A stretch of 64,000 bases of DNA from a virus (taxonomy: Duplodnaviria; Caudoviricetes), in the IMG/VR virus record IMGVR_UViG_3300012973_001074, positions 1-64,000 of that record. One strand, given 5' to 3'. Positions 1-64,000 of the stretch are shown here, one piece after another. Positions within the stretch are counted from its first letter, which is position 1; the number at the start of each line of letters is the position of its first letter. The notes under the pieces were generated by a model that worked only from the letters and a program-made list of their open reading frames with translations, did no database searches and was not told the DNA's origin. The translations under genes were made by a program, and so were the position numbers.

Positions 1-477
1 ATGCGAACTGGGGACGCACTCGATCTGCGTGGACTCGGTCACCGACTCCGGACGGTCCGAGAAGAGCGCGGTCTAGCTTCGACCCGTCTTGATGAGCTCG
101 CGCACGTTGGGCGCGGGAGCGTGCACCGCATCGAGAACGGCGACCGGCCAGAGCTCAGCCTCTCGGTGATCACGCGGATTGCCCACTACCTGAACGTCAG
201 CGTCGACTGGCTGGTCTGGGGCGACGAGCGCCGCAGCAGCGGCGTCATGGGACCTGCCGGTCTGGACGTCCCGACGGCGGGCTTCCTGATGCAGATCCAT
301 CGGCTCCCGGGCCTGCTCGCGTTCATCGAGGGCAAGGGCGCGAACATCCCGCTCCACGTGCTCGCCAAGGGCCTGAAGGTCCTGCGCGACCGGCCGGCAA
401 AGCTCGTCGCGAAGGACGGCTCGCCGAAGGAAGGCTGGCCCGCGTTCTTCGCCGAGGTCGCCAAGCAGCCCCCGTAG
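1..477 (+). CDS. XRE-family HTH transcriptional regulator (repressor-like)
   Basis: RLRTVREERGL...SVHRIENG...IAHYLNVSVDWLVWG is a typical HTH_3 pattern. Confidence 0.85.
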   Translation: MRTGDALDLRGLGHRLRTVREERGLASTRLDELAHVGRGSVHRIENGDRPELSLSVITRIAHYLNVSVDWLVWGDERRSSGVMGPAGLDVPTAGFLMQIHRLPGLLAFIEGKGANIPLHVLAKGLKVLRDRPAKLVAKDGSPKEGWPAFFAEVAKQPP

Positions 478-481
478 CGCT

Positions 482-985
482 CTACGCGCAGCGCTCGCGC
501 GCGAAGTGGTCCTCCTCGGACAGTACTTCAGTAAGTCGCGCCGTCACGGGCCCAGGCACCCGGCGCGTGTCCGAGCCGAGCACGGCCACGTGCACGCCGA
601 CGAGCCGGCGGACGACGAAGCGTATGCGCGCGCTGTCGATGCCGGTGCCGTTGAAGCATTCGATCATGAGCTCGCCGACGATGGCGGTGAGGGTCTCGCG
701 CGCGCGGCCGAAACGATCCGGCACGCCCGAGCCGAGCGGCGCCGCGCACAGCAGCGAATGCGCCTCCGACATCATGCGGCATGCGTCCCGGACGACGGCC
801 GAGCTAACGCCGAGCCCCTGGTCACACTCGACGGTCAGTCGGCCGATGACCGCAACCAGGCAGTCGCAGGCGGCTGCGTGGAGCGCGCCGTGTTCCCCTG
901 ACATTTCGCCCATATCAAGCACCCACCCAAGCTCTCGGAACACGAGGGACGCCGTCCGCGTCGCATCCGAATCCGCATAGTGCAC
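482..985 (-). CDS. hypothetical protein
   Basis: ORF convergent with the XRE gene; start uncertain. Confidence 0.45.
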   Translation of the reverse strand: MHYADSDATRTASLVFRELGWVLDMGEMSGEHGALHAAACDCLVAVIGRLTVECDQGLGVSSAVVRDACRMMSEAHSLLCAAPLGSGVPDRFGRARETLTAIVGELMIECFNGTGIDSARIRFVVRRLVGVHVAVLGSDTRRVPGPVTARLTEVLSEEDHFARERCA

Positions 986-1176
986 CGGTACATTTCGCTA
1001 CGCACTATGGCGAAGTTCCGCAGCCGTGAAGCGGTGTAATTCCGCGTGAGAGCGCCGCAAGTTTTCGTCACTCATCTGTCGGGCACCACCGAGAGCTCGG
1101 TGCGCGCTGAGCAAGAGTCCCTGTTCGAGGCGCGTTCTATTCCGACAAACCGTTGCTAAACAGCGACGTCGAGCGC

Positions 1177-1208
1177 GTCGCCAATTGACAACGTAGCCAA
1201 TTGGCGAC
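1177..1208 (+). promoter_or_regulatory. Putative operator overlapping a -35 box
   Basis: Perfect 11-bp inverted repeat GTCGCCAATTG-N10-CAATTGGCGAC, with TTGACA at 1185-1190, just upstream of the + strand operon. Confidence 0.65.
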
Positions 1209-1246
1209 ATGCTCCCGGACGTGTTCGACGGGAGCCACAGCGAGGG

Positions 1247-1594
1247 GTGCGTCTGATGGTCCGCGCGCGGCCGCAGCTAAAGCGCACCTTCGGGCGCGCG
1301 ATGCTCGCGACGGAGCGGCCCGCTCCGCCGTGGGGCGCGACGTGCCGGGTCTGCAATCGCGAGATCACGCACGGCGAGCCCGTGCTCTTTCGCTCGTGGG
1401 GCGTCGAATACGCGTGCGCTTCGTGCGGCTGGCTTCGGCCAGAAGAGCGCGAGCCGCACGTGCTCCAGGGTGGCGAGCTTCGGCGCGTCTTCTGGGAATG
1501 GGCATGTCCGAACTGCGGGCGCGACGTCATCGGTGAGTCGCAACCTGCGAGCGGTCAGGACCTTCGATGCCCCGGCTGCCTGAGAGCGGCCTGA
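1247..1594 (+). CDS. Zn-ribbon protein
   Basis: Several CxxC pairs (CRVC, CASC, CPNC, CPGC); ATG at 1256 is a likely start. Confidence 0.6.
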   Translation: MRLMVRARPQLKRTFGRAMLATERPAPPWGATCRVCNREITHGEPVLFRSWGVEYACASCGWLRPEEREPHVLQGGELRRVFWEWACPNCGRDVIGESQPASGQDLRCPGCLRAA

Positions 1595-1607
1595 ACGGAG
1601 GCAAACG

Positions 1608-1964
1608 GTGAACGATCTGGAGAAGCTCATTTCGACGCTCAAGGAGTCGACGACGCTCGCCGAGTCGCTCTTGCGCGAGCTCGAGGCGAGGGACGCCCAA
1701 AACGCTCGGCTCGTGTCGATCGTCGATGACCTCGGCGATGAGCTGTACGCGCTCGAACAGGTCATCCTCGAGGACTCCGAGAGTGTGACCGACGCCGAGC
1801 TCGACATGCTCGCGGCGCTCGCGATCGGCGCCGTTCCGACGAAGCCCACGCCTTCGCTCGTGACGCTGCAGGGCCTGCACCTCGTCACGTGCGAGGGCGG
1901 CGCCTGGAAGCTCACGCGCAAGGGCCGCGTCGTCGCGAAGTACCGCCAGCCGAGGGCCGCATGA
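1608..1964 (+). CDS. hypothetical protein (coiled coil plus possible winged helix)
   Basis: GGAGG RBS; C-terminal WKLTRKGR wing-like motif. Confidence 0.7.
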   Translation: MNDLEKLISTLKESTTLAESLLRELEARDAQNARLVSIVDDLGDELYALEQVILEDSESVTDAELDMLAALAIGAVPTKPTPSLVTLQGLHLVTCEGGAWKLTRKGRVVAKYRQPRAA

Positions 1965-2476
1965 CCGCGAACACGGGAGGGGGTGAAGTCGTGCTCTTGC
2001 AGGAGGCGATGTCGCGCGCCCTCGCGCGCGAGCTGGGCGTGTCGATCGATTTCATCGAGACATGCCGCGACATCGGCTTGACGGCGCCGCAGGCGAAGAC
2101 CTTGCTCCGCTGGTTTCTGACGAGGACGCCGAGCGAACGGCTCGTCGTGATGAAGGGCATGCTCCGCGACGTCACGCGGGCGCGCCCTTCGGCGAAGACT
2201 GCGATGAACGCAGCGAGCATCCCGGTCGAGCGACCGAGCGAGCCCGACCTCGACGAGCCGATCACGCGCGAAACGCTCGTGCTCGCGTGGCGAGCAACGC
2301 AGCGGCGCGCCGATGCGCTCGGCGCGATGCAGCTCACTCCTGCGGCGTTCGCCGGACAGCTCGTCGAGGCCTTCGACGGTGACATCGAAGGAGCGCTCGC
2401 GACGCTGCCGGACGCGATCGGACCGTTCTGGGGGACGGTGCGCACGTACCTGCAACAGCTCCGGAGGGCGCCGTGA
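1961..2476 (+). CDS. hypothetical protein
   Basis: ATGA overlap with the upstream gene. Confidence 0.65.
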   Translation: MTANTGGGEVVLLQEAMSRALARELGVSIDFIETCRDIGLTAPQAKTLLRWFLTRTPSERLVVMKGMLRDVTRARPSAKTAMNAASIPVERPSEPDLDEPITRETLVLAWRATQRRADALGAMQLTPAAFAGQLVEAFDGDIEGALATLPDAIGPFWGTVRTYLQQLRRAP

Positions 2477-2706
2477 ACGTCGCGCAGCTCCGGCCTCCGG
2501 CGGACGATCCGCGGGCGCAGCTCGCGCGGCTCATCCGCGAGCTGCGCGCGCTCATGCCGCGCCTGACGAGCGCTGCGAACGGGTGCGAAGGCACCGAAGC
2601 CGAGGCGATGGGCGCCGAGGCTCGGCTGCACGCCGCGCGGACGCACCTGAGCCAGGCGCTGAACGACTACTTCGATCTGACCGAACGGCTGGAGGGGCGA
2701 GGGTAG
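2473..2706 (+). CDS. hypothetical protein
   Basis: GTGA overlap and GGAGG RBS. Confidence 0.6.
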   Translation: MNVAQLRPPADDPRAQLARLIRELRALMPRLTSAANGCEGTEAEAMGAEARLHAARTHLSQALNDYFDLTERLEGRG

Positions 2707-2879
2707 GGCGGTGGCGACGCCCTACGTCGTGCGCGCGGAGCGCGGCGACCGACGAAACAGGACGACGCTCGTGCGCCACGTGCGCGGGTTCGGCCTCGCC
2801 GAGAGACACATGACGGCGCTCGCTCGCGAAGGGTGGAGCGTCAGGATCGAACGAGACTGGAACAGAAACGAGGAACGCA

Positions 2880-4049
2880 ATGCGTACGAACGGACGACCG
2901 AGTGTGATGGCCGCAGAGGCCGGTGAGCACGACGTGATCGAGGGCGATTTCGACGACATGCCGCGTGGTGGACGCGGCGGCGGCGGAGCGCTCGCGACTG
3001 TCCGTGCAGGCGCGGGCATGCAGCAGATCAAAACGCAGTACATGACCGCGATCCGCTGCGAGGTGCCCCGCGACCTCACGAAGGTGGTCGACAAGGTCGT
3101 GAAGGAGGCCGGGCTCGCCGGAGAGGACTTTCTCTACTCGTGGAGCCAGGGCGAAGGGAACAATCGCTCGATCATCGAGGGCGTCTCGATCGACGGCGCG
3201 ATGATCATGGCGCGCAACTACGGCAACTGCGTGCCCGAGGTCGACATCGTCGAGGAAGGTCCCGACCACTGGACGTTCCGCGCAACGTTCATCGACTTCG
3301 AGACCGGCGCGACGCTTCCGCGCCTGCTCCGGAAGTCCAAGAGCGGCGTGCGCGGGAAGATGGATCGCGAGCGGAAGCTCGATATCGCGTTTCAGATCGG
3401 CCAGAGCAAGGCGCAGCGGAACGTCATCGTCAAAGCGATGCCGACGTACCTCGTGAAGAAGGCGGTCGATGCCGCGAAGGCTGCAGCGGCCGCCGAGATC
3501 AAGGACCTGCCGAAGGCGATCGCCGACGCGACGGCGGCGTTCGCGGCGAAGTTCAAGGTCACGGCCGAACAGCTCGAGGGCTACCTCGGCGTGCCGAGGG
3601 ACCAGTGGAACAAGCTCGATGTCGTCCGCCTGCGCGCGACCTACCGCGCGCTCATCGATCGGCAAACCACGGTGGACGACGAGTTCCCGAGGCCGGGTCA
3701 GGAGCGAGCCGACGACGAGCCGCCGGCGGTGACGACGCCCGACAAGCAGGAGCCCGCGCAGCAGCAGCAGCAGCAGCAGCAGGGCGAGGTTCCGCCGCAG
3801 GAGACGAACATGTTCACGGGCGAGCCGAACGTGTCCCCGCAGCCGCAGCAGCAGGCCGCGCAGCCGGCGACGCAGCAGTCCGCCCAGCCGGCGGCGCAGC
3901 CCTCGGCGGACAAACCCGCGGAGGCGAAGCCGGCCGATCCGGTGCCGGAGCCGACGAAGGACGCGCCGAAGGCCGAGACGCCGAAGAGCGACAAGCCGAA
4001 GGGCGGTCTGAAGCTCAAGGGCGAGCGCGAGCCGGGCGGGGAGGGCTAG
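2880..4049 (+). CDS. Putative phage ssDNA-annealing/recombination protein
   Basis: Conserved-looking core (ARNYGNC, ATFIDFETG, IAFQIGQSKAQRNVI), disordered Q/P-rich tail, upstream of a nuclease and SSB; function inferred from context. Confidence 0.6.
   Translation: MRTNGRPSVMAAEAGEHDVIEGDFDDMPRGGRGGGGALATVRAGAGMQQIKTQYMTAIRCEVPRDLTKVVDKVVKEAGLAGEDFLYSWSQGEGNNRSIIEGVSIDGAMIMARNYGNCVPEVDIVEEGPDHWTFRATFIDFETGATLPRLLRKSKSGVRGKMDRERKLDIAFQIGQSKAQRNVIVKAMPTYLVKKAVDAAKAAAAAEIKDLPKAIADATAAFAAKFKVTAEQLEGYLGVPRDQWNKLDVVRLRATYRALIDRQTTVDDEFPRPGQERADDEPPAVTTPDKQEPAQQQQQQQQGEVPPQETNMFTGEPNVSPQPQQQAAQPATQQSAQPAAQPSADKPAEAKPADPVPEPTKDAPKAETPKSDKPKGGLKLKGEREPGGEG
3759..3782 (+). repeat. (CAG)8 poly-Gln microsatellite
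   Basis: Eight perfect in-frame CAG units. Confidence 0.95.
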
Positions 4050-4053
4050 GGCC

Positions 4054-5379
4054 ATGCGGCGCCTGCGCCTGTTCGGCACAAGCTCCGCGCTCCCGCGGCT
4101 TCTCCGCTGCTCGCCGTCCGACGCGCTCCCGCGCACGGACGAAGAGACCGAGGCGGCTAACGTCGGTTCGTGTGGCCACGAGCACATGCAAGAGCGCGCG
4201 GAGATCGGCGTCGATGCTGCCGTCGAGCGCCTTCCGTCGCTCATCAAGAAGTGGGGCCTCAGCGAGCGGGAGGGCGCGTTTCTCGAGGCGCGCCTGATGA
4301 AGTTCGAATGGTCGCCGCCGCCTCACTCGATCGGCGAGCTCGCCCTCGCCCTGTTCGAGGACGGACGCGTGGAGCGGACCGTCGGCGGAAGAGGGCGGTA
4401 CCCCGAGCTCGAGGCCGGAGGCCGGCTCGAAGGCGCCATCCTCGCCGGACAGCTCGACGTCATGTGGAGCGAACCCGAGCCGCTCGATCTGTCGGACCCC
4501 GCTCATCCGCGCTGCCCGCCAGGGTCGGTGCTCTGGGTGCCGGACTACAAGTTCGGGCTCGATGCCCACGTCGACCCGATCGAGGTCAACCTGCAGGCGC
4601 ACGCCAACGCGGTCATGGCCGCGAAGTGGACGGGCGCCCGCTTCGTCGTCCCAGCGGTCCTCTATGTGAAGCCGCCGAAAGGCGACTGGGACGCTCCGGC
4701 CACCGCCTGGGGGCCGAAGGACATCGCGGACGCGGAGGCTCGCGTCCGCAAGACGCTCGCCGCTCGGCGCGCGCAGATCGCGCGCATGCTCTGCGGCGAG
4801 GAACTCGACGGCTTCACCGAAGGCGAGTGGTGCACGTTCTGTCCGGGCATGCTCTCGTGCCCGGCCAAGGTCTCGATGATGCGCCTAACCGCGGGCCTCG
4901 CCGCGGCGGGCGCACCTCTCGACCTGACGGACGACGAGGCCGCGTGGTGGGCCGCGCGCCTTACGCTCATCGAGAGCCTGACGAGCCGCGCGCGCGAGCA
5001 CCTGAAGGCGCGCGTCATCCGCACCGGTCGCAACATCCCGCTCGGCAACGGGCTCGAATGGGGACCGGTGGAGGTCTCGCAGTCGCGCATCGTCCCGCAC
5101 GTCGCGCTGCCGATCATCCGGCAGGAGCTTGGGGACCTGAAGATCGACGACGTGACGAAGATCAGCCGAAAGGCGATCGAGGACGCTGTCCGCGAGGAGC
5201 ACCTGCGCCAGGGCATCAAGCGACAGCTGTCGAAGACGATGGGGCGAATCATGGGGAAGATCCGCGACGCCGGGGGGCTGGAGAAGGAGCCGGCGCAGCA
5301 GTTCAAGGCGCACCGCCCGACCGCACTGCTCGACGACGGGCTCGACCCGGACGACGCGGCGGAGGCCGCAGCCGAATGA
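4054..5379 (+). CDS. PD-(D/E)XK Cas4-like exonuclease (DUF2800-like)
   Basis: GQLDV...PDYKFG motif, LQAHANA, and C-terminal WCTFCP...CP Cys cluster. Confidence 0.75.
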   Translation: MRRLRLFGTSSALPRLLRCSPSDALPRTDEETEAANVGSCGHEHMQERAEIGVDAAVERLPSLIKKWGLSEREGAFLEARLMKFEWSPPPHSIGELALALFEDGRVERTVGGRGRYPELEAGGRLEGAILAGQLDVMWSEPEPLDLSDPAHPRCPPGSVLWVPDYKFGLDAHVDPIEVNLQAHANAVMAAKWTGARFVVPAVLYVKPPKGDWDAPATAWGPKDIADAEARVRKTLAARRAQIARMLCGEELDGFTEGEWCTFCPGMLSCPAKVSMMRLTAGLAAAGAPLDLTDDEAAWWAARLTLIESLTSRAREHLKARVIRTGRNIPLGNGLEWGPVEVSQSRIVPHVALPIIRQELGDLKIDDVTKISRKAIEDAVREEHLRQGIKRQLSKTMGRIMGKIRDAGGLEKEPAQQFKAHRPTALLDDGLDPDDAAEAAAE

Positions 5380-5726
5380 GCGGGGGGGTCGAAAAGGCGC
5401 GCCGCGAGCAGCGACGCGCCGAGAGCCTCGCGTGTGCCGTGCATGCCTTCCAGCGTCACGGAAAGGAGGCACAAGAGCTGCGCTCCGGGATCGAGACGAT
5501 CGTGAGCGGGATGTCCGCGAGCGCTGACGAGCTCTCGGGCGACGATGCGCGCGACCAGCTCGTCGGAGCGCGGCGCGCGCTGGAGAAGCTGCTCGACGAC
5601 GTCGATGCGCGCGATTCGCTCGCATACCTCGAACGCTGCGTTCCCGGGCCTTCGCCAATGCTGGTGCGTCACCTGGACCCGAAACGTCTCGTCAAAGCCT
5701 ACGGGCGAGCCAGGGGGCGAAAGTGA
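5376..5726 (+). CDS. hypothetical protein
   Basis: ATGA overlap; in frame with the track ORF 4170..5726. Confidence 0.6.
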   Translation: MSGGVEKARREQRRAESLACAVHAFQRHGKEAQELRSGIETIVSGMSASADELSGDDARDQLVGARRALEKLLDDVDARDSLAYLERCVPGPSPMLVRHLDPKRLVKAYGRARGRK

Positions 5727-6055
5727 TCCGCGTCGACGTGATTCGTACGAGTGGACGGGAAGAGGTCCACGAGGTGCCGCCGGGGATTGCGGCGATCAGG
5801 GCGATCCACACCCTCCTCAGCCGCGAGACCGTGGACGTCGTGAACGTTCGCGACGGACGGCTCATGGTCGTCGATGACGAGGCCTGGGAGTCGGAGACCG
5901 TCGTGCATCCGGGCGGCGCGATCGAGCTCGTGGCGCGGACGCCGCGCAAACCGATCAACGTGAAGGCGACGGCACTCTACCGAGCGGTGACGATGCCGAA
6001 CGACCATCAGATCGCCGTAGACGTGGCGATCGTCTTCGACGCGGACCTCGCCTGA
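5723..6055 (+). CDS. DUF3846-like phage protein
   Basis: MVVDDE...PINVKATALY...IAVDVAI pattern. Confidence 0.55.
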   Translation: MIRVDVIRTSGREEVHEVPPGIAAIRAIHTLLSRETVDVVNVRDGRLMVVDDEAWESETVVHPGGAIELVARTPRKPINVKATALYRAVTMPNDHQIAVDVAIVFDADLA

Positions 6056-6065
6056 GGAGAGCGCC

Positions 6066-6560
6066 ATGGCTGAAGGACTGAATCGAGTGATGCTGCTCGG
6101 GAATCTCGGCGGCGATCCGGAGCTGAGAGTGACGAACAGCGGGACGGCGATCCTGAAGATGCGGATCGCGACGACCGAGACGTACATGGATCGCAACAAT
6201 ACGCGCCAAGAGCGAACCGAATGGCACTCGGTCTCGCTCTGGGGCAAGCGCGGCGAGGCACTGTCGAAGTTCCTTCGTAAGGGCGATCGCATCTTTGTCG
6301 AGGGCAGCCTCCGTACGTCCAGCTACGAGAAGGACGGCGAGAAGCGGTACCGGACGGAGATCAACGCGATGAACGTGCTGCTCGCGGGAGGCCGGCGGAG
6401 CGGCGACGGCGACCAGCAAGAGACGCCGAGCAGCGGACGCGGCAGCAGCTCGCGCGTGGGAGACGGCCGCTCGCGTGCACCCGCGCGCGAGGCTCCGCCT
6501 GCGGATGACTACAGCGGGTTCGGCGACTACGGCGGCGGCGATGACGACATCCCGTTCTGA
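6066..6560 (+). CDS. ssb: Single-stranded DNA-binding protein
   Basis: LNRVMLLGNLGGDPELR, TEWH, VEGSLRT and the acidic DDDIPF C-terminus. Confidence 0.97.
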   Translation: MAEGLNRVMLLGNLGGDPELRVTNSGTAILKMRIATTETYMDRNNTRQERTEWHSVSLWGKRGEALSKFLRKGDRIFVEGSLRTSSYEKDGEKRYRTEINAMNVLLAGGRRSGDGDQQETPSSGRGSSSRVGDGRSRAPAREAPPADDYSGFGDYGGGDDDIPF

Positions 6561-6571
6561 GGGAGGGCGGA

Positions 6572-7021
6572 ATGCGAAGAGGAAAGGAGGGCACGCATGG
6601 CGCGCCGGTCGAAAGGCCGGGGCTCGCCGAGCAAAAAGAAGGCGAGTGCGCTCGTACCAGGCGGTCTGCAACATCCGTGAGTCACCCCGCTCCACAGGCT
6701 CCCGACCGGAGCGGGGTGACCACGATCAAGCTGTCGAAGGTGCAAGAGTCCTTGCTCTTCGAGGCCGCGGAGGCGACGCCGGGAGATGGCGTTCGCGTGC
6801 ACGGAGCCGGCATGCACCGGACTGCGCGTGTGCTACGGGATCTCGGGCTCGCGCGCGGCGAGATTCGCCTGCACGCGACCGACGAGGGCAAGGCGCTCGT
6901 CGCATCGTGGCGCTGCGCACGGTGCGGACACGCTGACTACCACTGCCCGGCGTCGGGCTGTAACCACGTCGGCGGCGACGGCGAGTGGTGTGACTGCGAG
7001 CAATTCGAGGCGCAGGGATGA
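6572..7021 (+). CDS. hypothetical Cys/His-rich protein
   Basis: C-terminal CARCGH...CDC cluster; true start may be the GTG near 6716. Confidence 0.5.
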   Translation: MRRGKEGTHGAPVERPGLAEQKEGECARTRRSATSVSHPAPQAPDRSGVTTIKLSKVQESLLFEAAEATPGDGVRVHGAGMHRTARVLRDLGLARGEIRLHATDEGKALVASWRCARCGHADYHCPASGCNHVGGDGEWCDCEQFEAQG

Positions 7022-7368
7022 CCGACGAAAACGACGACGCGAGCGGCGCGGAGATCATCGAGCTCGCGAACCATCAGGGCGTGGAGCCGAAGCTCCGCGT
7101 CATTCGCAAGACGGGCTGCTTCTGCACGCTCGTGTTCGACGAGCACGAGCGCACGGTGACTTGCAAGCTCTGCAATCGCGTGTGGGAGCCGTTCGAGGCG
7201 CTCGTCTACCTGGCGCGGACCTGGGTGCAGTACGCCGCGAATCGCGACTCGCTCAAACGCGAGATCGACCAGCTGCGGGACGACCGCGCTCGGCTCCGCC
7301 AGGACGTCGCGAACCTGAAGGCGCAGCGAAAGCGCGCCGCTCTCATCACCCCTTCGGGGAAGAGATGA
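7018..7368 (+). CDS. Zn-ribbon plus coiled-coil phage protein
   Basis: VTCKLC...PFEAL followed by a coiled coil; ATGA overlap. Confidence 0.7.
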   Translation: MTDENDDASGAEIIELANHQGVEPKLRVIRKTGCFCTLVFDEHERTVTCKLCNRVWEPFEALVYLARTWVQYAANRDSLKREIDQLRDDRARLRQDVANLKAQRKRAALITPSGKR

Positions 7369-7664
7369 ACGTGGGCCGCTACGGACAAGCCGACGCTGAC
7401 CGCCATCGCGTGAGCGCCCGGGTTCTCGACAGGCGCCGCCAGCGGGACCTCGACTTCCTCGCGCGCCTGCGCGAGCGCGTCGACGCTGGAGACGAGGAGA
7501 CGCTCTGGCTCTACGCGCTCACGTTCCTCGAGACGCTGCCCGAGGGCTGGCAGCTCGTCGCGGTGTACCGCTCGATTGCGAAGGTGCGCCGCGCCCAGGC
7601 CGAGGGCCGGCGCAGGTTCTGGCTCCGCGCTCGCGCGTTCCTTGCGGGAGGGCGTCGTGGCTGA
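7365..7664 (+). CDS. hypothetical protein
   Basis: ATGA overlap. Confidence 0.55.
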   Translation: MNVGRYGQADADRHRVSARVLDRRRQRDLDFLARLRERVDAGDEETLWLYALTFLETLPEGWQLVAVYRSIAKVRRAQAEGRRRFWLRARAFLAGGRRG

Positions 7665-7729
7665 GCGCTGGCAGCTTCCCAGAGTCGGCGCAGCGCCGGG
7701 TGTTGCTCGACATTCCGACCGGTCGCGCG

Positions 7730-7757
7730 TTGTCTTTCGGACACCGTGTCTTATACT
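7730..7757 (+). promoter_or_regulatory. sigma70-like promoter with operator in the spacer
   Basis: TTGTCT-N16-TATACT; palindrome GACAC-C-GTGTC at 7740-7750; GGAG RBS at 7765. Confidence 0.6.
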
Positions 7758-7776
7758 TAATGCTGGAGAACGAACG

Positions 7777-8085
7777 ATGCCGCCGTCAGTAGCAGTTTTG
7801 CCGACGCCGAGCGTCTGGAGAGGCGTCCGCCTGAAGGACTTCGAGGACGCGTACCTGGCCGCAGGGCTCGTCGTCGAGGTCGAGGCGGGACCGATCGGCG
7901 TGGTCGTGTACGGGGCATCGAAGCACGTTGTCTCGACCGTCGCGACTCACCTTGCCGAGTCTGCTCGCGCGCGCGACCCGCGTGCCGAGGTCGAATTCAT
8001 CGGGACGGACGAGGGGGAGCCGGCGGAGACCCGCTGGCACGCTGTCGTCACTTTCAACTGGGCAACGATGGGGTCAGCAACATGA
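7777..8085 (+). CDS. hypothetical protein
   Basis: Promoter and RBS upstream of ATG 7777. Confidence 0.65.
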   Translation: MPPSVAVLPTPSVWRGVRLKDFEDAYLAAGLVVEVEAGPIGVVVYGASKHVVSTVATHLAESARARDPRAEVEFIGTDEGEPAETRWHAVVTFNWATMGSAT

Positions 8086-8438
8086 TGGGCGAGATATTTG
8101 AGACACTGCGTCCTATAGTGTCGGACGTGGCAGCGAAGAAGAGAGCCGTGCCGATGGACGAGACGCCGACCAAGATGGGCAGGCCGATGGGCCTGCGCGG
8201 GCCGCTGCGCGAGCTCGCCGAAGCGCTCGGCGGCGTCGAGAAGCTCGCCAATGAGATCGGCATGACGGACCGAACCGTTCGCCGGTGGAGCGCGGGCATG
8301 ATCGTGCCGCCTCGGCCTGTGCGGCTTCTGCTTGCTGGGCTCGCACGCCATCACGGCATCACTCCGCCGTTCGACACGGGGGAGACCTGCGCGCGTCCGG
8401 CCTGGCTCGACGAGGACCCGGACGAAGCTGAGGTCTAG
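8082..8438 (+). CDS. Cro-like HTH DNA-binding protein
   Basis: LGGVEKLANEIGMTDRTVRRWSAG HTH; the true start may be about 8154. Confidence 0.7.
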   Translation: MMGEIFETLRPIVSDVAAKKRAVPMDETPTKMGRPMGLRGPLRELAEALGGVEKLANEIGMTDRTVRRWSAGMIVPPRPVRLLLAGLARHHGITPPFDTGETCARPAWLDEDPDEAEV

Positions 8439-8791
8439 TGCCGGAGCCTGGGCTTCCGCTCTTCGGCTTTCAGCCGTGGATGCGGATCGTCTGGCTCTGC
8501 AACAGACGGCATCGCGTCGACCGAGCGGTTTATCCGAAGCCGCCGTATTCGCGCGCGCCCTATGAAGCCCTGGGCATCCGCTGCGATGTCTGCGGCGCGC
8601 TGGCGAAGCGCTCCTGCACGGTGCCGACGCCGCACCATGACCATCCTGTCTGGGCATGGCCGCCGGGGACGAAGTGTCCTTGCTCGATCTGCAGGGCCGC
8701 GCGCGGTCGGTGCACGCGGGCGCTCTACGAGTTTCTGTCTGCGAAGGAGGTGGGCGATGGGGAAGAAGAGGGAGGTGACGAACACGACTGA
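8438..8791 (+). CDS. Cys-rich (Zn-finger-like) protein
   Basis: CDVC, CPCSIC motifs. Confidence 0.5.
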   Translation: MPEPGLPLFGFQPWMRIVWLCNRRHRVDRAVYPKPPYSRAPYEALGIRCDVCGALAKRSCTVPTPHHDHPVWAWPPGTKCPCSICRAARGRCTRALYEFLSAKEVGDGEEEGGDEHD

Positions 8792-9365
8792 GATGGTTCG
8801 TCGCGATCCGCTGTTCGGTATGGCGGCGACGGCCTTCGGGGGTGGCATCGAGGGTATGGAGGCTCGCGGCCAGAGAGAGTTCGTGGACTCCGACGTGCTG
8901 CCGGCCCACATGGGCGGCCGCGACAGTCGCGCGATCCTCGCCAGTGCCGGCGTCGTCCTCGGCGAGATGGTCGACGGGGATCCGCTCTTCCAGTACGCGA
9001 AGCTGCCAGCCGGCTGGACGAGGCGGCCGACGAACCATTCGATGTGGAGCGAGCTCGTCGATGGCAAGGGACGGGTGCGCGCGAGCATCTTCTACAAGGC
9101 TGCATTCTACGACCGCAAAGCACACCTGCGGCTCGCTCCGCGGTTCACGATCGAGAAGGAGTATCCGGACGAGCCGAGCTTCTCGTCGTCCCGCACGTTC
9201 GTCCGCGACGGCGAGCGCATCATCTTCGACGCGGGGTGGCATACGCACGACCCGGAGTCGGCGGCGTTCGTCGACCAGGGGCGTGAAGCGTGCGAGGCGT
9301 GGCTCCACGAGAACCGTCCCGGCTGGGACGACCTCGCGACGTGCTTCGACCGAGAGTGGCCGTGA
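8757..9365 (+). CDS. conserved phage hypothetical protein
   Basis: AGGAGG RBS; IEGMEARGQ...LPAGW...HSMWS...IFYKAAFYDRKA motif recalled from phage proteins. Confidence 0.75.
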   Translation: MGKKREVTNTTEMVRRDPLFGMAATAFGGGIEGMEARGQREFVDSDVLPAHMGGRDSRAILASAGVVLGEMVDGDPLFQYAKLPAGWTRRPTNHSMWSELVDGKGRVRASIFYKAAFYDRKAHLRLAPRFTIEKEYPDEPSFSSSRTFVRDGERIIFDAGWHTHDPESAAFVDQGREACEAWLHENRPGWDDLATCFDREWP

Positions 9366-9595
9366 ACGCGCTCTGGAACGCGAAGGGCCGGACGTGGTGG
9401 GCGTTCAAGCTGCCGGAGGCGACGAGCTATGCGCCGGGCGAGACGGAAGCCGAGGCGCGCGCCGTCTTGGCGAAGAACAGCTACCCGAACGCGCCCATTC
9501 ACGAGTGGCCGCTCGTCGGCCGACACTTCATCTCGCGCGACGTGCTCTCGCTCGAGCTCGTCGCCGGAAGAGTGCCGGCAGGAGAGCTGCCGTGA
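9362..9595 (+). CDS. hypothetical protein
   Basis: GTGA overlap. Confidence 0.55.
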   Translation: MNALWNAKGRTWWAFKLPEATSYAPGETEAEARAVLAKNSYPNAPIHEWPLVGRHFISRDVLSLELVAGRVPAGELP

Positions 9596-9807
9596 GCGCC
9601 TCGGTCCTCGTCATCTGCGCGATGAGCACCGCGCTCGCCTTTATCGTCGGATGGTGGAAGGGCCAGCGCGATCTCGAGAAGGACGCCGGCGACGACCTCG
9701 ACCGGCTGATGCGGGAGATCGAGAAGATCCCCACGAGTTGTGCAAGCTGCGGCGGGGCGCTGAGAGCTCGCTGCGTTGAGGGCTGCCCGCCCACGGAGGA
9801 AGGCTGA
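9592..9807 (+). CDS. small membrane-anchored protein
   Basis: N-terminal hydrophobic helix, CxxC at the C-terminus. Confidence 0.55.
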   Translation: MSASVLVICAMSTALAFIVGWWKGQRDLEKDAGDDLDRLMREIEKIPTSCASCGGALRARCVEGCPPTEEG

Positions 9808-9983
9808 TGCTCCACATCGTCAAAACGACGCGAACGGACGATCCCGTCGTCTTTCACTGCGTGAACTGCGGTCTATTCGTGGTCGAGCGTGCAGGCGACG
9901 AGAGCCAATGCTCGTGCGGTGCGACCCCGTGCGGGGAGTGCCTCGCGTCGCTGCGGAACGAGCGGCAGAAGAGCCTGCAGTAA
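9807..9983 (+). CDS. small Zn-ribbon protein (58 aa, below track cutoff)
   Basis: GGAGG RBS, TGATG overlap; MLHIVKTT...HCVNCG...CSCG..PCGEC. Confidence 0.5.
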   Translation: MLHIVKTTRTDDPVVFHCVNCGLFVVERAGDESQCSCGATPCGECLASLRNERQKSLQ

Positions 9984-10038
9984 GCATGGACTAGATCGCA
10001 CGCCATGTGCGCTGCTATTTGGCAACTGGGGTATCTGG

Positions 10039-10311
10039 ATGGCGCAGGGTAAGCAGGAGCCGTCTCCGGAGCAGCGCGAACACGCGCGGCAGCTCTGGAA
10101 CAGCTGGAGGACGGCAAGCGAGGAGGAGATCGTCGAGCACCTGGCCGTGGCCTTGATGATGGCCGAGGAGCTCGCGGTCATCGAGGGCGAGAGGCGCGAG
10201 GCAGCCGCGCTCGCGCAGCTCGAGGAAATGCGCGCGGCCGGCGTGCGCCTCGTGGAGAGGGTCCAAGCGGCCACGGAACACGTCTCGCGCGCGCTGAAAG
10301 GAGTCACCTGA
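10039..10311 (+). CDS. hypothetical protein
   Basis: Helical ORF in the operon. Confidence 0.55.
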   Translation: MAQGKQEPSPEQREHARQLWNSWRTASEEEIVEHLAVALMMAEELAVIEGERREAAALAQLEEMRAAGVRLVERVQAATEHVSRALKGVT

Positions 10312-10598
10312 TGAGCGTCACGAGCGATCTCCACATCCTGGCCTCGGAGCTGCGACGGGTGCGGCTCTCTTCGCCCCCGACGATCGGCGCCGCGATGCAC
10401 GCCTACGCGAAGGCGCTGCGCAACGCGCGCGACAAGGGCGCGGACCCGGCCGTGCTGCTCGCGGTCGGCGAGCTCGTGTGGATGGCGATCCGGCCCGAGG
10501 CCGAGCCCGCGCCGGAGAAGATCGCCGAAGCGCTCGACGAGTTCTGGCGGAAGTTCGAGGCGGACATCGCGTTCTGCACGCGCGGAGGCCGAGCCTGA
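10311..10598 (+). CDS. hypothetical protein
   Basis: AGGAG RBS, TGATG overlap. Confidence 0.6.
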   Translation: MSVTSDLHILASELRRVRLSSPPTIGAAMHAYAKALRNARDKGADPAVLLAVGELVWMAIRPEAEPAPEKIAEALDEFWRKFEADIAFCTRGGRA

Positions 10599-10614
10599 TG
10601 CCGATGCCTCGAAA

Positions 10615-10872
10615 GTGCCCTGCGTGCTTTGCTGCACCACGGACGCGGAGCTCGCGATGAGTCGCGTGGGCTCGGAGAGGGGCGACCGGACCTGGTCGCT
10701 CGTACCTTCGGCGAGTCGCCAGCGCTGCTCGTGCTGTGGGCAGCGTGCAACCCACTTCGGGCTTGGGGACGGCGTCGTGCTGACGATGGGCTGCGAATGG
10801 TTCGTGCGGACCTGGTGCCGGGATCCGGCGGACGCGAGGATGCTCGTCGTCCGGCGCAAGAGAGGGAGCTGA
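10615..10872 (+). CDS. Cys-rich hypothetical protein
   Basis: Fills the operon gap; start uncertain. Confidence 0.4.
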   Translation: MPCVLCCTTDAELAMSRVGSERGDRTWSLVPSASRQRCSCCGQRATHFGLGDGVVLTMGCEWFVRTWCRDPADARMLVVRRKRGS

Positions 10873-11354
10873 TGGAAATCGACATGAAATGCACGCGCTG
10901 CGGCGGCCCTGCGGTCCGCCTCGTCCAGACGGGAGAGCTGTCGTGCGCGCGCCAGTGCACCGAGCGCGCCGTCGACATGGCGAACCGGATGGTGCTCGAA
11001 GAGCAGGTCGGCCTCTACGCGCGGTTCCTCAAGCAGGAGCTGCCGGAGGGCGTCGGCTTCGTCCTCGTTCTCTGCGACTTCGGCCATGACGGCAACTTGG
11101 CCTACGTGAGCACGGTGCAGCGCGAGGACTCGATGGCGCTGCTGCGCGAGCTGCTCGACAAGATGGCGACCGAGCCGGCGGTCCCGACGGGGCCGGCGCC
11201 GGACAAGCTCGAACGGCTCGCAGGTATCGAGCGCGCCGCAAAGCGCGCCGTCGAGCTCGTCGGCGGCAAGTGCCGCCACTGCAAGGCGCAGCCGCAGCAC
11301 TGCAATTGCTTCGTCGGCGACCTGCGACGCGCGGTGAGCCGACGAGCCCGATAG
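10872..11354 (+). CDS. hypothetical protein with Zn ribbons
   Basis: GGGAG RBS; LPEGVGFVLVL...YVST motif recalled from phage proteins. Confidence 0.65.
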   Translation: MEIDMKCTRCGGPAVRLVQTGELSCARQCTERAVDMANRMVLEEQVGLYARFLKQELPEGVGFVLVLCDFGHDGNLAYVSTVQREDSMALLRELLDKMATEPAVPTGPAPDKLERLAGIERAAKRAVELVGGKCRHCKAQPQHCNCFVGDLRRAVSRRAR

Positions 11355-11554
11355 GGGGGCCACACGGATGAGGACGGCTTGGGGACGGAGCCTGCGGAAG
11401 ATCGTCGCCGTCGATCACGACGGCACGCTCGTTCTCCAATGCGGGCATCGCAAGAAGCACTCGGGCAAGACCCGCTGGGGTACGCGTACGGCGTGCCTCG
11501 AATGCGTTCCGGACGGGCGGCGAGAGGCATCGCCGCCGAGCAAGAGGGGCACAA

Positions 11555-11764
11555 ATGACGCGACGACTCGACCTGGTAATCCGCTGGCAGAATGACATGG
11601 TCACGACGTTCGACGCCGAGGGCGCACAGGTGACCGACCTGCAGGGGCCGTACACGCCAGAGCTGAAGCAGCGGCTCCTCGCGGCCGCCGATGCGGCGAC
11701 CCAGTTTCGCCACGGGATCTGGCGACCGGCATCCGAGAAGACGGTAACGCGCGAGGAGTGGTGA
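11555..11764 (+). CDS. hypothetical protein
   Basis: GAGGGG RBS. Confidence 0.5.
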   Translation: MTRRLDLVIRWQNDMVTTFDAEGAQVTDLQGPYTPELKQRLLAAADAATQFRHGIWRPASEKTVTREEW

Positions 11765-12006
11765 CGAAGGCACACGACGGAGGAGTCGTGTTCGTCCTCG
11801 AGCACGACGATCCCGGTGTCGAGCTCAACGGCTACGAGTTTGCTGGCGAGACGCACGCCGAAGCGTGGATGGCGCAGAGCTGGGACCCGAAGGCGAGGGG
11901 CTTTCGCGTGCGGCGGGTGCCGGCGAGCGAGCTCATACCGTGCGGTTGCCCGCACTGCCCGGTCGGCCGGCACGTCCCGCAGCAGCGACGTCGGCGAAGC
12001 GCCTAG
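11758..12006 (+). CDS. hypothetical protein
   Basis: Overlap with the upstream stop; GAGGAG RBS. Confidence 0.45.
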   Translation: MVTKAHDGGVVFVLEHDDPGVELNGYEFAGETHAEAWMAQSWDPKARGFRVRRVPASELIPCGCPHCPVGRHVPQQRRRRSA

Positions 12007-12258
12007 TTGCGTTCGGCGTACCAGCGCGCAAGCGCGCGGGCCCGGAGACGGTGCATAGCGAGCAGGAGTCGCCATTCGATGGCGAAGCGACGCGCGCTCG
12101 GGGGCTGGTGGTCGAGGTGATGGAGTATCGCGACGATGCGGTGACGGGACATGCCCCCTCATCGGCCGGATGTCGTCCGAAGTTTCGTAGGATTGCTCTT
12201 TGGCAACTCAAGTATTGATAGGGCAACGCGTGGCCCGCGGCATGCCTGCGGAATTCGC

Positions 12259-13776
12259 ATGCTGTATCGCCGCGCATGCCTCGCCGCTCTCGTCGTCATC
12301 CTCGCCGCCTGTACGCCCAAGAAGACGCCCCAGACGCCGCCGCCCGCTCCTGCGCCGACGACGGATGCCCCGGAGCGAACCGGGGGGCCCACGCCGGCCT
12401 ATCGCGGCACGAACCTGAACGGCGCCGACTTCGGCTCCGCGCTCCCGGGCACCGAGGGCCGAGACTACGTGTGGCCCACGGCCGCTGACGTCGACTACTT
12501 CATGGCTCGCGGGATGAACGCCTTCCGGATCGGCTTCCGGTGGGAGCGCCTGCAGCCGACGGCGAAGGGCGAGCTCGCGGCGGCGTACGCCGCGAAGCTC
12601 GACGCGCTCGTGAAGTACGCGACGGGCAAGGGGGCGCTCGTCCTGTTGAACCCGCAGAACTTCGCTCGATACTACGGCAAGGTGGTCGGTACCGCCGACG
12701 TGCCGAGCGCCGTGTTCGCCGACTTCTGGCGGCGCGTCGCTGAGAGGTACAAGGGCAACCCGCGCGTCGCCTTCGGGCTCGTGAACGAGCCGAACACGAT
12801 GCAGACCGAGCAGTGGCTCGACGCGGCGAATGCCGCAATCAAGGCGATCCGCGCGACGGGGGCGACGAACCTGATCACGGTGCCCGGCAACGCGTGGACC
12901 GGCGCCTCGCACTGGTCGTCGACGTGGTACGGCACGGCGAACGCGGTCGCGATGCTGAAGGTCGAGGACCCGATCGATCACATCGCGTTCGAGACGCACA
13001 ACTACTTCGACGCGGACGCGAGCGGGGGCGGGACGGACTGCGCTGGCGCGAGGATCGGCTCGGAGCGCATGGCGAACGTCGTCGCGTGGGCGCGGGCGCA
13101 CAAGAAGAAGCTCTGGATCGGCGAGCTTGGCACGCCGAACACGACGACCTGCGCGGCCGCGGTGAAGGACTTCCTGTCGTACGCGCAGTCGAACGCGGAC
13201 GTCGTGATGGGCTGGACGTGGTGGAGCGGCGGCCCTTGGTGGAAGAACACGAAGTACCCGCTCAGCATCAGCCCCTTCGCCGACGGCGGTGAGCGCCCGC
13301 AGCTCGCGTGGCTCAAGGGGTACCTGCCGGCCGTCACGCCGGCGCCGGCCCCGACGCCTCCGCCTCCGCCCGACCGCGACGGAGACGGCATTCCGGACGC
13401 GAAGGACGCGTGCCCGGACACGAAGGGCATCGCGAGCGACGACCCGAAGACGAACGGCTGCCCGCCTCCGCGTCCGCCGGAGCTCCTCGTCAGCATGGGC
13501 GTCCGCAACGACTGGACGTCGGGCTACTGCACCGATCTGTCGCTGACGAACAAGACGAACGCGCCGATCTCTTGGGCGACGGTGACGGTCGACTTGAAGG
13601 ACGGCAAGCTCCGGGCGCCTGGGCATGTCTGGGGCGGGCAGGGGACGGGCAAGCTCACGTTCGTGCCGGCAGCGGAAACTTCGCCGGTGAAGGCGGGCGC
13701 GACGGTGAAGCTCGGGTTCTGCGCCGACCGCGGACCATCGAAGGCTTTGGCATCGATCGAGGGCGTCACCTACTGA
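12259..13776 (+). CDS. Lipoprotein endoglucanase: GH5 catalytic domain, TSP3-like repeat, CBM2-like module
   Basis: Lipobox ILAAC; GTNLNGADFG, FRIGFRWERLQP, VNEP (acid/base), WIGELG (nucleophile), WTWWSGG; DRDGDGIPDAKDACP; NDWTSGYC...W...W CBM2 pattern. Confidence 0.9.
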   Translation: MLYRRACLAALVVILAACTPKKTPQTPPPAPAPTTDAPERTGGPTPAYRGTNLNGADFGSALPGTEGRDYVWPTAADVDYFMARGMNAFRIGFRWERLQPTAKGELAAAYAAKLDALVKYATGKGALVLLNPQNFARYYGKVVGTADVPSAVFADFWRRVAERYKGNPRVAFGLVNEPNTMQTEQWLDAANAAIKAIRATGATNLITVPGNAWTGASHWSSTWYGTANAVAMLKVEDPIDHIAFETHNYFDADASGGGTDCAGARIGSERMANVVAWARAHKKKLWIGELGTPNTTTCAAAVKDFLSYAQSNADVVMGWTWWSGGPWWKNTKYPLSISPFADGGERPQLAWLKGYLPAVTPAPAPTPPPPPDRDGDGIPDAKDACPDTKGIASDDPKTNGCPPPRPPELLVSMGVRNDWTSGYCTDLSLTNKTNAPISWATVTVDLKDGKLRAPGHVWGGQGTGKLTFVPAAETSPVKAGATVKLGFCADRGPSKALASIEGVTY

Positions 13777-13782
13777 TGAAGC

Positions 13783-14160
13783 GTGGCCGAGTTCTACAAC
13801 GCAAAAGACGTCAGATTCATCATCAACGGGGTCGCGTTTGAGCCCGGCCACGTCACGGTCGAACGGCAGCCGGAGCCCGCGCGTCCACGGCCGCCGCTCG
13901 TCGTGACCGTGACGCGGTATCTGTCGGCCGAAGAGGCGAAGCCGTTGCGGGCTCTTTTCGACCAGCTCACTCGCGAGAGCGCCATTCTTCACGGTCGGAA
14001 CAATCGCGCGCGCCGACGATTGCTAAAGAGCAGAAACGCATCGCCAATCGGCGCTCGCTTCCTGACGTTGATGCATCGCGTGCGGTACGGAGGCCGAAAA
14101 GGACGCCGAGCCTGGGCGCGTCTAAGGGCATTTCGCCGCATTTATGGGCACGAGAACTAG
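13783..14160 (+). CDS. hypothetical basic protein
   Basis: ORF following the cellulase. Confidence 0.5.
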   Translation: MAEFYNAKDVRFIINGVAFEPGHVTVERQPEPARPRPPLVVTVTRYLSAEEAKPLRALFDQLTRESAILHGRNNRARRRLLKSRNASPIGARFLTLMHRVRYGGRKGRRAWARLRAFRRIYGHEN

Positions 14161-14170
14161 CTCAATCGAG

Positions 14171-14200
14171 TTGACATTCGTTGCGGCTCAAACGTACTTC
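14171..14200 (+). promoter_or_regulatory. Possible sigma70-like promoter
   Basis: TTGACA at 14171 in an AT-richer intergenic gap, with only a weak -10. Confidence 0.4.
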
Positions 14201-14345
14201 TGTCATATAGCAACGCGCGTCGCTGATCGTTGATGCCGGCGGCGGAGACGAGTGGGGGTGGCGACACGGCGATCATCCTCGGGGGGCTCTGCATGCATCA
14301 TTCACGCATCCGCGCGCGCTACTTAGCTCGGAGTCGTTGGGGTAG

Positions 14346-14573
14346 ATGCGTGTCTGGAAAACCGGGGAAGCCGTGCGAATCACCTACGAGGGTCGCACGG
14401 TCGAGGGGACGGTGTTGCTTGCGTCGAGGAACGGCACGTCGCTCTTCCTCGAGTTCGATGCATTGCTCGGCGGCTACGCAGGGCGGATGCCGGTGTCGGT
14501 CGATGACGACGGGGTCATTCGGGACCTGATGAACAACCTGCCCGTCGAGCTGAGCCCGCTGGAGGTCTCGTGA
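14346..14573 (+). CDS. hypothetical protein
   Basis: First ORF of a coupled series. Confidence 0.6.
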   Translation: MRVWKTGEAVRITYEGRTVEGTVLLASRNGTSLFLEFDALLGGYAGRMPVSVDDDGVIRDLMNNLPVELSPLEVS

Positions 14574-14770
14574 TGCAGTTGCAGATGGACGACGTGACGG
14601 CCGACAAGCCGTCGGAGGGCTTCTCGTACACGTTCGAGCTGCCGGCGGTGCCGTCGATGGGCGACATCGTGCACTGGGCGCAGCGGCGCTTCCGCGTGCT
14701 CCGAGTCGAATGGTTCCCGCATACGCCGATGCCCTGTCGACTGCTCGTCATCGAAGAGGCCGGCTCGTGA
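14570..14770 (+). CDS. hypothetical protein
   Basis: GGAGG RBS, GTGA overlap. Confidence 0.6.
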   Translation: MMQLQMDDVTADKPSEGFSYTFELPAVPSMGDIVHWAQRRFRVLRVEWFPHTPMPCRLLVIEEAGS

Positions 14771-15162
14771 CCGCCGACAGCGAGGCGATCCTCGACATCG
14801 TCGAGGGGCGCTACTTCCTAGCGGTCTGGTTCGTCGCCGGCGCTGGAATGGACTTCTTGGGCGCGGTCTTCCGCGACGCGGGAGAGAAGCGTTTCCACCT
14901 GAAGTACCGCTTTCGGTACTACCGCGATGACAAGGCCTTCGACAGCGACGACGAGAAGAGCGTCTACCACGCGACGACCGACAACGCGTCGGAGGCCGAG
15001 CTCGAGGCGCACCTCGACTTCGTCACGAAGTCCCTGCTCGCCGCCGGTATGCCGGGGCCGGCCTACAAGGTGCCGCTCAAGACGAGCGATCCACAGACGA
15101 TCATGACCGCCATCGCGGATGCGCCGTTCGCGTACGTGAAGGCCGTGGGAGCGGAAGCCTGA
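14767..15162 (+). CDS. hypothetical protein
   Basis: GTGA overlap; YRFRYYRDDKAFDSDDEKS motif. Confidence 0.65.
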   Translation: MTADSEAILDIVEGRYFLAVWFVAGAGMDFLGAVFRDAGEKRFHLKYRFRYYRDDKAFDSDDEKSVYHATTDNASEAELEAHLDFVTKSLLAAGMPGPAYKVPLKTSDPQTIMTAIADAPFAYVKAVGAEA

Positions 15163-15365
15163 TGCCGCACGGACCTGGCAAGTACGACGCTCTCGCCACG
15201 CACGTGCGCGAGCAGTCAGACGCTGAGGGCGTCGTCGTGATCGTGCTCGGCGGCAACAAGGGCAACGGCTTCTCTGTCCAGACGACGAGGCCCCTATCAC
15301 CGGCCGTCCTCGCCGCGATCCTGCGCGCGGCGGCCATGGACATCGAGAACAGCGACAACAACTGA
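15162..15365 (+). CDS. small conserved phage protein
   Basis: GPGKYD...GVVVIVLGGNKGNGFSVQ. Confidence 0.65.
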   Translation: MPHGPGKYDALATHVREQSDAEGVVVIVLGGNKGNGFSVQTTRPLSPAVLAAILRAAAMDIENSDNN

Positions 15366-15378
15366 AGGGAGGACTGCG

Positions 15379-15846
15379 ATGCCTGAGTCAGCGAAGCACA
15401 CGAACGGAGCGAGCACGAACGGAGCAAGCACGAAGGGGGCGATGACGCAGAAGGCGTTCGTGCTGAGCCTTCCGCTCGACATGCCCGCGAAAGACGCCGC
15501 CGCGAAGGCCGTCGACGCGGGCTACAAGACCGTGCGGCCGAGCCACGTCTACGCGATTCGCTCGGTGGCGAAGAAGCAGGCGGCGCACAAGGGCCCGAAG
15601 CGCAAGCCCGGTCGCCCGAAGGGCGTGAGCAGCGCGAAGAGCGCGCCGAAGCCGGCAGCTGCGCCGAAGCGCGCAGCGCCGCAGCCCGTTAGGACTCCGC
15701 GCGTGCGCGTGCCGCGACCGGGCGGCGCCGAGCGCGCAGCGCATCAGCGAGCCCTCATGCGCATCGTCCTCGCGCTCGGCATGCCCGCGACACGCGATCT
15801 GCTCAATGAAGTCGAGGAGAGGATCGGCGGGCTGCTCGACGAATGA
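15379..15846 (+). CDS. Basic K/A/P-rich DNA-binding protein (AT-hook-like KPGRPK)
   Basis: GGAGG RBS; RKPGRPKG; histone-like composition. Confidence 0.6.
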   Translation: MPESAKHTNGASTNGASTKGAMTQKAFVLSLPLDMPAKDAAAKAVDAGYKTVRPSHVYAIRSVAKKQAAHKGPKRKPGRPKGVSSAKSAPKPAAAPKRAAPQPVRTPRVRVPRPGGAERAAHQRALMRIVLALGMPATRDLLNEVEERIGGLLDE

Positions 15847-16229
15847 AGACGCGTCTCATCGAGGCCACGTCGAACGGCTTCAATTGGGGGAAGTTCCTGC
15901 TCGGCCGCTTCGACGAGAGCGAGCTTTCCGTCCGCTCCGCGGTCAACGGCAGCCCGCTCGTCTCAGGTCGCGGCTGGACGGCAGACCATCTCTGGGTCCT
16001 GGACCTGCAGACGGGGGAGGGCGCGTGCTTCCGTCCTGGCGGCTACGCGAAGGCCGATCTCGACAAGCATGCGATCTGGGTCTGCCCTCTGTTCGAGCCG
16101 TTCCTTGCGTGGCTCTACGAGCAAGACCTGCGAGATCTGCAGGCGCTGCCGGCGGTCGTAGAGCTCCCGGACGCCGACAACGCTCTCTACGGCTATCGGC
16201 GGCCAGGACCGAGGCCCGCGTCGCCATGA
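15843..16229 (+). CDS. hypothetical protein
   Basis: ATGA overlap; DLQTGEGA...HAIWVCPLFEPFL. Confidence 0.7.
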   Translation: MKTRLIEATSNGFNWGKFLLGRFDESELSVRSAVNGSPLVSGRGWTADHLWVLDLQTGEGACFRPGGYAKADLDKHAIWVCPLFEPFLAWLYEQDLRDLQALPAVVELPDADNALYGYRRPGPRPASP

Positions 16230-16912
16230 CCTGGGGCGTTCGCATCCTTCCGAGGGTCGACCTCGGACACTGTGACGCCGAGCTGCTGGACGAGCGCGGG
16301 CGCATGCGCCTGCTCTCGTTCGAGGCCATCCAGCGGTTGCCGCCCGATGCGCTCGCAACGTGGTGCCTCGCACGCGCGCGCTACAACGTCGTCACGAGCG
16401 AGCTCGTAGCGTTCGTCCGAGGGCTCATCACGAAGGCCGGGTTCGAGCTCGCCGATTGCCTCGAGGTCGGAGCCGGCATGGGCGACCTGGGGCGGCACCT
16501 CGGGATCCGGATGACGGACTCGGCGATGCAGACGCGGCCCGATATCCGGCTGTACTACCAGACCCTCGGTCAACCGATCGTCGATCCTCCCGCCGACGTT
16601 GAGCGAATCGACGGCATCGGTGCACTCGAGAAGCACAAGCCCCGCGTCGTCGTCGCGGCATGGGTCACGCAGCTCTATCGCGAAGGCGACACGGAGGCGC
16701 GCATCGGGTCGAGCGTCGAGGGCGTGGACGAGGAGCGGCTCGTTCGCGACGTCGAGCTCTACGTCCACATCGGCAATGACGGACCGCACGGGACGAAGCG
16801 AATCCTTGCCCGCGAGCACACGTGCGTGCGTGCGCCCTGGATCGTCTCGCGTGGCCTCGACCAGTCGAAGAACTGCATCCGGATTTGGCGGAAGGGAGAG
16901 GGAAACCGATGA
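16226..16912 (+). CDS. SAM-dependent methyltransferase-like protein
   Basis: CLEVGAGMGDLG motif I; KPRVVVAAW. Confidence 0.6.
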   Translation: MTWGVRILPRVDLGHCDAELLDERGRMRLLSFEAIQRLPPDALATWCLARARYNVVTSELVAFVRGLITKAGFELADCLEVGAGMGDLGRHLGIRMTDSAMQTRPDIRLYYQTLGQPIVDPPADVERIDGIGALEKHKPRVVVAAWVTQLYREGDTEARIGSSVEGVDEERLVRDVELYVHIGNDGPHGTKRILAREHTCVRAPWIVSRGLDQSKNCIRIWRKGEGNR

Positions 16913-17202
16913 AGTACGACGACGTGCGGGGCGAGATGCGCCTGCGGATGGATCAGATTGTGGAGCGCTACCTCTGCGGGCGGGAGCCGAGCAGGAAGAA
17001 GCGCAAGCCGCTCTGCCAACACTGGCGGCGCGCTCATTGGAGGAACGTCGCGTGTGGCAAGCAGTGGGGAAGGCACCGTCGGCGCTGGATCGACGGCTAT
17101 CGCGCCGGCGACCCTAACGTTGACCCGTGCCGCTCGACGCTCGCGAAGTGGCTCCGGGAAGGCCTCGTTCGCGGCATCATCGGCGAGCGGCGCGCGGCAT
17201 GA
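16909..17202 (+). CDS. hypothetical basic protein
   Basis: HWRRAHWR...WI motif; GGAGAGG RBS. Confidence 0.6.
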   Translation: MKYDDVRGEMRLRMDQIVERYLCGREPSRKKRKPLCQHWRRAHWRNVACGKQWGRHRRRWIDGYRAGDPNVDPCRSTLAKWLREGLVRGIIGERRAA

Positions 17203-17675
17203 CGCACTGCCCGCGCTGCCAGCAGAAGCTGACGCCGACGCATATGTGCCTCGGAATGCTCGACGGCATGCCCGTCGGACCGCGCGTTGGCCATCGCGTG
17301 CTCCTCATCGGCGAGGAGCAGAAGAGACGCGCACGGGAGATCGTCGACTACGCGCACGCGCACCCTTACCGCGTCGGCGAGACGGCGGTGCCGGGAACGA
17401 TGCGCGAGCACTGCATCGAGGTCCCGGTGGGCATCCGTTGCGTCTACTCGCTCACGGTGATGGCCGGCGATCCGCTGTCGTACAAGCACCTGTCCATCTC
17501 GCTCGCGGACGCACCCGATCGCCTGGTCGCGCCCGAGGTCGGCTTCGCGATCGCGATCGAGCTCTTCGGCTTCCACGGTCCGCCCGGGAGCTGGCATATC
17601 GGCCTGCCCGAGCCGGGTGCTCGGCCGCCGGGGATCGTCGTGATCGCGCAACCTTTCCACGCGGGGGAAGCATGA
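17199..17675 (+). CDS. hypothetical protein
   Basis: ATGA overlap; KHLSISL motif. Confidence 0.6.
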   Translation: MTHCPRCQQKLTPTHMCLGMLDGMPVGPRVGHRVLLIGEEQKRRAREIVDYAHAHPYRVGETAVPGTMREHCIEVPVGIRCVYSLTVMAGDPLSYKHLSISLADAPDRLVAPEVGFAIAIELFGFHGPPGSWHIGLPEPGARPPGIVVIAQPFHAGEA

Positions 17676-18349
17676 GCAGCACGACGCAATTCCCCATGAG
17701 CGCCAAGCCCTGCCCGAGCTGCGGCGGCGAGAGCGACTGCGCGACAGGGCCCGATGGGGCGACGCCGGAGGACGGCGACATCTCGCTCTGCATGTACTGC
17801 GGCGCCGTGCGGGCGTTCATGATGAACGGCCACGAGCTCCTCGGCTATCGCGTCCTCACCGAGGACGAGATCGCTACGCTGCCTGCCGACGCTCGCCTGA
17901 GCGTCATGCGCGCTCGTTCCGCGTACGCCACGTTCGCGACGCGCGCGCTTGAGGAGTACGAGAACGATCCGCCCGAGTCGCTCTCGCAGGGCGTTCGCAT
18001 TCTGCTCGAGCACGCGCGGAAGATCGCGCCGCCGTCGTTCACGGGCAAGCGCGAGGAGCAGGTCTCGCTCACAGACAAGGTCTTCGCGTGGCGCGACCTA
18101 TCGCCCGTGCTTCTCCGGATGCCTGGGTCGCATCTGTTCTACCTGCCGTGCTTCTCGTCCGCAGAGGGGCTGCGCGGCTTCTTTGGCCAGATCGGCATCG
18201 GCTTCGACGTCATCAAGAAGATCGAGGATGGCATGGAGTTCATGTCGAGCCTCGACGTTCACCCGCACGTCACGGTGATCCTCGACCCACGCATCACGGA
18301 GGAGGGCCGCGTCCGCTTCATACAAATCCAGCCAACGGTGGTGTCATGA
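17672..18349 (+). CDS. two-domain hypothetical protein (Zn ribbon plus C-terminal domain)
   Basis: CPSCG...SLCMYCG; YLPCFSS in the C-terminal part. Confidence 0.65.
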   Translation: MSSTTQFPMSAKPCPSCGGESDCATGPDGATPEDGDISLCMYCGAVRAFMMNGHELLGYRVLTEDEIATLPADARLSVMRARSAYATFATRALEEYENDPPESLSQGVRILLEHARKIAPPSFTGKREEQVSLTDKVFAWRDLSPVLLRMPGSHLFYLPCFSSAEGLRGFFGQIGIGFDVIKKIEDGMEFMSSLDVHPHVTVILDPRITEEGRVRFIQIQPTVVS

Positions 18350-18576
18350 ACGAGTACGAGCGGCGCGTGCATCGCGCGAGGGGGCTTATTCGTCAGGCGA
18401 TCGACGAGTGCGAGGGCTTGCTCGCTGCGTCGAGTCCGCTGTGTATCGGATGCAGGTTCATCGTGGCGTTCGTGCGCACGAGCCTCCGCCTGGCCGTCTC
18501 CGACCTCGAGCACGTGAACGTCTACCCGCACGGGGGCCCAGCTTCGGAGGTTCCGCCGGCGGAGCGCCCATCGTGA
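18346..18576 (+). CDS. hypothetical protein
   Basis: ATGA overlap. Confidence 0.5.
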   Translation: MNEYERRVHRARGLIRQAIDECEGLLAASSPLCIGCRFIVAFVRTSLRLAVSDLEHVNVYPHGGPASEVPPAERPS

Positions 18577-18794
18577 ACGACAAGGTGCTCACGCGCGTCG
18601 ATCTCGACGCTGCCGGCTGCAGCTCTCCGAGCTGCTCGCACGCCGATCATCCCGCTCTGTTCGTGCACGGCCGCTGCCATCCGTCGGCGGGGACGCGCAT
18701 CGAGTACCGACGGGACGGCATCCTTCGCGTCCGCTGCCGGAAGTGCGAGGCGCCGATCGCGAACATCCTCGTCGCGACCTTCCCCCCGTCGTGA
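18573..18794 (+). CDS. Zn-ribbon protein
   Basis: HGRCHP...CRKC. Confidence 0.55.
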   Translation: MNDKVLTRVDLDAAGCSSPSCSHADHPALFVHGRCHPSAGTRIEYRRDGILRVRCRKCEAPIANILVATFPPS

Positions 18795-18813
18795 CGCCCT
18801 CAGGAGGAGAGCC

Positions 18814-19134
18814 ATGCCGAACAAGTTGCCCCCACGCCGACGGCCGCCGGTCCCCGTTCGCTCGCCGCTCGCGCGGGCAGCTATCTCGAACACCGTAGTC
18901 GCGTGGGCCGAGCGCTACGCGCTCTCTCCCGCAGAATTCGACTTGCTCCTGGCCGTCGCGACGCGACCGACTTTCGATCGCGAGGCGCTGGCGCGCAACA
19001 GGCGCGTGACGCCCGATACAGTGAAGAGCCACGCCCGGGCCGTATGTCGGCGTACGGGGACGAAGTCACTCGCGCATGCCGCGCTCCTCATCCTGAACGA
19101 GACCCTCGCCCAGCAGGTCGCGAGGGCATCGTGA
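18814..19134 (+). CDS. LuxR-type HTH regulator
   Basis: AGGAGG RBS; LSPAEFDLL...VTPDTVKSHARAVCRRTG. Confidence 0.75.
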   Translation: MPNKLPPRRRPPVPVRSPLARAAISNTVVAWAERYALSPAEFDLLLAVATRPTFDREALARNRRVTPDTVKSHARAVCRRTGTKSLAHAALLILNETLAQQVARAS

Positions 19135-19541
19135 AGTGGTTCGGCGAGAGCTGGGGGGCGCCGGTCTGCGAAGCCGAAAGCCACGCTCCGACGCCTGTGG
19201 GCGAGATCTGCCTGCAATGTGAGCGGGCGATCGAAGCGGACGACCAAGGGGTCATCATCCCGCATATCGAGTCGCTCTCTCGGCCGACCAGAGACCGGGC
19301 GCAGCATCTCGACTGCCACCTGCACTCGATCGGCGCGCTCCCGTGCTCGCCGCCGTTTCATCCCGAGCGCGTCACCGGGGTCGCCGAAGCTGTCGTGACG
19401 TCGATCACGCTCATGAGTGACCCGTCGAATCGCTTCGTTCAGTGCGCGTGCGGCACTGGCTTTTTGACGAGCGCCGCGCGGAAGGATAGGGCAGGCCGCC
19501 CGCTCTGCATCGAATGCGGAGCGGCGCAGGAGCTTGCATGA
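19131..19541 (+). CDS. Cys/His-rich hypothetical protein
   Basis: WFGESWGAP...CLQC...HLDC. Confidence 0.6.
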   Translation: MKWFGESWGAPVCEAESHAPTPVGEICLQCERAIEADDQGVIIPHIESLSRPTRDRAQHLDCHLHSIGALPCSPPFHPERVTGVAEAVVTSITLMSDPSNRFVQCACGTGFLTSAARKDRAGRPLCIECGAAQELA

Positions 19542-19652
19542 ACCGCATGACCAGGATCACAACTGGCGGCCCAAGCTCCGATAGCCGCCGCGCCGCCCGT
19601 CGACGCCGGCGCGAGGGACGCGCAGCCTGACGCCAGGCGCTAGGGTCGCTGC

Positions 19653-19964
19653 ATGACCGACGAGGAGTACGCCGAGGCGCTCGAAAAGCGGCTCTTCGAG
19701 GAGCTCTTGCCGCTCGCGGGCTCGAAGGACCAGGCCGCGCTGAGGCGCCGCCTGGAGGAGGTCCTCACGGCGTTCGCCAAGGAGAACCCGGACGCGCCCA
19801 AGACGCTGAGCGGGCACCTCTGCTCGCTCTGCGGGTGCGTGTTCGCGTCGCTCTGGCCCGACGAAGAGGCGATGGCGGAGTCGCGCGCGAACTTCGGCGA
19901 CCAGCCAAAGGAGCAGCTCGCGGTCGTTTGCGACGACTGCTGGGAACGCGTTCGCCCGAACTAG
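19653..19964 (+). CDS. Zn-ribbon hypothetical protein
   Basis: CSLC...VCDDC. Confidence 0.6.
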   Translation: MTDEEYAEALEKRLFEELLPLAGSKDQAALRRRLEEVLTAFAKENPDAPKTLSGHLCSLCGCVFASLWPDEEAMAESRANFGDQPKEQLAVVCDDCWERVRPN

Positions 19965-19973
19965 GAGGTCTCG

Positions 19974-20627
19974 ATGACGACGTTGAAGGAAGGACTGCCG
20001 CCGCTGCCGCCTCGCCTCTCCGGTCTTCCCATCAGTCCGGACGGCTACCCAGTGCCGTGGTTCGTCGCCTACGTGAACGGCGTGCCCGACTTTCGGTGCT
20101 CCGACGCGCGCAAGCTCGTGGTCGCCGTGAGCGAGGACCGCTGCTGGATGTGCGGCGAGCGCAACGGGGCGTACAAGATCTTTGCGATCGGCCCCATGTG
20201 CGCCGTCAATCGCGTCACCGCCGAGCCTCCGTGCCACCTCGAATGCGCCGAGTACGCCGTGCGGGCGTGCCCGTGGCTCATGTCGCCTCGGCGTCGGCGG
20301 CGCGAGAAGGATCTGCCCGAGGAGCACGACGGCTGCGCGGGCGAGATGATCAAGCGCAACCCCGGCGTGACGCTGCTCTGGGCGACGAAGAAGTTCAAGC
20401 CGTTCCGCGCGGGCGGGGGCGGCACCGGCATCCTCTTTCGACTGGGCGATCCCGTGAACCTCGGATGGTGGTGCCGCGGCCGAACGGCCACGCGCGAGGA
20501 GATCGTCGACGCTATCGAAAGCGGAATGCCGATCCTTCGCGAGGTCGCCGCGTCGGACCCGCCGGGCTCGGTCGAAGAGCTCGAGCGCATGTACCAGGCC
20601 GCGCTCCGTCTCGTGCCCGCGGCATGA
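19974..20627 (+). CDS. conserved phage protein with Zn-binding motif
   Basis: AGGAGG RBS; GYPVPWFV...CWMCG...EPPCHLECA...ACP. Confidence 0.75.
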   Translation: MTTLKEGLPPLPPRLSGLPISPDGYPVPWFVAYVNGVPDFRCSDARKLVVAVSEDRCWMCGERNGAYKIFAIGPMCAVNRVTAEPPCHLECAEYAVRACPWLMSPRRRRREKDLPEEHDGCAGEMIKRNPGVTLLWATKKFKPFRAGGGGTGILFRLGDPVNLGWWCRGRTATREEIVDAIESGMPILREVAASDPPGSVEELERMYQAALRLVPAA

Positions 20628-20848
20628 GCATGAGCCGCGAGCAGCTCGTCGCGATCGCGCAGGCCCTCGTGACGAACCTGGACGGACACGAGCCGCGTCT
20701 GCGCGTCGTCACCGTCGTCTGCGACGAGGACGGTGAATGGGTGGGCGTGGGCACGAACACGACGCACGAGGACACGGTCGCGATCCTGCACTCGGCGCTC
20801 ACCGGCGAAGACAAGGCCATCGTCGACGTGAAGAAGGTCGTCTCCTAA
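20624..20848 (+). CDS. hypothetical protein
   Basis: ATGA overlap. Confidence 0.55.
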   Translation: MSMSREQLVAIAQALVTNLDGHEPRLRVVTVVCDEDGEWVGVGTNTTHEDTVAILHSALTGEDKAIVDVKKVVS

Positions 20849-21201
20849 AGGCCGAGGAGCGTTCGAAGGTCCGCGTTCGGCTCTTCACGAAGTCGGCTCA
20901 CGACGAGCTCGTGACCGCGCTTCGCGTCGGCCTCGGACGTGTACCGCCAGCTCGGGCGACTCCTGCCGTCCTCGCTGCTCCGGAAGACCATCGTCTCCCA
21001 GAGCACCGGCTTGTCGCTTCGGCCGTGGCCGTGGTCGATGCCGAGAAAGACCGTGCTCACCGTGACGTCCGGCCCGATCTCGGTCTGCCCGACGATGTGG
21101 TCGCACGACAGTCGGAACTCGGCCCACGAGAGAATCGAGGGGGCCGGCTCGACACTCCCGTCGGGATGACGAATGTAGAAGCAGAAGGGGTCGTGCCGCA
21201 T
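20845..21201 (-). CDS. conserved phage hypothetical protein (opposite orientation)
   Basis: VSTVFLGIDH...LWETMVF...RY...A..GH motif recalled from phage proteins. Confidence 0.7.
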   Translation of the reverse strand: MRHDPFCFYIRHPDGSVEPAPSILSWAEFRLSCDHIVGQTEIGPDVTVSTVFLGIDHGHGRSDKPVLWETMVFRSSEDGRSRPSWRYTSEADAKRGHELVVSRLREEPNADLRTLLGL

Positions 21202-21526
21202 GGCAACGAACGTAGCTGATTCGCAGAGCGGCTCACAGCCGCCGTTGCCGCGGGTGCTCGTGCATCATCCGCACGTCGAGGTCCGGCCCGAGATGCTCGG
21301 TGGTAGCCCGGTTGTCCGCGGCTCTCGTGTGCCGGTCCGCCGCCTGTGGGCCTGGCATCGCAAGGGCGTGACGGTCGAGACGCTCGTGAAGCGGTACGCC
21401 CGACTCGACTGGGCACGCATCCTCTCCGCGCTGGCCTTCGCGTACGACAACCAGGGGCTCATTGAGGCGGACCTCGAGCGCGAGCGCCGCCTGCTCGACG
21501 AGCACTTCAAGGAGTATCCACGATGA
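21200..21526 (+). CDS. DUF433 antitoxin-like protein
   Basis: PEMLGGSPVVRGSRVPV...GVTVETLVKRY..L....ILSALAFAYDN. Confidence 0.85.
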   Translation: MATNVADSQSGSQPPLPRVLVHHPHVEVRPEMLGGSPVVRGSRVPVRRLWAWHRKGVTVETLVKRYARLDWARILSALAFAYDNQGLIEADLERERRLLDEHFKEYPR

Positions 21527-22050
21527 TCGACGTCACGCGCAGAGGACCTGGCTTTCACGTGCGGATCCGTGGCGTCCATGCCGCCCAGGTCGGCGTCGAC
21601 ATCGGCATGACGCTCACGCGGGAAGAGGCGAGGGACCTGCGGTCGAAGCTCGTCGCCGAGCTCGCCGAGGAAAGCCCTCTGGAGCGCGCCGCGCGCGAGG
21701 TCATCGTAGAGGCGGACTTCATGCTGAGCGGCGGCGACGCGCCGGCGGAGAGGTGTGGGGAGTGCGGGCTCGCCGGTGAGGGAATGCTCCGCGACGCGCT
21801 CCGCAAGCTCCGCCAGCTCGTGCCTCCGTGGAGGGAAGAGCGGAGCTCGATAGAAGCGTCGGAGAGGGCCGAAAGCGCTGGCTTCCGCTCGGCGCTGCTC
21901 GAGGTCGCCGCCAAGCTCCGCTTTCTGCGAAGGAGCGAGCAGCAGGACGCCGAGGCAGCGCGTGCCTACAACGCGGCGCTCGACGACGTCGGCCGGTGCG
22001 TGCGCCGGCTCATGCCCCGCGACAGCAAGCCCGACAACGGACCTGGCTGA
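21523..22050 (+). CDS. hypothetical protein
   Basis: AGGAG RBS, ATGA overlap. Confidence 0.6.
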   Translation: MIDVTRRGPGFHVRIRGVHAAQVGVDIGMTLTREEARDLRSKLVAELAEESPLERAAREVIVEADFMLSGGDAPAERCGECGLAGEGMLRDALRKLRQLVPPWREERSSIEASERAESAGFRSALLEVAAKLRFLRRSEQQDAEAARAYNAALDDVGRCVRRLMPRDSKPDNGPG

Positions 22051-22227
22051 CGCGATTCTCCATGGAACGATCGGGGTTTTTGGGGTGTTTCTGGAAAATC
22101 CTCGCGATTTTCGATGCTCGAAGTCTCCATCATCACGGCGGATGACTGATTCGACCGGGATTCTAATGGGTTACGGCTACGCGGGTTGCGATTTGACAAC
22201 GCGAGCGTCGAGGACGATTCTATATAC

Positions 22228-22854
22228 ATGGAAGTTGTCAGAATCGGGAAAATCGTCGGGGCCGCCGCGCTCGCGGTAGCCTGCAGCTCAGCGAGCCCGG
22301 GCGAGCACGCCGCTTCGCCCGCGCCTGACGACGAGACCCGGACGCTTCCGGACGCGAGCGCGCCAGACGGGCCCGTGGTCGAGCTTGGCGGAGAGCTGGG
22401 GTGCGAGGACGATTGTCGGCTCGGCGAGAAGTGCTCGTCCGACGGTAAGTGCGTCTCGTGCGGCGACGAGGGCCGCAGGATCAGTTACCGAAGCGTGGAC
22501 GGTAAGCCCGTCGAGGACTGCAAGGGCTGTGGATGTTCGGACTGGTACGTCCTCGGCTGCTACCAGGCGAACGAGAAGCCCTACGCGTATCCGAAGCCCT
22601 GGATCGACCTGTACTGGTGGGTGGGCTACGAGCAGATGCACTGGGCGATCGCGGCCGATGGCACCGTCTTCGATGAGAGGTGCGACGAGTCGATGACGTG
22701 CTCGCCGACAGCGGTGAGGGTCGTAAGTGCCGACGTGGCGCCGGGCGGCCGCGTCGAAATCAACATTCTGCGCACGGTCGAGAAGACGGACGCCGAAGGG
22801 GTCAAGCGCTGGTGGTGGGTCGAAGGACACGTCGTCGCGACGTGTCCGCAGTGA
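22228..22854 (+). CDS. Cys-rich lipoprotein (moron-like)
   Basis: Lipobox ALAVAC; many Cys; preceded by an AT-richer gap containing TTGACA at 22193. Confidence 0.7.
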   Translation: MEVVRIGKIVGAAALAVACSSASPGEHAASPAPDDETRTLPDASAPDGPVVELGGELGCEDDCRLGEKCSSDGKCVSCGDEGRRISYRSVDGKPVEDCKGCGCSDWYVLGCYQANEKPYAYPKPWIDLYWWVGYEQMHWAIAADGTVFDERCDESMTCSPTAVRVVSADVAPGGRVEINILRTVEKTDAEGVKRWWWVEGHVVATCPQ

Positions 22855-22979
22855 GGCTGAAGCGATTCCGAACGTGGTCCGAGGTCCGGCGCGACGTGAC
22901 GACGATCCGGACCCACTGACGCGCCGCTACGGGTATCCCGAGGTTCCACGTTGGTGGCGGCTGTGTATCCTCCGCCGCC

Positions 22980-23460
22980 ATGCGAATCGCGAACCTTGCG
23001 GTGTTGCTACTCAGCCTGGCTGCGTGCAAGTCGCTGTACGGAGGGACGGGTGATTATCGATTGCGTCGACCGCGAATGTTCTGTCGAGGAACTACTCGAA
23101 CACAGTGAGATGAGCGCAACGGGGACGCACGTCCACGTGAGTGGTTCGGAGACGCGCAAGCGTAGCATCTGTTCGCAGACCCCGTGTTGGATTGACCTCG
23201 ACTACGGGCCACACAAGTTCGACTTCTCGATCAATGGGATGCCCTGGTGCGCGGACGAGCCCTATCTCTACTTCGAGGGCACAGGCGACTGTGCCGTCGG
23301 AGCATCGGCGACCGTCACATCGACGCTGAATCCGACTGTGATCAGGGTCCGCCCAGGCTTCGAGCGGCATGCACCGAGCAAATCTCGTCGCGAGGTGCAC
23401 GCCCCGAAGGTCGTCACGTTCGAGGTCACCGACGGGCGATACGGCGCGCCGCAGCAGTAG
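22980..23460 (+). pseudogene. Frameshifted lipoprotein gene
   Basis: MRIANLAVLLLSLAAC signal in one frame; removing one G at 23040 joins it to EGRVIIDC... of the ORF ending at 23460. Confidence 0.6.
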
Positions 23461-23485
23461 CGGCTCACAAGGGCGCTGCCACTTG

Positions 23486-23896
23486 CTAGGCGGCTTCGGT
23501 CATCAGCGTGAGCAGGCGCTCACCGGCGTCGGAGTCGAGGACGCCACTTTCGATCGCGCTTCGCGCCATACGGCGTACGCGTTCGCGCTCTTCGTTGGTG
23601 ATTGCTCGATGCCAGGCTTCGCGCACGTACCTTTCGACGTCGGGCGAGCCCACTTTCCGCTGCGCGTGTCGCGTGGCTTCCGGATCGCGGGGCCGGAGCC
23701 CGCTCTCATGCGGGCCGCGCGATGGATTCATGACGGCGGCGACGCCGGTCCCATTGGCGGCCGCCTCCTCGGCGGCGGCCTTCAGAAGGTCCTCGGTCGC
23801 GTCCTCGATCGCCTGGTCGAGCGCCGCGCGCGCCAGCATCAGGGACCTCAGACGCTTGAGAGCTCGGGTGTAGCTCACGGCCGCCCTCACGAGCAT
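23486..23896 (-). CDS. hypothetical protein
   Basis: Helical ORF convergent with the + arm. Confidence 0.5.
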   Translation of the reverse strand: MLVRAAVSYTRALKRLRSLMLARAALDQAIEDATEDLLKAAAEEAAANGTGVAAVMNPSRGPHESGLRPRDPEATRHAQRKVGSPDVERYVREAWHRAITNEERERVRRMARSAIESGVLDSDAGERLLTLMTEAA

Positions 23897-24065
23897 CCAG
23901 CGTGCCCGCTACCTCGACCCGTCCGCGCGGCAAAGGGCCGTCCTCCGGCCGGTTCCGGGGCGTCACGAGGCCGTTAGGTGTCGCTGCTGTAGCTCCCTTC
24001 ACGGCCGCCGTGCGCCATACCCGGGGGCCTGGCAACATCGCCACAGAGCGCCCAGCCACAAACGC

Positions 24066-24100
24066 AAAAAAGCCCCTACTCCCCGTGAGGGAGTAGGGGC
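24066..24100 (-). terminator. Rho-independent terminator of the late/lysis operon
   Basis: Perfect 12-bp stem GCCCCTACTCCC/GGGAGTAGGGGC, 5-nt loop, T6 tail on the - strand. Confidence 0.9.
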
Positions 24101-24219
24101 GGGGGAGGCGCGTCTGGAGGTCCGCACCTACGGTGGTACGCGGGCGCGTGACTCGCAGACTGGCCACACGCTTCGTGCACGCGCGTCGAGTACCGCAGGC
24201 GCTAGAAGCAACGATCGCG

Positions 24220-25401
24220 CTACGCGCGCACGACGGGGCGGAAGCCCTGAAGGTAGTCCTTCCAGCTCTTCGCGTGCCGGTAGTACGGCTGCTGCACGAC
24301 GCGACCGGGCCCGGGCGTAGCCGGCGCGTACGTCGGGACCGTGATGCCCTGTCGCCGCTTGAGCTCCGCGTCGAAGTAGGCGACCGACTCGACGTGGCAG
24401 CCGTAGATGCCGACGCGATCGCCGTCGCGGACGATGTCCTTGAATCCCCCAGCCACGAGGTGAAAGTCGTGGCCGAGTCCGCGCTGTGCGATGAACGCTT
24501 CGATGTCCGCGCGTACCGACGCGTGCATCTCCGGGGAGTTCATGGTCGCCGGTGTGCGGTCGTGCGTTCGAATCGTGATCGACGGATCGAGCCGCAGGTC
24601 GGCCGCGCGCCAGATCGCGTCCACGAGGGCGGGCGTCGGCAGGGTCACTCCGAGGCGCTTGGCGAGCGTTTCGGCCTCTCCGATGCCGATGGGCGCGACG
24701 TAGATCGGCGCGACGCGCCAGCGTTCGCCGGCGAGCTCGACGGGGACGTAGTCCTCGAACGTGGCGAGCAGCTCGGTGCGCGCGACGACGGGCGTGACCA
24801 ACATCGCATCCGCGGGCGCCGGCTCCAGCTCTCGGCCCAGATCGAAGTGCGAGCGGACGAGGTCGAGGTACCAAGCCCACGGAAAGGCCGGACCAGGATC
24901 CCAGTGACCATCGCCGGCGTAGAGGCCGTGCGTGACGTCGACGTGTCCGCAGATGCCGCGCCGTTCCCCTCGGCGTATGTCCTCGCCCGTCAGACGTCGG
25001 ACCGGGATTGAGTAGCGTCGACAGATGTCGGCGACGAGCGCGGCGGAGCGCTCGAGCATCGCGGTCGAGTACGCGTCGCGCCATTCAGCGGCGCTCTGTC
25101 CGCTGTAGCCCGCGTGCTCGATGCCGATCGAGTAGCCGTTCACGAGGCCGGCGTGCTGGGCGATGTCCTTCTCAAGGACGCTTTGCCAGATCTCGCTCGC
25201 ATCGACCGAGTAGTGCGCGCTCGCGACAACGGGCACGGGCATGCCGTTCTTGTCGCGTCCCATCGGGTTCCGAAAGAACCCGGCGCACCACTCGGCGCTC
25301 TTGGCGCGCTCGGGGTACTCCATCGCGTGAATGACGACGAGGTCGATCGCGATCCGGTTCGCGACCTTGAAGTGCTTGGCCTGCACGAACGGAAACGTCA
25401 T
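24220..25401 (-). CDS. Endolysin: N-acetylmuramoyl-L-alanine amidase (Amidase_2) plus uncharacterised C-terminal domain
   Basis: VVIHAME, ASAHYSVD, SIGIEH, GHVDV, HWDPG Zn-amidase motifs. Confidence 0.88.
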   Translation of the reverse strand: MTFPFVQAKHFKVANRIAIDLVVIHAMEYPERAKSAEWCAGFFRNPMGRDKNGMPVPVVASAHYSVDASEIWQSVLEKDIAQHAGLVNGYSIGIEHAGYSGQSAAEWRDAYSTAMLERSAALVADICRRYSIPVRRLTGEDIRRGERRGICGHVDVTHGLYAGDGHWDPGPAFPWAWYLDLVRSHFDLGRELEPAPADAMLVTPVVARTELLATFEDYVPVELAGERWRVAPIYVAPIGIGEAETLAKRLGVTLPTPALVDAIWRAADLRLDPSITIRTHDRTPATMNSPEMHASVRADIEAFIAQRGLGHDFHLVAGGFKDIVRDGDRVGIYGCHVESVAYFDAELKRRQGITVPTYAPATPGPGRVVQQPYYRHAKSWKDYLQGFRPVVRA

Positions 25402-25703
25402 GGGACCTCGCCGGGCGGAGCTGTTTGGAGCGAGTGCCTGCAGAGCAGCAGCATCGGAGAGCCGTCTCGCGCGAGGACGAAGACCGAGCGCTGCATCGCC
25501 GCGAAGGACGCGCAGAGATCGGGGTGCTTCGTGAAGTCCTCGAGCGTCACGCACGCGAGCGACTCGGTGCCGATCGGCCGCGTGGTCGGCGTGTAGAGCC
25601 GGTCGAGGTGTGCGGCGAACGCGGCGCGGCCGCGCGCGAGCAGACCCTCGATGGTGGCCACGATGTCCTTGTGCTCACCGCGGCGGGCAGCGGGTGCCGC
25701 CAC
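25398..25703 (-). CDS. hypothetical protein
   Basis: Fills the operon gap; start uncertain. Confidence 0.4.
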   Translation of the reverse strand: MAAPAARRGEHKDIVATIEGLLARGRAAFAAHLDRLYTPTTRPIGTESLACVTLEDFTKHPDLCASFAAMQRSVFVLARDGSPMLLLCRHSLQTAPPGEVP

Positions 25704-26037
25704 ACGCGAGCACGTCGGCTTTCGTCTGGGCGCCGGCCCAGCAGGTGAGCGGCCAGGTGCGCTGCTCGCTGCTCGTCCGGCACGTGTCCTCGCACGTGAC
25801 GTTGCCGGGCGTCGGGAAGCCCTCGCGACAGTTGGCGCGGCGAAGGCCTTCGCACGCGTCGTCGCACGTCGCGAGCCCTGGCGTCGGCGTCGGCGCCGGC
25901 GTGGGGGCGGGAGCGTCCGGCTGCTCGGGGTGCTCGACGCGACAACCAGAGACCACCATCGCAGGGGCGATGCTCGCGAGCGCGAGCGCGAGGGCGAGGC
26001 GCGGCGTACGCAAACGCGCGCAGGCGGGAACGTTCAT
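25675..26037 (-). CDS. Cys-rich lipoprotein
   Basis: Hydrophobic signal plus VSGC, Pro linker, Cys-rich domain. Confidence 0.65.
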   Translation of the reverse strand: MNVPACARLRTPRLALALALASIAPAMVVSGCRVEHPEQPDAPAPTPAPTPTPGLATCDDACEGLRRANCREGFPTPGNVTCEDTCRTSSEQRTWPLTCWAGAQTKADVLACGGTRCPPR

Positions 26038-26363
26038 GGGGACCTCGGGTTCTTGGCCTTGACGATGCTCTCGAACGCGTGCGCGTCAGCCCCGGCGTCG
26101 CTCGCGCCCGTGCGGGGCCAGTCGTCGCCGCCGCGATAGCAGCAGTAGCCAGCGGGGCAGGTGCTGAAGAGGCCCCTCCAGTTGCCGCCGCATTCGTGCT
26201 TGTACGGACAGCACGAGTGGTCGGGACACTCGACGCCCCAGACGCCACAAGGGTAGGCCGTGCCTGGTCCCTCCTTCGGGTGGAGTAGATCGCTTCGGCA
26301 CGACGCGATCATGAGCCCGACCAAGATCAGGGCGGCGGCGATGACCGCATGGTGAAACTTCAT
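26034..26363 (-). CDS. Cys-rich lipoprotein
   Basis: Signal ...MIASC; CC-rich knottin-like segment. Confidence 0.7.
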   Translation of the reverse strand: MKFHHAVIAAALILVGLMIASCRSDLLHPKEGPGTAYPCGVWGVECPDHSCCPYKHECGGNWRGLFSTCPAGYCCYRGGDDWPRTGASDAGADAHAFESIVKAKNPRSP

Positions 26364-27187
26364 GGAGCAAGCGACGCGGGCGCAGAGGTGATGACCATGC
26401 GGGCGTAGCTCCAGGGACCCGCGAGGAAGCGCTTCGCCACGCGCACGATCCCGCGGTTGCCGTGGCTCTCGCCCCAGCTCGAGACGACGAGGAAGGCCTC
26501 CTCGTCGTAGCCGCAGATCGCCTGCATGTGTCCCGGCAAGCCGGGGTAATCCTCGACGCGGCCCGGAGCGTCGTAGAGCTCGTCGCCGACCACGCGCCCG
26601 AAGCGCGGCTCGACGAGCATTCCGAAGACCGGGAAGTAGTCGAGCGCGATCGCGCCTTCGAGCGCTCCGATGATGTCGCCCGTATCAGCGCGGAAGTACC
26701 CGGTCATGACCGAGTCGGCGGCCTCGTGGTACGTCGTGAAGTCGGGCTTCGTGTTGATCCATGTCGTGCCTCGCGGCGCCAGCGCGAGCATGTTCGGATC
26801 GTCGGTGAAGAGCGGCCATGACACCTCCGGAACGAGCCCATGGCGCCGAGCGGCCTCGATGGCGTCATGGGGGCGGCAGCCCCAGTCGATGAGCTCTGGA
26901 ACGTCGCCGCCCGCGAGACGTGCCTGGTCGTAAATCAGCTTCGCGCTCGGACGGCGTACCGGCTTTCCGCTCGCCTGGCCTCGCAGGAAGATCGCTGTCG
27001 CGATCGCGCATCCCACGCAGCTGTTCGTCCAGCCCTGGTCGATGATCCGGTCGATGAGGCCGCGCCGGTCGAAGTCCTTCGGCCGCTTCGCCATGCCGGT
27101 GAGGACGGTGAGCGGGCAGCTGGCATTCTCGGCTCGAACGAGCTCCGGATCGTCCGGAAGCAGGCCCGTGCCACGAACGAGGATCAC
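26360..27187 (-). CDS. Papain-like (C1) cysteine peptidase
   Basis: DQGWTNSCVG (Gln/Cys), GHMQAICGYD (His), SSWG. Confidence 0.85.
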   Translation of the reverse strand: MILVRGTGLLPDDPELVRAENASCPLTVLTGMAKRPKDFDRRGLIDRIIDQGWTNSCVGCAIATAIFLRGQASGKPVRRPSAKLIYDQARLAGGDVPELIDWGCRPHDAIEAARRHGLVPEVSWPLFTDDPNMLALAPRGTTWINTKPDFTTYHEAADSVMTGYFRADTGDIIGALEGAIALDYFPVFGMLVEPRFGRVVGDELYDAPGRVEDYPGLPGHMQAICGYDEEAFLVVSSWGESHGNRGIVRVAKRFLAGPWSYARMVITSAPASLAP

Positions 27188-27360
27188 CGCGCGCCTCCGA
27201 TGGCGATCTGCGAGCCCGCGAGCCCGAACATGAGGACGAGCAAGCCGCAGAAGAACGCGATGCGTGCGACCTCCTTCACCTCTGGCCGCTGGATGGGCAT
27301 GAGGTAGACGACGAGTCCCAGCAGCACGACGAGTCCGGGGACAACGGTGATGATGGTCAT
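27184..27360 (-). CDS. Small two-TM membrane protein (holin-like, 58 aa)
   Basis: MTIITVVPGLVVLLGLVVYLM...IAFFCGLLVLMFGLAG; overlaps both neighbours by 4 nt. Confidence 0.6.
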   Translation of the reverse strand: MTIITVVPGLVVLLGLVVYLMPIQRPEVKEVARIAFFCGLLVLMFGLAGSQIAIGGAR

Positions 27361-27788
27361 GGAGGATCTCCCTGCCGCGACAGGCGCGGCTCGAGTGCGA
27401 GGTAGTGAGCGACGTCCTGCTCGACGAGGAGGCCCTGGGCGACGAGCTTGCGCATGATCCGGATCACGCGAAGGCGCACGTCGTCGGTGGTGGCCTCCTC
27501 GTAGCAGCGGCGGACGTGGCGAAGGGCGGCGCCCTGGGTGAAGGCGGGGGACCGCTCGACCTTGCTGCGCAGCTGCGAATGGAGCGGCGAGGTCGGTGGC
27601 GGCGCTTTGAACGGTAGCCGCGGACCCGTCTTTTCGGCCTCACGCACGACGTTCGGAGGCGAGGCGATCCGCGCGGGCCCAGACTCGGATTCGTGCTCGC
27701 CGAGCTCGATGGCGAGTCGCATCGCCTCGGCCTGCGCCTCCTGGGCGCGCGCTAGTGCCTCGAGCAGCCGGAGCCGCTTTTGAAGCAC
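27357..27788 (-). CDS. hypothetical protein
   Basis: GTG start within the track ORF 27357..28046. Confidence 0.5.
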   Translation of the reverse strand: MLQKRLRLLEALARAQEAQAEAMRLAIELGEHESESGPARIASPPNVVREAEKTGPRLPFKAPPPTSPLHSQLRSKVERSPAFTQGAALRHVRRCYEEATTDDVRLRVIRIMRKLVAQGLLVEQDVAHYLALEPRLSRQGDPP

Positions 27789-27799
27789 GAGGGGCCCCG

Positions 27800-28189
27800 C
27801 TAGTCGGAGCTCGCAGCGTCGGCGGCGCCGGCGTCGGCGCACGTCGCGGTGCGGGCCTGCGCGGCCGCACGCGCGCTCGCGGTGCGCGCGCCCGCGAGGA
27901 CATCGCGCATCGGACCGATGAGGGGGCCGGTGATACCGCACACGCGGGCGACGTCGCCTTCGGGCAGAGCCTGGTTCGCGATGACGCAGAGCACCTGCGC
28001 CACGTCGAGCACGGTCCGCGCACCCTGACGCTGGGCAGGGGTGCACGCCGCGACGGCAAGACCAAACGCGAGCGCGAGGCTCGAGGCTGCGGCCAGCTTG
28101 GCGCCCGTGGCCGATCGGGAAACGGTCGCGCGCTGCTCGGCGAGTTCGCCAAGGGGACGGGCTGCGGGCTCACGATAGGGGTGCATCAT
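27800..28189 (-). CDS. Lipoprotein (possible o-spanin-like)
   Basis: LAFGLAVAAC lipobox, lysis-region context. Confidence 0.5.
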   Translation of the reverse strand: MMHPYREPAARPLGELAEQRATVSRSATGAKLAAASSLALAFGLAVAACTPAQRQGARTVLDVAQVLCVIANQALPEGDVARVCGITGPLIGPMRDVLAGARTASARAAAQARTATCADAGAADAASSD

Positions 28190-28584
28190 GGGGTGGGTAC
28201 TCCTTCGACCGCGTCGAGCGCGGCGAGGTACTCGTCGGGCTCGGTGAGCCCGTCTTCCTCGCCGTGCGTGATGCTGGCGTGCGAGACGATGTGCCCGGCG
28301 CCGCGCAGTGCCTTGATGAACAGCGCGACGAGACGGTTGGCGTCGGATGGGTTCTGGGTGTTGTGGAGAGGGCCGAAGCCGCTGATGGTGACCGCCCACT
28401 GCCGTTGCTTGAGGCTCGAAGGACCGTGCATCCTCGGCGGCGGCACAGACTGAATCCGCTCGTTCAGGGCGGTGAGCAGCGGCAGCGCCGTCTCGCGGAG
28501 CGAGTCGGCCTTCCGATGGAAGGCCGCGACGGCAGGGTGCTGTTCGCCGCTGCTCGGCGGCTTCTTCTTCCCGCTGTCACTCAT
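28186..28584 (-). CDS. hypothetical protein
   Basis: GGAGG RBS, ATGA overlaps. Confidence 0.6.
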   Translation of the reverse strand: MSDSGKKKPPSSGEQHPAVAAFHRKADSLRETALPLLTALNERIQSVPPPRMHGPSSLKQRQWAVTISGFGPLHNTQNPSDANRLVALFIKALRGAGHIVSHASITHGEEDGLTEPDEYLAALDAVEGVPTP

Positions 28585-28949
28585 CGCGGCGGCCTCCCCG
28601 GCTGGCGCTGTCCGGTGTCACGAAAGTCGCGGCGCTCGAGCGTGTCGATGATCGTCGTGGCCTTGTTGATCGCGGCGATGAGCTCGCGCTTCAGCTCGCG
28701 CGTCTCCTGGACGCCGGTGACGCTGTTGATGGCCTGCAAGAGCGGCTGCTGGAGCTTCGTGAGCGTCTCGTGAGAGACCTTGGCGTCCTCGATGCGCGCG
28801 CGTTCCGACGCGCTCACCCGCTCGTAGAGATCCTTGCGCTCCTGGTCCCAGGCCTTCTTCTCGCGGACGTAGAAGATGGCCACCGCGGTAAGCAGAACCA
28901 TCGGCAAGCCGTACTGAGCGACGAGCGCGATGGCTGCTTCCAAGGTCAT
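28581..28949 (-). CDS. One-TM plus coiled-coil protein (holin or i-spanin-like)
   Basis: QYGLPMVLLTAVAIFYV followed by a coiled coil. Confidence 0.6.
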   Translation of the reverse strand: MTLEAAIALVAQYGLPMVLLTAVAIFYVREKKAWDQERKDLYERVSASERARIEDAKVSHETLTKLQQPLLQAINSVTGVQETRELKRELIAAINKATTIIDTLERRDFRDTGQRQPGRPPR

Positions 28950-29383
28950 GTCCCGCCCAGAATGGCCGGTGGAGGCGGGTCGTCGTCGCCTTCGTCGCCC
29001 TTCCGTACCGAGGGAGCTGGCGGCTCGATGGTGACGGGCATATTGGGCGCTGGCCTCGTGCCCGGGATGGTCAGCATCGGGATCGGGATCTCCTGGCCAC
29101 CTCGGATCGAGCCGACGACGATGTCGTGGCCGAAGATCGCGATGAGGGCGGTGAGGATTCCGTCGAAGAGGGCAACCTGCCAGTCGACGCCGGCAGCGAC
29201 CATGTCGAGCCCTGCAGCGACGAGTCCCAGCCCGAAGGCGAGGGGGGCGCGCCAGCGCGGCGGAACGTCGATCGGAATGACCGTGTCGCTCTTCAGGAGG
29301 CGCACGACGATCCAGATCGCGAACGCAGCCAATGGGATCCACTTTCGCTCGGCGACGAGCCGCGCAATGTCGTTCGACGTCAT
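28946..29383 (-). CDS. Multi-TM membrane protein (holin-like)
   Basis: Three hydrophobic segments; GGAG RBS. Confidence 0.6.
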   Translation of the reverse strand: MTSNDIARLVAERKWIPLAAFAIWIVVRLLKSDTVIPIDVPPRWRAPLAFGLGLVAAGLDMVAAGVDWQVALFDGILTALIAIFGHDIVVGSIRGGQEIPIPMLTIPGTRPAPNMPVTIEPPAPSVRKGDEGDDDPPPPAILGGT

Positions 29384-29399
29384 GGTTGCTTCTCCGCGT

Positions 29400-32126
29400 T
29401 TACGCAGACGAAAGGCGCCAAAGATGCTGCGCCTCGTCATCCGAGAGCGCCGACGGCCACATCGCGATCGTGCGAACCGTTCCCTGCACGCCGGCGCCGA
29501 TCTCGATGTATCCGCCACCGCCCGTGGGGCCGCACGCGTCGCCGCTCACGAATGGCGCATCGTTGACTTTGAGCTGCAACGTCCCGCCACGCTTGCGGGC
29601 CTGCAGCGTGAACGTGCCCGCGCCGTTCTCGTCGACGTAGCTCGTGATCTCGACGACGACTTTGCGATAGGCGTTGTCGAAGTCGAAGTGCGTCGCCCAA
29701 TACTTGTAGGCTCCCGGCGTTCCCGTCCGGTGAAGCTTCAAGATGAACCACGCAGACTGATCCCGCACGATGACGCCCGTTGTCTGCGCCTCGTTCGCGT
29801 CGAGGATGCTCGCTGTCGTAACGCGCGCGAGGACATGCCGCGACGTCGTGCTCGTGATCGTGAGAAGCAGCGACGTGCTGCGCAACTGCCATTCGGAGAC
29901 GCCGCCGCCCGCAGGGGTCCAGCGCGGGAACCCACCGTTGCTCGCTGGCTTGATCGCTCCTGTTACCGTCGCAGTCGTTCCGATCGTCGCGGTCCACGTG
30001 CCCGCCGCTGCATCGTAGGTCGGCGCGTCGTAGAGGAGCGTCGGCTTGGATGCAGCGAGCGACGAGGGAGGCAAGCCGAAGCCGCGCGCGCGCTTCCACT
30101 TGTTCCACTTCGTGATGAAGGTGTTAGACGCCTGCGCCTTGAGGACCGCGAACGCGTAGATCGTTCCCGCGAACGTCTGGCTGCCCCATGACTGAGCGGG
30201 ATACCTGAGGCCGAGCTCGATGCGATACTTGCCGTAGGGGTCATCTTGATGCCCGCCAATGGTCGGAAGCGAGGCGTAGCCGTCGCCGGAAAGCGCGCCG
30301 TCCACGGAGATGTCGAGCGTCGTGGTCCCGTATCCCCATCGGCCAACGACGGCGCGCGTCGCTCCGAGCGGCGCGGCAGCCGCCACGAGCTTGTAGCCGT
30401 AATGGTACGTGTGCAGAAACGCTTTCCCAACACCGTCCTGCGTTCCGAAGCCGATCCCGATCGTGCCTTGAAACATCAGGCCCACGGCCATTCCGGGGAT
30501 GTTGTAGGGCGACGCAGGAAGGATCGGCTCCTGGTTCGTTGACGACGCAACGATCGCGATGCTGCCGAAGTTCTGCCCAGAGGCGGCGGCAAACCCGAGA
30601 TAGTCGCGCCATCGAGGCGGCGCTTCCGTGTGCCATCCGCCGTGCACGAGCCCCGACGTCTTGCCCGCACTACCGAGCCCTTCGAAGACGGGCGCGCCGT
30701 TGCTTGCGCGTTCCTTTTCCGGGGCGGCAGGCGACGTGATTCCTTGAATGAGCTTTTGGTTTGCCAGTGAGAGCTCGACACCGCGACTGAAGCGCGGAAC
30801 CCATTGGCCATTGACAGGGTTGTAGGGCGCGACGCTCGAATCGAACAGCAACGTGACGTCGGGATCGACGCTCGGATCCCACGCCTCGATCGCGAACGTG
30901 CGCGTGCTCGCGTCCGCCAACGTCAGCACGAGCTCGTAGACGCCGGCAGCCTTGGCAGGCATCGCGAAGCGAAACTCGCGCGCCGTGCTCACGAGCGGCG
31001 CGATGGGCGCGCCGTCGAGCGTCGCCGTCGCGCCGCCGAGACCGTAGCCGCGCACGCTGACGATGTCGCCGCCCGCCGTGTCGCAGAGGTCGACGTCGAT
31101 GTGGAGCGCCGATGGCGACGAGCCGTGCCGAAGCGCAGCCCACTTCGCCCACCGCGAGGCGAACGCGTCTCCCTTCGTGCCCTTGTACGCTGCGATCGCG
31201 CGTGTGTGTCCACGCCAGCCTCGCCCGCCTGCGTAGTCCGCACCGACGAGCAGCTTGCCGCCAGGATAGATCGGGTGAGACGTCAGCGCGCGCGAAGCCT
31301 TGGTGAACGACGATCCGTCCACCGAAAGACTCATCGACGTCGCCTCTTGATAGGTACCCGCGATCGCGTGCGTCGTGTTGAGCGCCGAGAACGCGCGCTT
31401 GACCGAGCGGTATGCAGCCGGCGCGCCCGCGACGTCATACATGAACCATCCGAAGTGACGCCCCCCGGCGCTCGCATAGTTGGCGTTGTAGAAGCCGAAG
31501 GGGCCAGACGTAGCCTTCGCGACGATCGACCAATGGTTGTATGGCGTCGTCTCGTAGAGGTCGTACGGGCTCTCGTTTGTGGGGTGCGCGACGACGGCGA
31601 GCGTGCCTCCAGCTTGCGAGACGAGATCGTTGCCGTCCGCCGCGCTAACGAGGGTGGCGCTCCCGTCGAAGCACGGCGCACCATTGAGCCCCGGAGGCTG
31701 ACCGCCGGCCGTCGTCGAGAAGTTGCCGCCAACGCGCGACGTCCACGGCCCGCCCGCGACATAGTTCGGCGCCTCGGCGAAGAGCGTGCAGCCGGGCTCG
31801 TCCGCGGGGCTCCACGCTTCGATCGTGAGCTTGTTGCTCTTTCCAGCGGACGTGGTTACGCGCACCTCGAACAGGCCCGGGGCGGCGAGCTCCGGCACCA
31901 CGAACGTGACCGAGGTAGCCGTGTTCGCCGTAACGACGACGTCACGCCAGAGGCCATTCGCTCCGAGTTGGCAGGTCGCGCTACCGAGGTCCGTGCCGGT
32001 GAGCGTGATCCGGTCGCCGCCCGCCGTGTCGGCAAGATCGTAGTCGAGCGACGTCAGTACCGGCGGCTTCGCAGGTCGTGAGGTCATGCTCGTGGCGACG
32101 AGCACGCCGCAGATGGATCCCATCAT
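29400..32126 (-). CDS. Tail-associated receptor-binding protein with repeated IPT/TIG-like and LamG-like modules
   Basis: Internal duplication (DTAGGD..., IEAW.P..., F..RW.KW); position after the baseplate genes. Confidence 0.7.
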   Translation of the reverse strand: MMGSICGVLVATSMTSRPAKPPVLTSLDYDLADTAGGDRITLTGTDLGSATCQLGANGLWRDVVVTANTATSVTFVVPELAAPGLFEVRVTTSAGKSNKLTIEAWSPADEPGCTLFAEAPNYVAGGPWTSRVGGNFSTTAGGQPPGLNGAPCFDGSATLVSAADGNDLVSQAGGTLAVVAHPTNESPYDLYETTPYNHWSIVAKATSGPFGFYNANYASAGGRHFGWFMYDVAGAPAAYRSVKRAFSALNTTHAIAGTYQEATSMSLSVDGSSFTKASRALTSHPIYPGGKLLVGADYAGGRGWRGHTRAIAAYKGTKGDAFASRWAKWAALRHGSSPSALHIDVDLCDTAGGDIVSVRGYGLGGATATLDGAPIAPLVSTAREFRFAMPAKAAGVYELVLTLADASTRTFAIEAWDPSVDPDVTLLFDSSVAPYNPVNGQWVPRFSRGVELSLANQKLIQGITSPAAPEKERASNGAPVFEGLGSAGKTSGLVHGGWHTEAPPRWRDYLGFAAASGQNFGSIAIVASSTNQEPILPASPYNIPGMAVGLMFQGTIGIGFGTQDGVGKAFLHTYHYGYKLVAAAAPLGATRAVVGRWGYGTTTLDISVDGALSGDGYASLPTIGGHQDDPYGKYRIELGLRYPAQSWGSQTFAGTIYAFAVLKAQASNTFITKWNKWKRARGFGLPPSSLAASKPTLLYDAPTYDAAAGTWTATIGTTATVTGAIKPASNGGFPRWTPAGGGVSEWQLRSTSLLLTITSTTSRHVLARVTTASILDANEAQTTGVIVRDQSAWFILKLHRTGTPGAYKYWATHFDFDNAYRKVVVEITSYVDENGAGTFTLQARKRGGTLQLKVNDAPFVSGDACGPTGGGGYIEIGAGVQGTVRTIAMWPSALSDDEAQHLWRLSSA

Positions 32127-33487
32127 GGCGACGAGAGTTGCTCCTGGACGCGGACGGCGATGGTCCAGTTGCGTGGGTCGGCGTCGCCGGCGGCGAGCCG
32201 AATCTGAATCGCGTCGCCAGTGACGACGAAGGTCGCTCCGTCGGCTGCGACAGTCTCCTGCTCAGGGGTTTGATAGGCCGGGGGGACGTCGGCGAGCGGA
32301 TTCGCAGCCGCGCCCGTCTTTCGATATGTGGCGCTGCCTTTGTACGTGGACGCCTTGGTGACCGCGCCCTGGCGGGCCATCGTGACGACGAAGTCGACGG
32401 CTACTGCGGTCTCCGCCACCGCTGTCCAAACGGTTTGATCGACCGGGCCAGCGCTGGAGGTCTGCGTCTCGATCACGAACTCGCGGATGCGGACGCGCGT
32501 GCCCGTGTAGCCCGCGCGGACCTGCACGATCTCGCCGCTCGGCTTGCGGTACTTGAGCGTGTAGTCATCCGCGTCGTCGACCCACGGGATGATCCCGCTA
32601 GTGGGGTTCGACGTCGGCGGCGTCGATGCCCTGCGCCAGTACATGACGCCGACACCGCCGCCGAAGGTCGAGGCAGCCGCGGCGCCGCTGAGCAGCGCGA
32701 CGTTGCCCTGTCCGGTCCCGACGAGGAAGTCGATGCCTCCGGCCTGCAGACGCGTCTTGCCGGCGCTGGTCGTGCCGCTTCCGCTCGTCAGGATGAGGTC
32801 GCCGCCGGTGCTGTTCGGCCCCGGCGCGTCCTGGGCCTGCACCGTGAACCACGCACCCGTGACCCCTGCAGCCGGGTTGCTCTCCTGCCTGAAGAGCACG
32901 CTCGTCGCGCTGGGCACGACGCTGTAGAGCGACTGGCCCGTTCTGCGAGCTCGGAGCTGGACGCCAACGCCTCCTGCGCCGAAGTACACCGCACCTTCGG
33001 ACCCCTCGGAGCCGCCGCTCCCGGCGTAGAGGTACAGCGACCCGCCGCTGAATCCTGCGCCGGTGCTCTGCGCTTGAATCGTCAGGTGTGAGCCGCTGCG
33101 GCCGGAGGCGCCGGCCTGGCGGATCACCGGGCTGCCGGTAACCGGGAAGGTGAGCGACGTGCCCGGGATGGCCACAGCCCCCTGGTTTGCCGCGAGGACG
33201 GGCGCCCAGGTGTTGTTTGTGTGCGTGCGGAAGTATAGGAGGCCCGTGGTCGTGTCGATCGCAAGCGAGCCCGGAGCCGGCGGCGTTGTGAAGTCGGCGT
33301 CCGTGGGTGGGGCTGCAACGTGCTTTGCGTGCAGGCCGCTCGGAGGTGCTTCATCAACGCTGCGGGTTGCCGCGATGTGCTCCGGCGCGCCCGGTCCGGG
33401 GAACGCCTCTCCGGTCCAGTCGGGCTGCTCGCTCGACCACGAGACCATCTCGCCCGTCGTCGACGAGCGCGCTTGCATCAAGAACAT
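32123..33487 (-). CDS. Tail fibre-like protein
   Basis: Gly-rich GGxLxLxxGxG repeats; location. Confidence 0.65.
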   Translation of the reverse strand: MFLMQARSSTTGEMVSWSSEQPDWTGEAFPGPGAPEHIAATRSVDEAPPSGLHAKHVAAPPTDADFTTPPAPGSLAIDTTTGLLYFRTHTNNTWAPVLAANQGAVAIPGTSLTFPVTGSPVIRQAGASGRSGSHLTIQAQSTGAGFSGGSLYLYAGSGGSEGSEGAVYFGAGGVGVQLRARRTGQSLYSVVPSATSVLFRQESNPAAGVTGAWFTVQAQDAPGPNSTGGDLILTSGSGTTSAGKTRLQAGGIDFLVGTGQGNVALLSGAAAASTFGGGVGVMYWRRASTPPTSNPTSGIIPWVDDADDYTLKYRKPSGEIVQVRAGYTGTRVRIREFVIETQTSSAGPVDQTVWTAVAETAVAVDFVVTMARQGAVTKASTYKGSATYRKTGAAANPLADVPPAYQTPEQETVAADGATFVVTGDAIQIRLAAGDADPRNWTIAVRVQEQLSSP

Positions 33488-33494
33488 GCAGACC

Positions 33495-33875
33495 TCACGA
33501 CTGGAGCTGGACAGCCTTCAGGGAGGCGAAGCCGCTCGGGCCGATGACCTCGGCCTGGAACTGGTAGAGGTGGCCACCGCGCAGGTCGAAGACGCCGGAG
33601 AGCGCGCGCGTGTCGACCATCGCGCTCAGTGTCGCCACCGAGCCTTCGACTGGGGCACACAGGGTGAGGTCGAACACGCGGACGTGGAGCTCGACGCCCG
33701 GCTCCGTGACCGAGCCGATGATCTCGACTGCCCCGCGTTCGGTCGCGGGAACATAGAAGGCGCCGACCACGTACCAGGCCGGACCCTGCGGGACTGTGTT
33801 GATCGACTGGATCGGCGCTGCGTAGCCGCTGACGATCTCAACGGTCTTGTCGTTCGTGAGCGCGATCGTTCTCAT
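33495..33875 (-). CDS. tail-associated hypothetical protein
   Basis: ATGA overlap with the baseplate gene. Confidence 0.6.
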   Translation of the reverse strand: MRTIALTNDKTVEIVSGYAAPIQSINTVPQGPAWYVVGAFYVPATERGAVEIIGSVTEPGVELHVRVFDLTLCAPVEGSVATLSAMVDTRALSGVFDLRGGHLYQFQAEVIGPSGFASLKAVQLQS

Positions 33876-34495
33876 TGTGGCTGGCCTCGCATCGTGACGA
33901 CGTCGCTCACGAGTCCGCCGTCGCTCGTGGCGGTGACGTCGCCGACGCCGTTCCTGGCGGGGGCGGAAAGGTCCTTGCGGGCGTCGCCCCATCGAAACTG
34001 CCGGTCGGACCTCGTCGTCGGAGCGAGCATCCGCAGCCCCATGCCGCCGGCCTTGGTATCGCGGAGCATCCCGAGCAGGAGCACGGGATCGTGTTCGGTC
34101 GGCTCCTGGAACTCGATGAGCATCACCGCGGGGCTGCGCTCGTCGAAGTGGGTCGGCGTTCCGCCGGCGATGATGGCGAGGACCGCGAGGACGTCTTGCG
34201 CGCCGCCTTTCGATCGATTGATGCGGATGCGTGCGGCGATGAAGAGGCGGTAGACGTCGTCGCCGCGGCTTCGGCGAGGCTCGCCGACGATGCGCCCGAT
34301 GACATCGAGCAGCACACCCTCGGCGTTGTCGAGCAGGCGCTTGACCCGAACGTCGAACGCGGCGTCCTCGAGCACCTGCACCTGGCGGAGGTAGCTCCGA
34401 ACCCACGCCTCGATGCGCGGCTTTCGCTTGTACTGGTCGAGCAAGAGCGCGAGGCCTTGCTCGACGTGGTCGGTGACGCGAGTGAGGTCGCTCAC
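33872..34495 (-). CDS. Baseplate wedge protein (DUF2612-like)
   Basis: LLLDQYK...AEGVLLDVIGRIVG..R...DDVYRLFI.ARI.IN. Confidence 0.8.
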   Translation of the reverse strand: MSDLTRVTDHVEQGLALLLDQYKRKPRIEAWVRSYLRQVQVLEDAAFDVRVKRLLDNAEGVLLDVIGRIVGEPRRSRGDDVYRLFIAARIRINRSKGGAQDVLAVLAIIAGGTPTHFDERSPAVMLIEFQEPTEHDPVLLLGMLRDTKAGGMGLRMLAPTTRSDRQFRWGDARKDLSAPARNGVGDVTATSDGGLVSDVVTMRGQPQ

Positions 34496-35694
34496 GAGTT
34501 CACCTTGATTCGGTCGGTCGAGAAGCGCGCGATCTGCCGGAGGCTGATCGGGAAGTTCTCGGTTGCGACCGGATTTGCGGCGAGACCGATTCGCACGGCC
34601 CGCACGTCCTTCACACCCTGGAGCGCGAGCGGGAACGAGCGAAGGAACTGGACGATGACGTCCTCGCCGGGCCCGAACTTCGCATTCGCCTGACTGGCGA
34701 CGTGCTTCGCGACCTCGGCGTCGCCGACGTACCCGGCCTTCGGGGTGACGTCGATCTCTAGCCAGAGACGCAGGACTTCGGCGCGCGTGAATCGGACCTC
34801 GAAGTCCGTCACGGTGCCATCGGGAAGCGTGCCCTTCGCGATGCCGTGCTCGTTACCGTAGGTGCCCGCGCCGCCGGCCTTCGAGTCGAAGATGACTTGT
34901 GCCAGCGCGTCGTCATCGATGGACGGGGTTTCGCCGTCAAAGATGAGGACCTCGAGCGTGTGCGGTGGCAGGCCGTTCTCGTCGGTCTCGTCCTTGTCGT
35001 TCTCGAAGACGTTGAGGCTGAGGAGCTCTTCGGGAAACGCCTGCGCGACGTTCGCAGCGATGGACGGCACGGTGGCCGAGCCCGACGTCGCAAGTTCGCG
35101 CTCGCGGCGCAGGCGCAGCTCGGTGTCCGTGTCGATCTCCTTTCCGAGCTCGGCATCCTCCGGGTTGACCGTCGTGTGCCAGCCGACCACCGGGGTCGCG
35201 ATGACGTTGATCGTCCCGGCGAAGCCCTCGATCGGGCCGTACTGCTCGGAAACGAAGGTGATCACATGCGCGCCGTCAGACGGTGCTGTGAAGTCGGCCT
35301 TCGGAGTCCAGCGGACGTCGGGCCGGTCCTCGATAGCCGCGTAGTGTTCGTCAGCGAGCAGCACGGTCCCGGCGTCGAGCGTGACGGACTGCTTCACCTC
35401 GCTTCGCGTGCTGCCGCGTCTGCGCGTGCCAGTGATCTTGCTGACGTTCTCGAGCGAGCGCCCTTCGGCGGCGTCGGGATCGTAGGCGTTGTAGCACCCC
35501 TCGACGGCCTCCCACGCGATGCCAAGCTGGCGGCCGACGATGCCATTGATCTGGCCGGCGAGCTGGTCAGGGGCGGTATCGAAGTCGTCCCCGATGTCTG
35601 CCTTCTGGTCGGCCTCGAAGGCAGCAACGAGGTCTGCCTCGGTCATGCGGACGAAGCCTTGCGCGGTGACACCGAAAGCGCGCGGTGTGGCCAT
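34492..35694 (-). CDS. Baseplate J/gp47-like protein
   Basis: DPDAAEGRSL...VNPEDAELG.EIDTDTELRLRR...GLPPHTLEV...SKAGG..TYG. Confidence 0.88.
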   Translation of the reverse strand: MATPRAFGVTAQGFVRMTEADLVAAFEADQKADIGDDFDTAPDQLAGQINGIVGRQLGIAWEAVEGCYNAYDPDAAEGRSLENVSKITGTRRRGSTRSEVKQSVTLDAGTVLLADEHYAAIEDRPDVRWTPKADFTAPSDGAHVITFVSEQYGPIEGFAGTINVIATPVVGWHTTVNPEDAELGKEIDTDTELRLRRERELATSGSATVPSIAANVAQAFPEELLSLNVFENDKDETDENGLPPHTLEVLIFDGETPSIDDDALAQVIFDSKAGGAGTYGNEHGIAKGTLPDGTVTDFEVRFTRAEVLRLWLEIDVTPKAGYVGDAEVAKHVASQANAKFGPGEDVIVQFLRSFPLALQGVKDVRAVRIGLAANPVATENFPISLRQIARFSTDRIKVNS

Positions 35695-36098
35695 CAGGCA
35701 GCCCTCATGTACGGGATGACGAACGCGGGGTCCGGCTGGTGGACGATGAGCACGCCGCCTTCGACCAGGCGCGCCTCGAATTCGACCGCGAGGGTGCGCG
35801 CGCGCGCGTCGTTTGCGAGCACGAGGCGGGTGATCGAGGCGACCTCCTGCACGGAGAGGATGGTCCTTCGCAGGAGGGTCCGTGCGACGTCGAGGTCCGC
35901 GTTCTTGACGAGGATGTTGCGGTAGTAGGGCACGCCGAGGCGCAAGTCGCGGAACCACTCGCCGAGGAAGAACTTCAGGCGCGAGGCGATCTTCTGCCGG
36001 ACGTAGGCGACGCCGACCGAAGTCACGAGTCGTCGCGGCTCTCCTCGGCCTCCGGAGAGCGCGAGGTCTCCGGCGGGGATGACGCGGTAGAGGGGCAT
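35694..36098 (-). CDS. Baseplate wedge/sheath initiator (gp46/W-like)
   Basis: RLKFFLGEWFRDLRLGVPY. Confidence 0.8.
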   Translation of the reverse strand: MPLYRVIPAGDLALSGGRGEPRRLVTSVGVAYVRQKIASRLKFFLGEWFRDLRLGVPYYRNILVKNADLDVARTLLRRTILSVQEVASITRLVLANDARARTLAVEFEARLVEGGVLIVHQPDPAFVIPYMRAA

Positions 36099-36108
36099 CG
36101 TCGCCTCG

Positions 36109-36603
36109 CTACGTGAGGGGGAGGATCGTGTTCGGGGGCGGGGCGACAGTCGCCTTGATGCCGCTCGGCGCTGCTGTCGCCGCGTGGAGCGCTGCGGCCA
36201 TGCCGGCGGCGCACGTCTCAGTGCTGTTCGCGAGGTTCCCGAAGACGGTCGCGAGAGGGCCCGAGAGGGAGCTCGCGCTCGTGACGTCGGTGATCGATCC
36301 GCTCTGCGTGACGCCGACGACCGCGACGCCGGTCCAATAGGCTGCGACGCCGCTCGCCCAGGCGGCGGCGAGCTTCCCCGGTAGGCCGAGGTGGGGGTCG
36401 GCGATCGCGGCGCCCAGCGTCGTCGCGAGCGCGTCGCGCTTCGCATCCGGGAGCGTCGGGACGCCCTCGGCCCCGACGCGGCCGGCCTTCGCGTAGTCGT
36501 GGTACGCGTTCGCCATTGCGGTAGCGGCTGCAGCCGGCGTTGACTGCGCGGTGTCGAGGACCTTCTTGAGCGCGTTCTTCAGGTCAGTCTGGGAGAGGGC
36601 CAA
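36109..36603 (-). CDS. baseplate-region hypothetical protein
   Basis: TTG start after GGAG; Ala-rich. Confidence 0.6.
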   Translation of the reverse strand: MALSQTDLKNALKKVLDTAQSTPAAAATAMANAYHDYAKAGRVGAEGVPTLPDAKRDALATTLGAAIADPHLGLPGKLAAAWASGVAAYWTGVAVVGVTQSGSITDVTSASSLSGPLATVFGNLANSTETCAAGMAAALHAATAAPSGIKATVAPPPNTILPLT

Positions 36604-36607
36604 TCGG

Positions 36608-37240
36608 CTACTCCGCCTTGAGCTTCTTCGCCTGTGTGCTGCCGCCCAGCCACTGCTCGATGGGCGAGGTCGTCGGGCCAACCCCGGAGCCGTGTCGATG
36701 CAGCTTGAAGAGCTCGATGAAGGCGTCGACGACGGGCCCGAGTGCAACGGGCACGGAAACGGTTTTCGAGCCGATGCGGTAGACGCCTCCGCCGAGGACG
36801 GCCTCAGTCGGATCCATCCCCGGTAGAGGAGGATCGAGAAGCGGCGAGGTCTGCGGCGCGATCCCAGCGATGGCGACCGCGTGTGATAGGTGGTGTCTCC
36901 GCAGGTCACCGGGTTCGCTCTCGCTGCCGGTCTCGCGCCACATCGCGGGCGAGTCGTGCGTGAACAGCAAGAGCACGTGGTCGCCGGGCCTGAGCGGCAG
37001 GTGAATGAAGAAGCCGCCCGCGCGCGGCCAGAGGACGGGCACGTCGGGCAGGACCGGAAACGACTCGTGGACGGTCTTGCCGGCGACCTTCACGGGGCGC
37101 TGGACGACGGGCTGCACCTCGCAGGTTTGCGTGACCGGATCGTAGGTCTGGACCCGGCCGACGGTCGCAACCATGACCTCATCGAGCTGGGCCTTGATCG
37201 CGTCGCGGATGACTTCGGCAAGGCTCGGCGTTCCGGGCAT
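36608..37240 (-). CDS. Baseplate central spike (Gp138-like)
   Basis: GRVQTYD...VQP...VPVLWPRAGGF..HLPL.PGD.VLLLF...RRHHLSHAV; HRH tip motif. Confidence 0.85.
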   Translation of the reverse strand: MPGTPSLAEVIRDAIKAQLDEVMVATVGRVQTYDPVTQTCEVQPVVQRPVKVAGKTVHESFPVLPDVPVLWPRAGGFFIHLPLRPGDHVLLLFTHDSPAMWRETGSESEPGDLRRHHLSHAVAIAGIAPQTSPLLDPPLPGMDPTEAVLGGGVYRIGSKTVSVPVALGPVVDAFIELFKLHRHGSGVGPTTSPIEQWLGGSTQAKKLKAE

Positions 37241-38164
37241 TCACAACCTCGACGCTTCGATTTCGACGCTCCACGAGTCGCCGGCGCTGTCGGCCTCCCA
37301 GGTGATCCTCTCGGCCCTGTAGTTGCCCTTGATGCGATCGGCATCGACGACGAGCAAGCGGCCTGGCCGGATGCCGGGTTGCATGAGCATCTTGACGGTG
37401 AGGATCCCGTCGATGTCGACGGTTGGGGACTCGAGCATCCCCGTTTCCGAGGAGACCAGGATTGCGCTTTCGGCGAGCGCCTTGCCTGCGTCGATGATTT
37501 GCAGTGTGCCGTCCTGAATCGAGAACTCGATGTCGGCCGAGCGGGCGAAGTCGCGGAGCTCGCGCTGCACGGGTCCGGAGAAGACGGTGCCGCGGGGAAA
37601 GAGCTTCCCCATGCCCCCGACCTTGAGCTTGTGGACGATCTGCTCGAGGTTTCCTTGGCCGATCCCGAGCGCGCGCACCATCGCGCGTAGAGCCGTGTCT
37701 ACGGGCGTCTTCGGCCCGAAGCTCACGTTCATGCGGGCGTTCTGCCAGGCCTTCTCCCCGTCGCCGGACTCGAGGACCGTGACCCAGTGGGGGCCGTCGC
37801 GGAGCGAGTGGGCCGAGCGGAGATCGCCGAGCCAGAGCAGCGACAGGTCGCCCTCGTCCTCGTAGCCGGCCTCGATGCGGACCGGAATGCCCTTCGTTGC
37901 CTGCTGCCGCACGGCGGTCTTTGCCTTGGCGGCGGCAAGCGCACTGACCGTGCCGACCGTCGGGTTCAGCTCCTCGATCTGTGCGCGCTGCGTCTCGTTC
38001 AGGTTCCAGACGTGGAGCTCGCACGTGTTGGGCTCGTCCTTGAGGCTCTTCTCGATCTTGAAGGCGACGTCGAGCTCCGTGATCTCGATGGTGTTGACCG
38101 TCACGCGCCAGCGCCGCACGAACGACGGCGGGCGAGCGGCGAGACCGAAGGAGCTGGGAAGCAT
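37241..38164 (-). CDS. Baseplate hub protein
   Basis: PNTCELHVWNLN...IEAGY...SIQDG...TGMLESP. Confidence 0.8.
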   Translation of the reverse strand: MLPSSFGLAARPPSFVRRWRVTVNTIEITELDVAFKIEKSLKDEPNTCELHVWNLNETQRAQIEELNPTVGTVSALAAAKAKTAVRQQATKGIPVRIEAGYEDEGDLSLLWLGDLRSAHSLRDGPHWVTVLESGDGEKAWQNARMNVSFGPKTPVDTALRAMVRALGIGQGNLEQIVHKLKVGGMGKLFPRGTVFSGPVQRELRDFARSADIEFSIQDGTLQIIDAGKALAESAILVSSETGMLESPTVDIDGILTVKMLMQPGIRPGRLLVVDADRIKGNYRAERITWEADSAGDSWSVEIEASRL

Positions 38165-38167
38165 CGC

Positions 38168-38536
38168 TTAGAGGTCGGTGACGGGGAAGTACGTGAGCTC
38201 GCAGCGCTTGCCGATCGCGAGCTCGTTCAGACGCGGAGGCGAGCGATCGCCCGACAGGTCGATCGCCATGAGCTCGCCCGGCGGCAGTCGCTTGTCCCAG
38301 CGGTGGAAGCGGAGGAGCGGCCAGTTCGCGACGATCTTGATGCCGACAGCGATCGGCTCCTCCGCCGTCGACAGGATGTCGAAGTACCAGCGGTCTTGCC
38401 GCTGGTTCCAGATGAAGCGAAGGATGAAGTCGCGCCCGTCGAGCCTCGTCCGCATGACGTAGTGCGGGTTGCCCACGACCGTCGGCAGGACCTTCGACGT
38501 CGGCAGAGCAGCGATCACGTCGTCGATCGTTGCCAT
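38168..38536 (-). CDS. Baseplate plug-like protein
   Basis: LDGRDFILRFIWNQRQDRWYFDI. Confidence 0.75.
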   Translation of the reverse strand: MATIDDVIAALPTSKVLPTVVGNPHYVMRTRLDGRDFILRFIWNQRQDRWYFDILSTAEEPIAVGIKIVANWPLLRFHRWDKRLPPGELMAIDLSGDRSPPRLNELAIGKRCELTYFPVTDL

Positions 38537-38548
38537 TCGTAGCTCCGC

Positions 38549-39307
38549 TTACTTCTTGAGGAAGCCGGGGACGGGGAGGCCCAAGTCATCGCCGGCATCG
38601 ACGCCTTGCACGATGATGCTCTTCAGCTCGTTCTTCTTCTTGTCGTCGTTCTTCGCGTTCTGCGCGGCCTTGCTCCCCGAGTTCGTGAGGCCTTCGCCGC
38701 GCTTTTCGGCCGAGACCGGCGCCTCGACGGTGGCGCTCTTGACGATGCGCACCTGCAAGACGTCGACTTGGAACGACGCTCCGTTGCCGTCTTCCGTCGT
38801 GCGCGGGACGCTGAGCCGCTCGATGAGGCAGTTTTCGAGGTCGGCGAGGGCGGTCGAGACGGTGACGAGGGCTCGTGCCTGCTGCGCCGCGTAGAGCAGC
38901 TCCCACATCTCACGTGCGCGAGCGGGAACGTCGCCCGTCGGTGCGAGGACCATCGCCTGGTTCTGCGGCTTCTTGAGCAGGCCCTCGACGAAGCCGACTG
39001 CGGCGCGCGTGAGCCCTCCGGGCGTCGGCGCGAGAGGCGAGGGCTGCTTCGGGATGGCGAGCTCGATGGGGCGGAACTCGGCGAACTTTTCGACGCCGGG
39101 GTTCGACCAAAGCGGTTTGTTCGAGACGTAGCCCTCGATGGTGATCCGCTGATTCTCGGGGCGGGCGTGGTCGGTGATGTTCGCTCCCTCCTCGACCGGA
39201 TGCGAGGTGATGGTCATGACCGATTCGTGCGTTTCGGTCGTGACGACGTCGAAGCGCGCTGCGAGCGTCTCGCCGCTTTTCTTGTCAGTCCAGGAGAGGA
39301 TCAGCAC
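38549..39307 (-). CDS. Tail tube initiator/Dit-like baseplate protein
   Basis: ETHE...ITSHPVEEGANITDHA. Confidence 0.8.
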   Translation of the reverse strand: MLILSWTDKKSGETLAARFDVVTTETHESVMTITSHPVEEGANITDHARPENQRITIEGYVSNKPLWSNPGVEKFAEFRPIELAIPKQPSPLAPTPGGLTRAAVGFVEGLLKKPQNQAMVLAPTGDVPARAREMWELLYAAQQARALVTVSTALADLENCLIERLSVPRTTEDGNGASFQVDVLQVRIVKSATVEAPVSAEKRGEGLTNSGSKAAQNAKNDDKKKNELKSIIVQGVDAGDDLGLPVPGFLKK

Positions 39308-41007
39308 TACGCCCCCCCGGGCTTGAGGGCAGCGTGGGTCGCCTTCATGTTGATCGTCGCGCCCTTGCTTGCGCCGTTCGCGGCAGCGGTCGCGACGCGG
39401 TTCGCGACTTCGGCGGGCGTTCCAGGCGGAACGGTGACGTTGACCTCGGTGTTGATGTTCACTGGCGACGGCGCGCCCTTGATGACGCGTCCGGCTGCCA
39501 CCATCTCCTCACGGACCTGCGCGAGCTCGGCCTTGCCCGCGGCATCGACTCGCTCGAACGCGTCGGCGGCTCCCTTGTGGCTCTCGAGCCCTCCGATGAG
39601 CTCGTCGATGTCCTTCTGGAGGCCGGTGCGCTTCGTGAGCCCCGCGACCTTGCTCATCAGGCGGAGCGGAGCCTGCGTGCCGGCGACTATGCCGTTCCAG
39701 AGCTGCGTGAACGCGTCTTGGACGCTGGCGATGACGAGGAGCCAGCCGTTCTTGAACGCAACCCACTGGACGCGCAGCAGACCGAGCAGGACCTCGCCGC
39801 TTGCAGATACCTTGTCCTTGAAGTTCGCCCAGCCTCCCGTCATCAGGTCCATCACGAAGGCCCACGTCTTGCCGATCGCGATGATGTAGCCGCCGATGTA
39901 CTTCCCGAACGCGGCCTGGATGTCCTTCTTGAGCTCGCTCGTGAAGACGCGCCAGTCGTCGAGAAGCTTCTCGGGACGCTTGCGGATGTCCTCGATGAAG
40001 CGCGTGAACTCGGCCCAGACGTAGAGGACCCACGCGCGAACCTTTTCGGCGGTGCCCTTGCCGAAGACGTTCTCGAGCATCCGCCCGAACGCCGAGTCGC
40101 CGCCGGCGAGGAAGACGAGCAGGTCTTCGAGGATCAGTAGCGGCAGGATGACCTTGAAGAACTGCCCCGAGAGCGTCTTCAGCGCCTTGCCGAGGGGACC
40201 AATCTTGCCGGCGAGAAGGACGATCCCCCTGAGGGCGAGGCCGATGGCGGCGGCCTCAAAGAGCTTCGTGTTCCGAACCACCTTGACGACGACCTGGACC
40301 AAGGTGACGGCACGCTTGGAGAGCTCCAGCAGCGTCGGCAGCACTCGCGACAGGATCGTGATCGCGAGGTTCTTCCAGAGCGTTTTGACGCGCGTGAGGT
40401 TGTCGTTGTACTCCTCCGCGCTCTTTCCGAAGTCCTCGGTGAAGCCGCCGCCGAACGCCTCGAACTCTTCGCGCGTCTTGCGCAGGCCTTCAGCGCCGCC
40501 CTCGAGCAGCGGCATAAGCTGCGCGTAGTTTCGCCCAAGGAGCCGCATGGCGAGCCGGTTCCGCTCGGCGGGGTCCGTGGTCTTCGATAGCTGATCGGCG
40601 ACGTCGTCGAGAATGTCGGTCGCGCCGCGCATCCCGCCGGCAGCGTCCTTCACGGACACGCCGAGCTCCTTCATGGCCTTCGGGTCGTAACGGCCGCTGC
40701 TGAGGCGCGAGAGCGTGGAGGCGAGAGCTTGGGAACTGACGCCGGCGAGCGAGGCTGCGTAGTTCCACTGCTGCAACTCGGCCATGCTCACGCCGAGCAG
40801 GCGCGACTGCTTGGCGAGGGCATCGGCCTCCTCGATGAGACCGTCGGTGAACTTGTAGATGGCGCCGAGGCTGAGGCCGACTCCGAGCGCGCCGGCGAAG
40901 GCCTTGAGCTTGCCGATGAAGCCTTCCACCGCGCCCGCGCCCGCCTTCAGCGGCTTGTCGTCGAAAGTGACGCCGAAGTGGGCGAGGATCTCGCGGAGAG
41001 CAGCCAT
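39307..41007 (-). CDS. Tape measure protein
   Basis: Helical, Ala/Gly-rich, central hydrophobic segments; follows the chaperone genes. Confidence 0.85.
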   Translation of the reverse strand: MAALREILAHFGVTFDDKPLKAGAGAVEGFIGKLKAFAGALGVGLSLGAIYKFTDGLIEEADALAKQSRLLGVSMAELQQWNYAASLAGVSSQALASTLSRLSSGRYDPKAMKELGVSVKDAAGGMRGATDILDDVADQLSKTTDPAERNRLAMRLLGRNYAQLMPLLEGGAEGLRKTREEFEAFGGGFTEDFGKSAEEYNDNLTRVKTLWKNLAITILSRVLPTLLELSKRAVTLVQVVVKVVRNTKLFEAAAIGLALRGIVLLAGKIGPLGKALKTLSGQFFKVILPLLILEDLLVFLAGGDSAFGRMLENVFGKGTAEKVRAWVLYVWAEFTRFIEDIRKRPEKLLDDWRVFTSELKKDIQAAFGKYIGGYIIAIGKTWAFVMDLMTGGWANFKDKVSASGEVLLGLLRVQWVAFKNGWLLVIASVQDAFTQLWNGIVAGTQAPLRLMSKVAGLTKRTGLQKDIDELIGGLESHKGAADAFERVDAAGKAELAQVREEMVAAGRVIKGAPSPVNINTEVNVTVPPGTPAEVANRVATAAANGASKGATINMKATHAALKPGGA

Positions 41008-41009
41008 GG

Positions 41010-41276
41010 CTACCTCGTGGGCGCGTTCAGCTCGGCGTCGCGCTCAGCCCGCTCGTAGGCCTTCGCCTCGACGTCATCCCAGACGTCGAGAGCCATGTTG
41101 GCGTCGAGCAGGTCATCGAGCGACCAGTCGTCGAGTTCGACGAGGGACTTTACTGGGGCGCGCTCGTGAGTGAGGACGCGCCAGACGAACCAGTCGAGGC
41201 CTGGGGGGATGGTCGCTTGGACGCCGCCTTTTGCACGCGGGCGATCATTTGTCCAAGCGACATATCGCCTAAAAAA
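41010..41276 (-). CDS. Tail assembly chaperone C-terminal (GT) part, reached by -1 frameshift
   Basis: Slippery T TTT TTA at 41276-41270; WSLDDLLDANMALD motif. Confidence 0.75.
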   Translation of the reverse strand, partial: FFRRYVAWTNDRPRAKGGVQATIPPGLDWFVWRVLTHERAPVKSLVELDDWSLDDLLDANMALDVWDDVEAKAYERAERDAELNAPTR

Positions 41277-41668
41277 CTGCCGAAGTTGTAGAGCACGCAC
41301 TCGGCGAGCCAGTGAGACATCTGCACGTAGCGACGCGCGAAGTGCTGGTCGAAGACGACGCCAGTGAGCTGCGGCCACTTCTCGCCGCCCTCTGGCTGCG
41401 GAACGCGGACGATGGTGTGCTTGCCGAAGACCTCGTAGAGCTGCTCGGCGGTGTCATCGTCGAGGCCTTCGAGCACCGCTGCGAGCGCTCCGACGAGCGC
41501 CTTTTCGTCGTACGCGTCGGCTGCCGCGAGCTCCTTCAGCGGTGCGACGAGCGCTTGCCAGAGCTTCAGCCAGATCTTGCGCCCTTCTCGGGCGCCGAGC
41601 TGCTGCAGCTTGTAGTCGTGGCCGTCGATCGTGACGTCCTTCTCGATGAGCGAGGTGGTCGCGTCCAT
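41150..41668 (-). CDS. Tail assembly chaperone (G)
   Basis: Between tube and tape measure; FDQHFA...L...NFG.F pattern. Confidence 0.8.
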   Translation of the reverse strand: MDATTSLIEKDVTIDGHDYKLQQLGAREGRKIWLKLWQALVAPLKELAAADAYDEKALVGALAAVLEGLDDDTAEQLYEVFGKHTIVRVPQPEGGEKWPQLTGVVFDQHFARRYVQMSHWLAECVLYNFGSFLGDMSLGQMIARVQKAASKRPSPQASTGSSGASSLTSAPQ

Positions 41669-41677
41669 GGATCTCCC

Positions 41678-42109
41678 TCAGTTGCCGCCGATGAACTGCA
41701 CCGCTCCGTGGACGCCGAAGCGCCACTGGAGCACGTTGGCCTCCTTCGCGTATGCGTTGTCCGGCACCTTGATGATCCACGCCTCGGCCGCGGCGAAGAG
41801 CGATGTGCCTTGGCGATCGCGGATGAGGATCGGCGCGATGCCGGAGCCGCCCGGGATGGCGATGTCGCCGTTGTGGATCGCCGAGAGGAGCGCGTTGCCC
41901 TTCGACGTCCGCATCAGGGTGAGGGTGACCTCGTAGTAGTTGTTGCGGCTCTCGCTGCGCGTGCCCTCTCCGTCGACGCCGGCCTTGTACGTGTACGTGT
42001 CCTCGGCCTTGGCGATGGAGACGAACTCGTCGTCGCCGCGGCCCGTGTCGAAGCTGATGGTCGCGAAGTTGAACGTGACTTCGTTCGCGGAGTAGACCTT
42101 GAGACCCAT
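41678..42109 (-). CDS. Tail tube protein (DUF3277-like)
   Basis: GVDGEGTRS...TLTLMRTSKGNALLS...AWIIKVPD. Confidence 0.85.
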   Translation of the reverse strand: MGLKVYSANEVTFNFATISFDTGRGDDEFVSIAKAEDTYTYKAGVDGEGTRSESRNNYYEVTLTLMRTSKGNALLSAIHNGDIAIPGGSGIAPILIRDRQGTSLFAAAEAWIIKVPDNAYAKEANVLQWRFGVHGAVQFIGGN

Positions 42110-42207
42110 GGCCCGTTGCTCCTGTCGACGCGCCCGCGCGTCTGAGTGAAGGGTTCAGGCGCGCGCGCTCCGGCTCGGGCGCGCGCGTCGATCGAGGGGA
42201 GGAGGCG

Positions 42208-43518
42208 TCAGACCGAGACGCGGCCGCGCACCGGGGTCATGCGGTGAACCGCTCCCGCGAGGTGCGCTGTCCAGTTGACGTCCGGTAGCGTGCGGTTGAT
42301 CCGCTGCGCCGCGGGCACGTTGCGGACGAGCGGAGCGGTGACCGTGGGCTCGGGCTTTGCCGCGAAGCCGCCCGCGTCGATCCCCTGCTGGATGACGGAC
42401 ATGATCGCGCTGCGGAGCGCGTCGACGCCCGAGTCGGTGAAGGGGATCTTCGGATTGTTGCGGAGCGTGAAGAGGACGCGCTCGCGCATGCGCGCGTAGA
42501 CCCAGTCGAGGAACCGGATCGTGTCCATGTACTCACCCGCGCCGCTCTTGCCCTCGAACGTGATGGGCAGGCCGCCCGTGCGCGTGTAGTGCGAGCCGTT
42601 CTTCGCGAGGATGGCATTCTCGTGGCTCTGAAGCAGAGCGTCCGGCCTCACGCCCGAGACCTCCTTGAAGGCCCAGGTGTCCGACCCCGGCTGCGTCGTC
42701 AGGCGTCCCGCCTGCCAGCCCGCGGCGAGCCACTCGCGGCCGCCGATGGCTCGGTGGTAGACGCCGTTCGTGCGCGTGTAGCTCGAGTCTCGAAGCGCCG
42801 AGAAGGTGTCGTCGATGACGTTGCCGTCGAGGATGTCGGTGTCGGCGCTCTGGATCGTCAGGATCTTGCGCGTCGTCTCGATCCAGGCAGCGGCATTCAG
42901 CGCCGTGGCCTTGCTCTGAGAGTCGAGGACGAGCAGGCCATAGAAGTCGAAGTCCTCGTCGGCGATGTTCGGCAGCTCGTTGTCCGTGGTCGTGTCCTCG
43001 GTCACGTCGCGGATGTGCACGCCCGACTCGAGGTCGACGTCGACGACGGTGCCGGGCTCGGCGCTGAGCGTGAGGACATCGCCTTCGACCGCACTGGTCA
43101 TGCCGACCCCGAGGTCGGTGATGACCGAGCCGAGCGCTGCGGCGATCGTGGCCGGCGTCGCGGCAGCGCCGACGGTGTAGCTCAGGGCCTTGCCGCCGAT
43201 CGTGCCCTTGTACCGGAAGCCTTGCCTTGTGATCGTCGGGGTGATCTCGACCGTCTGCGTGAGCGGCGTGACGCGTCGACCGATCTTGAACGTCTCGGGG
43301 CTGGGGTCCTGCGACTTGACGATCTGCGCTGCCCTGTAGAGGTAGTGGTCGGCGTCGAAGCCGTCGTCGAGCATCTCGTCAGGGTCGGCGTACTCCTTGA
43401 CGAGGCGGTCGACCCACGCGACGTGGTGTCCGAAGAGCAGCGGCGTACCGAAGCCCTCCTCGAACGGCGCACGGCTATCGACCGTGATCTGCAGGTTCAT
43501 GATCGTGTCGAGCGACAT
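42208..43518 (-). CDS. Tail sheath protein (DUF3383-like)
   Basis: GFGTPL...PGSDTWAFK..SGV...GEYMDTIRFLDW...KIPFTDSG...LAGAVH. Confidence 0.9.
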   Translation of the reverse strand: MSLDTIMNLQITVDSRAPFEEGFGTPLLFGHHVAWVDRLVKEYADPDEMLDDGFDADHYLYRAAQIVKSQDPSPETFKIGRRVTPLTQTVEITPTITRQGFRYKGTIGGKALSYTVGAAATPATIAAALGSVITDLGVGMTSAVEGDVLTLSAEPGTVVDVDLESGVHIRDVTEDTTTDNELPNIADEDFDFYGLLVLDSQSKATALNAAAWIETTRKILTIQSADTDILDGNVIDDTFSALRDSSYTRTNGVYHRAIGGREWLAAGWQAGRLTTQPGSDTWAFKEVSGVRPDALLQSHENAILAKNGSHYTRTGGLPITFEGKSGAGEYMDTIRFLDWVYARMRERVLFTLRNNPKIPFTDSGVDALRSAIMSVIQQGIDAGGFAAKPEPTVTAPLVRNVPAAQRINRTLPDVNWTAHLAGAVHRMTPVRGRVSV

Positions 43519-43627
43519 GCGGGACTCCTCGTGAGCGGGGCATGGGCGCACGTCGGCGAGGGCCGTCCGCGAGCGGGCGCGGGGCCTTGGTCGTGCGCGA
43601 GGTTGAAGAGGGCAGGGGCGCGCGCGG

Positions 43628-44320
43628 CTAGGGCACGCGCGCGCGGGAGCTACTCTCGAGCCCGGGGCTGAGCTCGCTTTGCATGTTCGACTTGGGGGCT
43701 GCGATGCCCTCGATGTCGGACGACAAGACGATCCGCTCGATCCATCCGACGGGCACCGGATCGACGTCGTTGATGGCGGCGGTGAACGTCACGTCCATCG
43801 ACGCGATGGACCAGCGGCGCTTTTCGTACGTCGCGGTCATGTTCGCCGTGGGGCCGCAGTCGGTGATGTCGACGTTCACCGCGAGCATGCGGTCGTAGGA
43901 GCTCTGGCGGTTGAGTCGCGTGCGGAGTCGCTCGAGCGTGTTCATCGCGGACTGCGCGTCCGTCTCTTCGAGCGACCAGGCTTGCACCTGCAGGACGAAG
44001 CGCCGGAGGCCGCAGATCGTCTCGACGAGGTCGGTGACCGGCTCGCCATCTGCGACGTCGATCGTCTGCTCTTCGTAGCGGAACTCGTCGCCGCCGACGC
44101 CGACGCAGCTCGTGACCTTGAGGAAGAGCGCGAGCGCCTGCTGCGGGTGGATGAACTCGGAAGCTCCAGGGCGCTCCCTCCACTGCGCGCTCCACTCGGG
44201 CGTCTGGAGCGCGTCGTGGTACGGCTTGCCGCCAGGCTCGGCGACGGTCTTGACCTGGTCGACGGCGAGCTCGGTGAAGAGCGCGATGAGCGCCGGATTG
44301 ATCTCGCTCCAGTGCATCAT
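43628..44320 (-). CDS. Neck/tail terminator-like protein
   Basis: Position immediately upstream of the sheath gene. Confidence 0.6.
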   Translation of the reverse strand: MMHWSEINPALIALFTELAVDQVKTVAEPGGKPYHDALQTPEWSAQWRERPGASEFIHPQQALALFLKVTSCVGVGGDEFRYEEQTIDVADGEPVTDLVETICGLRRFVLQVQAWSLEETDAQSAMNTLERLRTRLNRQSSYDRMLAVNVDITDCGPTANMTATYEKRRWSIASMDVTFTAAINDVDPVPVGWIERIVLSSDIEGIAAPKSNMQSELSPGLESSSRARVP

Positions 44321-44329
44321 CGGTGCACC

Positions 44330-44860
44330 TCACTCCTCGCCGCCTCCGCCTCGGCCACCGGTCGCGACGACGCGACCGGTGGCGTTCACCACGTACGTGA
44401 TCGAGCTACGGAGCTGCCCGGTGTCGATGAGGGGGACGCTTGAGCCCTTGCGTTGGATCGTGATGGGAGAGAGCGGCGGCTCGATGCGGTCGGCGATGCG
44501 CTTCTGGATCTCGGCGACGTACAGGTTGCCGAGGCGCTCGAACGCCTGCGCCATGCTCGGCACCTTGCCCTTGGCGACGGCTTCGGCCATGACGACGAGC
44601 TGCGATTCGTGCCGCTCACGGTTCTCGTCCGACCAGTCCGCGATGAACGAGCGTCGCGGGACGCCGAGACCGAACTCGTGAAACGAGCCGATCTCGGCGA
44701 TCGTCGCTTCCGACGAGTGCGGCTTGGCTCCGTCGCCTTCGTGAATGCCGACGGTTAGGAAGGCCTTGGTGGATGCGAGCTTGCGCATCCGTTCGAGCAC
44801 GTCCTTCGCGCCCCTGTCGGTGTCCGTGACCCTGGAGGCGGCCCGGGCGGGACGCGCCAT
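44330..44860 (-). CDS. Neck/tail completion protein
   Basis: HEFG..VPRRSF...PLSPITIQRKGSSVPLIDTGQLRSSITY. Confidence 0.85.
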   Translation of the reverse strand: MARPARAASRVTDTDRGAKDVLERMRKLASTKAFLTVGIHEGDGAKPHSSEATIAEIGSFHEFGLGVPRRSFIADWSDENRERHESQLVVMAEAVAKGKVPSMAQAFERLGNLYVAEIQKRIADRIEPPLSPITIQRKGSSVPLIDTGQLRSSITYVVNATGRVVATGGRGGGGEE

Positions 44861-44863
44861 CGG

Positions 44864-45226
44864 TCAGGGGGCCTTACGGCTCCGGTCCTTGTCGGGCGCA
44901 GCTTCAGTCCGCGTCGGCGGAGCGGAGCGATCGACCACGGGCGTCTCGGTCGTGCGCGCGGTTGCGCCGGGGGGGCCCGAGTGGTCCGAGGCGAGGGCGC
45001 TATCGGTGGCAGGGACCGGGCTCTCTGTCGGCCGGGCGACATCGCCGAGCGAGCGCTTTGCGGCTTCGACCAGTTGCTGACGGAGTCGGCGCGGCGTGGG
45101 CTTGTCGTCGGGCAGCGGGATCGGGGGTTCGTCGCCGATCTTGAGGTTGAGGAAGCGGTAGCCCGAGGGCTGCGTGCGGTCCTGTTCGATGTTGACCTTC
45201 ACTTTGACGGTGACGCTCTTGGGCAT
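44864..45226 (-). CDS. hypothetical protein
   Basis: GAGGA RBS. Confidence 0.55.
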   Translation of the reverse strand: MPKSVTVKVKVNIEQDRTQPSGYRFLNLKIGDEPPIPLPDDKPTPRRLRQQLVEAAKRSLGDVARPTESPVPATDSALASDHSGPPGATARTTETPVVDRSAPPTRTEAAPDKDRSRKAP

Positions 45227-45235
45227 TGGGTCCTC

Positions 45236-45508
45236 TCAGGTGACGATCATCCGGATGCCGACTTGCTTCTTGATGGCGTTGAGCTTCGTCTCGTACGACG
45301 TCATCCGGTCGTCTTCGTCGAGCCGGAGAGAGCGTCCGAACGGGGAGCCTGCGAGATCGATGGCGGCGATGAGGCCGATCGCCATCTCGGCCTTGAGCCC
45401 GTAGACCGCGGGGTCGACCTGGAGCGTCGCGTCGGCGAGCGCCTTCTCGATGAGAGCGCCCGCGCTGCGGAACTCGGGGTACCTCGCGAGGAATTCGGTC
45501 GGGGTCAT
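45236..45508 (-). CDS. Head-tail adaptor (DUF4054-like)
   Basis: EFLARYPEF N-terminus, TSY near the C-terminus. Confidence 0.75.
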   Translation of the reverse strand: MTPTEFLARYPEFRSAGALIEKALADATLQVDPAVYGLKAEMAIGLIAAIDLAGSPFGRSLRLDEDDRMTSYETKLNAIKKQVGIRMIVT

Positions 45509-45512
45509 GAGG

Positions 45513-46037
45513 TCACGTCCTCGCGCGAGCGGTCTTCTTCGGCGGCTTGTGCTTGCCCTTGTCGCTCTGCGCCGGGATGGTCGACGGCGGCGCTGGCGGA
45601 GCGATGTCCGGACGCGGCGCCGGAACGAACGGCGGCGCTGGCAGCTCCGCGGGTTCGGGAGTCGGCGCAGGGACGGGCAGGGGATTGATGGGCGCCGGGA
45701 TCGCCGGCGGCGCCTCAGGAGCGGCCGGCATGGGACCTGGCAATGGCTTCTCGGTCGAGTCCTCGGTCGGCGTCGGCTCGACGACGTCCGGCGGCTCGAC
45801 TGGTGCTGCGGGCACGGCCACGGGCGCAGGCGCGACGACGCTCGGCGAGGGCGCGAGCGGGTTCGTCGTCGTCGTCGGCTCCTGGTCGATGACGGTGACG
45901 AGTTTCGACTTGACGAGCGCGCGCAGGAGCGCGCGTTCGCTGCGACTGAGAGAATCCGGGAGGCGGTTCTCTCCCTTCTCGATGAAGGACCGTCCGTTCC
46001 GACGGAAGCCGCCGCGAACCTTGCTGAAGACGAGCAT
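45513..46037 (-). CDS. Pro-rich hypothetical protein
   Basis: Directly downstream of the capsid gene. Confidence 0.55.
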   Translation of the reverse strand: MLVFSKVRGGFRRNGRSFIEKGENRLPDSLSRSERALLRALVKSKLVTVIDQEPTTTTNPLAPSPSVVAPAPVAVPAAPVEPPDVVEPTPTEDSTEKPLPGPMPAAPEAPPAIPAPINPLPVPAPTPEPAELPAPPFVPAPRPDIAPPAPPSTIPAQSDKGKHKPPKKTARART

Positions 46038-46039
46038 CG

Positions 46040-47044
46040 TCACGCCGCGAACACGAAGTCCAGGTACCGCATCGCGAGCGGCTGGTAGATCTTTACTCCG
46101 CCGCAGCGAGCGTGGCAGTTGTGGAGGAATTCGAAGACCTTCTGCTCGGGCGGCATGACCTCGAACTCCTGCGGAATGATCGCCTCGAGCACGTCGGGTG
46201 TCTTCCGGTACGAGATGGCGCGAGGCACGCCTCCGACGCCCGCCTTGTTGAGGCGGTGCCATGGTGCGATTGTCGTGATGTTCGGGTTGTTGCGGCGGAA
46301 GATCGTGAGGATCGACTCGCCCGTGAGCGCCGAGAACGGCGTCTGCTGGATGTAGCTGAAGTACCGGGTCGGCAGGAGGAGGGTGTCCGCCGCCCACTGA
46401 TTGTCGGAGTAGTTGCCGACTTCGGCCGCGAGGCGCGCGAGGTCAGCGAGGATGATGTCGGGGTCGAGCGGCGTCGTCGGCGGAGCGCCGGCGGCGGTGA
46501 GCCAGGCGCCTCCGCCCATGACGCCGAGCGCGGCGACGAAGGGGTTGTTCACGAGGCCGTTGAGGCCGACGTCCGGGAGCACGCCGTTCTCGTCGGCGAG
46601 CGAGCCGAACGCGAGGACCTCGTCGATGCCGCGCTCGATGAAGTCCGCGGCCGCGCGAGCTTTCGAGTCCGACAGCTGTACGCCGAGGCGCGCCGCTTCG
46701 CGTAGTTCGTTGATGTCCCAGCCGTAGGCGGCGCCGATCGGCGTCACCTTGCCGAGCACCTCCTCGGCCGCGACGTCGACGCGCGGGATGTCGTCGCTCT
46801 TGTACGTGATGAGCTTCGCCCGGCCGACGGGCTTCATGACCTTGTAGCTGTAGGTCGAAGCGCTCGCGGCGATGTCCGTCGCCTTCGGGGCAAACGTGCG
46901 CGCGAGCGTCGGCAGGAACGCGACTTCGTACATCTTCGCGCGCAGCTGCGTGAGCTCGCGCTCGAGGAACATCGTCTCGTTCGCGTCGAAGTGCTGCACG
47001 AGCGCTGCGCGCTGCAGACGCTTGTACTGGATCTCGTCGAGCAT
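46040..47044 (-). CDS. Major capsid protein (DUF2184-like)
   Basis: FLERELTQL...DIPRVD...GWDINEL...GLVNNP...ARCGGVKIYQPLA. Confidence 0.92.
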   Translation of the reverse strand: MLDEIQYKRLQRAALVQHFDANETMFLERELTQLRAKMYEVAFLPTLARTFAPKATDIAASASTYSYKVMKPVGRAKLITYKSDDIPRVDVAAEEVLGKVTPIGAAYGWDINELREAARLGVQLSDSKARAAADFIERGIDEVLAFGSLADENGVLPDVGLNGLVNNPFVAALGVMGGGAWLTAAGAPPTTPLDPDIILADLARLAAEVGNYSDNQWAADTLLLPTRYFSYIQQTPFSALTGESILTIFRRNNPNITTIAPWHRLNKAGVGGVPRAISYRKTPDVLEAIIPQEFEVMPPEQKVFEFLHNCHARCGGVKIYQPLAMRYLDFVFAA

Positions 47045-47229
47045 CTTTCGGGTCCTTTCGTGCGGACAAAGCGCCGCCGGCCCGGTGCGCAGCGAGGCGC
47101 CCAGGCTCTGAAGTCCTTGGTGATGAGAGGGAGCGAGAGAGCGGGGAAACGCGAACGCCCCGCGACTTCAGTGAGTCAGCGGGGCGTTGTTCGCGCGCGC
47201 GGCGATGTCCGCGCTACGTGTCGAGCGGC

Positions 47230-47718
47230 TTACGCGCCGTTGGGGCGGCCCGGGTAGTTGAGCTGCAGAACCGCGACGCCCGCGGCGCCGACGCCGCGAT
47301 AGACGCTGACGCCCGAGGGCTGCACCGCGCTTGCGTCGTCAGCGTCGTTGCGCCATCCGCCCTTCGTGCCCTCTCCTGCGAAGCGGACGAACGGAGTCGC
47401 CTGCGCGGCGATCGCCTGCTCCGTTGCGACCCAGACGCGGCCCTGCAGCATGACGGGCACGACGTCGCCCTGCTTGTGGCCCAGGCCGCTCGGACGCGTC
47501 GGGGTAGCGAGGGCGACGCCGCCCTCGCCATCGGTGACCTCCGCAGCGTCGTCGGCGAGCTCGCAGTAGCCGCCGCTCACGCGGACGTATGCACCGAAGG
47601 GAATGTCCTCCTGCGCGACGCAAGAGACCACGTCCTTCGGGCCCGTGTCGTAGATCAAGCCCGGGTAGCCGGCGCTCGGCTCCGCGGTGATCGCTGTCTG
47701 AACCACGTCGGCCATCAC
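47230..47718 (-). CDS. Head decoration/cement protein
   Basis: AGYPG...IPFG...VPVMLQGRVWV; between protease and capsid. Confidence 0.8.
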   Translation of the reverse strand: MMADVVQTAITAEPSAGYPGLIYDTGPKDVVSCVAQEDIPFGAYVRVSGGYCELADDAAEVTDGEGGVALATPTRPSGLGHKQGDVVPVMLQGRVWVATEQAIAAQATPFVRFAGEGTKGGWRNDADDASAVQPSGVSVYRGVGAAGVAVLQLNYPGRPNGA

Positions 47719-49841
47719 TTACCTCCGTTCATCTGCTGCTGGCCGGTTTGCCAGAGCGACGCCGCCTTCTGGTCGCGATTGCGGCGCGCTCGGCTGACCG
47801 GATCGTTGTCGTTGGGGGTGTCGAACGAGTCGAGGTTGTGCACCTCGCGGACGACTGCGCGACGAACGCCGTTGATGCCGTTCGCGTCGCGGACCTGCTC
47901 GATCATCGCGTCGTAGCGGCTGCGGACGTAATCGTCCGACTTGCCCTTGTCGTCGAAGTCGGGGTTCTTCTTCCGGATCGCGTAGAGCATGACCTCGCGA
48001 TCGCTCTTCGAGTCGAGCTTCTCGAAGGGGTTCTTCTTCTTCGTGACGGTCTTCTTCTTCTTCTTGCCGTCTTCGTCGACCTCTTCCTCCTCGACGACCT
48101 CCTCCTCCTCGTCTTCGTCGGCGGAGCCGAACCAGCGGGCGACCTCGGTGAGGAGGCGGACGCGCGAGCGGACCTCGGACTGCGTGCGCTTCTTGAGCTC
48201 GTCGGCGTCCTTGTCCTTCGCCTTCTGGGCGTCGGCCTTGAACTCGTCGAGCGACTGCTTCGCCGCATCGCGAGCGCCCTCGGCCTCGTCGGCGCGCTTC
48301 TTCTCGGCGCTGAGATCTGCAGAGAGCTTGTCGATCTTCGCCTTCGCGTCGTTGCGGACCTGATCGACCTCGCGCCGGTGCATGTCGTCGAGCTTGTCGA
48401 GATGCGCCTGCGAACCGACCTCGTACTCCCTGCCGTCGATGCGGATGACCTTCATCGTTTGCTCCTGTTCTTCGTCGTGGGACACGCCCCAAGGGGGCCC
48501 CTGGTTATCGAGGCGCAGTCCCACTTCGGGTCCGGCCCGACCTCGGTTCGGCGGACAGAGCGCCGCGTGGTTGTAACGGATGTCTCTCTGGATGCAGTCG
48601 AAGCGCTCACCCTCGTAGGTGCCGCTCGTCATCTCGAGGCGGCAGCGGTAGCCGCAGGAGATCTCGGAGCGATCGCCGGTCTCGATCGCGTCGAGCGTTT
48701 CGGCGTCCTGCACGATGAGGTCGCTCGCGATGAACTTGCCGTCCTGGCGGACGCGCGCGACGTGCCCGAGAGAGACCCTGCGCCACGTCTCCGGTGTGAC
48801 CAGGCCCGTGTGGTCTTTGATGTCGATGACGGGCGCGTGCTCGAGCGTCGCGAGCGAGTCGGCCTTGAAGACCTCTTCGGGGAGCCGGAGTTCGCGACGC
48901 TGTGTGCCGTCAGGGTTCACGTACGTGAGCACGCCGGTGCGCGTGAGGCGCGCCGGGACGCGTGCGCCGCCGACCTGCGTGCGATCGACCTTGCCGAGAC
49001 GTGAGCGATCGAGGCGGAGGACGAGCTCGCCGGAGTCGAAGCGACGCTGCTCGTCGGCGTCAGAGGTCCACCGGCCGTCTTCCTCACGGGGGACGTTCAG
49101 GTGGCCTTCGCCGCTTCCGCCAGAGCCGCCGGCGCCATTGCTCCTGGCCGCGGCGGTGTTTTCGTCGGCATCGGCACGCTGCTCGAGGGCAAGCCGCCGC
49201 TTGCGAGTCTGGTGCATTGCGAGCTCCCTTGCTGCTTCCGAGACGCGCCTGCGCATCTCCTCGTCCGTGGGCGACGCCGCTTCGTCAGCGGCGTCGAGGT
49301 CGTCCTCGTCGTCCTCGTCGTCCTCGTCGGGCTGCGCTTCTGGGTTCAGGAACGGCGTGCCCGCGTTCTCATCGAGCCCGATCGGAACGAAGGAGACCTC
49401 GACGAGGCGAGCAGCGGGCGAGGCTGCGCGCGTCGTCGCGGCGGGGTTGTCGACCTCGGCCTCGTCGTCCTCGGGCTCGTCCTCGTCCTCGGCGCTGTCG
49501 GCCGAGCCTTCTGGTCCGCCGTCGTAGCCGATCGATACGGAGCGGATGACGCCGTCCTTCACGCCCTGCCAGACCTGCTCGGCGAGCGGGTTGACGGCCT
49601 CGCGCGCGAACGTGACACGCATGCGCAGGCCTTCGGCGGAGGCCTCCACGTCGTTCGCGAGACCGATCGGGAGCTCGGCGGCGTCGTGTGCCCAGAGGAT
49701 GACTGGGTTCTTGAGGAAGCGCTCGAGCTCCCATTCGGTGATCTGCACGCCGTCGACGGGCTCGGGCGACGACGCGATGATCCATACCGAGCGCGTGTAC
49801 TCGTCGACCTTCGCGACGCGCGCGAGGAGGTTCTTGGGCAT
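47715..49841 (-). CDS. Prohead protease/scaffold with HK97-like protease domain, DUF2213 domain and coiled-coil scaffold
   Basis: KNPVILWAHD...PIG...RSVSIGY...LVEVSFVPI; then TRTGVLTY...RLPEEVF...EISCGY...QRDIRYNHAA....GRAG. Confidence 0.85.
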   Translation of the reverse strand: MPKNLLARVAKVDEYTRSVWIIASSPEPVDGVQITEWELERFLKNPVILWAHDAAELPIGLANDVEASAEGLRMRVTFAREAVNPLAEQVWQGVKDGVIRSVSIGYDGGPEGSADSAEDEDEPEDDEAEVDNPAATTRAASPAARLVEVSFVPIGLDENAGTPFLNPEAQPDEDDEDDEDDLDAADEAASPTDEEMRRRVSEAARELAMHQTRKRRLALEQRADADENTAAARSNGAGGSGGSGEGHLNVPREEDGRWTSDADEQRRFDSGELVLRLDRSRLGKVDRTQVGGARVPARLTRTGVLTYVNPDGTQRRELRLPEEVFKADSLATLEHAPVIDIKDHTGLVTPETWRRVSLGHVARVRQDGKFIASDLIVQDAETLDAIETGDRSEISCGYRCRLEMTSGTYEGERFDCIQRDIRYNHAALCPPNRGRAGPEVGLRLDNQGPPWGVSHDEEQEQTMKVIRIDGREYEVGSQAHLDKLDDMHRREVDQVRNDAKAKIDKLSADLSAEKKRADEAEGARDAAKQSLDEFKADAQKAKDKDADELKKRTQSEVRSRVRLLTEVARWFGSADEDEEEEVVEEEEVDEDGKKKKKTVTKKKNPFEKLDSKSDREVMLYAIRKKNPDFDDKGKSDDYVRSRYDAMIEQVRDANGINGVRRAVVREVHNLDSFDTPNDNDPVSRARRNRDQKAASLWQTGQQQMNGGK

Positions 49842-49855
49842 GCCTGACCTCGGAG

Positions 49856-51133
49856 TTAGGTGGCGGGCGGAACAAGCGGGCCGTTGGCGTAGAGGCGCAG
49901 GCTCGCGGTGACGGAGGACGCCGTCGCAGCAAGGAAGCCGCCGCCACCTGCGAAGACGTTCGCGGCCGCGCCGAGCCGGTGGCCGCCGTAGCGCCACGTT
50001 GCTCCCGCGTCGGGCGAAAAGACGATGTCTCCGAAGGCGCCCGCGGCTGCGCAGTAGAGCGCTCCGACCGTTCCGAGCGATCCGATCTCCACGCCGACTG
50101 CCCCGACTTCGGCGAAGCTCTCCCCCTGAGTGCTCGAACGGAGGACGCGAGAGACGCCGTTGCGCGACCACGCGCAGACGAACATGTCGAGCAGCTCGTC
50201 GTAGCGGAGCGAGAGCCCAGGCGGCGAGCCGCCTCCAATGAGGTGCTCGCCGCGCGGGGTCCAGGTCATCCCACCATCGTCGGAGGTCGCCCACCGGAGT
50301 GCGCCGGCGTTCGTGTTGGCGTGGAGCCAGACGAGGCGCCCCGATGCCGGATTGAGAGCGAGGAGGTTATCGGTGGAAGGCCCGCCGAACTCGGCTGGCG
50401 TAGTACGGGCGGTCCAGGCCGCAGCGTCAGGGCTCGTGAAGACCTTGGGCCCCGTCCCGCTGCCGTGAACCACGACCCATAGTGCGTGCACCGAGTCGTA
50501 ACGGACGGAGGGGCGATCCGCCACCACGCCCCCCGGCAGGACGGGTGCCGACCAGAGGTTGGTTGGGCTCCGCACATCGAGCGTGGCGGAGCCGTTGTTG
50601 GCGATAGCCACGAGCCCCGTCGGGGTGACGTCGATGTCGTGGCTGACGCGACCGCCAGCCGGAAGCGCGAGATCGGTCCACGCGCGCCCGAACGTTGCCG
50701 ACGAGCGTCCGGTGTTTGTCGCGCCGACGCCGAACCATGTGGAGAGCTCGGGCACGTACCGCAGGCGCCGATTGATCCCGTTGACCGTCACGGGCGCTCC
50801 GAAGTTGAGCGCTGGGAGGCTCCCCCAGGTGTGCATCCACTCCGCGCGCCGTGCGGCGAGCAAGGTCGTCATCTCGACCCTGTAGGCCGCGAGCTCGTCT
50901 TCGTCGTGGTTCTGGTCCTCGATGAGCGCGGAGAGGAGCGCGGCGAACTGACGGTCGAGCCAGTTGCGGTACTGGCCTCCGAACTGCCGCCCGGGACGCA
51001 TGCCTTGGCGAAGCTCGGCGAGCGACGGCTGGATCTTGACCGGGCTGTCGTCGACGTCGTCGCCGGCGGCCGCGAAGTTTATGTCCGTCGCGATCTCGAG
51101 CGCCTGCGACGAGTAGATTGGCTTGTCGCTCAT
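49856..51133 (-). CDS. Fibre-like protein with BNR/Asp-box beta-propeller, located in the head module
   Basis: N-terminal GMRPG...QYRNWL; repeated S.D.G.TW motifs. Confidence 0.65.
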   Translation of the reverse strand: MSDKPIYSSQALEIATDINFAAAGDDVDDSPVKIQPSLAELRQGMRPGRQFGGQYRNWLDRQFAALLSALIEDQNHDEDELAAYRVEMTTLLAARRAEWMHTWGSLPALNFGAPVTVNGINRRLRYVPELSTWFGVGATNTGRSSATFGRAWTDLALPAGGRVSHDIDVTPTGLVAIANNGSATLDVRSPTNLWSAPVLPGGVVADRPSVRYDSVHALWVVVHGSGTGPKVFTSPDAAAWTARTTPAEFGGPSTDNLLALNPASGRLVWLHANTNAGALRWATSDDGGMTWTPRGEHLIGGGSPPGLSLRYDELLDMFVCAWSRNGVSRVLRSSTQGESFAEVGAVGVEIGSLGTVGALYCAAAGAFGDIVFSPDAGATWRYGGHRLGAAANVFAGGGGFLAATASSVTASLRLYANGPLVPPAT

Positions 51134-51144
51134 TCGTTCGCGCC

Positions 51145-51529
51145 TCAGAAGGGCGTGATCGAGACGCCGCGTGTGGCGACCTCGTCACGGATGTTCGACC
51201 AGATCGTGTGGCAGCCTCGCGCCATCGCGAGCTGACCTGGTGAGAGCGGGACCTTCGGAATCGGGCCCCAGTACAGGACCTCGCAGGGCGCGCCTGTCGC
51301 GTGGCTCGCGAGCCACTTGCGGAGCGCGCGGACGACGGCGGGCGACGCCTTCGATGATCCAGGGCCCAGGTTCTTCGAGCCAGGTGGCGACCTCGGACGA
51401 GGCCGCCGACCATGCGTATGCGCCGATGAGATCGTCCGTGTGGCGCACGCCGAGGTTGAGGCCTTTGCCGAGCTCCTCGGCGAAGGACGTCTTGCCCGTG
51501 CGCGGGCCGCCGGCGACGAGGATGCGCAT
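51145..51529 (-). pseudogene. P-loop nucleotide kinase-like gene split by a frameshift
   Basis: GGPRTGKT...HTDD...WIIEGVA in one frame continues as VVRALRKWL... in another; tandem 4-bp duplication at 51337-51344. Confidence 0.7.
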
Positions 51530-51614
51530 GGTTTCGTGCGGATGCGAGCGCGTCCGCGGAGTCGTCGGGCCCCGGTGTTGTCAGTTGGCAATTCGGTCGG
51601 CTAGCGTGGATCGA

Positions 51615-52238
51615 ATGAGAATTGTCACTCTCGTCGGATTCGTCGCTCTGGTCGGTGCGTGCTCCAGGGGGAACGCCATTGGTCCCGATGACCGGCACCC
51701 GGACGGGCAGCAGAACCAGGACCCTTCGAAGGACGATCCCTCCGACCCTTCGAAGCCGACCCCGTCAGACCCTTCGAAAGCCGGGACGAGCGGTTCGCGG
51801 TTGAAGGCGCGCTACTACGAGGGCGAGGACGGCTCGAAGCAGTTCATCGGCTGGTGGGACTCGCAGCGGCAGGAAGACTGTGTGATGGTGCCAGCCAAGG
51901 ATGGGAAGCTGCGCTGCCTACCGGCGGCAAATGTCGCCATCACTGGCTACGCAGACGCGAACTGCAGCGTGCCTGTCGTGACGGTCCGCAAGGGCTGCGC
52001 TGCGCCGTCGGCGGCAATCGTTATGGAAACGTCAGGGAACGTATCCTGCAGCCTGGGATACGCGTACGCCGCGTACGGTGTAGACCCTGCGAAGTTCACC
52101 GGGACGTTGTACGGAGGCTCGCCTTCGACCTGTAAGGTCACAACGGGCGAACCGTACGCCGAAACCATGGATTTTCACCGACTCAGCTCGGAAATTCCTC
52201 CGACCTCGTTCGTAGCGGTGAACCAGACGCACGACTAG
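51615..52238 (+). CDS. Myxobacterial-type Cys-rich lipoprotein (moron)
   Basis: Lipobox LVGAC, DPSK repeats, SGSRLKARY...WDSQR.EDC...DGKLRCLP...YADANCS. Confidence 0.75.
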   Translation: MRIVTLVGFVALVGACSRGNAIGPDDRHPDGQQNQDPSKDDPSDPSKPTPSDPSKAGTSGSRLKARYYEGEDGSKQFIGWWDSQRQEDCVMVPAKDGKLRCLPAANVAITGYADANCSVPVVTVRKGCAAPSAAIVMETSGNVSCSLGYAYAAYGVDPAKFTGTLYGGSPSTCKVTTGEPYAETMDFHRLSSEIPPTSFVAVNQTHD

Positions 52239-53137
52239 TTGAGGCCGACTTCTTCGAGCTCGGGGAGGACGGGGTAGGCGATGCATCGGCAGTTGATGGG
52301 CTCGCCCGGGTGGCCCTCTTCGGGGTGACCGTCGGCCCACGTGAAGCGCGCGCCTTCGAGGTCCTTGTGCTCGGGCCGCACGCGCTCGTCGTTGCTCGTC
52401 GTCCAGATGTACTCATCGATGCCCGCAGCGGTTTGGCGCTCGCGGGTGATGTTCGCGTTGAGCGTGAGGATCTGGTCCCGCGCGAGCGCCTCGGCGCGCG
52501 ACAGCGTGACATCGTCGAGCTGGCGCGCGATCTCCTTGGCGAGCGTCTGCGCCGTGTGGCCTCGGCCCTCGCGAAGGATCCTCTCGATCTTCGCGAGCTG
52601 GTCCTTCTGCATGCCCGTGATGCGGGCGACGTTGTCCTTCCGCCAGCCGTCGATGAGCCACTTGAGGTGGGGCTCCTTCTCGACGTTGATCCCGAGGCGG
52701 GAGAACTCGCGCTGCGAGTGCTGCACGACGCGCTTGGCTGCGCGGTTCGATGTTCGTGAGAAGCCGGGTTCGTTGAAGGCATCGAAGCCTGCGAACTCCA
52801 GGTCCTCGAGAAGCTCGTCGAGCTCCGAGTCCTCGAGCAGCTCCAGGTCGAGATCCTCGAGCTCGTCACCCGGTGCATCGAGCCGCTCGGCAGCGTCGGT
52901 CTTCGTGACGCGGCGCTCAGCGGCGGCGGCGAGTTTTGGAAAGACGACCTTCCCGACGGCTCGTGCGAAGGCGGCCGCGATGCGGCGAAGCTCCAGCACC
53001 ATCATCAGCTCGGCCCCGCGCGGCAGTTGAGGTGAGCGGGTGCGGCGGACGGCGTTGCTGGGAGGGCGTTGGGTCCTCTTCGGGAGCCTCGGTCGGCGAG
53101 GCCTTCGCGGCGGATGGCGCAGTGCTGCGCGAGCCAT
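52235..53137 (-). CDS. Minor head protein MuF/SPP1 gp7, short form
   Basis: RAEALARDQ...YIWTTSNDERVRPEH...HPGEPINCRC. Confidence 0.92.
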   Translation of the reverse strand: MARAALRHPPRRPRRPRLPKRTQRPPSNAVRRTRSPQLPRGAELMMVLELRRIAAAFARAVGKVVFPKLAAAAERRVTKTDAAERLDAPGDELEDLDLELLEDSELDELLEDLEFAGFDAFNEPGFSRTSNRAAKRVVQHSQREFSRLGINVEKEPHLKWLIDGWRKDNVARITGMQKDQLAKIERILREGRGHTAQTLAKEIARQLDDVTLSRAEALARDQILTLNANITRERQTAAGIDEYIWTTSNDERVRPEHKDLEGARFTWADGHPEEGHPGEPINCRCIAYPVLPELEEVGLN

Positions 53138-53638
53138 TCATGCCTGCGTCGGCTCGTCGTCGTTGTTCGCTGCAGGCTCGTCGGTGTTTGCTGCAGGTTC
53201 GTCGCCTGGCGGCGCGGGGAGCGCTTCCGGCGGCGGCGGCAGAGGAGGGATCGGCGGCGGCTCGGGCTCTTCGGGCTCGCTCGGCTGTTCGGGCTGTTCG
53301 GGCTCAGGGTCGGGATGCTGGGCAAGCATCTCGTCGTCCACGCCTTCGAGCATGATCAGCGCGAGATTGTCGACCGGGTCATACGTCAGCGTGACCATGC
53401 CCGACGGTGGCTCGATCCCGCGCGCGCGCAGCACATCGACCAAGCGGGCAGCGTCGGCGAACGCGGCGGGCGAAACGAGCGTGTTCAAGAGCACGAACGG
53501 CTCGGTCGATTCGTCGCCTTCGGCGCTGCCCGTCGTGTCGAACGCGTTGCGACGCAGCCATCGCACGGTCTCACGAATGCCGGGATCGAGCGCGTCATAG
53601 TCGATCGGCGGCAATCCGCCGGGGCTTGCAGGCATCAT
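53138..53638 (-). CDS. hypothetical protein with acidic Pro-rich tail
   Basis: GGGAG RBS; LDPGIRETVRWL...FDTTGS.EG motif. Confidence 0.6.
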   Translation of the reverse strand: MMPASPGGLPPIDYDALDPGIRETVRWLRRNAFDTTGSAEGDESTEPFVLLNTLVSPAAFADAARLVDVLRARGIEPPSGMVTLTYDPVDNLALIMLEGVDDEMLAQHPDPEPEQPEQPSEPEEPEPPPIPPLPPPPEALPAPPGDEPAANTDEPAANNDDEPTQA

Positions 53639-53674
53639 GGATCGTGCTCCCTTCGAGGTCGGCGCTGACTCCCA

Positions 53675-53696
53675 ATTGAACGTCGATTGAATGTCG
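53675..53696. promoter_or_regulatory. Tandem 11-bp repeat in a divergent promoter region
   Basis: ATTGAACGTCG ATTGAATGTCG in an AT-rich gap between divergent genes. Confidence 0.5.
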
Positions 53697-53765
53697 AAAA
53701 ACGAAAGAAAGTTCGATGGTTGACTGTGTCTGGCCTCGTCGGCCATCATCTGCGTCACGACGAAG

Positions 53766-54299
53766 ATGACGAGCAAGACGAAGACGAAGACGAGGCCGAA
53801 GACGAAGACGAAGGCGAAGGCGAAGGCGAAGGACCCGTTCGACGACTTCCCGGCGCGCCTCAAGGCGGCGCGAGAGCGGTGCGGGTATGGAGTGAACGAG
53901 CTAGACCGGCTCGTGGGCGTCTCCGTCGGGCAGACCTCGCGGCTCGAGCTCGGTGCGCGGCCGCGCGTGAGCATAGAGACCGTCGCGAAGTTCGCGCGCG
54001 TTCTCGATGTCACCATCGACTGGCTGTGGAACGGACCGGTCCCTTCGGGAGGAGTGAAGGTCCTGCAGCGGGGGGCTCGGAGGGAGCCGCGTTACGTGCC
54101 CTCGACCCTGCGGCGAGCCATCGGGAGGCCTCTTGAGGAAGTCGCCGAGAAGGCGGGTATCGGACTGACCAATGTGGCGCGCGTCGAGGCCGGGGAGAAC
54201 GCGACCCTCGCGGACCTCGCGGGCTTCGCCAAGGGTATCGACATGAAGCTTGAAGTCGCCTTCGTCGCAGGCGAGCGGCGCTACCGCATCGACGTGTGA
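53766..54299 (+). CDS. Double-HTH XRE-family regulator
   Basis: Two HTH_3-like units (RLKAARERCG...SRLELG; LEEVAEKAGIG...ARVEAG); N-terminal (KT/KA)n repeat. Confidence 0.8.
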   Translation: MTSKTKTKTRPKTKTKAKAKAKDPFDDFPARLKAARERCGYGVNELDRLVGVSVGQTSRLELGARPRVSIETVAKFARVLDVTIDWLWNGPVPSGGVKVLQRGARREPRYVPSTLRRAIGRPLEEVAEKAGIGLTNVARVEAGENATLADLAGFAKGIDMKLEVAFVAGERRYRIDV

Positions 54300-54516
54300 G
54301 CCGGCTCTTGCGCGACCGCGATGGCGTTCGTAGGTTGCGACGCCTCGGAGCCCACACGCAAACTGTCCTCGGTAGGCGAGGGCTGCTTTAGGGAAGCAGA
54401 TGCGCCGGTGCGACTCCGGCCTCGCGCTCCGAGCACTCGGTCCCGCTGGCAGACGCTGGCGGGGCCGTCGCGTGTCGGGGTTGAGTCCGCCTGGAATTCG
54501 CGATGGACTTGCGGCA

Positions 54517-55167
54517 ATGGAGTCCGCCGTCATCACTGCTCTCGCTGCGATCGGCGGCGTGGTCCTTGGTGCATACCTGACACGGAAGAACGCCTTGGCC
54601 GTCGCCGAACTGTCGGCGAAGACGGCACGGGAGCAGGAGCTTGAGCGCGAACGGAGAGCGCTCGCCCGCGACCGGCTGGAGCGGCAGTTCGAAGCAAGGC
54701 TCGCCGTGCAGCGATTCGTTCTGAACAACTTGAACGGCCCTGGTTGGTCGGACCCGGGCGTCCGAGAGGAGGCAGCTCAGATTGCGGGACGGGTAGCATC
54801 CGCCTTCACTGCGCCACGCTTCGCAGCGTTCCTCTACGAGGTGCTCTTCTACGAAGTCGCGCTCCCGATCCGTCCTGGAATGTTCCAGAAGGCGCCACGA
54901 ACGATGACGGAGAGCCAGCTCTTGGCGCTCTGGAACCGAAGCGACAAGGAGATGTTGCGCGTCATCGAAGAGACGGTGCGCGTGTCCGGCTATGGCGAGC
55001 TGGAGATCCCGAAGGTTCCTTCGAAAGATGAGGCAGTCAAGGAAGCGCCGCGGACGCGAATCGCGTCCCTGTCCGCGGCGTCCGCGAGCGAGCCAACTGC
55101 AGCAGACCCGGAGGCTTCGGAGGAGGCGGCAGCGCTATCGGACTCGCGGCGCGCTCGGGGCGGCTGA
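54517..55167 (+). CDS. Membrane-anchored hypothetical protein
   Basis: N-terminal TM (AVITALAAIGGVVLGAYL) plus coiled coil. Confidence 0.7.
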   Translation: MESAVITALAAIGGVVLGAYLTRKNALAVAELSAKTAREQELERERRALARDRLERQFEARLAVQRFVLNNLNGPGWSDPGVREEAAQIAGRVASAFTAPRFAAFLYEVLFYEVALPIRPGMFQKAPRTMTESQLLALWNRSDKEMLRVIEETVRVSGYGELEIPKVPSKDEAVKEAPRTRIASLSAASASEPTAADPEASEEAAALSDSRRARGG

Positions 55168-55306
55168 GCCGGGCTGTCATGCTGGCGCTTCGCTTTCGGA
55201 CGCGGTGTCTGAAACCGAAAGCGGCCCAGAAAGCCCGTCATTTCGCCGTGTAGCGCGACCGGTCGCCGCGCGGTACACTTCTAGTGGACCCGGAAGGAGG
55301 GTCTGG

Positions 55307-55498
55307 ATGAATGCGAAGTCCCCGAAGACGGTAGAGGCACCGAAGCCAGGCAAGTCGAGCCTGGACATGTTCAACGAGGCCTACGCGAAAGCGATGGCCG
55401 AGGAAGCCGAGGAGACCGAGAACCTCCCGAAGGCCTTCACGCCGGAGGAGAGCCTGGTCGAGGTCGTGGACGACGACGACAAGCACTTCGGCGTCTAG
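55307..55498 (+). CDS. Small acidic protein convergent with the zeta-kinase gene
   Basis: AGGAGG RBS; 63 aa; stop overlaps the stop of 55495..57447. Confidence 0.65.
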   Translation: MNAKSPKTVEAPKPGKSSLDMFNEAYAKAMAEEAEETENLPKAFTPEESLVEVVDDDDKHFGV

Positions 55499-57447
55499 CC
55501 GCCGCGTTTCCTCTGCAGCTTGACCTTGTGGCCGTTGGCCGCGTCGTAGACCGTGAGGTTCGGCGCGGCCGCGTGAATTTTGTCGCGGGCCTTTTCGATC
55601 TTCGCGTACGTGCCGCGGATGACGTGCTCGGGCACGTAGCGCCCTGAGCCCTCGGCGCGCGAGGCGGCGCGCCGGACGCCCTCGTCCGGGTTCAGGTCAG
55701 GGTGGTGCACGTGGACGTCGTAGCCCTTCGCTTCGAGGTGGTTCATCAGCGCGATGAACTTGTCGGCGTTGCCGCCCGTGCCGTCGATGATCACGTGGTG
55801 CCCGCGGTCGACGGCGCGGTCCCGGATCTGCTTGGCGACGGCGCTCGACTCCTCGTGCACCTGCGCGGCCGCGCCTCGGAACGTCGGGCCGGCGCTCGGG
55901 TCCTTCGGAACGCTCGCCTTGTACTCGGGGAGCTGGGACTTCACTTCGTCCGGATCGACGTGGACGAAGCGCGACGTGTCGAGACCGTGTTTCGCGAGCT
56001 TGCCGAGCACGACGCCTTTGCCGCTCGCCGGTCCGCCCATCGTGAGGATCGCGATGGGCTTCTCGCCGAGCTCGCCGGCGGTCTTCTTGCCATCGAAGGC
56101 GGGCGCGATGAGCTCGCGTTCGTGAAAGGCGGCGCGCTCGGGCGAGGGCTTGCCGCCTTCGTCCGGGTGCTTGTCGTAGTGGTCCTTCCAGGTCTCGTTG
56201 CTCTTGCCCATCAGCTGGCCGGACCACGAGCCGTCGGGGTTCTCGGTGCCGACCCAGGTGCGACCGGGCTTGAGCGGTTCGTCCTTCGCCGGGGCGGGCT
56301 GCTTCTGCGCGCTCGGCGGGACCTTGTCGTGCGTGCTCGAGAAGTCCCCCGCGGGCCCGCCGCTGCCGCCTCTACCACCGACCTTGTGCAGGCCCGGGCC
56401 GGGCGGTCCCTCGCGGTCGCTGCCGCCGCTGCCGGAGCCGATGCTCGTCCAGCGTCCCTCCTCGTCGCGCGGAACGCCTTCCCACTCGTCCGCGTCCGTG
56501 CGCTCTTCACCCGCTTCGAGACCGAATTGCGCGGCGAGCTGCCTCCACGCCCATTCGAGCTGCTTGTCGGTGAGCTTCGGGTTCTCGCGCTTCGCCTCGG
56601 CGAGCCACTGACCCTTGTACTTGCGTGGGTTCGCTGCGAGCTCGTCGAGGAACTCGTCGCGCGCACGCTTTTCCGTGTCGCTCACGCCCGGCTTCGCATC
56701 GGTGCGCGTCTTTTCGAGGCGCATCGTGACGTAGTCGGGGTGATCGAACCGGTCGTAGTCCCAGTCGGTCGCCGCGTACTCAGAGTTGAACGCATCGCGC
56801 GTCGCCTCCTTGAAGCCGACCTTCTCGTAGAGCTTGTTGAGGGTCGGCCCGTAGCACTCGACGTAGTTGACGCCGTAGTTGTCGACGACGTGACGAAGGA
56901 GCTCGACGCCGATGCCCTTCTGGCCACCCTGGTTGAAGAGCGCTGTCGCCTCGATGCGCCCGTCACCGTGGTCTTTGACCGCGACGCCGGCCTTGCCGTC
57001 GGGGCTCATGACGCAGCTCATCTTCCCCAGGTCTTCGACCCCATAGTGCGAGACGTGATGCTTGAACGGGGAGTCCTTGAACGCAGAGTCGAAGGCCGCC
57101 TTGAACTTGTCGGCCTTCTCGCGCACGGGCGAGACCGCGGCGCGCGCGCCCTCGGCGCTCTTCCAGTCGCCCGAGCTCGAGCCGCCGCCCTTGCCGCCGG
57201 GACGGTGCACACCGATGCCCGCGTCGGTCCCCGCTGAGGTGTCGCCGCCGCTGCTCGTCCAGAGGCCCTTCTCGTCGCGCGGGACCTCCTCCCAGCCTTC
57301 GGCGTCCGTGCGTTTCTGCTGCTTGTCGCGAGAGCCGGTGAGCCCTTCCTGCTCCTTCCTGGCCGCCGCGCCGGGCTCGGGCTCGTCGCCGTCGAAGACG
57401 AAGCCGCCGAGCTCGGACGAGATGAACCGGTCCGCGCGCGTCGTCAT
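55495..57447 (-). CDS. Polyvalent protein: GNAT-like acetyltransferase, small helical domain, zeta-toxin-like P-loop kinase
   Basis: KGIGVELL...LNKLYEKVGF (GNAT); GGPASGKG, VDPDEVK, VHEESS, IIDGTG, RA...GRYVP (zeta). Confidence 0.85.
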   Translation of the reverse strand: MTTRADRFISSELGGFVFDGDEPEPGAAARKEQEGLTGSRDKQQKRTDAEGWEEVPRDEKGLWTSSGGDTSAGTDAGIGVHRPGGKGGGSSSGDWKSAEGARAAVSPVREKADKFKAAFDSAFKDSPFKHHVSHYGVEDLGKMSCVMSPDGKAGVAVKDHGDGRIEATALFNQGGQKGIGVELLRHVVDNYGVNYVECYGPTLNKLYEKVGFKEATRDAFNSEYAATDWDYDRFDHPDYVTMRLEKTRTDAKPGVSDTEKRARDEFLDELAANPRKYKGQWLAEAKRENPKLTDKQLEWAWRQLAAQFGLEAGEERTDADEWEGVPRDEEGRWTSIGSGSGGSDREGPPGPGLHKVGGRGGSGGPAGDFSSTHDKVPPSAQKQPAPAKDEPLKPGRTWVGTENPDGSWSGQLMGKSNETWKDHYDKHPDEGGKPSPERAAFHERELIAPAFDGKKTAGELGEKPIAILTMGGPASGKGVVLGKLAKHGLDTSRFVHVDPDEVKSQLPEYKASVPKDPSAGPTFRGAAAQVHEESSAVAKQIRDRAVDRGHHVIIDGTGGNADKFIALMNHLEAKGYDVHVHHPDLNPDEGVRRAASRAEGSGRYVPEHVIRGTYAKIEKARDKIHAAAPNLTVYDAANGHKVKLQRKRGG

Positions 57448-60365
57448 TGGACCTCCTCGGCATCGATGAGAAGACGCGGCGGGCGACCGATCTCGAGGTC
57501 GACCTGCGCGTAGCTTTCGCGCTTCACCGACCTGATCCGGAACCGTGTTCCCTTCGGGAGGAGGACCTCGGCTTCGTTCTGGTACTCGGACGCGCCGGAG
57601 ACCGTGACGCCGCTCTTGTGCTGCACGCGAATCACGGCATCGAATCCGTGGGGCAGGACCGCTGCGGTGGCGCCGCGATCGAGGTCCTCCTTTTCGAGGC
57701 TCGCGAACTGGGTCGCGACGTCTCGGTGATCGGAGAAGCTCGTCATCGAGTCGAGCGTGAACGTCTGCGAGTTGAGCATCTTCTCGACGACGCGCGGCGG
57801 GACCTGCTTGAGACCGCGGTAGACGGTCCCTGGCGTTGGGGGCACGTCGCGGAAGATGCCGTTCAGGTGCTCGATCGCCTGCTGCGCGCGCTCGGTGTGG
57901 TCCGCCGCGGACGAGGCCCCGTGCAGGAACTGCTTAGCGAGCTCCTCGGGCGTGCGGACGTGCTGGTCGCCATAGCGATCGGGCTGGGAGCGATACAGCG
58001 TCCCGGCTTCGTTCAGCGTGTAGCCGGACTCGGCGATCCGCTGGTCGAGATGCGCCTGCGTCGCGCGCGTGACCTCTTCGGGATCCGCTCCCGATTCGAG
58101 CTTGCGGATCGAAGTGTCGTAGCCCTTCGTGTACTGCGAGAGCGCATCGTAGTGCTCATCGCGGAGCTTGCTCGCGACGGCCTCCGCAGCGTCGAGGTGA
58201 GCGCGCTCGTTGAACGTGTTGCGCGTGTCTTCCTCGGTTGCGGCCTGCGAGCGGATGACGCGCGCGAGGGCCGCTCTCTCGCTCGCTCGCTCTGCAATCG
58301 GAGGCGGCTCGCCATTCTTGAAGAGGTGCTCTTCGTCGAAGTCTGCGAGCGCCTTCGCCTGCTCGCGCGACAGGCCGCGTGACTCGAGGCGATCGATTCG
58401 CTCGGCGACGTCGCCTGATACGCCCTCGCTCTCGACGATGCTGCTGATGCGCGCGCTCTTGTCGCCAGACCGAGGCTCAGAGCTCGAGTCACCGTCCTTC
58501 GGCGTGAACCGGCCCCCATCGGGCTCGCCAGCCGGCACGCGTTCGACGTTCGCCTCGTCCCAGTCGTCGGTGCGGACCGCGTCGTCGAGGAAGCGGATCT
58601 CGGTCTTGCCGCCGTGTCCGTGGATCTCGCGGACCTCGTCGAGCGAGTCGAAGAGCGTCGTCGAGCGGTGCTTCGTGAGCCAGCGCATGGCGACGGTGCC
58701 GTCCTCGAAGACGGCTCCGTGAGCGACGACGCCGGTACCGGAGACGCCGGTCTCGTCCTCGATGCGGTAGAGCTCGAAGAGGCGCGGACCGCTCGTCGCG
58801 TCCGTGCGCACGCGCGCGCGCTCGTAGTCGTCTTGGGTCGGCTTCGGCTTCTGCGCGACGCCGGGCGGAAGCTGCGGGGGACCTCCCTGCTGGGGGCCTC
58901 CCTGCTGCGGGGGACCTCCCTGCGGGGGCGGACCTCCCATGCCCGGAGGGGCGCCCGGTCCGCCCATCTCCGTCGGGTCGGGCGGGTTCTCCATTTGCTC
59001 GAGGTCGGCCTCGAGCACGGCCTGGCGCGCCTTGATGGCGTCGTCGGAGAGCCGGACCTCGTCCTCGAAGCCGCCGGCGATGCCGAAGCGCGCGATGGCG
59101 ACCTCCTCGGGCAGCAGGACCTGGGCCTGGATGTACGTCGAGTCCCGCTGCGCGATCGCGCTCTGGCGCTGCGCCTGCACGAGCGGTGTCTCGGTCCAGA
59201 GCGGGGTGAACTTGACCGTGAGCGACTTTGGCCGCGTGCGCGTCGGCGACGCCTTCGACTGCAGCCAGATGACGAGCAGGCGCCGGATCTTCGGCGCGAG
59301 CATCGTCGTCTGCTCGGCGCGGATGCGGTCGTAGAACCAGCGGAAGTCGCTCTCGCCCGTGGCGTTCATGCCGGCGGGCGACTGGCCCATCAGGATGGTG
59401 ACGGGGATCTGCACCGCCGCGGCGAGGCGGAGCATGAACTTTTCGAGCGTCGCGGGGATCTCGCTGAACGAGACGGAGTGCCGCGTGAACTCCTCCTTCG
59501 CGTCAGCATCGACGACGATGGCGCGCATCACCGAGCGGTAGAGCTCGATGATCTGCAGGCGCGCCTGGAGCTTCGCCTGCTCGTTGGCGCCGATCATCTC
59601 GGCGAGACCGGTCATCTTGAAGATGGCCTGGTTGCCGTCGGTGAGCAGCGTCTCGACGGCCGCCCATCCGGTGTTGAACGAGCGCAGCACGTTGTACGCG
59701 CGCTGCAGGACGGACATGTCCCAGCCGAAGAGCTGCTGCCGCTCGCGGATGCCCGTCGATGCTCCGCGGAAGAGGATGAGCCGCGACTCGTGGACAAGCA
59801 TCGTCGGCGACGACTTGGCCCCGGCCGCGGTGACGGCGTACGTCTTGGGCGTGCCGAACTTCGGGCCCGGTTCCTCGTAGAAGTCGACGGGCCAGAGAAG
59901 TCGGCGATCGAGCGGGTAGAGCCACTCTACGTCGTTCGCGCGCGCGGGCTTGAGCGGCTTCCAGGCCTCCTGGCCGTCGTCGGCACCGATGAGGACGGCG
60001 CCGCCGCCGTAGCAGCGGCCCCACTTGGACCCTTCTTGGAAGTTGCCGCGGACGTCGAGCGCGTCGAACTTCTCCTGGATGACCTCGTCGAGCTTCGGGT
60101 CGCCGGTCTCGATCGAGAACGGCTCGCGAAGCATCTCCTGCGGGACGACGTCGACCATGCGCGCCGCCATGTCGTCTGCGTGATAGAGCGCGGAGAGCTC
60201 GACATCCTCGAGCATCCGGTTCGGTAGGACGTAGCCGTAGGTCGTCTTGTCGCGCGCGGTGCCGAAGCCGGTGACCTCGTTGATCCACGCGTCGAAGCGC
60301 GACGTAGCGCGTGCGCGGAAGGCGCCGAGCGCCTCGCGCATCTTGATCGACGCGGAGTTCAGCAT
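57444..60365 (-). CDS. Portal protein (DUF1073-like) fused to a small domain and a C-terminal ADP-ribosyltransferase
   Basis: Portal: AARMVD...WGRCYGGG...VHESRLI...IPVTILMGQSPAGMNATGESD; ART: VYRG, TSFS, QNEAEVLLPKGTRFRI. Confidence 0.9.
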   Translation of the reverse strand: MLNSASIKMREALGAFRARATSRFDAWINEVTGFGTARDKTTYGYVLPNRMLEDVELSALYHADDMAARMVDVVPQEMLREPFSIETGDPKLDEVIQEKFDALDVRGNFQEGSKWGRCYGGGAVLIGADDGQEAWKPLKPARANDVEWLYPLDRRLLWPVDFYEEPGPKFGTPKTYAVTAAGAKSSPTMLVHESRLILFRGASTGIRERQQLFGWDMSVLQRAYNVLRSFNTGWAAVETLLTDGNQAIFKMTGLAEMIGANEQAKLQARLQIIELYRSVMRAIVVDADAKEEFTRHSVSFSEIPATLEKFMLRLAAAVQIPVTILMGQSPAGMNATGESDFRWFYDRIRAEQTTMLAPKIRRLLVIWLQSKASPTRTRPKSLTVKFTPLWTETPLVQAQRQSAIAQRDSTYIQAQVLLPEEVAIARFGIAGGFEDEVRLSDDAIKARQAVLEADLEQMENPPDPTEMGGPGAPPGMGGPPPQGGPPQQGGPQQGGPPQLPPGVAQKPKPTQDDYERARVRTDATSGPRLFELYRIEDETGVSGTGVVAHGAVFEDGTVAMRWLTKHRSTTLFDSLDEVREIHGHGGKTEIRFLDDAVRTDDWDEANVERVPAGEPDGGRFTPKDGDSSSEPRSGDKSARISSIVESEGVSGDVAERIDRLESRGLSREQAKALADFDEEHLFKNGEPPPIAERASERAALARVIRSQAATEEDTRNTFNERAHLDAAEAVASKLRDEHYDALSQYTKGYDTSIRKLESGADPEEVTRATQAHLDQRIAESGYTLNEAGTLYRSQPDRYGDQHVRTPEELAKQFLHGASSAADHTERAQQAIEHLNGIFRDVPPTPGTVYRGLKQVPPRVVEKMLNSQTFTLDSMTSFSDHRDVATQFASLEKEDLDRGATAAVLPHGFDAVIRVQHKSGVTVSGASEYQNEAEVLLPKGTRFRIRSVKRESYAQVDLEIGRPPRLLIDAEEVQ

Positions 60366-60442
60366 GCGAAGCCCTCGACGGGAGATGGAAGGGACCTGCG
60401 CACGCCCAAACTGGTAGGGAGGCGCGCGCGAAAGCCGCGGAA

Positions 60443-60754
60443 CTATTTCGGCGCGTTCAGCGGGCGGCGGCGCATCCGCTCGATGCGTCGCCGCGTCTGT
60501 TCGAGTCCCCGCGAGATAGCCCTCCGCCGATCGTCAGGGCTGAGAACGCGAAAGGAGGCAGCACCGGTCGGCGGAGGAGTCTCAGAGATGCGCCGCGTCG
60601 GCGGTGGCTCGTCGTCGTCGCGGCAGCCGACGAGAGCGCGGAAGCCTGGGGTGCACGGGTCGCGCGCGTCGCACGAGAGCGCGAAGCCTGCGCCGCTTTC
60701 CGGCCCGCACGTGCAGTCCTCGCCCATGTCGCAAGTGAGCGCGTGGACCTTCAC
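60443..60754 (-). CDS. hypothetical protein
   Basis: GTGA overlap with the terminase stop. Confidence 0.45.
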   Translation of the reverse strand: MKVHALTCDMGEDCTCGPESGAGFALSCDARDPCTPGFRALVGCRDDDEPPPTRRISETPPPTGAASFRVLSPDDRRRAISRGLEQTRRRIERMRRRPLNAPK

Positions 60755-62139
60755 GTGCCGGTCCTCTTGCCCAGCGCTTCGACCATCGGGTTGACCGTCG
60801 AGCAGGCATGCAGCGCCAGGGCGAGGGCCCAGGCTCGGTCGCCGTGCCCTTCGCTCGTGCGCGGCGTCTCGTACTTGACGTTGCCTGCGCTCGTAATGAC
60901 GCGCTTGATCGACGCGAGCTCCTTGCGGAGAAGCTCGGCGGTCTTCGGCTCGGCGAACGGAAGGACCTTGTCCTCGGCGGGGAGCCGGACGTTCTTCGCC
61001 GCGGTCGCCGCGTACAGGCCCGTCGCGAGCTCCTCTTTCATGTTCGGAGTGAAGTCGACGAGCTCGACGCGCGGGCGACGGTGCGGGACGTCGATCCTCT
61101 CCGAGTGCTTCCTCTTGATGCGTTCGGCCGGGAAGTAGCCGAGGCCCGTAGAGTCGATGCAGAGGCGCTTGAGGTGGTACTTCTCGAAGGCGCGCGAGAC
61201 CATGGCCTCGAGCCCCTCGGAGTCGGTCCGCTTCATCGTCTCGACGTGGACGACGTAGCGGACGCCTCTCACGAGACGGACGACGAGCAGGACGGACAGG
61301 TCGACCTCGCGGCCGATGTCGAGGCCTGCGTAGTAGTCGCCGTACGCGAGGCCCGGAACGTCGTAGCTGACGCTGCAGGCCTTGATCTGGTCGGTCGGGA
61401 TGTACTGCAGCTCGTTGTCGAGGAACGAGCAGCGGAACATCTGCGCGAACAGGCGCGGGTCGCCCTTCGCCAGCTTCCAGCACTTGCGGAGATCGACTGG
61501 GTAGCCCTGCGAGATCGCGAGCTCGATCGGAATCGAGTGCGGGGCCCATCCGCTGTTCGGCTCGAGGGCCTTTTCCCAGAGGACATGGAAGTCGTTCCCG
61601 ATGCCGTTCGGCGTCGAGACGACCCGCATCTTGTAGCCGAGGAGCGTGACGGGCGCGGCCGCGTCCCAGACCTTGGCGGCGTGCTCCTGGTAGGCGAACT
61701 CGTCGAGGAAGACGTTGCCGGTGAAGCCGCGGCCACCGGAGGAGGGGAGCGCGAGGATCCTTCCGCCGCTCGCGAAGGTCAGCTCGTTCGAGTTGTCCTT
61801 GCGCCCGAAGCGCGCCATCTCGGAGCCCAGGGCCTGCAGCACCTGCGCGTGCTTGCGCGCCTTGTCGAGGACCTCGACGGCCTCGCGGTCGCCGACGGAG
61901 ATGACCGTGGTGAGCTCGCCGTGGAAGGCGCCCCAGAGAACGCCGACGGCGCTCGTCGTGTGCGAGGTGCCGATCTGGCGAGACTTGTTCGCGATCGCCG
62001 CGTCGTTCTGCTCGAACAGCCAGTCGCGCTGGAACGGGTAGAAGCTGCCGGCCCAGGCGGCGAGCGCCGAGAACTCACTCTCGGGGAGCGCTTGCTGGTA
62101 CTTCGCCAGCGCCTGCGCCGCTTGACTCGGAAGCCTCAT
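60751..62139 (-). CDS. terL: Terminase large subunit (Mu gp28-like)
   Basis: NKSRQIGTS Walker A, VFLDEFA Walker B, STPNG, GLDIG, IDSTGLG, HGDRAWALAL. Confidence 0.95.
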   Translation of the reverse strand: MRLPSQAAQALAKYQQALPESEFSALAAWAGSFYPFQRDWLFEQNDAAIANKSRQIGTSHTTSAVGVLWGAFHGELTTVISVGDREAVEVLDKARKHAQVLQALGSEMARFGRKDNSNELTFASGGRILALPSSGGRGFTGNVFLDEFAYQEHAAKVWDAAAPVTLLGYKMRVVSTPNGIGNDFHVLWEKALEPNSGWAPHSIPIELAISQGYPVDLRKCWKLAKGDPRLFAQMFRCSFLDNELQYIPTDQIKACSVSYDVPGLAYGDYYAGLDIGREVDLSVLLVVRLVRGVRYVVHVETMKRTDSEGLEAMVSRAFEKYHLKRLCIDSTGLGYFPAERIKRKHSERIDVPHRRPRVELVDFTPNMKEELATGLYAATAAKNVRLPAEDKVLPFAEPKTAELLRKELASIKRVITSAGNVKYETPRTSEGHGDRAWALALALHACSTVNPMVEALGKRTGT

Positions 62140-62695
62140 CCGGTGGTCCCTGCTGCTCGGGCGGCGGCGGCGGCGGTTGCTCGAGCCACGCGGGATCGAT
62201 GGGCGCCGGCGGGACCGTGACCTCGCCGACGGCGGGGCCTCGCGCGCCGTGCTCGCCGAAGAGCTCCCGCACGAGGCGGGCGGCCTCGACGACCGTGGGC
62301 GCGTCGCCCATGAGCGGGCCGCCGTTTGCGCCGGTGAGCTGCTGCTGTTTCGGCGCGTCGAGCCCGAGGTACGCGGAGATCCGCGTCTGGATGGCGAGCA
62401 TCCGGTCGATGGCGGCGAGCTCGCCACGCTGAGCGCGCTGGTAGAGACCGCCGCGCAGGACCGCTTCGAGCCTCGCGACCTCGATCCAGCGCTGCTCGTC
62501 GACCGTCTCGTTCGCCTCCTGCCGGAGTCGCTCGACTGCCTTGCGGAACACCTTGAAGGGACCGGACGCGTTCGCGTAGCCGAGCTCCTTCGCGATCATC
62601 GACCACGTGAGCCCGGCGCGCCGGCGCTGGATGATCGACTCTTCGAGCTCGAGGTTCGCGACCTCGCCCGCGTCACGCTTCGACGTGTTGCCCAT
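62075..62695 (-). CDS. Putative terminase small subunit
   Basis: N-terminal HTH (GLTWSMIAKELGY), LGLDAP, LTGANGGP; directly upstream of terL. Confidence 0.75.
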   Translation of the reverse strand: MGNTSKRDAGEVANLELEESIIQRRRAGLTWSMIAKELGYANASGPFKVFRKAVERLRQEANETVDEQRWIEVARLEAVLRGGLYQRAQRGELAAIDRMLAIQTRISAYLGLDAPKQQQLTGANGGPLMGDAPTVVEAARLVRELFGEHGARGPAVGEVTVPPAPIDPAWLEQPPPPPPEQQGPPDEASESSGAGAGEVPASAPRE

Positions 62696-63329
62696 CGGTT
62701 CGCTCGCGGTGCGCGGCGCCGAGTCCTTCGAAGACTATCGCCGTATACGTCTGCTTGTTCGAGCCCTTGCCCGTGCTGCCGCCGCTCGCGTTCCAGGCCT
62801 GCAGCGGGTGGACGTTCGAACGCGCGAAGAACGAGCGGATCGCCATCGGCGTGATCGCGACGTCGGCCTTGCGCCCGACCTTCAGCGACCCGAGACCGGA
62901 CAGGCTCGCGAGCGCGTGGCTCGCGAAGCCCCAGCGCGTCTTGAGGTCCGACCACGTGAGGATGACCGCGCCGCGTTCGCCCGCTTGCCAGGTGCGGCGC
63001 ACGCTGAGGATCGTGAGCTGCTCCCACGGCTCGCCGAACGCGTCGAGGTCGAAGACGTTGTACGCCTGGAGATCGATCGCGCGCATGACCGTGCGGTTGT
63101 CGCCGACGAAGCGCCGCCGCGGATCGAACGGCTCGTAGACCTCGTCGCATCCGACGTACGAGGCAGCGCGCTTCCAGACGGCTCGCCACATCTCGCCGCT
63201 CGGGCCGCAGTACGCATCGAACACATGGGCCGGCTTCACGTGCTCGAGCACGCTCATGCGCATGCCGACCTTCGCCCTGAGCGCGAGAGCGCCGTTGTGC
63301 TCTCCCTTGATCCGATCCGCGCGGCTCAT
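62673..63329 (-). CDS. Methyltransferase-fold hypothetical protein
   Basis: VFDAYCG..GEMW and FDLDAFGEPW motifs. Confidence 0.55.
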   Translation of the reverse strand: MSRADRIKGEHNGALALRAKVGMRMSVLEHVKPAHVFDAYCGPSGEMWRAVWKRAASYVGCDEVYEPFDPRRRFVGDNRTVMRAIDLQAYNVFDLDAFGEPWEQLTILSVRRTWQAGERGAVILTWSDLKTRWGFASHALASLSGLGSLKVGRKADVAITPMAIRSFFARSNVHPLQAWNASGGSTGKGSNKQTYTAIVFEGLGAAHRERTDGQHVEA

Positions 63330-63961
63330 CCGGTACCGATCTGGACCTCGACGCCGTCGATGCCCGAGAGGTGCTCGCGGAGCGCGTCGAGCACGTCGGG
63401 CTGAGCGGGCAGGGGACCGCGCACGCTGATCCAGAACGTGACCCGTTCGAGCGCCTCGATGTCAACGGCGTGGACCTCGAGCTCGGAGGCCTCGACCTTC
63501 TCCGGTTCGAAGCCGGCGATCGCGCGGTCCTCGTCGTCGTAGCGCGCGAGGACCTCGTCGAGCCGCTTGCCGTCCCAGTCGGACAGCTCGTTCAAGCGGT
63601 TGTCGGCGAGCGCGTAGAGGTCGGCCTCCTCCTCGCTCGCGAAGTCGTGGAAGACGACGCGCACGAGCCCGGGGCCGGGTGCGCCCTTCGCCGTGAAGCC
63701 CGGTCCGTGCTGCTCGAGCAGCAGCCGGAAGGCGAGCAGGCGGGTGTCGCCGGCGACCATCCGCCCGGCCTTGCGCCAGACGACGATCGGATTGACGAAG
63801 CCGAAGCGCTCGATGCTCGCGGCGACGCGGGGGACGTTCGCCTCGTTGTCGCGCGGGTTCGACTCCCATCGCTTCAGCTCGGCGTGGGGGAGCCAGACGC
63901 TGTCGGAGTCCTGCACGGCCTTGGCCACGTTGGCGGTCTTGCCGCTCGGCGGGGCCACCAC
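63326..63961 (-). CDS. ParB/Srx-like domain protein (frame open to the window edge)
   Basis: NPRDN...VAASIERFGFVNPIVV...AGDTRL.A...LADNRLNELSDWD. Confidence 0.85.
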   Translation of the reverse strand: MVAPPSGKTANVAKAVQDSDSVWLPHAELKRWESNPRDNEANVPRVAASIERFGFVNPIVVWRKAGRMVAGDTRLLAFRLLLEQHGPGFTAKGAPGPGLVRVVFHDFASEEEADLYALADNRLNELSDWDGKRLDEVLARYDDEDRAIAGFEPEKVEASELEVHAVDIEALERVTFWISVRGPLPAQPDVLDALREHLSGIDGVEVQIGTG

Positions 63962-64000
63962 GTCGGGCGGGGTTGCCGGAGCGCCGCCGTTTCCTGCCGT

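Follow-up and report, generated by a model that had tools for sequence, protein, structure and literature searches.

Organization of the head gene region

Our analysis covered a window of 64,000 nucleotides from a virus of the Caudoviricetes, here a prophage, in which the head genes and the features considered here lie on the minus strand (Table 1). The domains that the earlier note had read from this region, namely Phage_portal_3 with an ADP-ribosyltransferase (ART), Zeta_toxin, Phage_Mu_F, Peptidase_S78 with DUF2213, and Major_capside, were confirmed by Pfam, and the minus-strand coordinates that it assigned to an R-x-D-(A) motif at domain boundaries of the head proteins were all correct.

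Table 1. Genes, domains, motifs and putative cleavage sites of the head region (↓, proposed cut)
Feature	Position	Strand	Basis or remark
Portal polyprotein, 973 aa	57444..60365	minus	Pfam; PF26761 (Acb5), PF06381, PF03496; segment scan. Leader, Phage_portal_3, P/Q/G linker, Acb5, linker, R-S-E type ADP-ribosyltransferase
Putative leader cleavage site R23-F-D25↓A26	60288..60299	minus	Border of variable leader and conserved portal core
Putative site R520-T-D522↓A523	58797..58808	minus	Immediately before Acb5
Acb5 (anti-CBASS 5) domain, ~78 aa, A523-D600	58566..58799	minus	PF26761
Putative site R598-T-D600↓D601	58563..58574	minus	Behind Acb5
Variant module-start motif W-D-E...P-x-x-x-x-G-R-F	58506..58562	minus	Before ART
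ADP-ribosyltransferase module	57492..57968	minus	PF03496 E 1.4e-6, PF01129 E 2.8e-4
Second polyprotein, 650 aa	55495..57447	minus	Zeta_toxin E 7e-27; GNAT weak. Leader, GNAT-like module, ~65-aa helical module, zeta-toxin-type kinase
Putative site R46-T-D48↓A49	57301..57312	minus
W-E-E-V-P-R-D-E-x-G-x-W motif and Gly-rich linker	57259-57300	minus	After R46-T-D48↓A49
Putative site R248-T-D250↓A251	56695..56706	minus	Behind GNAT-like module
Putative site R316-T-D318↓A319	56491..56502	minus
Second P-R-D-E-x-G-x-W motif and Gly-rich linker	56449-56490	minus	Before zeta kinase
MuF head protein, 300 aa	52235..53137	minus	Phage_Mu_F E 8.5e-21; alignment of 44 homologues
Putative sites K-T-D↓A (52892-52903) and R-L-D↓A (52874-52885)	52874..52903	minus	MuF N-terminal linker
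Protease-protease-scaffold protein, 708 aa	47715..49841	minus	Pfam, alignment, AF2 models
N-terminal S78-like domain	~49347-49841	minus
Putative site R-A-D↓A	49167..49178	minus	Linker between both protease-fold domains
V-P-R-E-E-D-G-R-W motif	49062-49094	minus	After R-A-D↓A
DUF2213 domain	~48516-48977	minus	Linker before, coiled-coil scaffold after
Proposed protease/scaffold release site R-L-D↓N	48504..48515	minus	Directly behind DUF2213 fold, in the model's disordered tail
Proposed tail-removal site N-L-D↓S	47826..47837	minus	~35 aa from scaffold C-terminus
Cement (decoration) protein	47230..47718	minus	PF22758
Major capsid protein (DUF2184/Major_capside), 334 aa	46040..47044	minus	PF09950 E 8.4e-45
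Putative capsid maturation site H18-F-D20↓A21	46982..46993	minus

By its sequence, the small domain of the portal polyprotein is Acb5, an anti-CBASS cGAMP nuclease. Its Arg, Trp and His are invariant in the homologue alignment and parallel the catalytic residues R10, W38 and H61 of Acb5A, which has been described as a short, free homotetramer (bioRxiv 10.1101/2025.07.12.664507), whereas here the domain is the first module after the portal and stands behind an R-x-D site. The same first position is taken by Acb5 in 38 among the 120 portal homologues listed. The sequence of the ART module shows an Arg together with an S-x-S-like stretch and an E-x-E motif.

The second polyprotein starts within an overlap with the portal stop (ATGA), is preceded by its own GAGGAGG ribosome-binding site and carries an R-A-D at residue 4. 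The zeta half of the GNAT/zeta assignment is strong, whereas the GNAT half is weak, with a match to Acetyltransf_7 (E 0.012) that misses the cut-off. In relatives, the ART, zeta kinase, GNAT-like and Acb5 modules shuffle between portal fusions and separate genes, as expected of packaged polyvalent proteins. A widespread second motif, P-R-D-x-x-G-R-F followed by a Gly run, which the earlier note had not separated from the first, occurs at many sites; each cargo module begins with it, and it may serve as the packaging signal.

The protease-scaffold protein has its real start at M152 of an 859-aa open reading frame. Comparison of AF2 models by VIA-align gave the T4 gp21 fold as the top match of both its S78-like and its DUF2213 domain (Z 11.0, rmsd 3.6 over 129 residues; Z 13.2, rmsd 2.6 over 143), the next matches being herpesvirus proteases with Z 5-7, and both domains hold an invariant His and Ser (S-x-G-Y context). 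The models support the presence of gp21-fold proteases at this locus, with DUF2213 as one of two tandem domains, so that the protease gene called earlier stands but contains two predicted protease-fold domains. For MuF, the long start at 53137 is taken as the true one, since the Arg-rich N-terminal leader is conserved.

Enrichment and conservation of the R-x-D motif

Per-protein shuffles of the head proteins (3,508 aa) revealed a clear excess of the stricter forms of the motif, with 10 copies of R-x-D-A against 2.3 expected, 5 of [RK]-T-D-A against 0.23, and 4 of R-T-D-A against 0.12, two of these four being parts of one internal repeat and not independent; none of 1000 shuffles reached the observed count for any of the three forms. 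The excess was confined to the head proteins. Among the 15,520 aa of non-head proteins, R-T-D-A did not occur (0.39 expected) and R-x-D-A was depleted (4 against 8.1). The loosest form, [R/K/H]-x-D, was mildly enriched in head proteins (54 against 39.6), and some of the copies listed in the earlier note may hence be due to chance. When all 8,000 patterns of the type a-x-b-c were compared over the window and two related loci, R-x-D-A was the highest-ranked pattern outside low-complexity sequence, although this rank by itself would fail a multiple-testing correction over that number of patterns.

What makes R-x-D-A convincing, beyond the statistics of the window, is its conservation in homologues, where the motif forms a conserved island within linkers that otherwise cannot be aligned and is kept at fixed spots in the portal, MuF, protease/scaffold and capsid proteins. 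Among 26 homologues, the R and D of the portal N-terminal site reach a conservation of at least 90%. Directly before Acb5, [RKH]-x-D falls within 9 residues of the domain in 32 of 38 portal homologues against a linker background of 4.6% (binomial p ~4e-37, a value that overstates independence because the sequences are related), while in 6 of the 38 junctions the residue three positions ahead of the cut is not basic; behind Acb5, homologues carry R-[TA]-D-G or R-T-D-A at the matching position. In the MuF linker, 44 homologues reaching down to 34% identity share the consensus R-x-D-A, whose D is conserved to at least 90%.

In the protease-scaffold protein, R-T-D-[AS] lies within the inter-protease linker of 4 of 6 related loci and in the alignment consensus. 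Behind DUF2213, L-R-[LF]-D is found in 7/7 loci, with L173, R174 and D176 invariant, in a region where pLDDT stays below 50 from residue 165 on, and x-x-D-[AS] occupies the scaffold-tail column, again in all seven. The capsid protein shows [HN]-F-D-A in 7/7 loci, and K-Q-D-A of a solved capsid homologue aligns at the same position. Standalone zeta homologues begin at a position equivalent to just after the Asp of R46-T-D48↓A49.

Taken from these alignments, R-x-D is supported as a position-specific conserved element at the module borders of procapsid-internal proteins, indifferent to whether the module downstream is Acb5, NUDIX, GNAT-like, zeta, RelA/SpoT or HNH. Its consensus reads R-x-D with A, G or S, and sometimes N, T or D, as the next residue, so that the motif as first described is real except for the requirement of a final Ala.

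As copies of the motif also occur in folded parts, its presence is not enough to define a site. The R-L-D at the start of DUF2213 sits within the modelled first beta-strand, outside any linker, in contrast to the R-L-D in the disordered tail behind the domain. R-N-D-A of the cement protein is probably not a site either, as it lies within the conserved folded part of an outer-surface protein. The R-x-D before Acb5 could belong to the N-terminal segment of that domain, given that the published catalytic Arg is residue 10, which counts against a cleavage function at this junction.

Cleavage after Asp in PB1-like phages

Pbunavirus phages (PB1, KPP12, E217, Pa193) likewise combine a Phage_portal_3 portal bearing a C-terminal enzyme domain with MuF, a DUF2213-scaffold fusion and a cement protein. 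The portal, MuF, DUF2213 and cement families are common to PB1 and the present phage, the DUF2213 match being found by BLASTP at E 7e-6. Edman sequencing of the KPP12 capsid protein gave the N-terminus SNFTAPV... (PMC3474789), which maps to S65, right behind A-M-D. The mature PB1-type capsid protein, cut behind D64, has 318 aa, and 314 aa are predicted here. Cryo-EM leaves the portal ends and the capsid N-terminus of these phages invisible, the visible residues in E217 being limited to capsid 66-382 and portal 97-528. Furthermore, A-M-D-S is found again, in frame, within the leader of the PB1 portal and the tail of its scaffold; 18 kb contained 3 matches, with 0.38 expected in any frame.

Since DUF2213 is common to both and the cut behind Asp was demonstrated by Edman sequencing, Asp-directed head processing is experimentally anchored in this family of modules, with PB1-like phages as the relatives in which it has been shown. 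The site A-M-D↓S resembles those proposed here in its Asp and small following residue but has no Arg, and positional homology of the two capsid sites cannot be demonstrated because the capsids are too diverged for BLASTP alignment. PB1 differs further in carrying the DUF2213 domain without an S78-like partner, and an InPase domain on its portal in place of Acb5 and ART. The Pa193 study presents the DUF2213 protein as a putative scaffolding protein, with no discussion of a protease by its authors.

Proposed processing of head proteins

We consider it probable, on balance, that the phage's own head protease recognizes and cuts R-x-D with a small following residue, and that this would release pre-packaged enzymes for delivery with the DNA. 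The capsid-maturation protease would be a serine protease of the T4 gp21 fold, with tandem S78-like and DUF2213 domains fused to the scaffold, cutting inside the procapsid directly behind Asp. The leaders of portal and capsid protein would be trimmed at D25↓A26 and D20↓A21, respectively, and that of MuF likewise. The protease would become free of the scaffold, clip the scaffold tail and divide both effector polyproteins where their modules join. The portal C-terminus would thereby yield the ~78-aa Acb5 anti-CBASS nuclease and the ADP-ribosyltransferase, and the neighbouring gene a GNAT-like module, a small helical module and a zeta-type kinase; the freed modules would remain in the head and enter the host along with the DNA. 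If so, the head protease of the phage itself frees anti-host enzymes packaged in advance for infection. The effector-polyprotein reading of the earlier note is backed in part by the conserved border motif, the gp21-fold proteases and the post-Asp cut of PB1-like phages, while cleavage at the present sites, packaging of the second polyprotein and ejection are steps that we infer.

Alternative explanations

Conservation and linker position would fit binding equally well as cleavage, and R-x-D-A/G might instead be an uncut docking motif that tethers head-internal proteins and cargo to scaffold, protease or portal, the polyproteins staying intact in the virion. In the searched text of PMC5512222, full-length transfer is described for N4 vRNAP and for some plasmid polyvalent proteins. 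The E217 portal C-terminal domain, for which density is absent, could be flexible instead of cut. We nevertheless regard docking as unlikely. The pattern resembles a series of protease subsites (a near-invariant Asp, a small residue next, a basic one two before and a free position between) and sits at capsid and portal N-termini, which are trimmed in other phages; the PB1-type capsid protein is truly cut behind Asp, the standalone homologues begin just past it, and a free Acb5 homotetramer is hard to square with a domain tethered permanently to the 12-mer portal.

Rather improbable, in our view, is that the motif has no function of its own and forms the upstream edge of either the W-D-E...P-R-D-x-x-G-R-F and Gly-run element or the Acb5 fold, having been spread as modules were duplicated and shuffled along with their borders. 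The duplicated pair of R-T-D-A copies in the window and the presence of [RKH]-x-D at most 14 residues upstream of the G-R-F motif in 28 of 43 copies agree with it. However, R-x-D-A occurs without G-R-F in the MuF linker (44 homologues), at the capsid and portal N-termini, behind DUF2213, before NUDIX and behind the GNAT-like module of the window, and distant proteins retain G-R-F with another upstream sequence (K-x-F-N/D-P); as each is found without the other, the two elements evolve separately. A chance origin, from common Arg, Asp and Ala codons in a GC-rich genome and a pattern chosen post hoc, draws on the mild [RKH]-x-D excess, on single-locus p-values that do not survive correction and on an untranslated R-T-D-A/R-A-D-A pair lying in frame upstream of the portal start. 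It is very improbable, as non-head proteins of like composition are depleted in the motif, and conservation at the same spot in dozens of homologues with unalignable flanks effectively refutes it.

Comparison with known systems

The proposed scheme has its closest structural counterpart in the head maturation of T4, whose gp21 is the top match of both protease-fold domains. T4 gp21 cuts after Glu in the capsid, scaffold and internal proteins and in Alt (general background and PMC5512222). T4 and the scheme proposed here have in common that the residue ahead of the cut is acidic, that capsid, scaffold and cargo proteins carry one short motif, and that an ART of the R-S-E type (Alt in T4, part of the portal polyprotein here) belongs to the cargo. 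The T4 site is Leu/Ile-x-Glu, whereas here Asp would precede the cut and a basic residue would stand two positions before that Asp, and the present phage has tandem protease-fold domains fused to the scaffold and a predicted cargo encoded as polyproteins of several modules, of which one is joined to the portal. Herpesvirus assemblin, with its release and maturation sites, is also a protease-scaffold fusion in which a conserved site immediately follows the protease fold and another lies close to the scaffold C-terminus, but the site chemistry differs (Ala↓Ser) and the fold match is distant. In lambda the portal N-terminus is trimmed (gpB to gpB*), a leader removal of the kind suggested here.

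Packaged effectors fused to portal or MuF are, as a general idea, already published. In the searched text of the polyvalent-protein paper (Iyer, Burroughs, Anand, de Souza, Aravind 2017; PMC5512222), ART, zeta-type kinase, GNAT, NUDIX and other domains are described as fused to or beside portal or MuF, and are predicted to be packaged, delivered upon infection and processed. Acb5 was not yet known when that paper appeared, and two papers discussing Acb5 were not found to mention portal fusion or virion packaging. The searched text of PMC5512222 names neither a linker cleavage motif, a prohead-protease code nor the P-R-D-x-x-G-R-F element. Processing is ascribed there to zincin-like metallopeptidases, whereas in the present phage it would be the task of the prohead protease.

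Organization of the head module

The window represents the first 64 kb of a 115.5-kb IMG/VR provirus (94% complete according to CheckV, GC content of about 68%). Between about 36.6 kb and 64 kb its minus strand carries the structural module of a myophage of the E217/Pam3/PB1 type. The gene order portal, MuF, (425-aa gene), protease-scaffold, cement and capsid is shared by the window and six related loci, and the protease gene, fused to the scaffold, lies between the portal/MuF genes and the capsid gene, the position expected for a prohead serine protease of the gp21/HK97 gp4/assemblin fold.

A mostly plus-strand gene island (53138-55498), which also carries a 216-aa and a 63-aa ORF, is inserted between the GNAT/zeta gene and MuF; in relatives, small variable genes likewise occupy this position. 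The 425-aa protein is conserved with its relatives over the N-terminal about 100 aa, and its C-terminal part is BNR/Asp-box-like (window and related locus L015) or a long Gly-rich repeat (L010, L012 and L013). R-x-D-A is absent from this protein.

The longest terminase ORF (558 aa; 60751-62427, minus strand) opens with an Arg/Ser/Pro-rich stretch typical of GC-rich sequence out of frame, and the terminase likely starts at M97, judging from composition alone. An 859-aa reading of the protease gene (47715-50294, minus strand) opens in a similar Arg/Ser/Pro-rich manner; it was rejected, its Arg-rich N-terminus being an out-of-frame artefact. The homologues begin at the counterpart of M152, which is most likely the true start of this gene too. 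The MuF leader is conserved, very Arg-rich (R-R-x-P...I-P...A-R-R...S-P) and precedes R-x-D-A in most homologues. Because homologues keep this leader, the long MuF ORF start is the real one, and a start at M45 was rejected.

Coordinates of genes, domains and motif copies in the window, in related loci (L010, L012, L013, L015), in further homologues (P numbers) and in phage PB1 (L017, NC_011810)
Feature	Position	Strand	Remark
Large terminase	60751-62139	-	
Portal polyprotein	57444-60365	-	
Acb5 domain of portal	58566-58799	-	A523-D600
GNAT-like/zeta protein	55495-57447	-	650 aa
Island, plus-strand genes	53.7-55.5 kb	+	
Cro/C1-type HTH protein in island	53766-54299		HTH_31, E 1e-15
Pro/Glu-rich ORF in island	53138-53638	-	
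MuF	52235-53137	-	
425-aa protein	49856-51133	-	
Counterparts of 425-aa gene	L010:13077-14333, L012:14698-15981, L013:15042-16349, L015:10318-11586		
Protease-scaffold protein	47715-49841	-	708 aa
Cement protein	47230-47718	-	
Major capsid protein	46040-47044	-	
G-R-F element, window	57259-57300, 56449-56490, 58506-58562, 49062-49094	-	
G-R-F element, elsewhere	P0001-P0026; L013:12276-13151		
A-M-D-S, portal leader	L017:1331-1341		PB1
A-M-D-S, scaffold tail	L017:6363-6373		PB1
A-M-D-S, capsid	L017:7401-7411		PB1

An R-x-D-small motif in the head proteins

The motif considered here is R-x-D followed by a small residue (A, G or S), with a proposed cut directly after the Asp (R-x-D|small). All instances that an earlier note, made from the sequence, had listed in the head proteins were found in place. 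In comparison with per-protein shuffles of the head proteins (3,508 aa), R-T-D-A was observed 4 times vs 0.12 expected, [RK]-T-D-A 5 times vs 0.23 and R-x-D-A 10 times vs 2.3, values that were reached in 0/1000 shuffles. In the non-head proteins of the window (15,520 aa) the count of R-T-D-A was 0 and that of R-x-D-A was 4 vs 8.1 expected, and over the whole record the DNA pattern of R-T-D-A falls in frame within called genes at the four head sites only. Enrichment, for which the note had proposed a check, was seen for the stricter forms, but barely for the loosest form [RKH]-x-D (54 vs 39.6 expected). Among 8,000 gapped tripeptides ranked in the window and two related loci, R-x-D-A was the best pattern that was not of low complexity, with single-locus p-values of about 1e-4 that would fail correction over the 8,000 patterns. 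For this reason, and given the behaviour of the loosest form, the motif evidence from the window by itself is suggestive and not decisive.

Upstream of the portal ATG (60366-60533, minus strand), R-T-D-A-A-T-H-R-A-D-A stands in the portal frame with no ATG, GTG or TTG start, and the same DNA also ends a possible small Cys-/Arg-rich ORF in another frame (stop at 60443). Chance could explain this pair of motifs, as could the vestige of a once longer leader or a link by frameshift.

Comparison with homologues carries the argument further. Six related head modules from metagenome contigs (L010, L012-L016) were aligned with the window gene by gene. The variable N-terminal linker of MuF holds R-T-D-A, K-T-D-A or R-A-D-D in 7/7 loci, capsid residues 18-21 read [HN]-F-D-A in 7/7, and x-D-[AS] occurs about 35 residues before the scaffold C-terminus, again in all seven. 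At the border between the portal leader, which varies in length, and the conserved core, the aligned modules carry R-x-D-[ASGT]-W, once N-x-D. In the linker between the two protease-fold domains the window reads R-A-D-A, and four of the six related loci have R-T-D-[AS]. Wider sets agree with this picture: 44 MuF homologues (down to 34% identity) share an R-x-D-A consensus that stands isolated among stretches too variable to align and has an Asp with at least 90% conservation, and in 26 portal homologues conservation reaches at least 90% for both the R and the D of the N-terminal site.

Among portal homologues whose portal domains show 43-66% identity, 38 of the 120 listed have Acb5, the small domain found in the window, as their first module behind the portal. 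[RKH]-x-D lies within nine residues before Acb5 in 32 of these 38, compared with 4.6% of such windows elsewhere in the linker, and x-x-D-A does so in 3 more; the linker around this motif shows no further conservation. R-[TAL]-D-[GA] also precedes the NUDIX module and many copies of the G-R-F element described below. These sequences are related, and the counts are not independent events. The conservation in homologues that the note had asked for is borne out. That linkers too diverged to be aligned have nevertheless kept these four residues points clearly to selection on the motif itself.

We do not expect every copy of the motif to be a cleavage site. The R-N-D-A of the cement protein lies within the conserved folded part of an external protein. 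Of the two motifs that the note had placed on either side of DUF2213, the one behind the domain stands, with L-R-[LF]-D in 7/7 loci, whereas the R-L-D at its start forms part of the first strand of the AF2 model.

The protease-scaffold protein

AF2 models of both protease-fold domains were searched with VIA-align against 48,161 PDB chains. For each of them the top match was T4 gp21 (5jbl_A), with Z 11.0 over 129 aa (rmsd 3.6) for the N-terminal S78-like domain and Z 13.2 over 143 aa (rmsd 2.6) for DUF2213; herpesvirus proteases followed far below for both (Z 5-7). The Foldseek match to T4 gp21 was weak (E 0.016), such that a wide structural aligner was needed, and a profile search of PDB sequences with the N-terminal domain gave 0 matches. 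Each of the tandem domains has its own His and Ser, read from alignments as invariant His52 and Ser103 (N-terminal domain) and His75 and Ser126 (DUF2213), the Ser sitting in an S-x-G-Y context in both; PB1-like phages possess DUF2213 only. The IMG/VR search with the protease returned only the distant loci L001-L009, of which L001 was used in one alignment.

DUF2213 has lately been renamed after gp24 of phage Pa193, which its authors describe as a putative scaffolding protein. Because of the gp21 fold, we read the DUF2213 protein as a protease-scaffold fusion with predicted proteolytic activity. Cleavage was not mentioned in the literature found on DUF2213, DUF2184 or DUF1073, and the paper on the Pam3 structure is silent on how the capsid is processed.

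Effector modules of the two polyproteins

The small domain behind the portal belongs to PF26761, Acb5, according to a precomputed match for the window's own protein, and relatives match the family with E at most 1e-5. Acb5, described recently, acts against CBASS as a homotetrameric nuclease with 3'3'-cGAMP as its substrate (bioRxiv 10.1101/2025.07.12.664507). By sequence comparison, an invariant R, W and two H of the portal domain are spaced roughly as the published catalytic residues. Acb5 is fused behind the portal here and in homologues (P0028-P0074); in the literature examined on Acb5, neither a fusion to the portal nor packaging into virions is mentioned. At its C-terminus the portal protein carries an ADP-ribosyltransferase (ART) of the R-S-E type (Alt/VIP2/C3-like). 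This C-terminal segment of the portal protein matches PF03496 (28.3 bits vs a cut-off of 23.4); the profile match spans the E-x-E region only, and the Arg, the Ser-rich motif and E-A-E are readable in the sequence.

The start of the second polyprotein overlaps the portal stop (ATGA, 57444-57447, minus strand) and has its own GAGGAGG 6 nt upstream. Its modules are a GNAT-like domain, a helical domain of about 65 aa and a zeta-type kinase. The earlier assignment is well founded for the kinase (zeta toxin/PezT type, PF06414, E 7e-27, profile positions 13-189 of 199), which has the P-loop G-x-x-x-x-G-K-G (Walker A), and weakly supported for the GNAT part: Acetyltransf_7 matches at E 0.012 with 16.4 bits vs a cut-off of 27, and Atlas scores are below 0.9 with acetyltransferase clusters at ranks 18-30 only. 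A Q-x-x-G-x-G-like motif is present in this module. No close relatives of the whole protein were returned by the IMG/VR search.

Two or more effectors per polypeptide are thus encoded, Acb5 and ART behind the portal and the GNAT-like and zeta modules in the next gene. The C-terminal extensions of portal homologues are very diverse and include Acb5, zeta, RelA/SpoT, NUDIX and HNH modules. Since L012 and L015 carry these zeta or GNAT-like modules as direct in-frame extensions of the portal, and ART is a separate gene in L013, effector modules move between fused and free forms.

A second motif at module starts

Only a few residues behind many of the R-x-D sites, the sequence continues with W/F-D/E-D/E, (H)-P-R-D-x-x-G-R/K-F/W and a Gly run, together referred to here as the G-R-F element. 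It is situated at the very N-terminus of standalone zeta homologues, it begins the free ART gene of L013, where a short leader ending in R-F-D comes first, and it recurs at internal junctions, among them one in the window's protease-scaffold linker. In more distant polyvalent proteins the element persists with a different upstream sequence, and for this reason the R-x-D site and the G-R-F element are separable. No Pfam family covers the G-R-F element, and it is not described in PMC5512222. It may represent a candidate packaging or capsid-targeting signal.

A broader reading, tentative and on balance unlikely, would combine the two into an 'address and scissors' code for head loading, in which the G-R-F element serves as a general capsid-targeting, cargo-loading peptide of many unrelated phages and polyvalent proteins and R-x-D|small is the clade-specific cut by a DUF2213-type Asp-directed protease, so that any enzyme could be attached to the portal or MuF, or encoded as a free gene, and delivered pre-made. 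If so, nucleases of immune signals such as Acb5 would act before any phage gene is expressed, and the cargo of mature virions would be predictable from sequence for thousands of uncultured phages.

Proposed processing in the procapsid

By analogy with T4 gp21, lambda portal trimming and the sites of herpesvirus assemblin, we propose that the protease with the gp21 fold acts within the procapsid, where it would cleave exposed R-x-D-small sites directly behind their Asp. The leaders of the portal, the capsid protein and MuF would be removed, the Arg-rich MuF leader being removed or separated by this cut; the protease would be freed from the scaffold at R-L-D|N in the disordered tail right after the DUF2213 fold, and the scaffold tail would be clipped. 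Cuts within the two polyproteins would separate Acb5, ART and the kinase as well as the GNAT-like and the small module. Released Acb5 would be free to form its tetramer, which a permanent tether to the 12-mer portal would probably hinder. The released modules would be ejected with the DNA, as has been put forward for polyvalent proteins (PMC5512222).

This scheme is supported by comparative and indirect experimental evidence. Earlier work had already described packaged effectors that undergo processing, as with T4 Alt and the internal proteins, along with polyvalent proteins fused to the portal or MuF, Acb5 itself and the N-terminus of the KPP12 protein. The literature searched yielded neither an R-x-D|small code common to structural and cargo proteins, nor a statement of Asp-directed specificity for DUF2213 phages, nor a gp21-like protease fold for DUF2213 or its pairing with a second protease domain, nor Acb5 as cargo carried on the portal, nor the G-R-F element.

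If the motif is a protease site, the contents of mature virions could be deduced from sequence across a large clade with head modules like those of E217, Pam3 and PB1; the portal has hundreds of homologues and MuF has 370 (E up to 0.001). Anti-defence enzymes (the anti-CBASS cGAMP nuclease, ADP-ribosyltransferase and zeta-type kinase, with NUDIX and RelA/SpoT in relatives) would be made as portal- or MuF-linked polyproteins, cut in the procapsid, delivered with the DNA and present before phage transcription. DUF2213 would be re-annotated as a protease-scaffold fusion, and the arrangement would serve as a model from nature for packing foreign proteins into the heads of phages.

Comparison with PB1-type phages and other maturation proteases

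PB1 shares the families of portal, MuF, DUF2213 and cement with the window, its portal bearing a C-terminal InPase domain, and its DUF2213 matches that of the window around the Ser motif (E 7e-6). Residues 61-68 of the PB1 capsid protein read S-A-M-D-S-N-F-T, and Edman sequencing of the capsid protein of the PB1-like phage KPP12 gave the N-terminus S-N-F-T-A-P-V (PMC3474789); the mature PB1-type capsid protein therefore begins at S65, directly after Asp64. The cryo-EM capsid model of E217 begins at residue 66. Because the mature KPP12 protein starts right after this Asp, cleavage after Asp with a small following residue is real in the DUF2213 module family.

A-M-D-S occurs in frame at two further PB1 head sites, in the portal leader (residues 74-77, ahead of the modelled portal residues 97-528) and in the DUF2213-scaffold tail (398-401), giving 3 matches in 18 kb of PB1 vs 0.38 expected in any frame. 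It looks like a Pbunavirus maturation site, which was not stated in the literature examined. The window motif occupies the same three kinds of place (portal leader, scaffold tail and capsid); unlike R-x-D, the PB1 site has no Arg. A cut at D20|A21 would leave 314 residues of the window capsid protein vs 318 for the mature PB1-type protein, and the positional homology of the two capsid sites is based on these matching lengths only, since BLASTP gave no alignment between the two proteins.

In T4, gp21 cuts Leu/Ile-x-Glu sites in the capsid, scaffold and internal proteins and in Alt; the lambda portal is trimmed, and herpesvirus assemblin has release and maturation sites. The protease codes of T4 and phiKZ are Glu-directed, and the protease described here, if it cuts as proposed, would join them as an Asp-directed member.

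Follow-up and report, generated by a model that had tools for sequence, protein, structure and literature searches.

A conserved peptide header ahead of enzyme modules in a phage head region, a possible mark of capsid-internal cargo

Phage T4 marks its internal proteins IPI-III and Alt with a capsid targeting sequence, which is removed by the prohead protease gp21. The protease site is L-x-E, with an acidic residue at P1, and the cargo genes need not sit in the head cluster. The phage analyzed here (the window is the whole 64-kb stretch of DNA under analysis) has a tag that resembles this system in being a short N-terminal peptide on unrelated proteins, next to a putative protease site that also has an acidic P1 residue, R-x-D. 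The order however is different. The T4 signal precedes the cut and is removed, whereas here the site comes first and the tag follows, so that the tag would stay on the cargo. Second, sequence conservation is lacking among the T4 signals, while the core of the tag hardly varies between phages that infect many different hosts.

Short motifs that open exchangeable modules are also found in bacterial polymorphic toxins. Zhang et al. 2012 reportedly described such demarcation motifs, VENN in CdiA and P-x-x-x-x-D-P-x-G-L in Rhs, the latter being also the point of cleavage. These mark a C-terminal module once per secreted bacterial toxin, whereas the tag is present at every module, also at true N-termini, and in virion-associated proteins of phages.

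Temperate phages have MuF polymorphic toxins, in which a head protein serves to deliver variable toxin or enzyme domains (Jamet et al. 2017; PMC5576092), and MuF is among the commonest Pfam partners of the tag. These toxins fuse an N-terminal MuF domain to the toxin. Here, in contrast, MuF is a separate gene with no extra domain, and the cargo is carried on the portal, as a protein of its own and ahead of the scaffold.

The phage-type polyvalent proteins (Iyer, Burroughs, Anand, de Souza and Aravind 2017; PMC5512222), for which packaging and processing are predicted, combine unrelated effector domains (ART, zeta-like kinase, NUDIX, InPase, 2H, MuF and portal fusions) in one polypeptide near virion genes, and the tag-bearing proteins draw on the same set of domains. 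As in that class, at least two unrelated domains are found in each of three proteins here (portal, phrog_7499 and ART; GNAT-like and zeta; S78 and PF09979), and the genes are located among the late virion genes, which follow each other on one strand in the order TerL, portal, MuF, protease-scaffold, decoration, capsid. Zincin-like metallopeptidase domains were proposed as the processing hub of polyvalent proteins (PMC5512222). Such a domain, frequent though not obligatory in the class, has no Pfam match in P0001-P0003; the borders here consist of an S78-type site and the tag instead. The strings "PRD", "GRF" and "GRW" are absent from the text of that paper (PMC5512222).

Tag copies in the head region

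Six-frame translation of the window gave exactly three matches to VPR[DE][DE].G.WTS, all on the minus strand (Table 1). With a fourth, looser copy these are the only places where G[RKL][WF]T[SP] occurs when the complete 115,531-bp genome is translated in six frames. The modules behind the tags are a GNAT-like module, a zeta-type kinase, an ADP-ribosyltransferase (ART) and, as the fourth, a Pa193-gp24-like scaffold domain. The sequence-only reading had seen a repeated tag in front of cargo domains, and this observation was confirmed. It had however placed the 49062 copy inside the protease, which is not so; this copy lies between the S78 protease domain and the PF09979 scaffold domain. It had also assigned one tag to a GNAT. 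A tag is present there, but the label comes from a sub-threshold Pfam match (Acetyltransf_7, which scores 16.4 bits where the cut-off is 27), and the module has no meaningful sequence match among solved structures. P0002 also matches Zeta_toxin at 94.6 bits. P0003 matches Phage_portal_3 (242 bits) and ADPrib_exo_Tox (24.6-28.5 bits, the cut-off being 23.4), as well as PHROGs 146, 7499 and 802/832.

Table 1. Genes, R-T/A-D-type sites and tag copies of the head region
Feature	Position	Strand	Basis
Portal (Phage_portal_3) + small phrog_7499 domain + C-terminal ADP-ribosyltransferase, P0003, 973 aa	57444..60365	-	Pfam, PHROG
R-T-D, P0003 residues 520-522, before phrog_7499 domain, no tag behind	58800..58808	-	motif class
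R-T-D, P0003 residues 598-600, immediately before ART header	58566..58574	-	motif
Looser tag V-P-A-G-E-P-D-G-G-R-F-T, P-A-G...G-G-(R/Q)-F subtype, heads ART module	58503..58538	-	pattern
GNAT-like + zeta-toxin-type kinase, P0002, 650 aa; start overlaps portal stop	55495..57447	-	Pfam
R-T-D, P0002 residues 46-48, before tag 1	57304..57312	-	motif
Tag copy 1, strict, heads GNAT-like module	57253..57285	-	pattern
R-T-D, P0002 residues 248-250, end of GNAT-like module, no tag behind	56698..56706	-	motif
R-T-D, P0002 residues 316-318, before tag 2	56494..56502	-	motif
Tag copy 2, strict, heads zeta kinase, within 86-residue low-confidence leader	56443..56475	-	pattern
S78 prohead protease + Pa193-gp24-like scaffold, P0001 from Met152 = P0096, 708 aa	47715..49841	-	Pfam
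R-A-D, P0001 residues 373-375, protease/scaffold border	49170..49178	-	motif
Tag copy 3, strict, other codons, 14 residues ahead of scaffold-domain core	49062..49094	-	pattern
MuF-type head morphogenesis protein	52235..53137	-	PHROG 324
K-T-D-A site, MuF residue 79	52892-52903	-	motif
Major capsid protein	46040..47044	-	PHROG 264

Each of the four copies is preceded by R-T-D or R-A-D, as had been claimed. The distance from the Asp of the site to the Pro of the tag is 7 residues for the GNAT-like and zeta copies, 10 for the ART copy and 26 for the 49062 copy. Gly/Ser-rich linkers flank three of the four, in agreement with the earlier description; the ART copy is followed by an Asp/Ser-rich, Gly-poor stretch.

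Within the zeta gene, the two copies resemble each other in DNA, with 56 of 72 nucleotides identical over the span from R-T-D to G-G and 31 of 36 in the core. A duplicated cassette had been proposed from this similarity; a recent duplication covers at most these two copies. The 49062 copy is identical to either of them at only 22 of 36 nucleotides, and the residues it shares with them are written with different codons in 5 of 8 and 8 of 9 cases. This difference in codons shows that the peptide is kept by selection at the protein level.

The R-T/A-D element and the S78 protease-scaffold

R-T/A-D is an element distinct from the tag, and it is lineage-specific. Five of the six R-T-D-[AD] sequences of the genome (~25,000 residues) sit in the two cargo proteins. 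Of 106 relatives of the protease-scaffold protein, 48 have R-[TA]-D-[ASD] 10-17 residues ahead of the scaffold core, where 0.07 would be expected, and a broader pattern raises the number to 85. R-T-D-A is the alignment consensus at the junction of the S78 protease and the scaffold. Being this junction consensus, R-T/A-D is probably a protease site, most likely that of the phage's own S78 prohead protease, cutting after the Asp. Basic-x-Asp followed by a small residue is proposed as a candidate cutting rule for one clade of S78 prohead proteases.

The protease domain matches Peptidase_S78 at 20.1 bits, just under the threshold of 21, and many relatives carry PF04586; the catalytic His52 and Ser103 (P0096 numbering) are invariant in 40 relatives. 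The domain behind it matches DUF2213/PF09979 at 118.4 bits (cut-off 22), the family of Pa193 gp24, a putative scaffold (PMC11456595). It precedes the decoration and capsid genes, and the order is the same in the relatives L016 and L018. The K-T-D-A of MuF matches the position of R-A-D-D, residue 77, in the MuF of L016. The major capsid protein has neither an R-T/A-D site nor a tag.

Site and tag do not always go together. Only 7 of the 106 relatives have a tag at the protease/scaffold junction, a variant ending in G-R-(W/F)-D-(G/A) that is in register with R-T-D-A and replaces it; the two never occur both within 45 residues. PB1 has no tag. Conversely, R-T-D flanks modules that are tagless, namely the phrog_7499 domain, the spacer behind the GNAT-like module and the NUDIX domain of L016. 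Complex prediction with the S78 domain (alignment of 40) and an R-T-D-plus-tag peptide (alignment of 11) gave no answer, with a score of 0.00, which speaks neither for nor against binding.

The header family and its N-terminal position

The tag is an undescribed peptide, VPR...WTS being a local variant of a widespread header. The header consists of an aromatic-acidic flank, P-R-D-E-x-G-(R/K)-(W/F)-T-S and then a Gly run. A profile built from 11 copies matched 274 protein clusters out of 1.84 billion at E<=1e-3. Giant polyvalent proteins of phages are frequent among the matches; a single protein has as many as 15 stretches that fit the profile, and their median spacing is 250 residues. In the top 150 matches, 499 core copies were counted in 149 proteins against ~3 expected after shuffling. 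The P, R and G of the core are invariant over distant phages of very different composition. Core identity is 0.74 within and 0.64 between proteins, whereas flank identity drops from 0.43 within to 0.19 between; the flank is protein-specific and the core universal. The three strict copies of this phage fit the family fully, with Val at position -1 instead of His or Gln (Val occurs in 1% of family copies). The ART copy belongs to a subtype, P-A-G...G-G-(R/Q)-F, that is found behind R-T-D in P0285, within P0027 and P0029, and at the head of a separate ART gene in phage G001.

The profile search extended the proposed link to head modules and enzymes beyond this phage. Pfam domains in 64 tag-bearing proteins include MuF (7), ART (12), zeta (6), GNAT (4), PF09979 (3), S78 (1) and portal (1), and other modules are topoisomerase IB, NUDIX, InPase and more. 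With such partners, the view that the tag has no link to heads or variable enzymes fails. In independent IMG/VR contigs, the tag is found in an ART+NUDIX protein of 1714 aa whose gene neighbours a portal-MuF gene, and ahead of a PF09979 domain with the capsid gene adjacent. A 3673-aa tagged protein sits among portal, MuF and capsid genes of other families, and cultured Burkholderia and Faecalibacterium phages (B. thailandensis phages phiE131 and phiE058, Faecalibacterium phage FP_Brigit) have a portal with the tag before an extra C-terminal domain. The syntenic 104-kb phage G001 encodes the ART, the zeta kinase and an unknown enzyme individually behind the portal, each gene opened by a header, in keeping with the plug-and-play modules that had been suggested. 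In two large tagged proteins the tag comes directly behind the C-R-C motif that closes the MuF domain, and in one other phage ~18 tags stand directly behind V-x-K. Two stand-alone tagged zeta genes are located among small early-type genes and not in a head module. The contexts of P0019 and P0009 are short contigs.

Pfam, NCBIfam and PHROGs hold no description of the tag, nor does the accessible literature under its motif spellings or under packaged polyvalent proteins. No match was obtained by megablast of the head region against cultured phages, by a related-locus search with the portal fusion, or when only the 46-residue tag region was used in a word-indexed protein search. With a six-tag protein as query, tblastn against cultured phages gave domain matches only. 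For haloarchaeal virus SH1 and Streptomyces phage Warpy, an apparent extension of the phrog_7499 match into the tag was rejected, as it overruns the ends of small annotated genes.

Stand-alone zeta homologues show what the tag looks like at an N-terminus. Twelve of the 14 closest start with Met-Ala-(x)-aromatic-acidic-tag, and the internal junction R-T-D|A-D-E-W... of the zeta module aligns with these N-termini residue for residue. No R-T/A-D site follows the tag in them. A cut after R-T-D would thus recreate the N-terminus of the stand-alone proteins, in which the tag comes directly behind the Met. The comparison supports the earlier proposal that the tag lies at the new N-terminus after the predicted cleavage. 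In the AlphaFold2 model of the zeta module, pLDDT is <50 at residues 1-21 and 29-86, with a two-residue bridge R22/W28, and ~95 in the kinase; the model places the tag outside the enzyme fold. The peptide and its flank are acidic, which makes DNA binding, one of the roles first suggested, unlikely, and that reading was rejected.

Possible roles of the tag

The likeliest reading, given about an even chance, is that the tag is a portable mark of cargo modules inside the head. Each copy would be the universal half of a header that has two parts. The first half would be lineage-specific, here R-T/A-D, cut after Asp by the phage's own S78 prohead protease. The second would be a ~20-residue disordered peptide common to very different phages. 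The cut would leave the tag on the free N-terminus of the freed enzyme, where it would mark unrelated enzymes as head-internal cargo, for uptake into the procapsid and/or for readiness for release with the DNA. Modules marked in this way could then be joined to the portal, to MuF or to the scaffold, lined up in polyproteins, or have genes of their own. The tag opens hundreds of multi-enzyme phage proteins and therefore probably labels capsid-internal proteins. Against such a mark, modules that are tethered to the portal or the scaffold have no need of a loading signal, and a polyprotein could manage with a single one, yet each module retains its own. The tagless R-T-D modules, the two early-region zeta genes, the presence of junction tags in only 7 of 106 relatives and the tagless PB1 also count against it.

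A bolder form of the cargo mark is somewhat less likely than not. The tag would be a universal address label, in which ~20 free N-terminal residues suffice to load any protein into the prohead and deliver it with the DNA. In phages of many bacterial phyla, some conserved part of the machinery for head assembly or ejection would read this label, and each lineage would combine it with the phage's own protease site.

It is rather unlikely that the tag is a processing element, a docking or second cutting site by which the prohead protease recognizes and cuts the module borders, with no role on the freed module. The tag always adjoins the lineage-specific site, it recurs at every polyprotein border, its G-R-(W/F)-D-(G/A) variant takes the place of R-T-D-A in the seven relatives, and the R-D-E of its core resembles the basic-x-acidic pattern of the site. 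However, R-T-D junctions without a tag are as well conserved as those with one, and in the stand-alone homologues the tag is right behind the Met, so that there is nothing to cut it from. Position +4, the would-be P1', is the least conserved of the core, and R-D-E as an S78 site was ranked low for this reason.

A function after assembly is less probable again. The tag would be an N-terminal leader into the portal or tail channel at ejection, or a peptide that a conserved host factor recognizes when the enzyme has reached the cell. It would be N-terminally free in a long disordered Gly-rich leader, and some tagged genes lie outside head modules. The conservation of the core in phages with different families of portal, capsid and protease suggests that its partner is conserved. 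On the other hand, modules that work in assembly (scaffold, protease, MuF) are headed by the tag as well.

The tag is very improbable as a mere joint for recombinational exchange of cassettes with no peptide function, like the demarcation motifs of polymorphic toxins; it does lie at the borders of swappable modules and the zeta-gene copies are 78% identical in DNA, but the third copy retains the peptide with other codons, P, R and G stay invariant across compositionally very different distant phages, and single-domain proteins retain the tag at their N-terminus. Chance resemblance or a meaningless local duplication, for which the shortness of the motif and the DNA similarity of two copies might speak, is already refuted by four exclusive sites genome-wide and by the excess of family copies over expectation.

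To our knowledge, selection of capsid cargo is understood only in a few models, such as T4 and P1, whose signals lack conservation. A short peptide that hardly varies and stands in front of hundreds of unrelated enzyme modules would make the question of cargo selection directly testable. If the tag is indeed a cargo mark, it would allow a simple search of metagenomes for injected anti-defence and host-takeover enzymes, and it would provide a simple means of loading proteins into phage particles.

Tag copies and the head module

The genome contains three strict copies of the tag, V-P-R-(D/E)-(D/E)-x-G-x-W-T-S, and one looser copy, at the places proposed in the sequence-only reading. R-T-D or R-A-D precedes all four, and a four-residue pattern from the tag end occurs only at these sites in the whole genome, all six frames. 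The two copies in the zeta-kinase gene are indeed alike in DNA (78% identity over 72 nt). At 49062 the peptide is preserved although most of its codons differ; thus selection acts on the tag protein sequence. This copy had been placed inside the protease. Instead it lies between the S78 protease domain, whose His and Ser are invariant, and the scaffold domain, as PF09979 now carries the name of Pa193 gp24, a fragment of which is bound inside capsid vertices by cryo-EM and was interpreted as scaffold (PMC11456595). The module behind the first copy had been called a GNAT, for which there is only sub-threshold support.

The phage genome is a single contig of 115,531 bp with 68% G+C, of which the window covers the initial 64 kb, and a search of cultured phages gave no close relative. 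Its structural genes are similar to those found in Pbunavirus-type phages, and its relatives contain Pfam families that take their names from phages E217, Pa193 and Pam3. Of the plus-strand genes inserted in the head module, the first resembles a double helix-turn-helix regulator; both may serve the zeta or ART (ADP-ribosyltransferase) enzymes as immunity or regulatory partners. Elsewhere a small gene of its own encodes the phrog_7499 domain; this is so in 128 Streptomyces phage records, mycobacteriophages Dori and Sejanus, Bacillus phages and the haloarchaeal sphaerolipoviruses SH1, PH1 and HHIV-2.

Features of the head module and positions of the tag
Feature	Position	Strand	Remarks
ParB-like nuclease or methyltransferase-associated ORF	63326-63961	minus	upstream of TerL
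RNase E-like ORF (phrog_645)	62075-62695	minus	upstream of TerL; overlaps long TerL reading frame
TerL	60751-62427	minus	head module, together with ParB-like gene
P0003, fused portal, small phrog_7499 domain and ADP-ribosyltransferase	57444-60365	minus
phrog_7499 domain, ~75 residues	58575-58799	minus	P0003 523-597; flanked by two R-T-D sites
Looser tag	58503-58538	minus
P0002, GNAT-like and zeta-kinase protein	55495-57447	minus	start overlaps portal stop
Strict tags	57253-57285, 56443-56475	minus
Inserts	53766-54299, 54400-55167	plus	interrupt the module between zeta gene and MuF
MuF	52235-53137	minus
Putative ORF	51171-52238	plus	lipoprotein-like leader rich in Pro/Asp/Ser
Small putative P-loop (kinase-like) ORF	51185-51529	minus	overlapped by the preceding ORF
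425-aa gene	49856-51133	minus	no PHROG match, tag or R-T-D site; repeat-rich, beta-propeller-like in look
Protease-scaffold fusion	47715-49841	minus	counted from Met152
Strict tag	49062-49094	minus
Decoration-like protein gene		minus	between protease-scaffold and capsid genes
Major capsid protein	46040-47044	minus

The tag leader and the R-T/A-D element

Alignments place the tag at an N-terminus. Stand-alone proteins of 360-430 residues are the nearest homologues of the zeta module (53-64% identity), and 12 of the 14 best start with Met-Ala followed by an aromatic-acidic flank, the tag and a Gly run. The A-D-E-W after R-T-D in this phage aligns with the A-E-F-D-E after Met in these homologues. 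The R-T-D junction thus corresponds to their start, which favors the earlier proposal that the tag would sit at a new N-terminus after cleavage. Another relative, P0285, has three modules with R-T-D, flank and tag, one tag being of the looser subtype, and an unrelated 77-kb contig has ~18 tags immediately after V-x-K. Family-wide, the ten residues upstream of the core resemble one another much more closely within a protein than between proteins (likeness 0.43 vs 0.19), whereas the core is alike everywhere (0.74 vs 0.64). This points to a two-part header, a lineage-specific start (Met or a putative local protease site) joined to a universal peptide. The zeta module was modelled with AlphaFold2 from 15 aligned sequences; the kinase has a pLDDT of ~95 and the first 86 residues are below 50 except for a small bridge between the core R and W. 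Because of this difference the tag is predicted to be a short linear motif, lying in a disordered leader and separate from the enzyme fold.

R-T-D is an element in its own right, lineage-specific and distinct from the tag. Crude gene calls, ~25,000 residues in all, contain R-T-D-[AD] six times, five of them at domain borders in P0002 and P0003. Among 106 protease-scaffold relatives with the upstream region, R-[TA]-D-[ASD] lies 10 to 17 residues upstream of the scaffold core in 48, and a broader basic-x-Asp pattern is found in 85 (background 0.07 per window). The junction consensus in a 40-sequence alignment is R-T-D-A. The MuF site at residue 79 corresponds to a residue 77 site in a relative's MuF, and the portal-NUDIX fusion of that relative has R-T-D-A ahead of NUDIX and R-T-D plus tag ahead of its last domain. 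No R-T/A-D-type site was found in the capsid protein of this phage. The T4 gp21 cleavage rule is L-x-E, which the basic-x-acidic site resembles, and by this analogy we infer that R-T/A-D is a putative S78 protease site, cut after Asp. Further basic-x-Asp-Ala motifs are conserved at two places in the C-terminal half of the scaffold, with the consensus K-M-D-A and R-L-D-A among protease-scaffold relatives, which suggests stepwise scaffold trimming.

The tag family in other phages

When the peptide was searched for as a degenerate DNA pattern, five IMG/VR contigs matched. A 1714-aa ART and NUDIX protein from IMG/VR has three in-frame copies and its gene adjoins a portal-MuF fusion; another in-frame tag stands ahead of a PF09979 domain, with a capsid gene adjacent. 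G001, a complete 104-kb phage syntenic with this one, also carries in-frame tags. It has separate genes for portal, ART, an unknown enzyme and zeta kinase, and the last three each begin with the same leader and tag, the ART tag being of the same looser subtype as here.

Of 1.84 billion representative proteins, a profile built from 11 copies matched 274 at E<=1e-3, 24 of them at E<=1e-10, up to 5313 residues long and with up to 15 matched stretches each. The best 150 matches contain 499 core copies vs ~3 expected from shuffling, with P, R and G invariant, D 90%, E/D 87%, R/K 89% and W/F 100%. In these matches the aromatic-acidic flank has His or Gln at its end, a Gly run comes after the core, and copies are a median of 250 residues apart, which equals one domain in size. 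In 80 of 149 proteins, no more than 60 residues separate the first copy from the N-terminus. Between copies are structural modules (MuF, PF09979, S78 and S78_2 proteases, a portal), enzymes (ART-PolyVal and exoenzyme-type ARTs, zeta kinases, GNATs, topoisomerase IB, NUDIX, InPase, 2H phosphoesterase, C39-like peptidase) and many unknown modules, the same domain vocabulary as that of phage polyvalent proteins (PMC5512222). A 3673-aa tagged protein is encoded between a portal gene of Mu type, MuF and a capsid gene of lambda-E type; therefore the tag is not bound to one head-protein family. In the cultured Burkholderia phages vB_E436, phiE131 and phiE058 and Faecalibacterium phage FP_Brigit, the portal has the tag and then an extra C-terminal domain; cultured phage PB1 has no tag. 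The association with head modules and variable enzymes, posed earlier as a test, thus holds in other phages.

An 1155-aa protease-scaffold relative (contig L018, 1394-4861, that of P0156) has two extra modules between protease and scaffold, each closed by a Gly run and a variant of the tag with R-(F/W)-D at its end. Here the tag may remain part of the upstream fragment.

Role of the tag

The N-terminal tag is the sole common feature of unrelated enzymes, and it also heads scaffold, protease and MuF modules and comes after portals. The simplest reading, to which we give an even chance, is that it marks proteins belonging inside the head. Several points speak against a pure loading signal: modules that are attached to portal or scaffold anyway still retain the tag, each module border has its own copy, and some modules are flanked by R-T-D without a tag. 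Furthermore, two stand-alone, tag-first zeta-kinase genes (10001-11293 of the 120-kb contig L022 and 10001-11140 of the 55-kb contig L023) sit among dozens of small, early-type genes, one near a ribonucleotide reductase gene, with no recognisable head gene within 10 kb. T4 cargo genes are likewise dispersed, which softens this last objection. The main rival, a protease-docking or processing element, is favored by seven relatives that have, in the exact place of R-T-D-A, a variant of the tag with the ending R-(W/F)-D-(G/A), but tags also exist directly after Met, and we consider it unlikely. A role during ejection or inside the host cell is more doubtful still.

The peptide has no covering model in Pfam, NCBIfam or PHROGs, is absent from the polyvalent-protein paper (PMC5512222), and literature text searches yielded no description. 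A class of packaged polyvalent effectors is already known, as is the combination of a targeting peptide with a prohead-protease site; what is new is the conserved tag and the proposed R-x-D cutting rule.

Follow-up and report, generated by a model that had tools for sequence, protein, structure and literature searches.

A phage portal protein extended by a predicted anti-CBASS nuclease and a predicted ADP-ribosyltransferase, candidate cargo of the capsid

In the window, as we call the whole 64,000-nucleotide stretch of viral DNA analysed here, one open reading frame of 973 codons plus stop (57444-60365, minus strand) encodes a portal protein that runs on through a linker into an Acb5 domain, a junction and an ADP-ribosyltransferase (ART). 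The Acb5 domain is a predicted 3'3'-cGAMP-cleaving anti-CBASS nuclease whose catalytic residues are intact, and the C-terminal domain (aa 726-973) is a predicted arginine-type R-S-ExE mono-ADP-ribosyltransferase whose catalytic motifs are intact as well. Because related portals swap such enzymes at one conserved joint, these modules are probably cargo loaded into the capsid for the next host. On balance we favour, with some reserve, the reading that Acb5 and the ART are counter-defence and takeover enzymes that are loaded into the capsid, released by a protease and injected; packaging, cutting and injection are steps that we infer.

The coordinates given for genes, domains and motifs are those of the window and refer to the minus strand. 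The whole reading frame was delimited from the ORF and its coding signal. GC at the third codon position lies between 0.80 and 0.98 in every 100-codon interval of the 973-aa frame and second-position GC is low throughout (0.37-0.56); as this in-frame pattern is uniform, there is no sign of a hidden frameshift or stop from the portal through to the C-terminus. We considered whether a short portal could be made by programmed frameshifting in the linker and rejected this, the stops in the alternative frames being more than 95 codons away and a slippery run being absent. The identical 973-aa sequence is recorded in JGI/IMG, Logan, ENA and GEM, and all these entries represent one 149.7-kb contig. 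In IMG/VR the source record is a provirus, 115,531 bp long and 94% complete according to CheckV. One public read run contained 6% of the sampled words, in short fragments that were mostly less than 90% alike and of which none crossed a domain border. Among cultured phages neither the fusion nor similar DNA was found. The GC content of the sequence is 68% and the nearest free Acb5 proteins are from Nonomuraea and Streptomyces, from which our guess would be an actinobacterial host.

The portal core (aa 1-470, 58956-60365) was defined with Pfam and PHROG profiles. Phage_portal_3 (PF06381) matches aa 56-409 over profile positions 2-356 of 357 (E 8.5e-72; 242 bits against a cut-off of 33.8), the same profile gives 245.5 bits for the 973-aa protein in the genome search, and phrog_146 (portal) matches aa 20-446 (E 1.8e-93). 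No second portal was detected in the provirus with PF06381, PF04860, PF05133 or PF06074, the PF06074 control having matched nothing anywhere. The gene for the large terminase (60751-62427, start codon uncertain) lies directly upstream of the portal gene. The C-terminus of solved portals points into the capsid interior. The closest solved relatives of the portal described here are the dodecameric portals of Pam3 (8HDS) and E217 (8FVH), and by analogy with these two structures it would form a dodecameric ring with its C-terminus inside the capsid. The portal core is followed by a low-complexity linker rich in Pro, Gly and Gln (aa 471-518, 58812-58955), recognised from its sequence.

The Acb5 domain (aa 528-595, 58581-58784) was located through the precomputed assignment of PF26761, a family named Acb5, to the 973-aa protein and through its similarity to Acb5A. 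Acb5 proteins are homotetrameric phage enzymes that convert 3'3'-cGAMP to 2'3'-cyclic mononucleotides and so cancel CBASS; their pockets lie between protomers, R10, W38 and H61 are essential, and in structure they are reported not to resemble Acb1 or other immune-evasion phosphodiesterases (bioRxiv 10.1101/2025.07.12.664507). With Acb5A, a member whose activity has been tested, the embedded domain shares 53% identity (E 1e-24), and its residues R534, W562 and H584 correspond to R10, W38 and H61 of Acb5A, all three being invariant in 67 aligned sequences (66 free homologues and the embedded domain). Its borders coincide exactly with the starts and ends of free Acb5 proteins. The monomer was modelled with a pLDDT of 83.8, and a Foldseek search of the PDB with this model returned no match at E <= 0.001. 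With this domain placed ahead of the ART, the portal carries a payload of two modules or more, and the first of them is a predicted counter-defence enzyme and not a toxin. On 12 contigs a further Acb5 fusion was seen, to the N-terminal domain of a Mu-type head protease encoded beside a Mu portal. In the cultured phages in which Acb5 was found, mostly Streptomyces phages, it is always a free small gene outside the head module.

The ART is reached through a junction, described below, and a spacer (aa 621-725, 58191-58505) that is Ser/Gly/Asp-rich and then helical according to sequence and model. The ART itself (aa 726-973, 57447-58190; R850, S876, E931 and E933) was identified by profile, PDB and fold searches. 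Its motifs are YRG (849-851), TSFS (875-878) and NEAEV (930-934), and in the R-S-E class of ARTs the ExE motif denotes an arginine target. The ADPrib_exo_Tox profile matches the C-terminus at a score barely over the cut-off (24.6 against 23.4 bits), and PHROG profiles of Alt-like ARTs match with E values of about 1e-6. In a phmmer search of the PDB the best match was the Vis toxin (E 4.6e-5) and the next Tre1, with YRG, TS[F/T]S and ExE aligned: Y849-R850-G851 falls on YRG of Vis, T875-S876-F877-S878 on its TSTS and E931-A-E933 on its EAE, and E931-A-E933 also aligns with the EAE of Tre1. An exhaustive search with the ART yielded 139 homologues, six of them close; among 57 aligned homologues S876 and E933 are invariant and R850 and E931 are conserved in at least 90%. 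The AlphaFold2 model of the domain (pLDDT 88.1, pTM 0.84) retrieved Vis as its best Foldseek match (1e-10), followed by Certhrax, C2-I, CDTa, iota Ia, Tre1, HopU1 and C3, at a probability of 1.00.

The original prediction, made from the letters of the window and its reading frames, had described a single 973-aa ORF with a complete portal in about its first 460 residues and an R-S-E class ART at its C-terminus. The profile matches, the motif alignment with Vis and the Foldseek matches bear this out, and we add that the gene lies on the minus strand, which the prediction had not given. The structure prediction that it had proposed for the C-terminal domain recovered an ART fold at the pLDDT given above, and of a stop hidden between portal and ART, a possibility it had raised, the codon-position GC gave no sign. 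Its account of the payload was right about the ART and missed the Acb5 domain in front of it.

The joint at which the modules meet consists of RxD[A/G/D], a few residues, [P/E]RDxxGRF and a Gly-rich run. A first RTDA site (aa 520-523, 58797-58808) lies immediately ahead of Acb5, and the junction after Acb5 (aa 598-620, 58506-58574) reads RTDDW...ERVPAGEPDGGRF, a variant of RxD..[P/E]RDxxGRF. The window portal's own junction is a degenerate variant (RVPAGEPDGGRF), and the form RTDDW..(H)PRVPAG.PDGG.F is common to this portal and its closest ART relatives. The 1153 aa of cargo contain five RTD[A/G/D] sites, each at a module border, while the background rate of RTD is 0.27 per 1000 aa. In 24 of 32 portals [RK]xD[AGSD] is found no more than 22 aa upstream of Acb5, compared with 5.3% of control windows. 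The GRF part was found in 23 of the 120 best portal relatives, immediately preceding the payloads, and also 26-68 aa from the N-terminus in six separate cargo genes (loci L007 and L009).

In the head protease, [RK]xDA aligns within the variable linker between protease and DUF2213 in all four phages compared, and this linker is where self-processing would be expected. The corresponding linker of the window's S78 protease carries RADA, a junction-like VPREEDGRWTS and RFDS, the GRW-type copy being the only one in this protein. The protease proteins of three relatives were checked and lack the GRF part; what the joint has in common with the protease linker is the RxDA part alone. The idea that the GRF motif is a common mark of all head proteins was discarded, as it is absent from the major capsid protein, from MuF and from these three proteases. 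A literature search found no description of the joint motif. It is possible, though we hold this only tentatively, that the S78 protease of this phage clade recognises the joint as a general signal for capsid cargo, and that any module behind it is loaded, cut free and injected. If so, the carrier may be the portal, the head protease or a separate cargo gene, and Acb5 would be the first cyclic-nucleotide-destroying anti-defence enzyme to be delivered ready-made with the phage DNA, dozens of lineages having incorporated it into their portal.

To describe the exchange of modules, the best 120 portal relatives of at least 535 aa were sorted by what comes after the portal core. Acb5 is present on 41 of the 120, either as the only addition (23) or with further modules (18); another 44 have a different extension of more than 130 aa without Acb5, and in 35 the extension is at most 130 aa. 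The payloads added on the 18 portals with Acb5 and further modules include a Zeta kinase, RelA/SpoT, HNH and a GNAT-fold module, and the precomputed Pfam payloads on related portals are Zeta/AAA_33, RelA/SpoT, HNH and Nudix. BLAST clustering of the tails of these relatives gave more than 20 unrelated types, among which the window's ART tail is a singleton. A distant ART is present on one other portal among the best 120 (P0059), and four more portal-ART proteins were found among the ART homologues. Out of 103 ART homologues, 32 are MuF fusions, three are on Mu-type portals, one is on a P23-45-type portal and two are PT-HINT toxins; ART relatives thus occur on at least three portal families. The nearest ART relatives (P0124 and P0125) are separate genes at locus L007, in an overlapping four-gene cargo array directly after a related portal, and locus L009 has the same layout.

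The order of genes on the minus strand is large terminase, portal-Acb5-ART, a 650-aa gene, a reverse-strand island, MuF, S78 protease-DUF2213 and major capsid protein. The 650-aa gene (55495-57447), whose start overlaps the portal stop, is a second cargo gene. Its product consists of a leader, a junction, a GNAT-fold module (aa ~110-246), an RTDA site, a junction and a Zeta-toxin-type kinase (aa 461-638; E 7e-27). The assignment of the GNAT-fold module is a lead only, from an Atlas model that resembles GNAT acetyltransferases (TM 0.70). The C-termini of five related portals match both modules at 49-59% identity. The reverse-strand island within the head module carries an XRE regulator. Further along are the short MuF head protein (300 aa, 52235-53137), which contains PF04233 alone and is effector-free, the S78 prohead protease-DUF2213 fusion of the Pa193_gp24 type (47715-49841), whose likely start is the Met at 49841 instead of the GTG listed at 50294, and the major capsid protein (PF09950, 46040-47044).

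These comparisons also bear on the surroundings of the gene as originally predicted. Homologous portals, which had been named as worth surveying, do have swapped C-termini, as the tail types show. The portal does serve as the carrier, as had been proposed, and the novelty attached to this was overstated given the spread of ART relatives over portal families. MuF was rightly called short, and it is a separate gene with PF04233 only; the junction motif and the adjacent second cargo gene had escaped notice. The proposed loading of up to 12 ART copies at the vertex, with delivery to the host, would rest on the topology of portals.

The arrangement suggests the following course. The portal extension would sit inside the prohead, and, given that the C-termini of portals point inwards, each prohead would contain as many as 12 copies of each enzyme at its DNA-exit vertex. 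The S78 head protease would then cut after the Asp of RxD[A/G/D], freeing Acb5 and the ART; the predicted products are the portal (aa 1 to ~522), Acb5 (aa ~523-600) and the ART (aa ~601-973), and the freed Acb5, at about 75 aa, would have the size of a stand-alone Acb5. The proposed cut resembles those of T4 gp21 and phiKZ gp175, which cleave after an acidic residue. The next gene would contribute its GNAT-fold module and Zeta-type kinase behind the same motif, and one may speculate that the twelve tails could form three Acb5 tetramers. The freed proteins would leave with the DNA, so that the incoming phage would bring anti-CBASS and host-modifying enzymes already made. A virion ejection protein that inhibits CBASS is known, and T4 Alt and the effector fusions treated in passages of two earlier papers (PMC5512222, PMC9503650) are precedents for packaged effectors.

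Several observations weigh against injected cargo. A particle would hold just 12 copies, or three Acb5 tetramers, and the 41-kDa ART would need to unfold on its way through the channel. The junction in the window is degenerate, the proteases of three relatives lack the GRF part, and Acb5 stands alone outside the head module in every cultured phage in which it was found. CBASS, moreover, tends to fire late in infection, and for this reason early delivery is not obviously needed.

A different reading, which we consider unlikely, is that the payload is never injected and acts late in the cell that produces the phage, the fusion to a late structural gene merely setting its timing and dose. Acb5 would then clear cGAMP made by a CBASS that senses late structural proteins, the ART would modify host or phage proteins late, and the modules would be active either while still attached to portal that is not yet assembled or once cleaved from it in the cytoplasm. 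The position of the portal-Acb5-ART gene within the late head operon fits such a role, as do the cultured phages, whose Acb5 is a free protein of the cytoplasm with its gene located away from the head module, and the finding that Acb5 is functional when merely co-expressed in cells (bioRxiv 10.1101/2025.07.12.664507). However, a low-copy portal buried in the capsid would be a poor vehicle for a cytoplasmic enzyme, and Acb5 has been fused independently to a second protein internal to the prohead, the Mu-type protease. The RxDA part of the joint motif recurs in the head protease's own linker, and the sister payloads (Zeta, RelA/SpoT, HNH and ART) are typical injected or toxin-type domains, which likewise argues against action confined to the producing cell.

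We regard it as still less probable that the extension is a MuF-like polymorphic toxin carried on a portal, in which the ART and the Zeta kinase harm competitors or prophage-free cells and lysogens are immune through a prophage gene located elsewhere. The variable C-termini on a constant head-protein carrier would suit this explanation, as would the MuF fusions (32) and PT-HINT toxins (2) among the 103 ART relatives; Tre1, one of the structural relatives, is a toxin used against bacteria, the source record is classified as a provirus, and the reverse-strand island with XRE lies within the head module. Yet no small immunity-type ORF follows the ART, the overlapping next gene encoding a cargo protein instead, and the provirus contains neither an ADP-ribosylhydrolase (PF03747) nor a macrodomain (PF01661). 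The constant first module, in addition, is an anti-defence enzyme and not a toxin. Finally, that misassembly or a sequencing error joined portal, Acb5 and ART, or that the extension is decaying, is very improbable: although one metagenome-derived contig is the sole source of the sequence, the ORF shows an even in-frame coding signal from end to end, the catalytic residues of both enzymes are all intact, 41 independent protein clusters of other samples repeat the portal-Acb5 architecture, and portal-ART fusions occur in at least five other proteins.

To our knowledge, anti-CBASS proteins have been described as free proteins made after infection. If the capsid-cargo reading is correct, some phages carry counter-defence in the particle itself, on the portal in 41 related clusters and on a Mu-type head protease. 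A portal-borne Acb5 would bring into focus at what point signalling immunity is neutralised. The conserved joint is a concrete candidate for a cargo-loading and cleavage signal outside T4 and predicts exact fragment ends, and the swappable payloads form a catalogue of candidate host-takeover enzymes from uncultured, probably actinobacterial, soil phages.

Among known systems, T4 Alt is an ART that is packaged in the head and injected with the DNA, T4 cargo being trimmed by gp21 after an acidic residue. Alt is a free protein with an N-terminal capsid targeting tag, present in about 40 copies, whereas the cargo described here forms one polypeptide with the portal and has RxD[A/G/D]...RDxxGRF as its candidate signal. 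Vis of Vibrio splendidus (PDB 4XZJ/4XZK/4Y1W) and Tre1, a Serratia T6SS effector (PDB 6DRE), share the R, S-x-S and ExE motifs with the ART and are its best sequence and fold matches, yet they are only about 16-19% identical to it across the fold, and they are secreted or T6SS-delivered toxins and not virion proteins.

The MuF polymorphic toxins (Jamet et al. 2017, PMC5576092; for example the MuF-ART of EFV) likewise combine a constant carrier with a variable C-terminus that is often an ART, in temperate phages. Unlike them, the protein described here has a portal as its carrier and gives no MuF match within its 973 aa, MuF being a separate protein of 300 aa; the ART is not followed by a small immunity ORF and has an anti-defence enzyme in front of it. 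With the Acb5 family, named only in 2025 (bioRxiv 10.1101/2025.07.12.664507), the embedded domain shares 53% identity to Acb5A, the R/W/H residues and the whole stand-alone length, but the Acb5 proteins described are free proteins of about 70-100 aa and this one is embedded in a 973-aa portal. That study left out proteins longer than 200 aa and does not mention head-protein fusions. In the literature searched, Acb5 is nowhere described as part of a portal or head protease, and the passages of a review citing that study (bioRxiv 10.1101/2025.07.12.664507) mention no portal or virion Acb5.

The closest parallel is provided by the fusions of Iyer et al. According to passages of these papers, portal-effector fusions have already been published (Iyer et al. 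2017, PMC5512222; Iyer et al. 2022, PMC9503650), and the same holds for head-associated ARTs in passages of PMC5512222, PMC9503650 and PMC5576092. As described there (PMC5512222, PMC9503650), those fusions also place effectors on a head protein within a terminase-portal block, and the effectors are proposed to be packaged and injected. The polyvalent proteins of Iyer et al. (2017) carry at least two conflict effectors per polypeptide among virion genes, and both proteins of the window are of this kind, with Acb5 and the ART on the portal and the GNAT-fold module and Zeta kinase in the product of the next gene. In contrast to those fusions, the first payload here is Acb5, and the specific joint motif does not appear in the passages of PMC5512222 and PMC9503650 that were searched; an MPTase autopeptidase was not noticed here. 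Portal-effector fusion itself was thus already known, and what appears to be new here is the fusion of Acb5 to a portal and the motif at which the modules are joined.

In a related phage (locus L007, positions 77-9861), a 1076-aa portal is followed by four overlapping cargo genes encoding proteins of 552, 680, 685 and 266 aa. Two of these four genes carry paralogous ADP-ribosyltransferase (ART) domains, and an xRDxHGRF motif stands at the opening of each. The 650-aa cargo protein of the window (55495-57447, minus strand) resembles the product of one L007 cargo gene at its N-terminus, where aa 4-34 are 52% identical to aa 6-36 of the L007 protein. This common N-terminus may be a leader shared by both proteins and placed before the first joint. 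The exhaustive search for homologues of the window ART also recovered a protein of 2407 aa, P0144, containing the portal family of the window protein, three RDxxG[R/K]F joints and one ART (aa ~1889-2041). P0144 is an extreme portal polyprotein.

The S78 protease-DUF2213 gene of the window was listed as an 859-aa ORF (47715-50294, minus strand) with an upstream GTG as its start codon. Its initial ~150 aa are rich in arginine and look non-coding. Alignment of relatives begins at the Met at ~49841, and from this likely start the gene encodes a 708-aa S78 protease-DUF2213 fusion. Upstream of TerL, a 206-aa ORF (62075-62695, minus strand) has a match at E 1e-15 to phrog_645, which carries the label RNase E; judging by its position the ORF may encode the small terminase or a nuclease. 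The head module is interrupted by an island of two ORFs on the opposite strand (53766-54299 and 54400-55167, plus strand). The product of the first has 177 aa and carries a pair of XRE-type HTH domains (HTH_31, E 1e-15); that of the second has 255 aa and no family match. Third-position GC is reduced in this island, at 0.7-0.85.

Acb5, the anti-CBASS nuclease family, is also found joined to a Mu-like head protease N-domain (PF10123), in a 291-aa protein encoded directly 3' of a Mu-type portal (L011:5660-6535), and this PF10123-Acb5 fusion was observed on 12 contigs.
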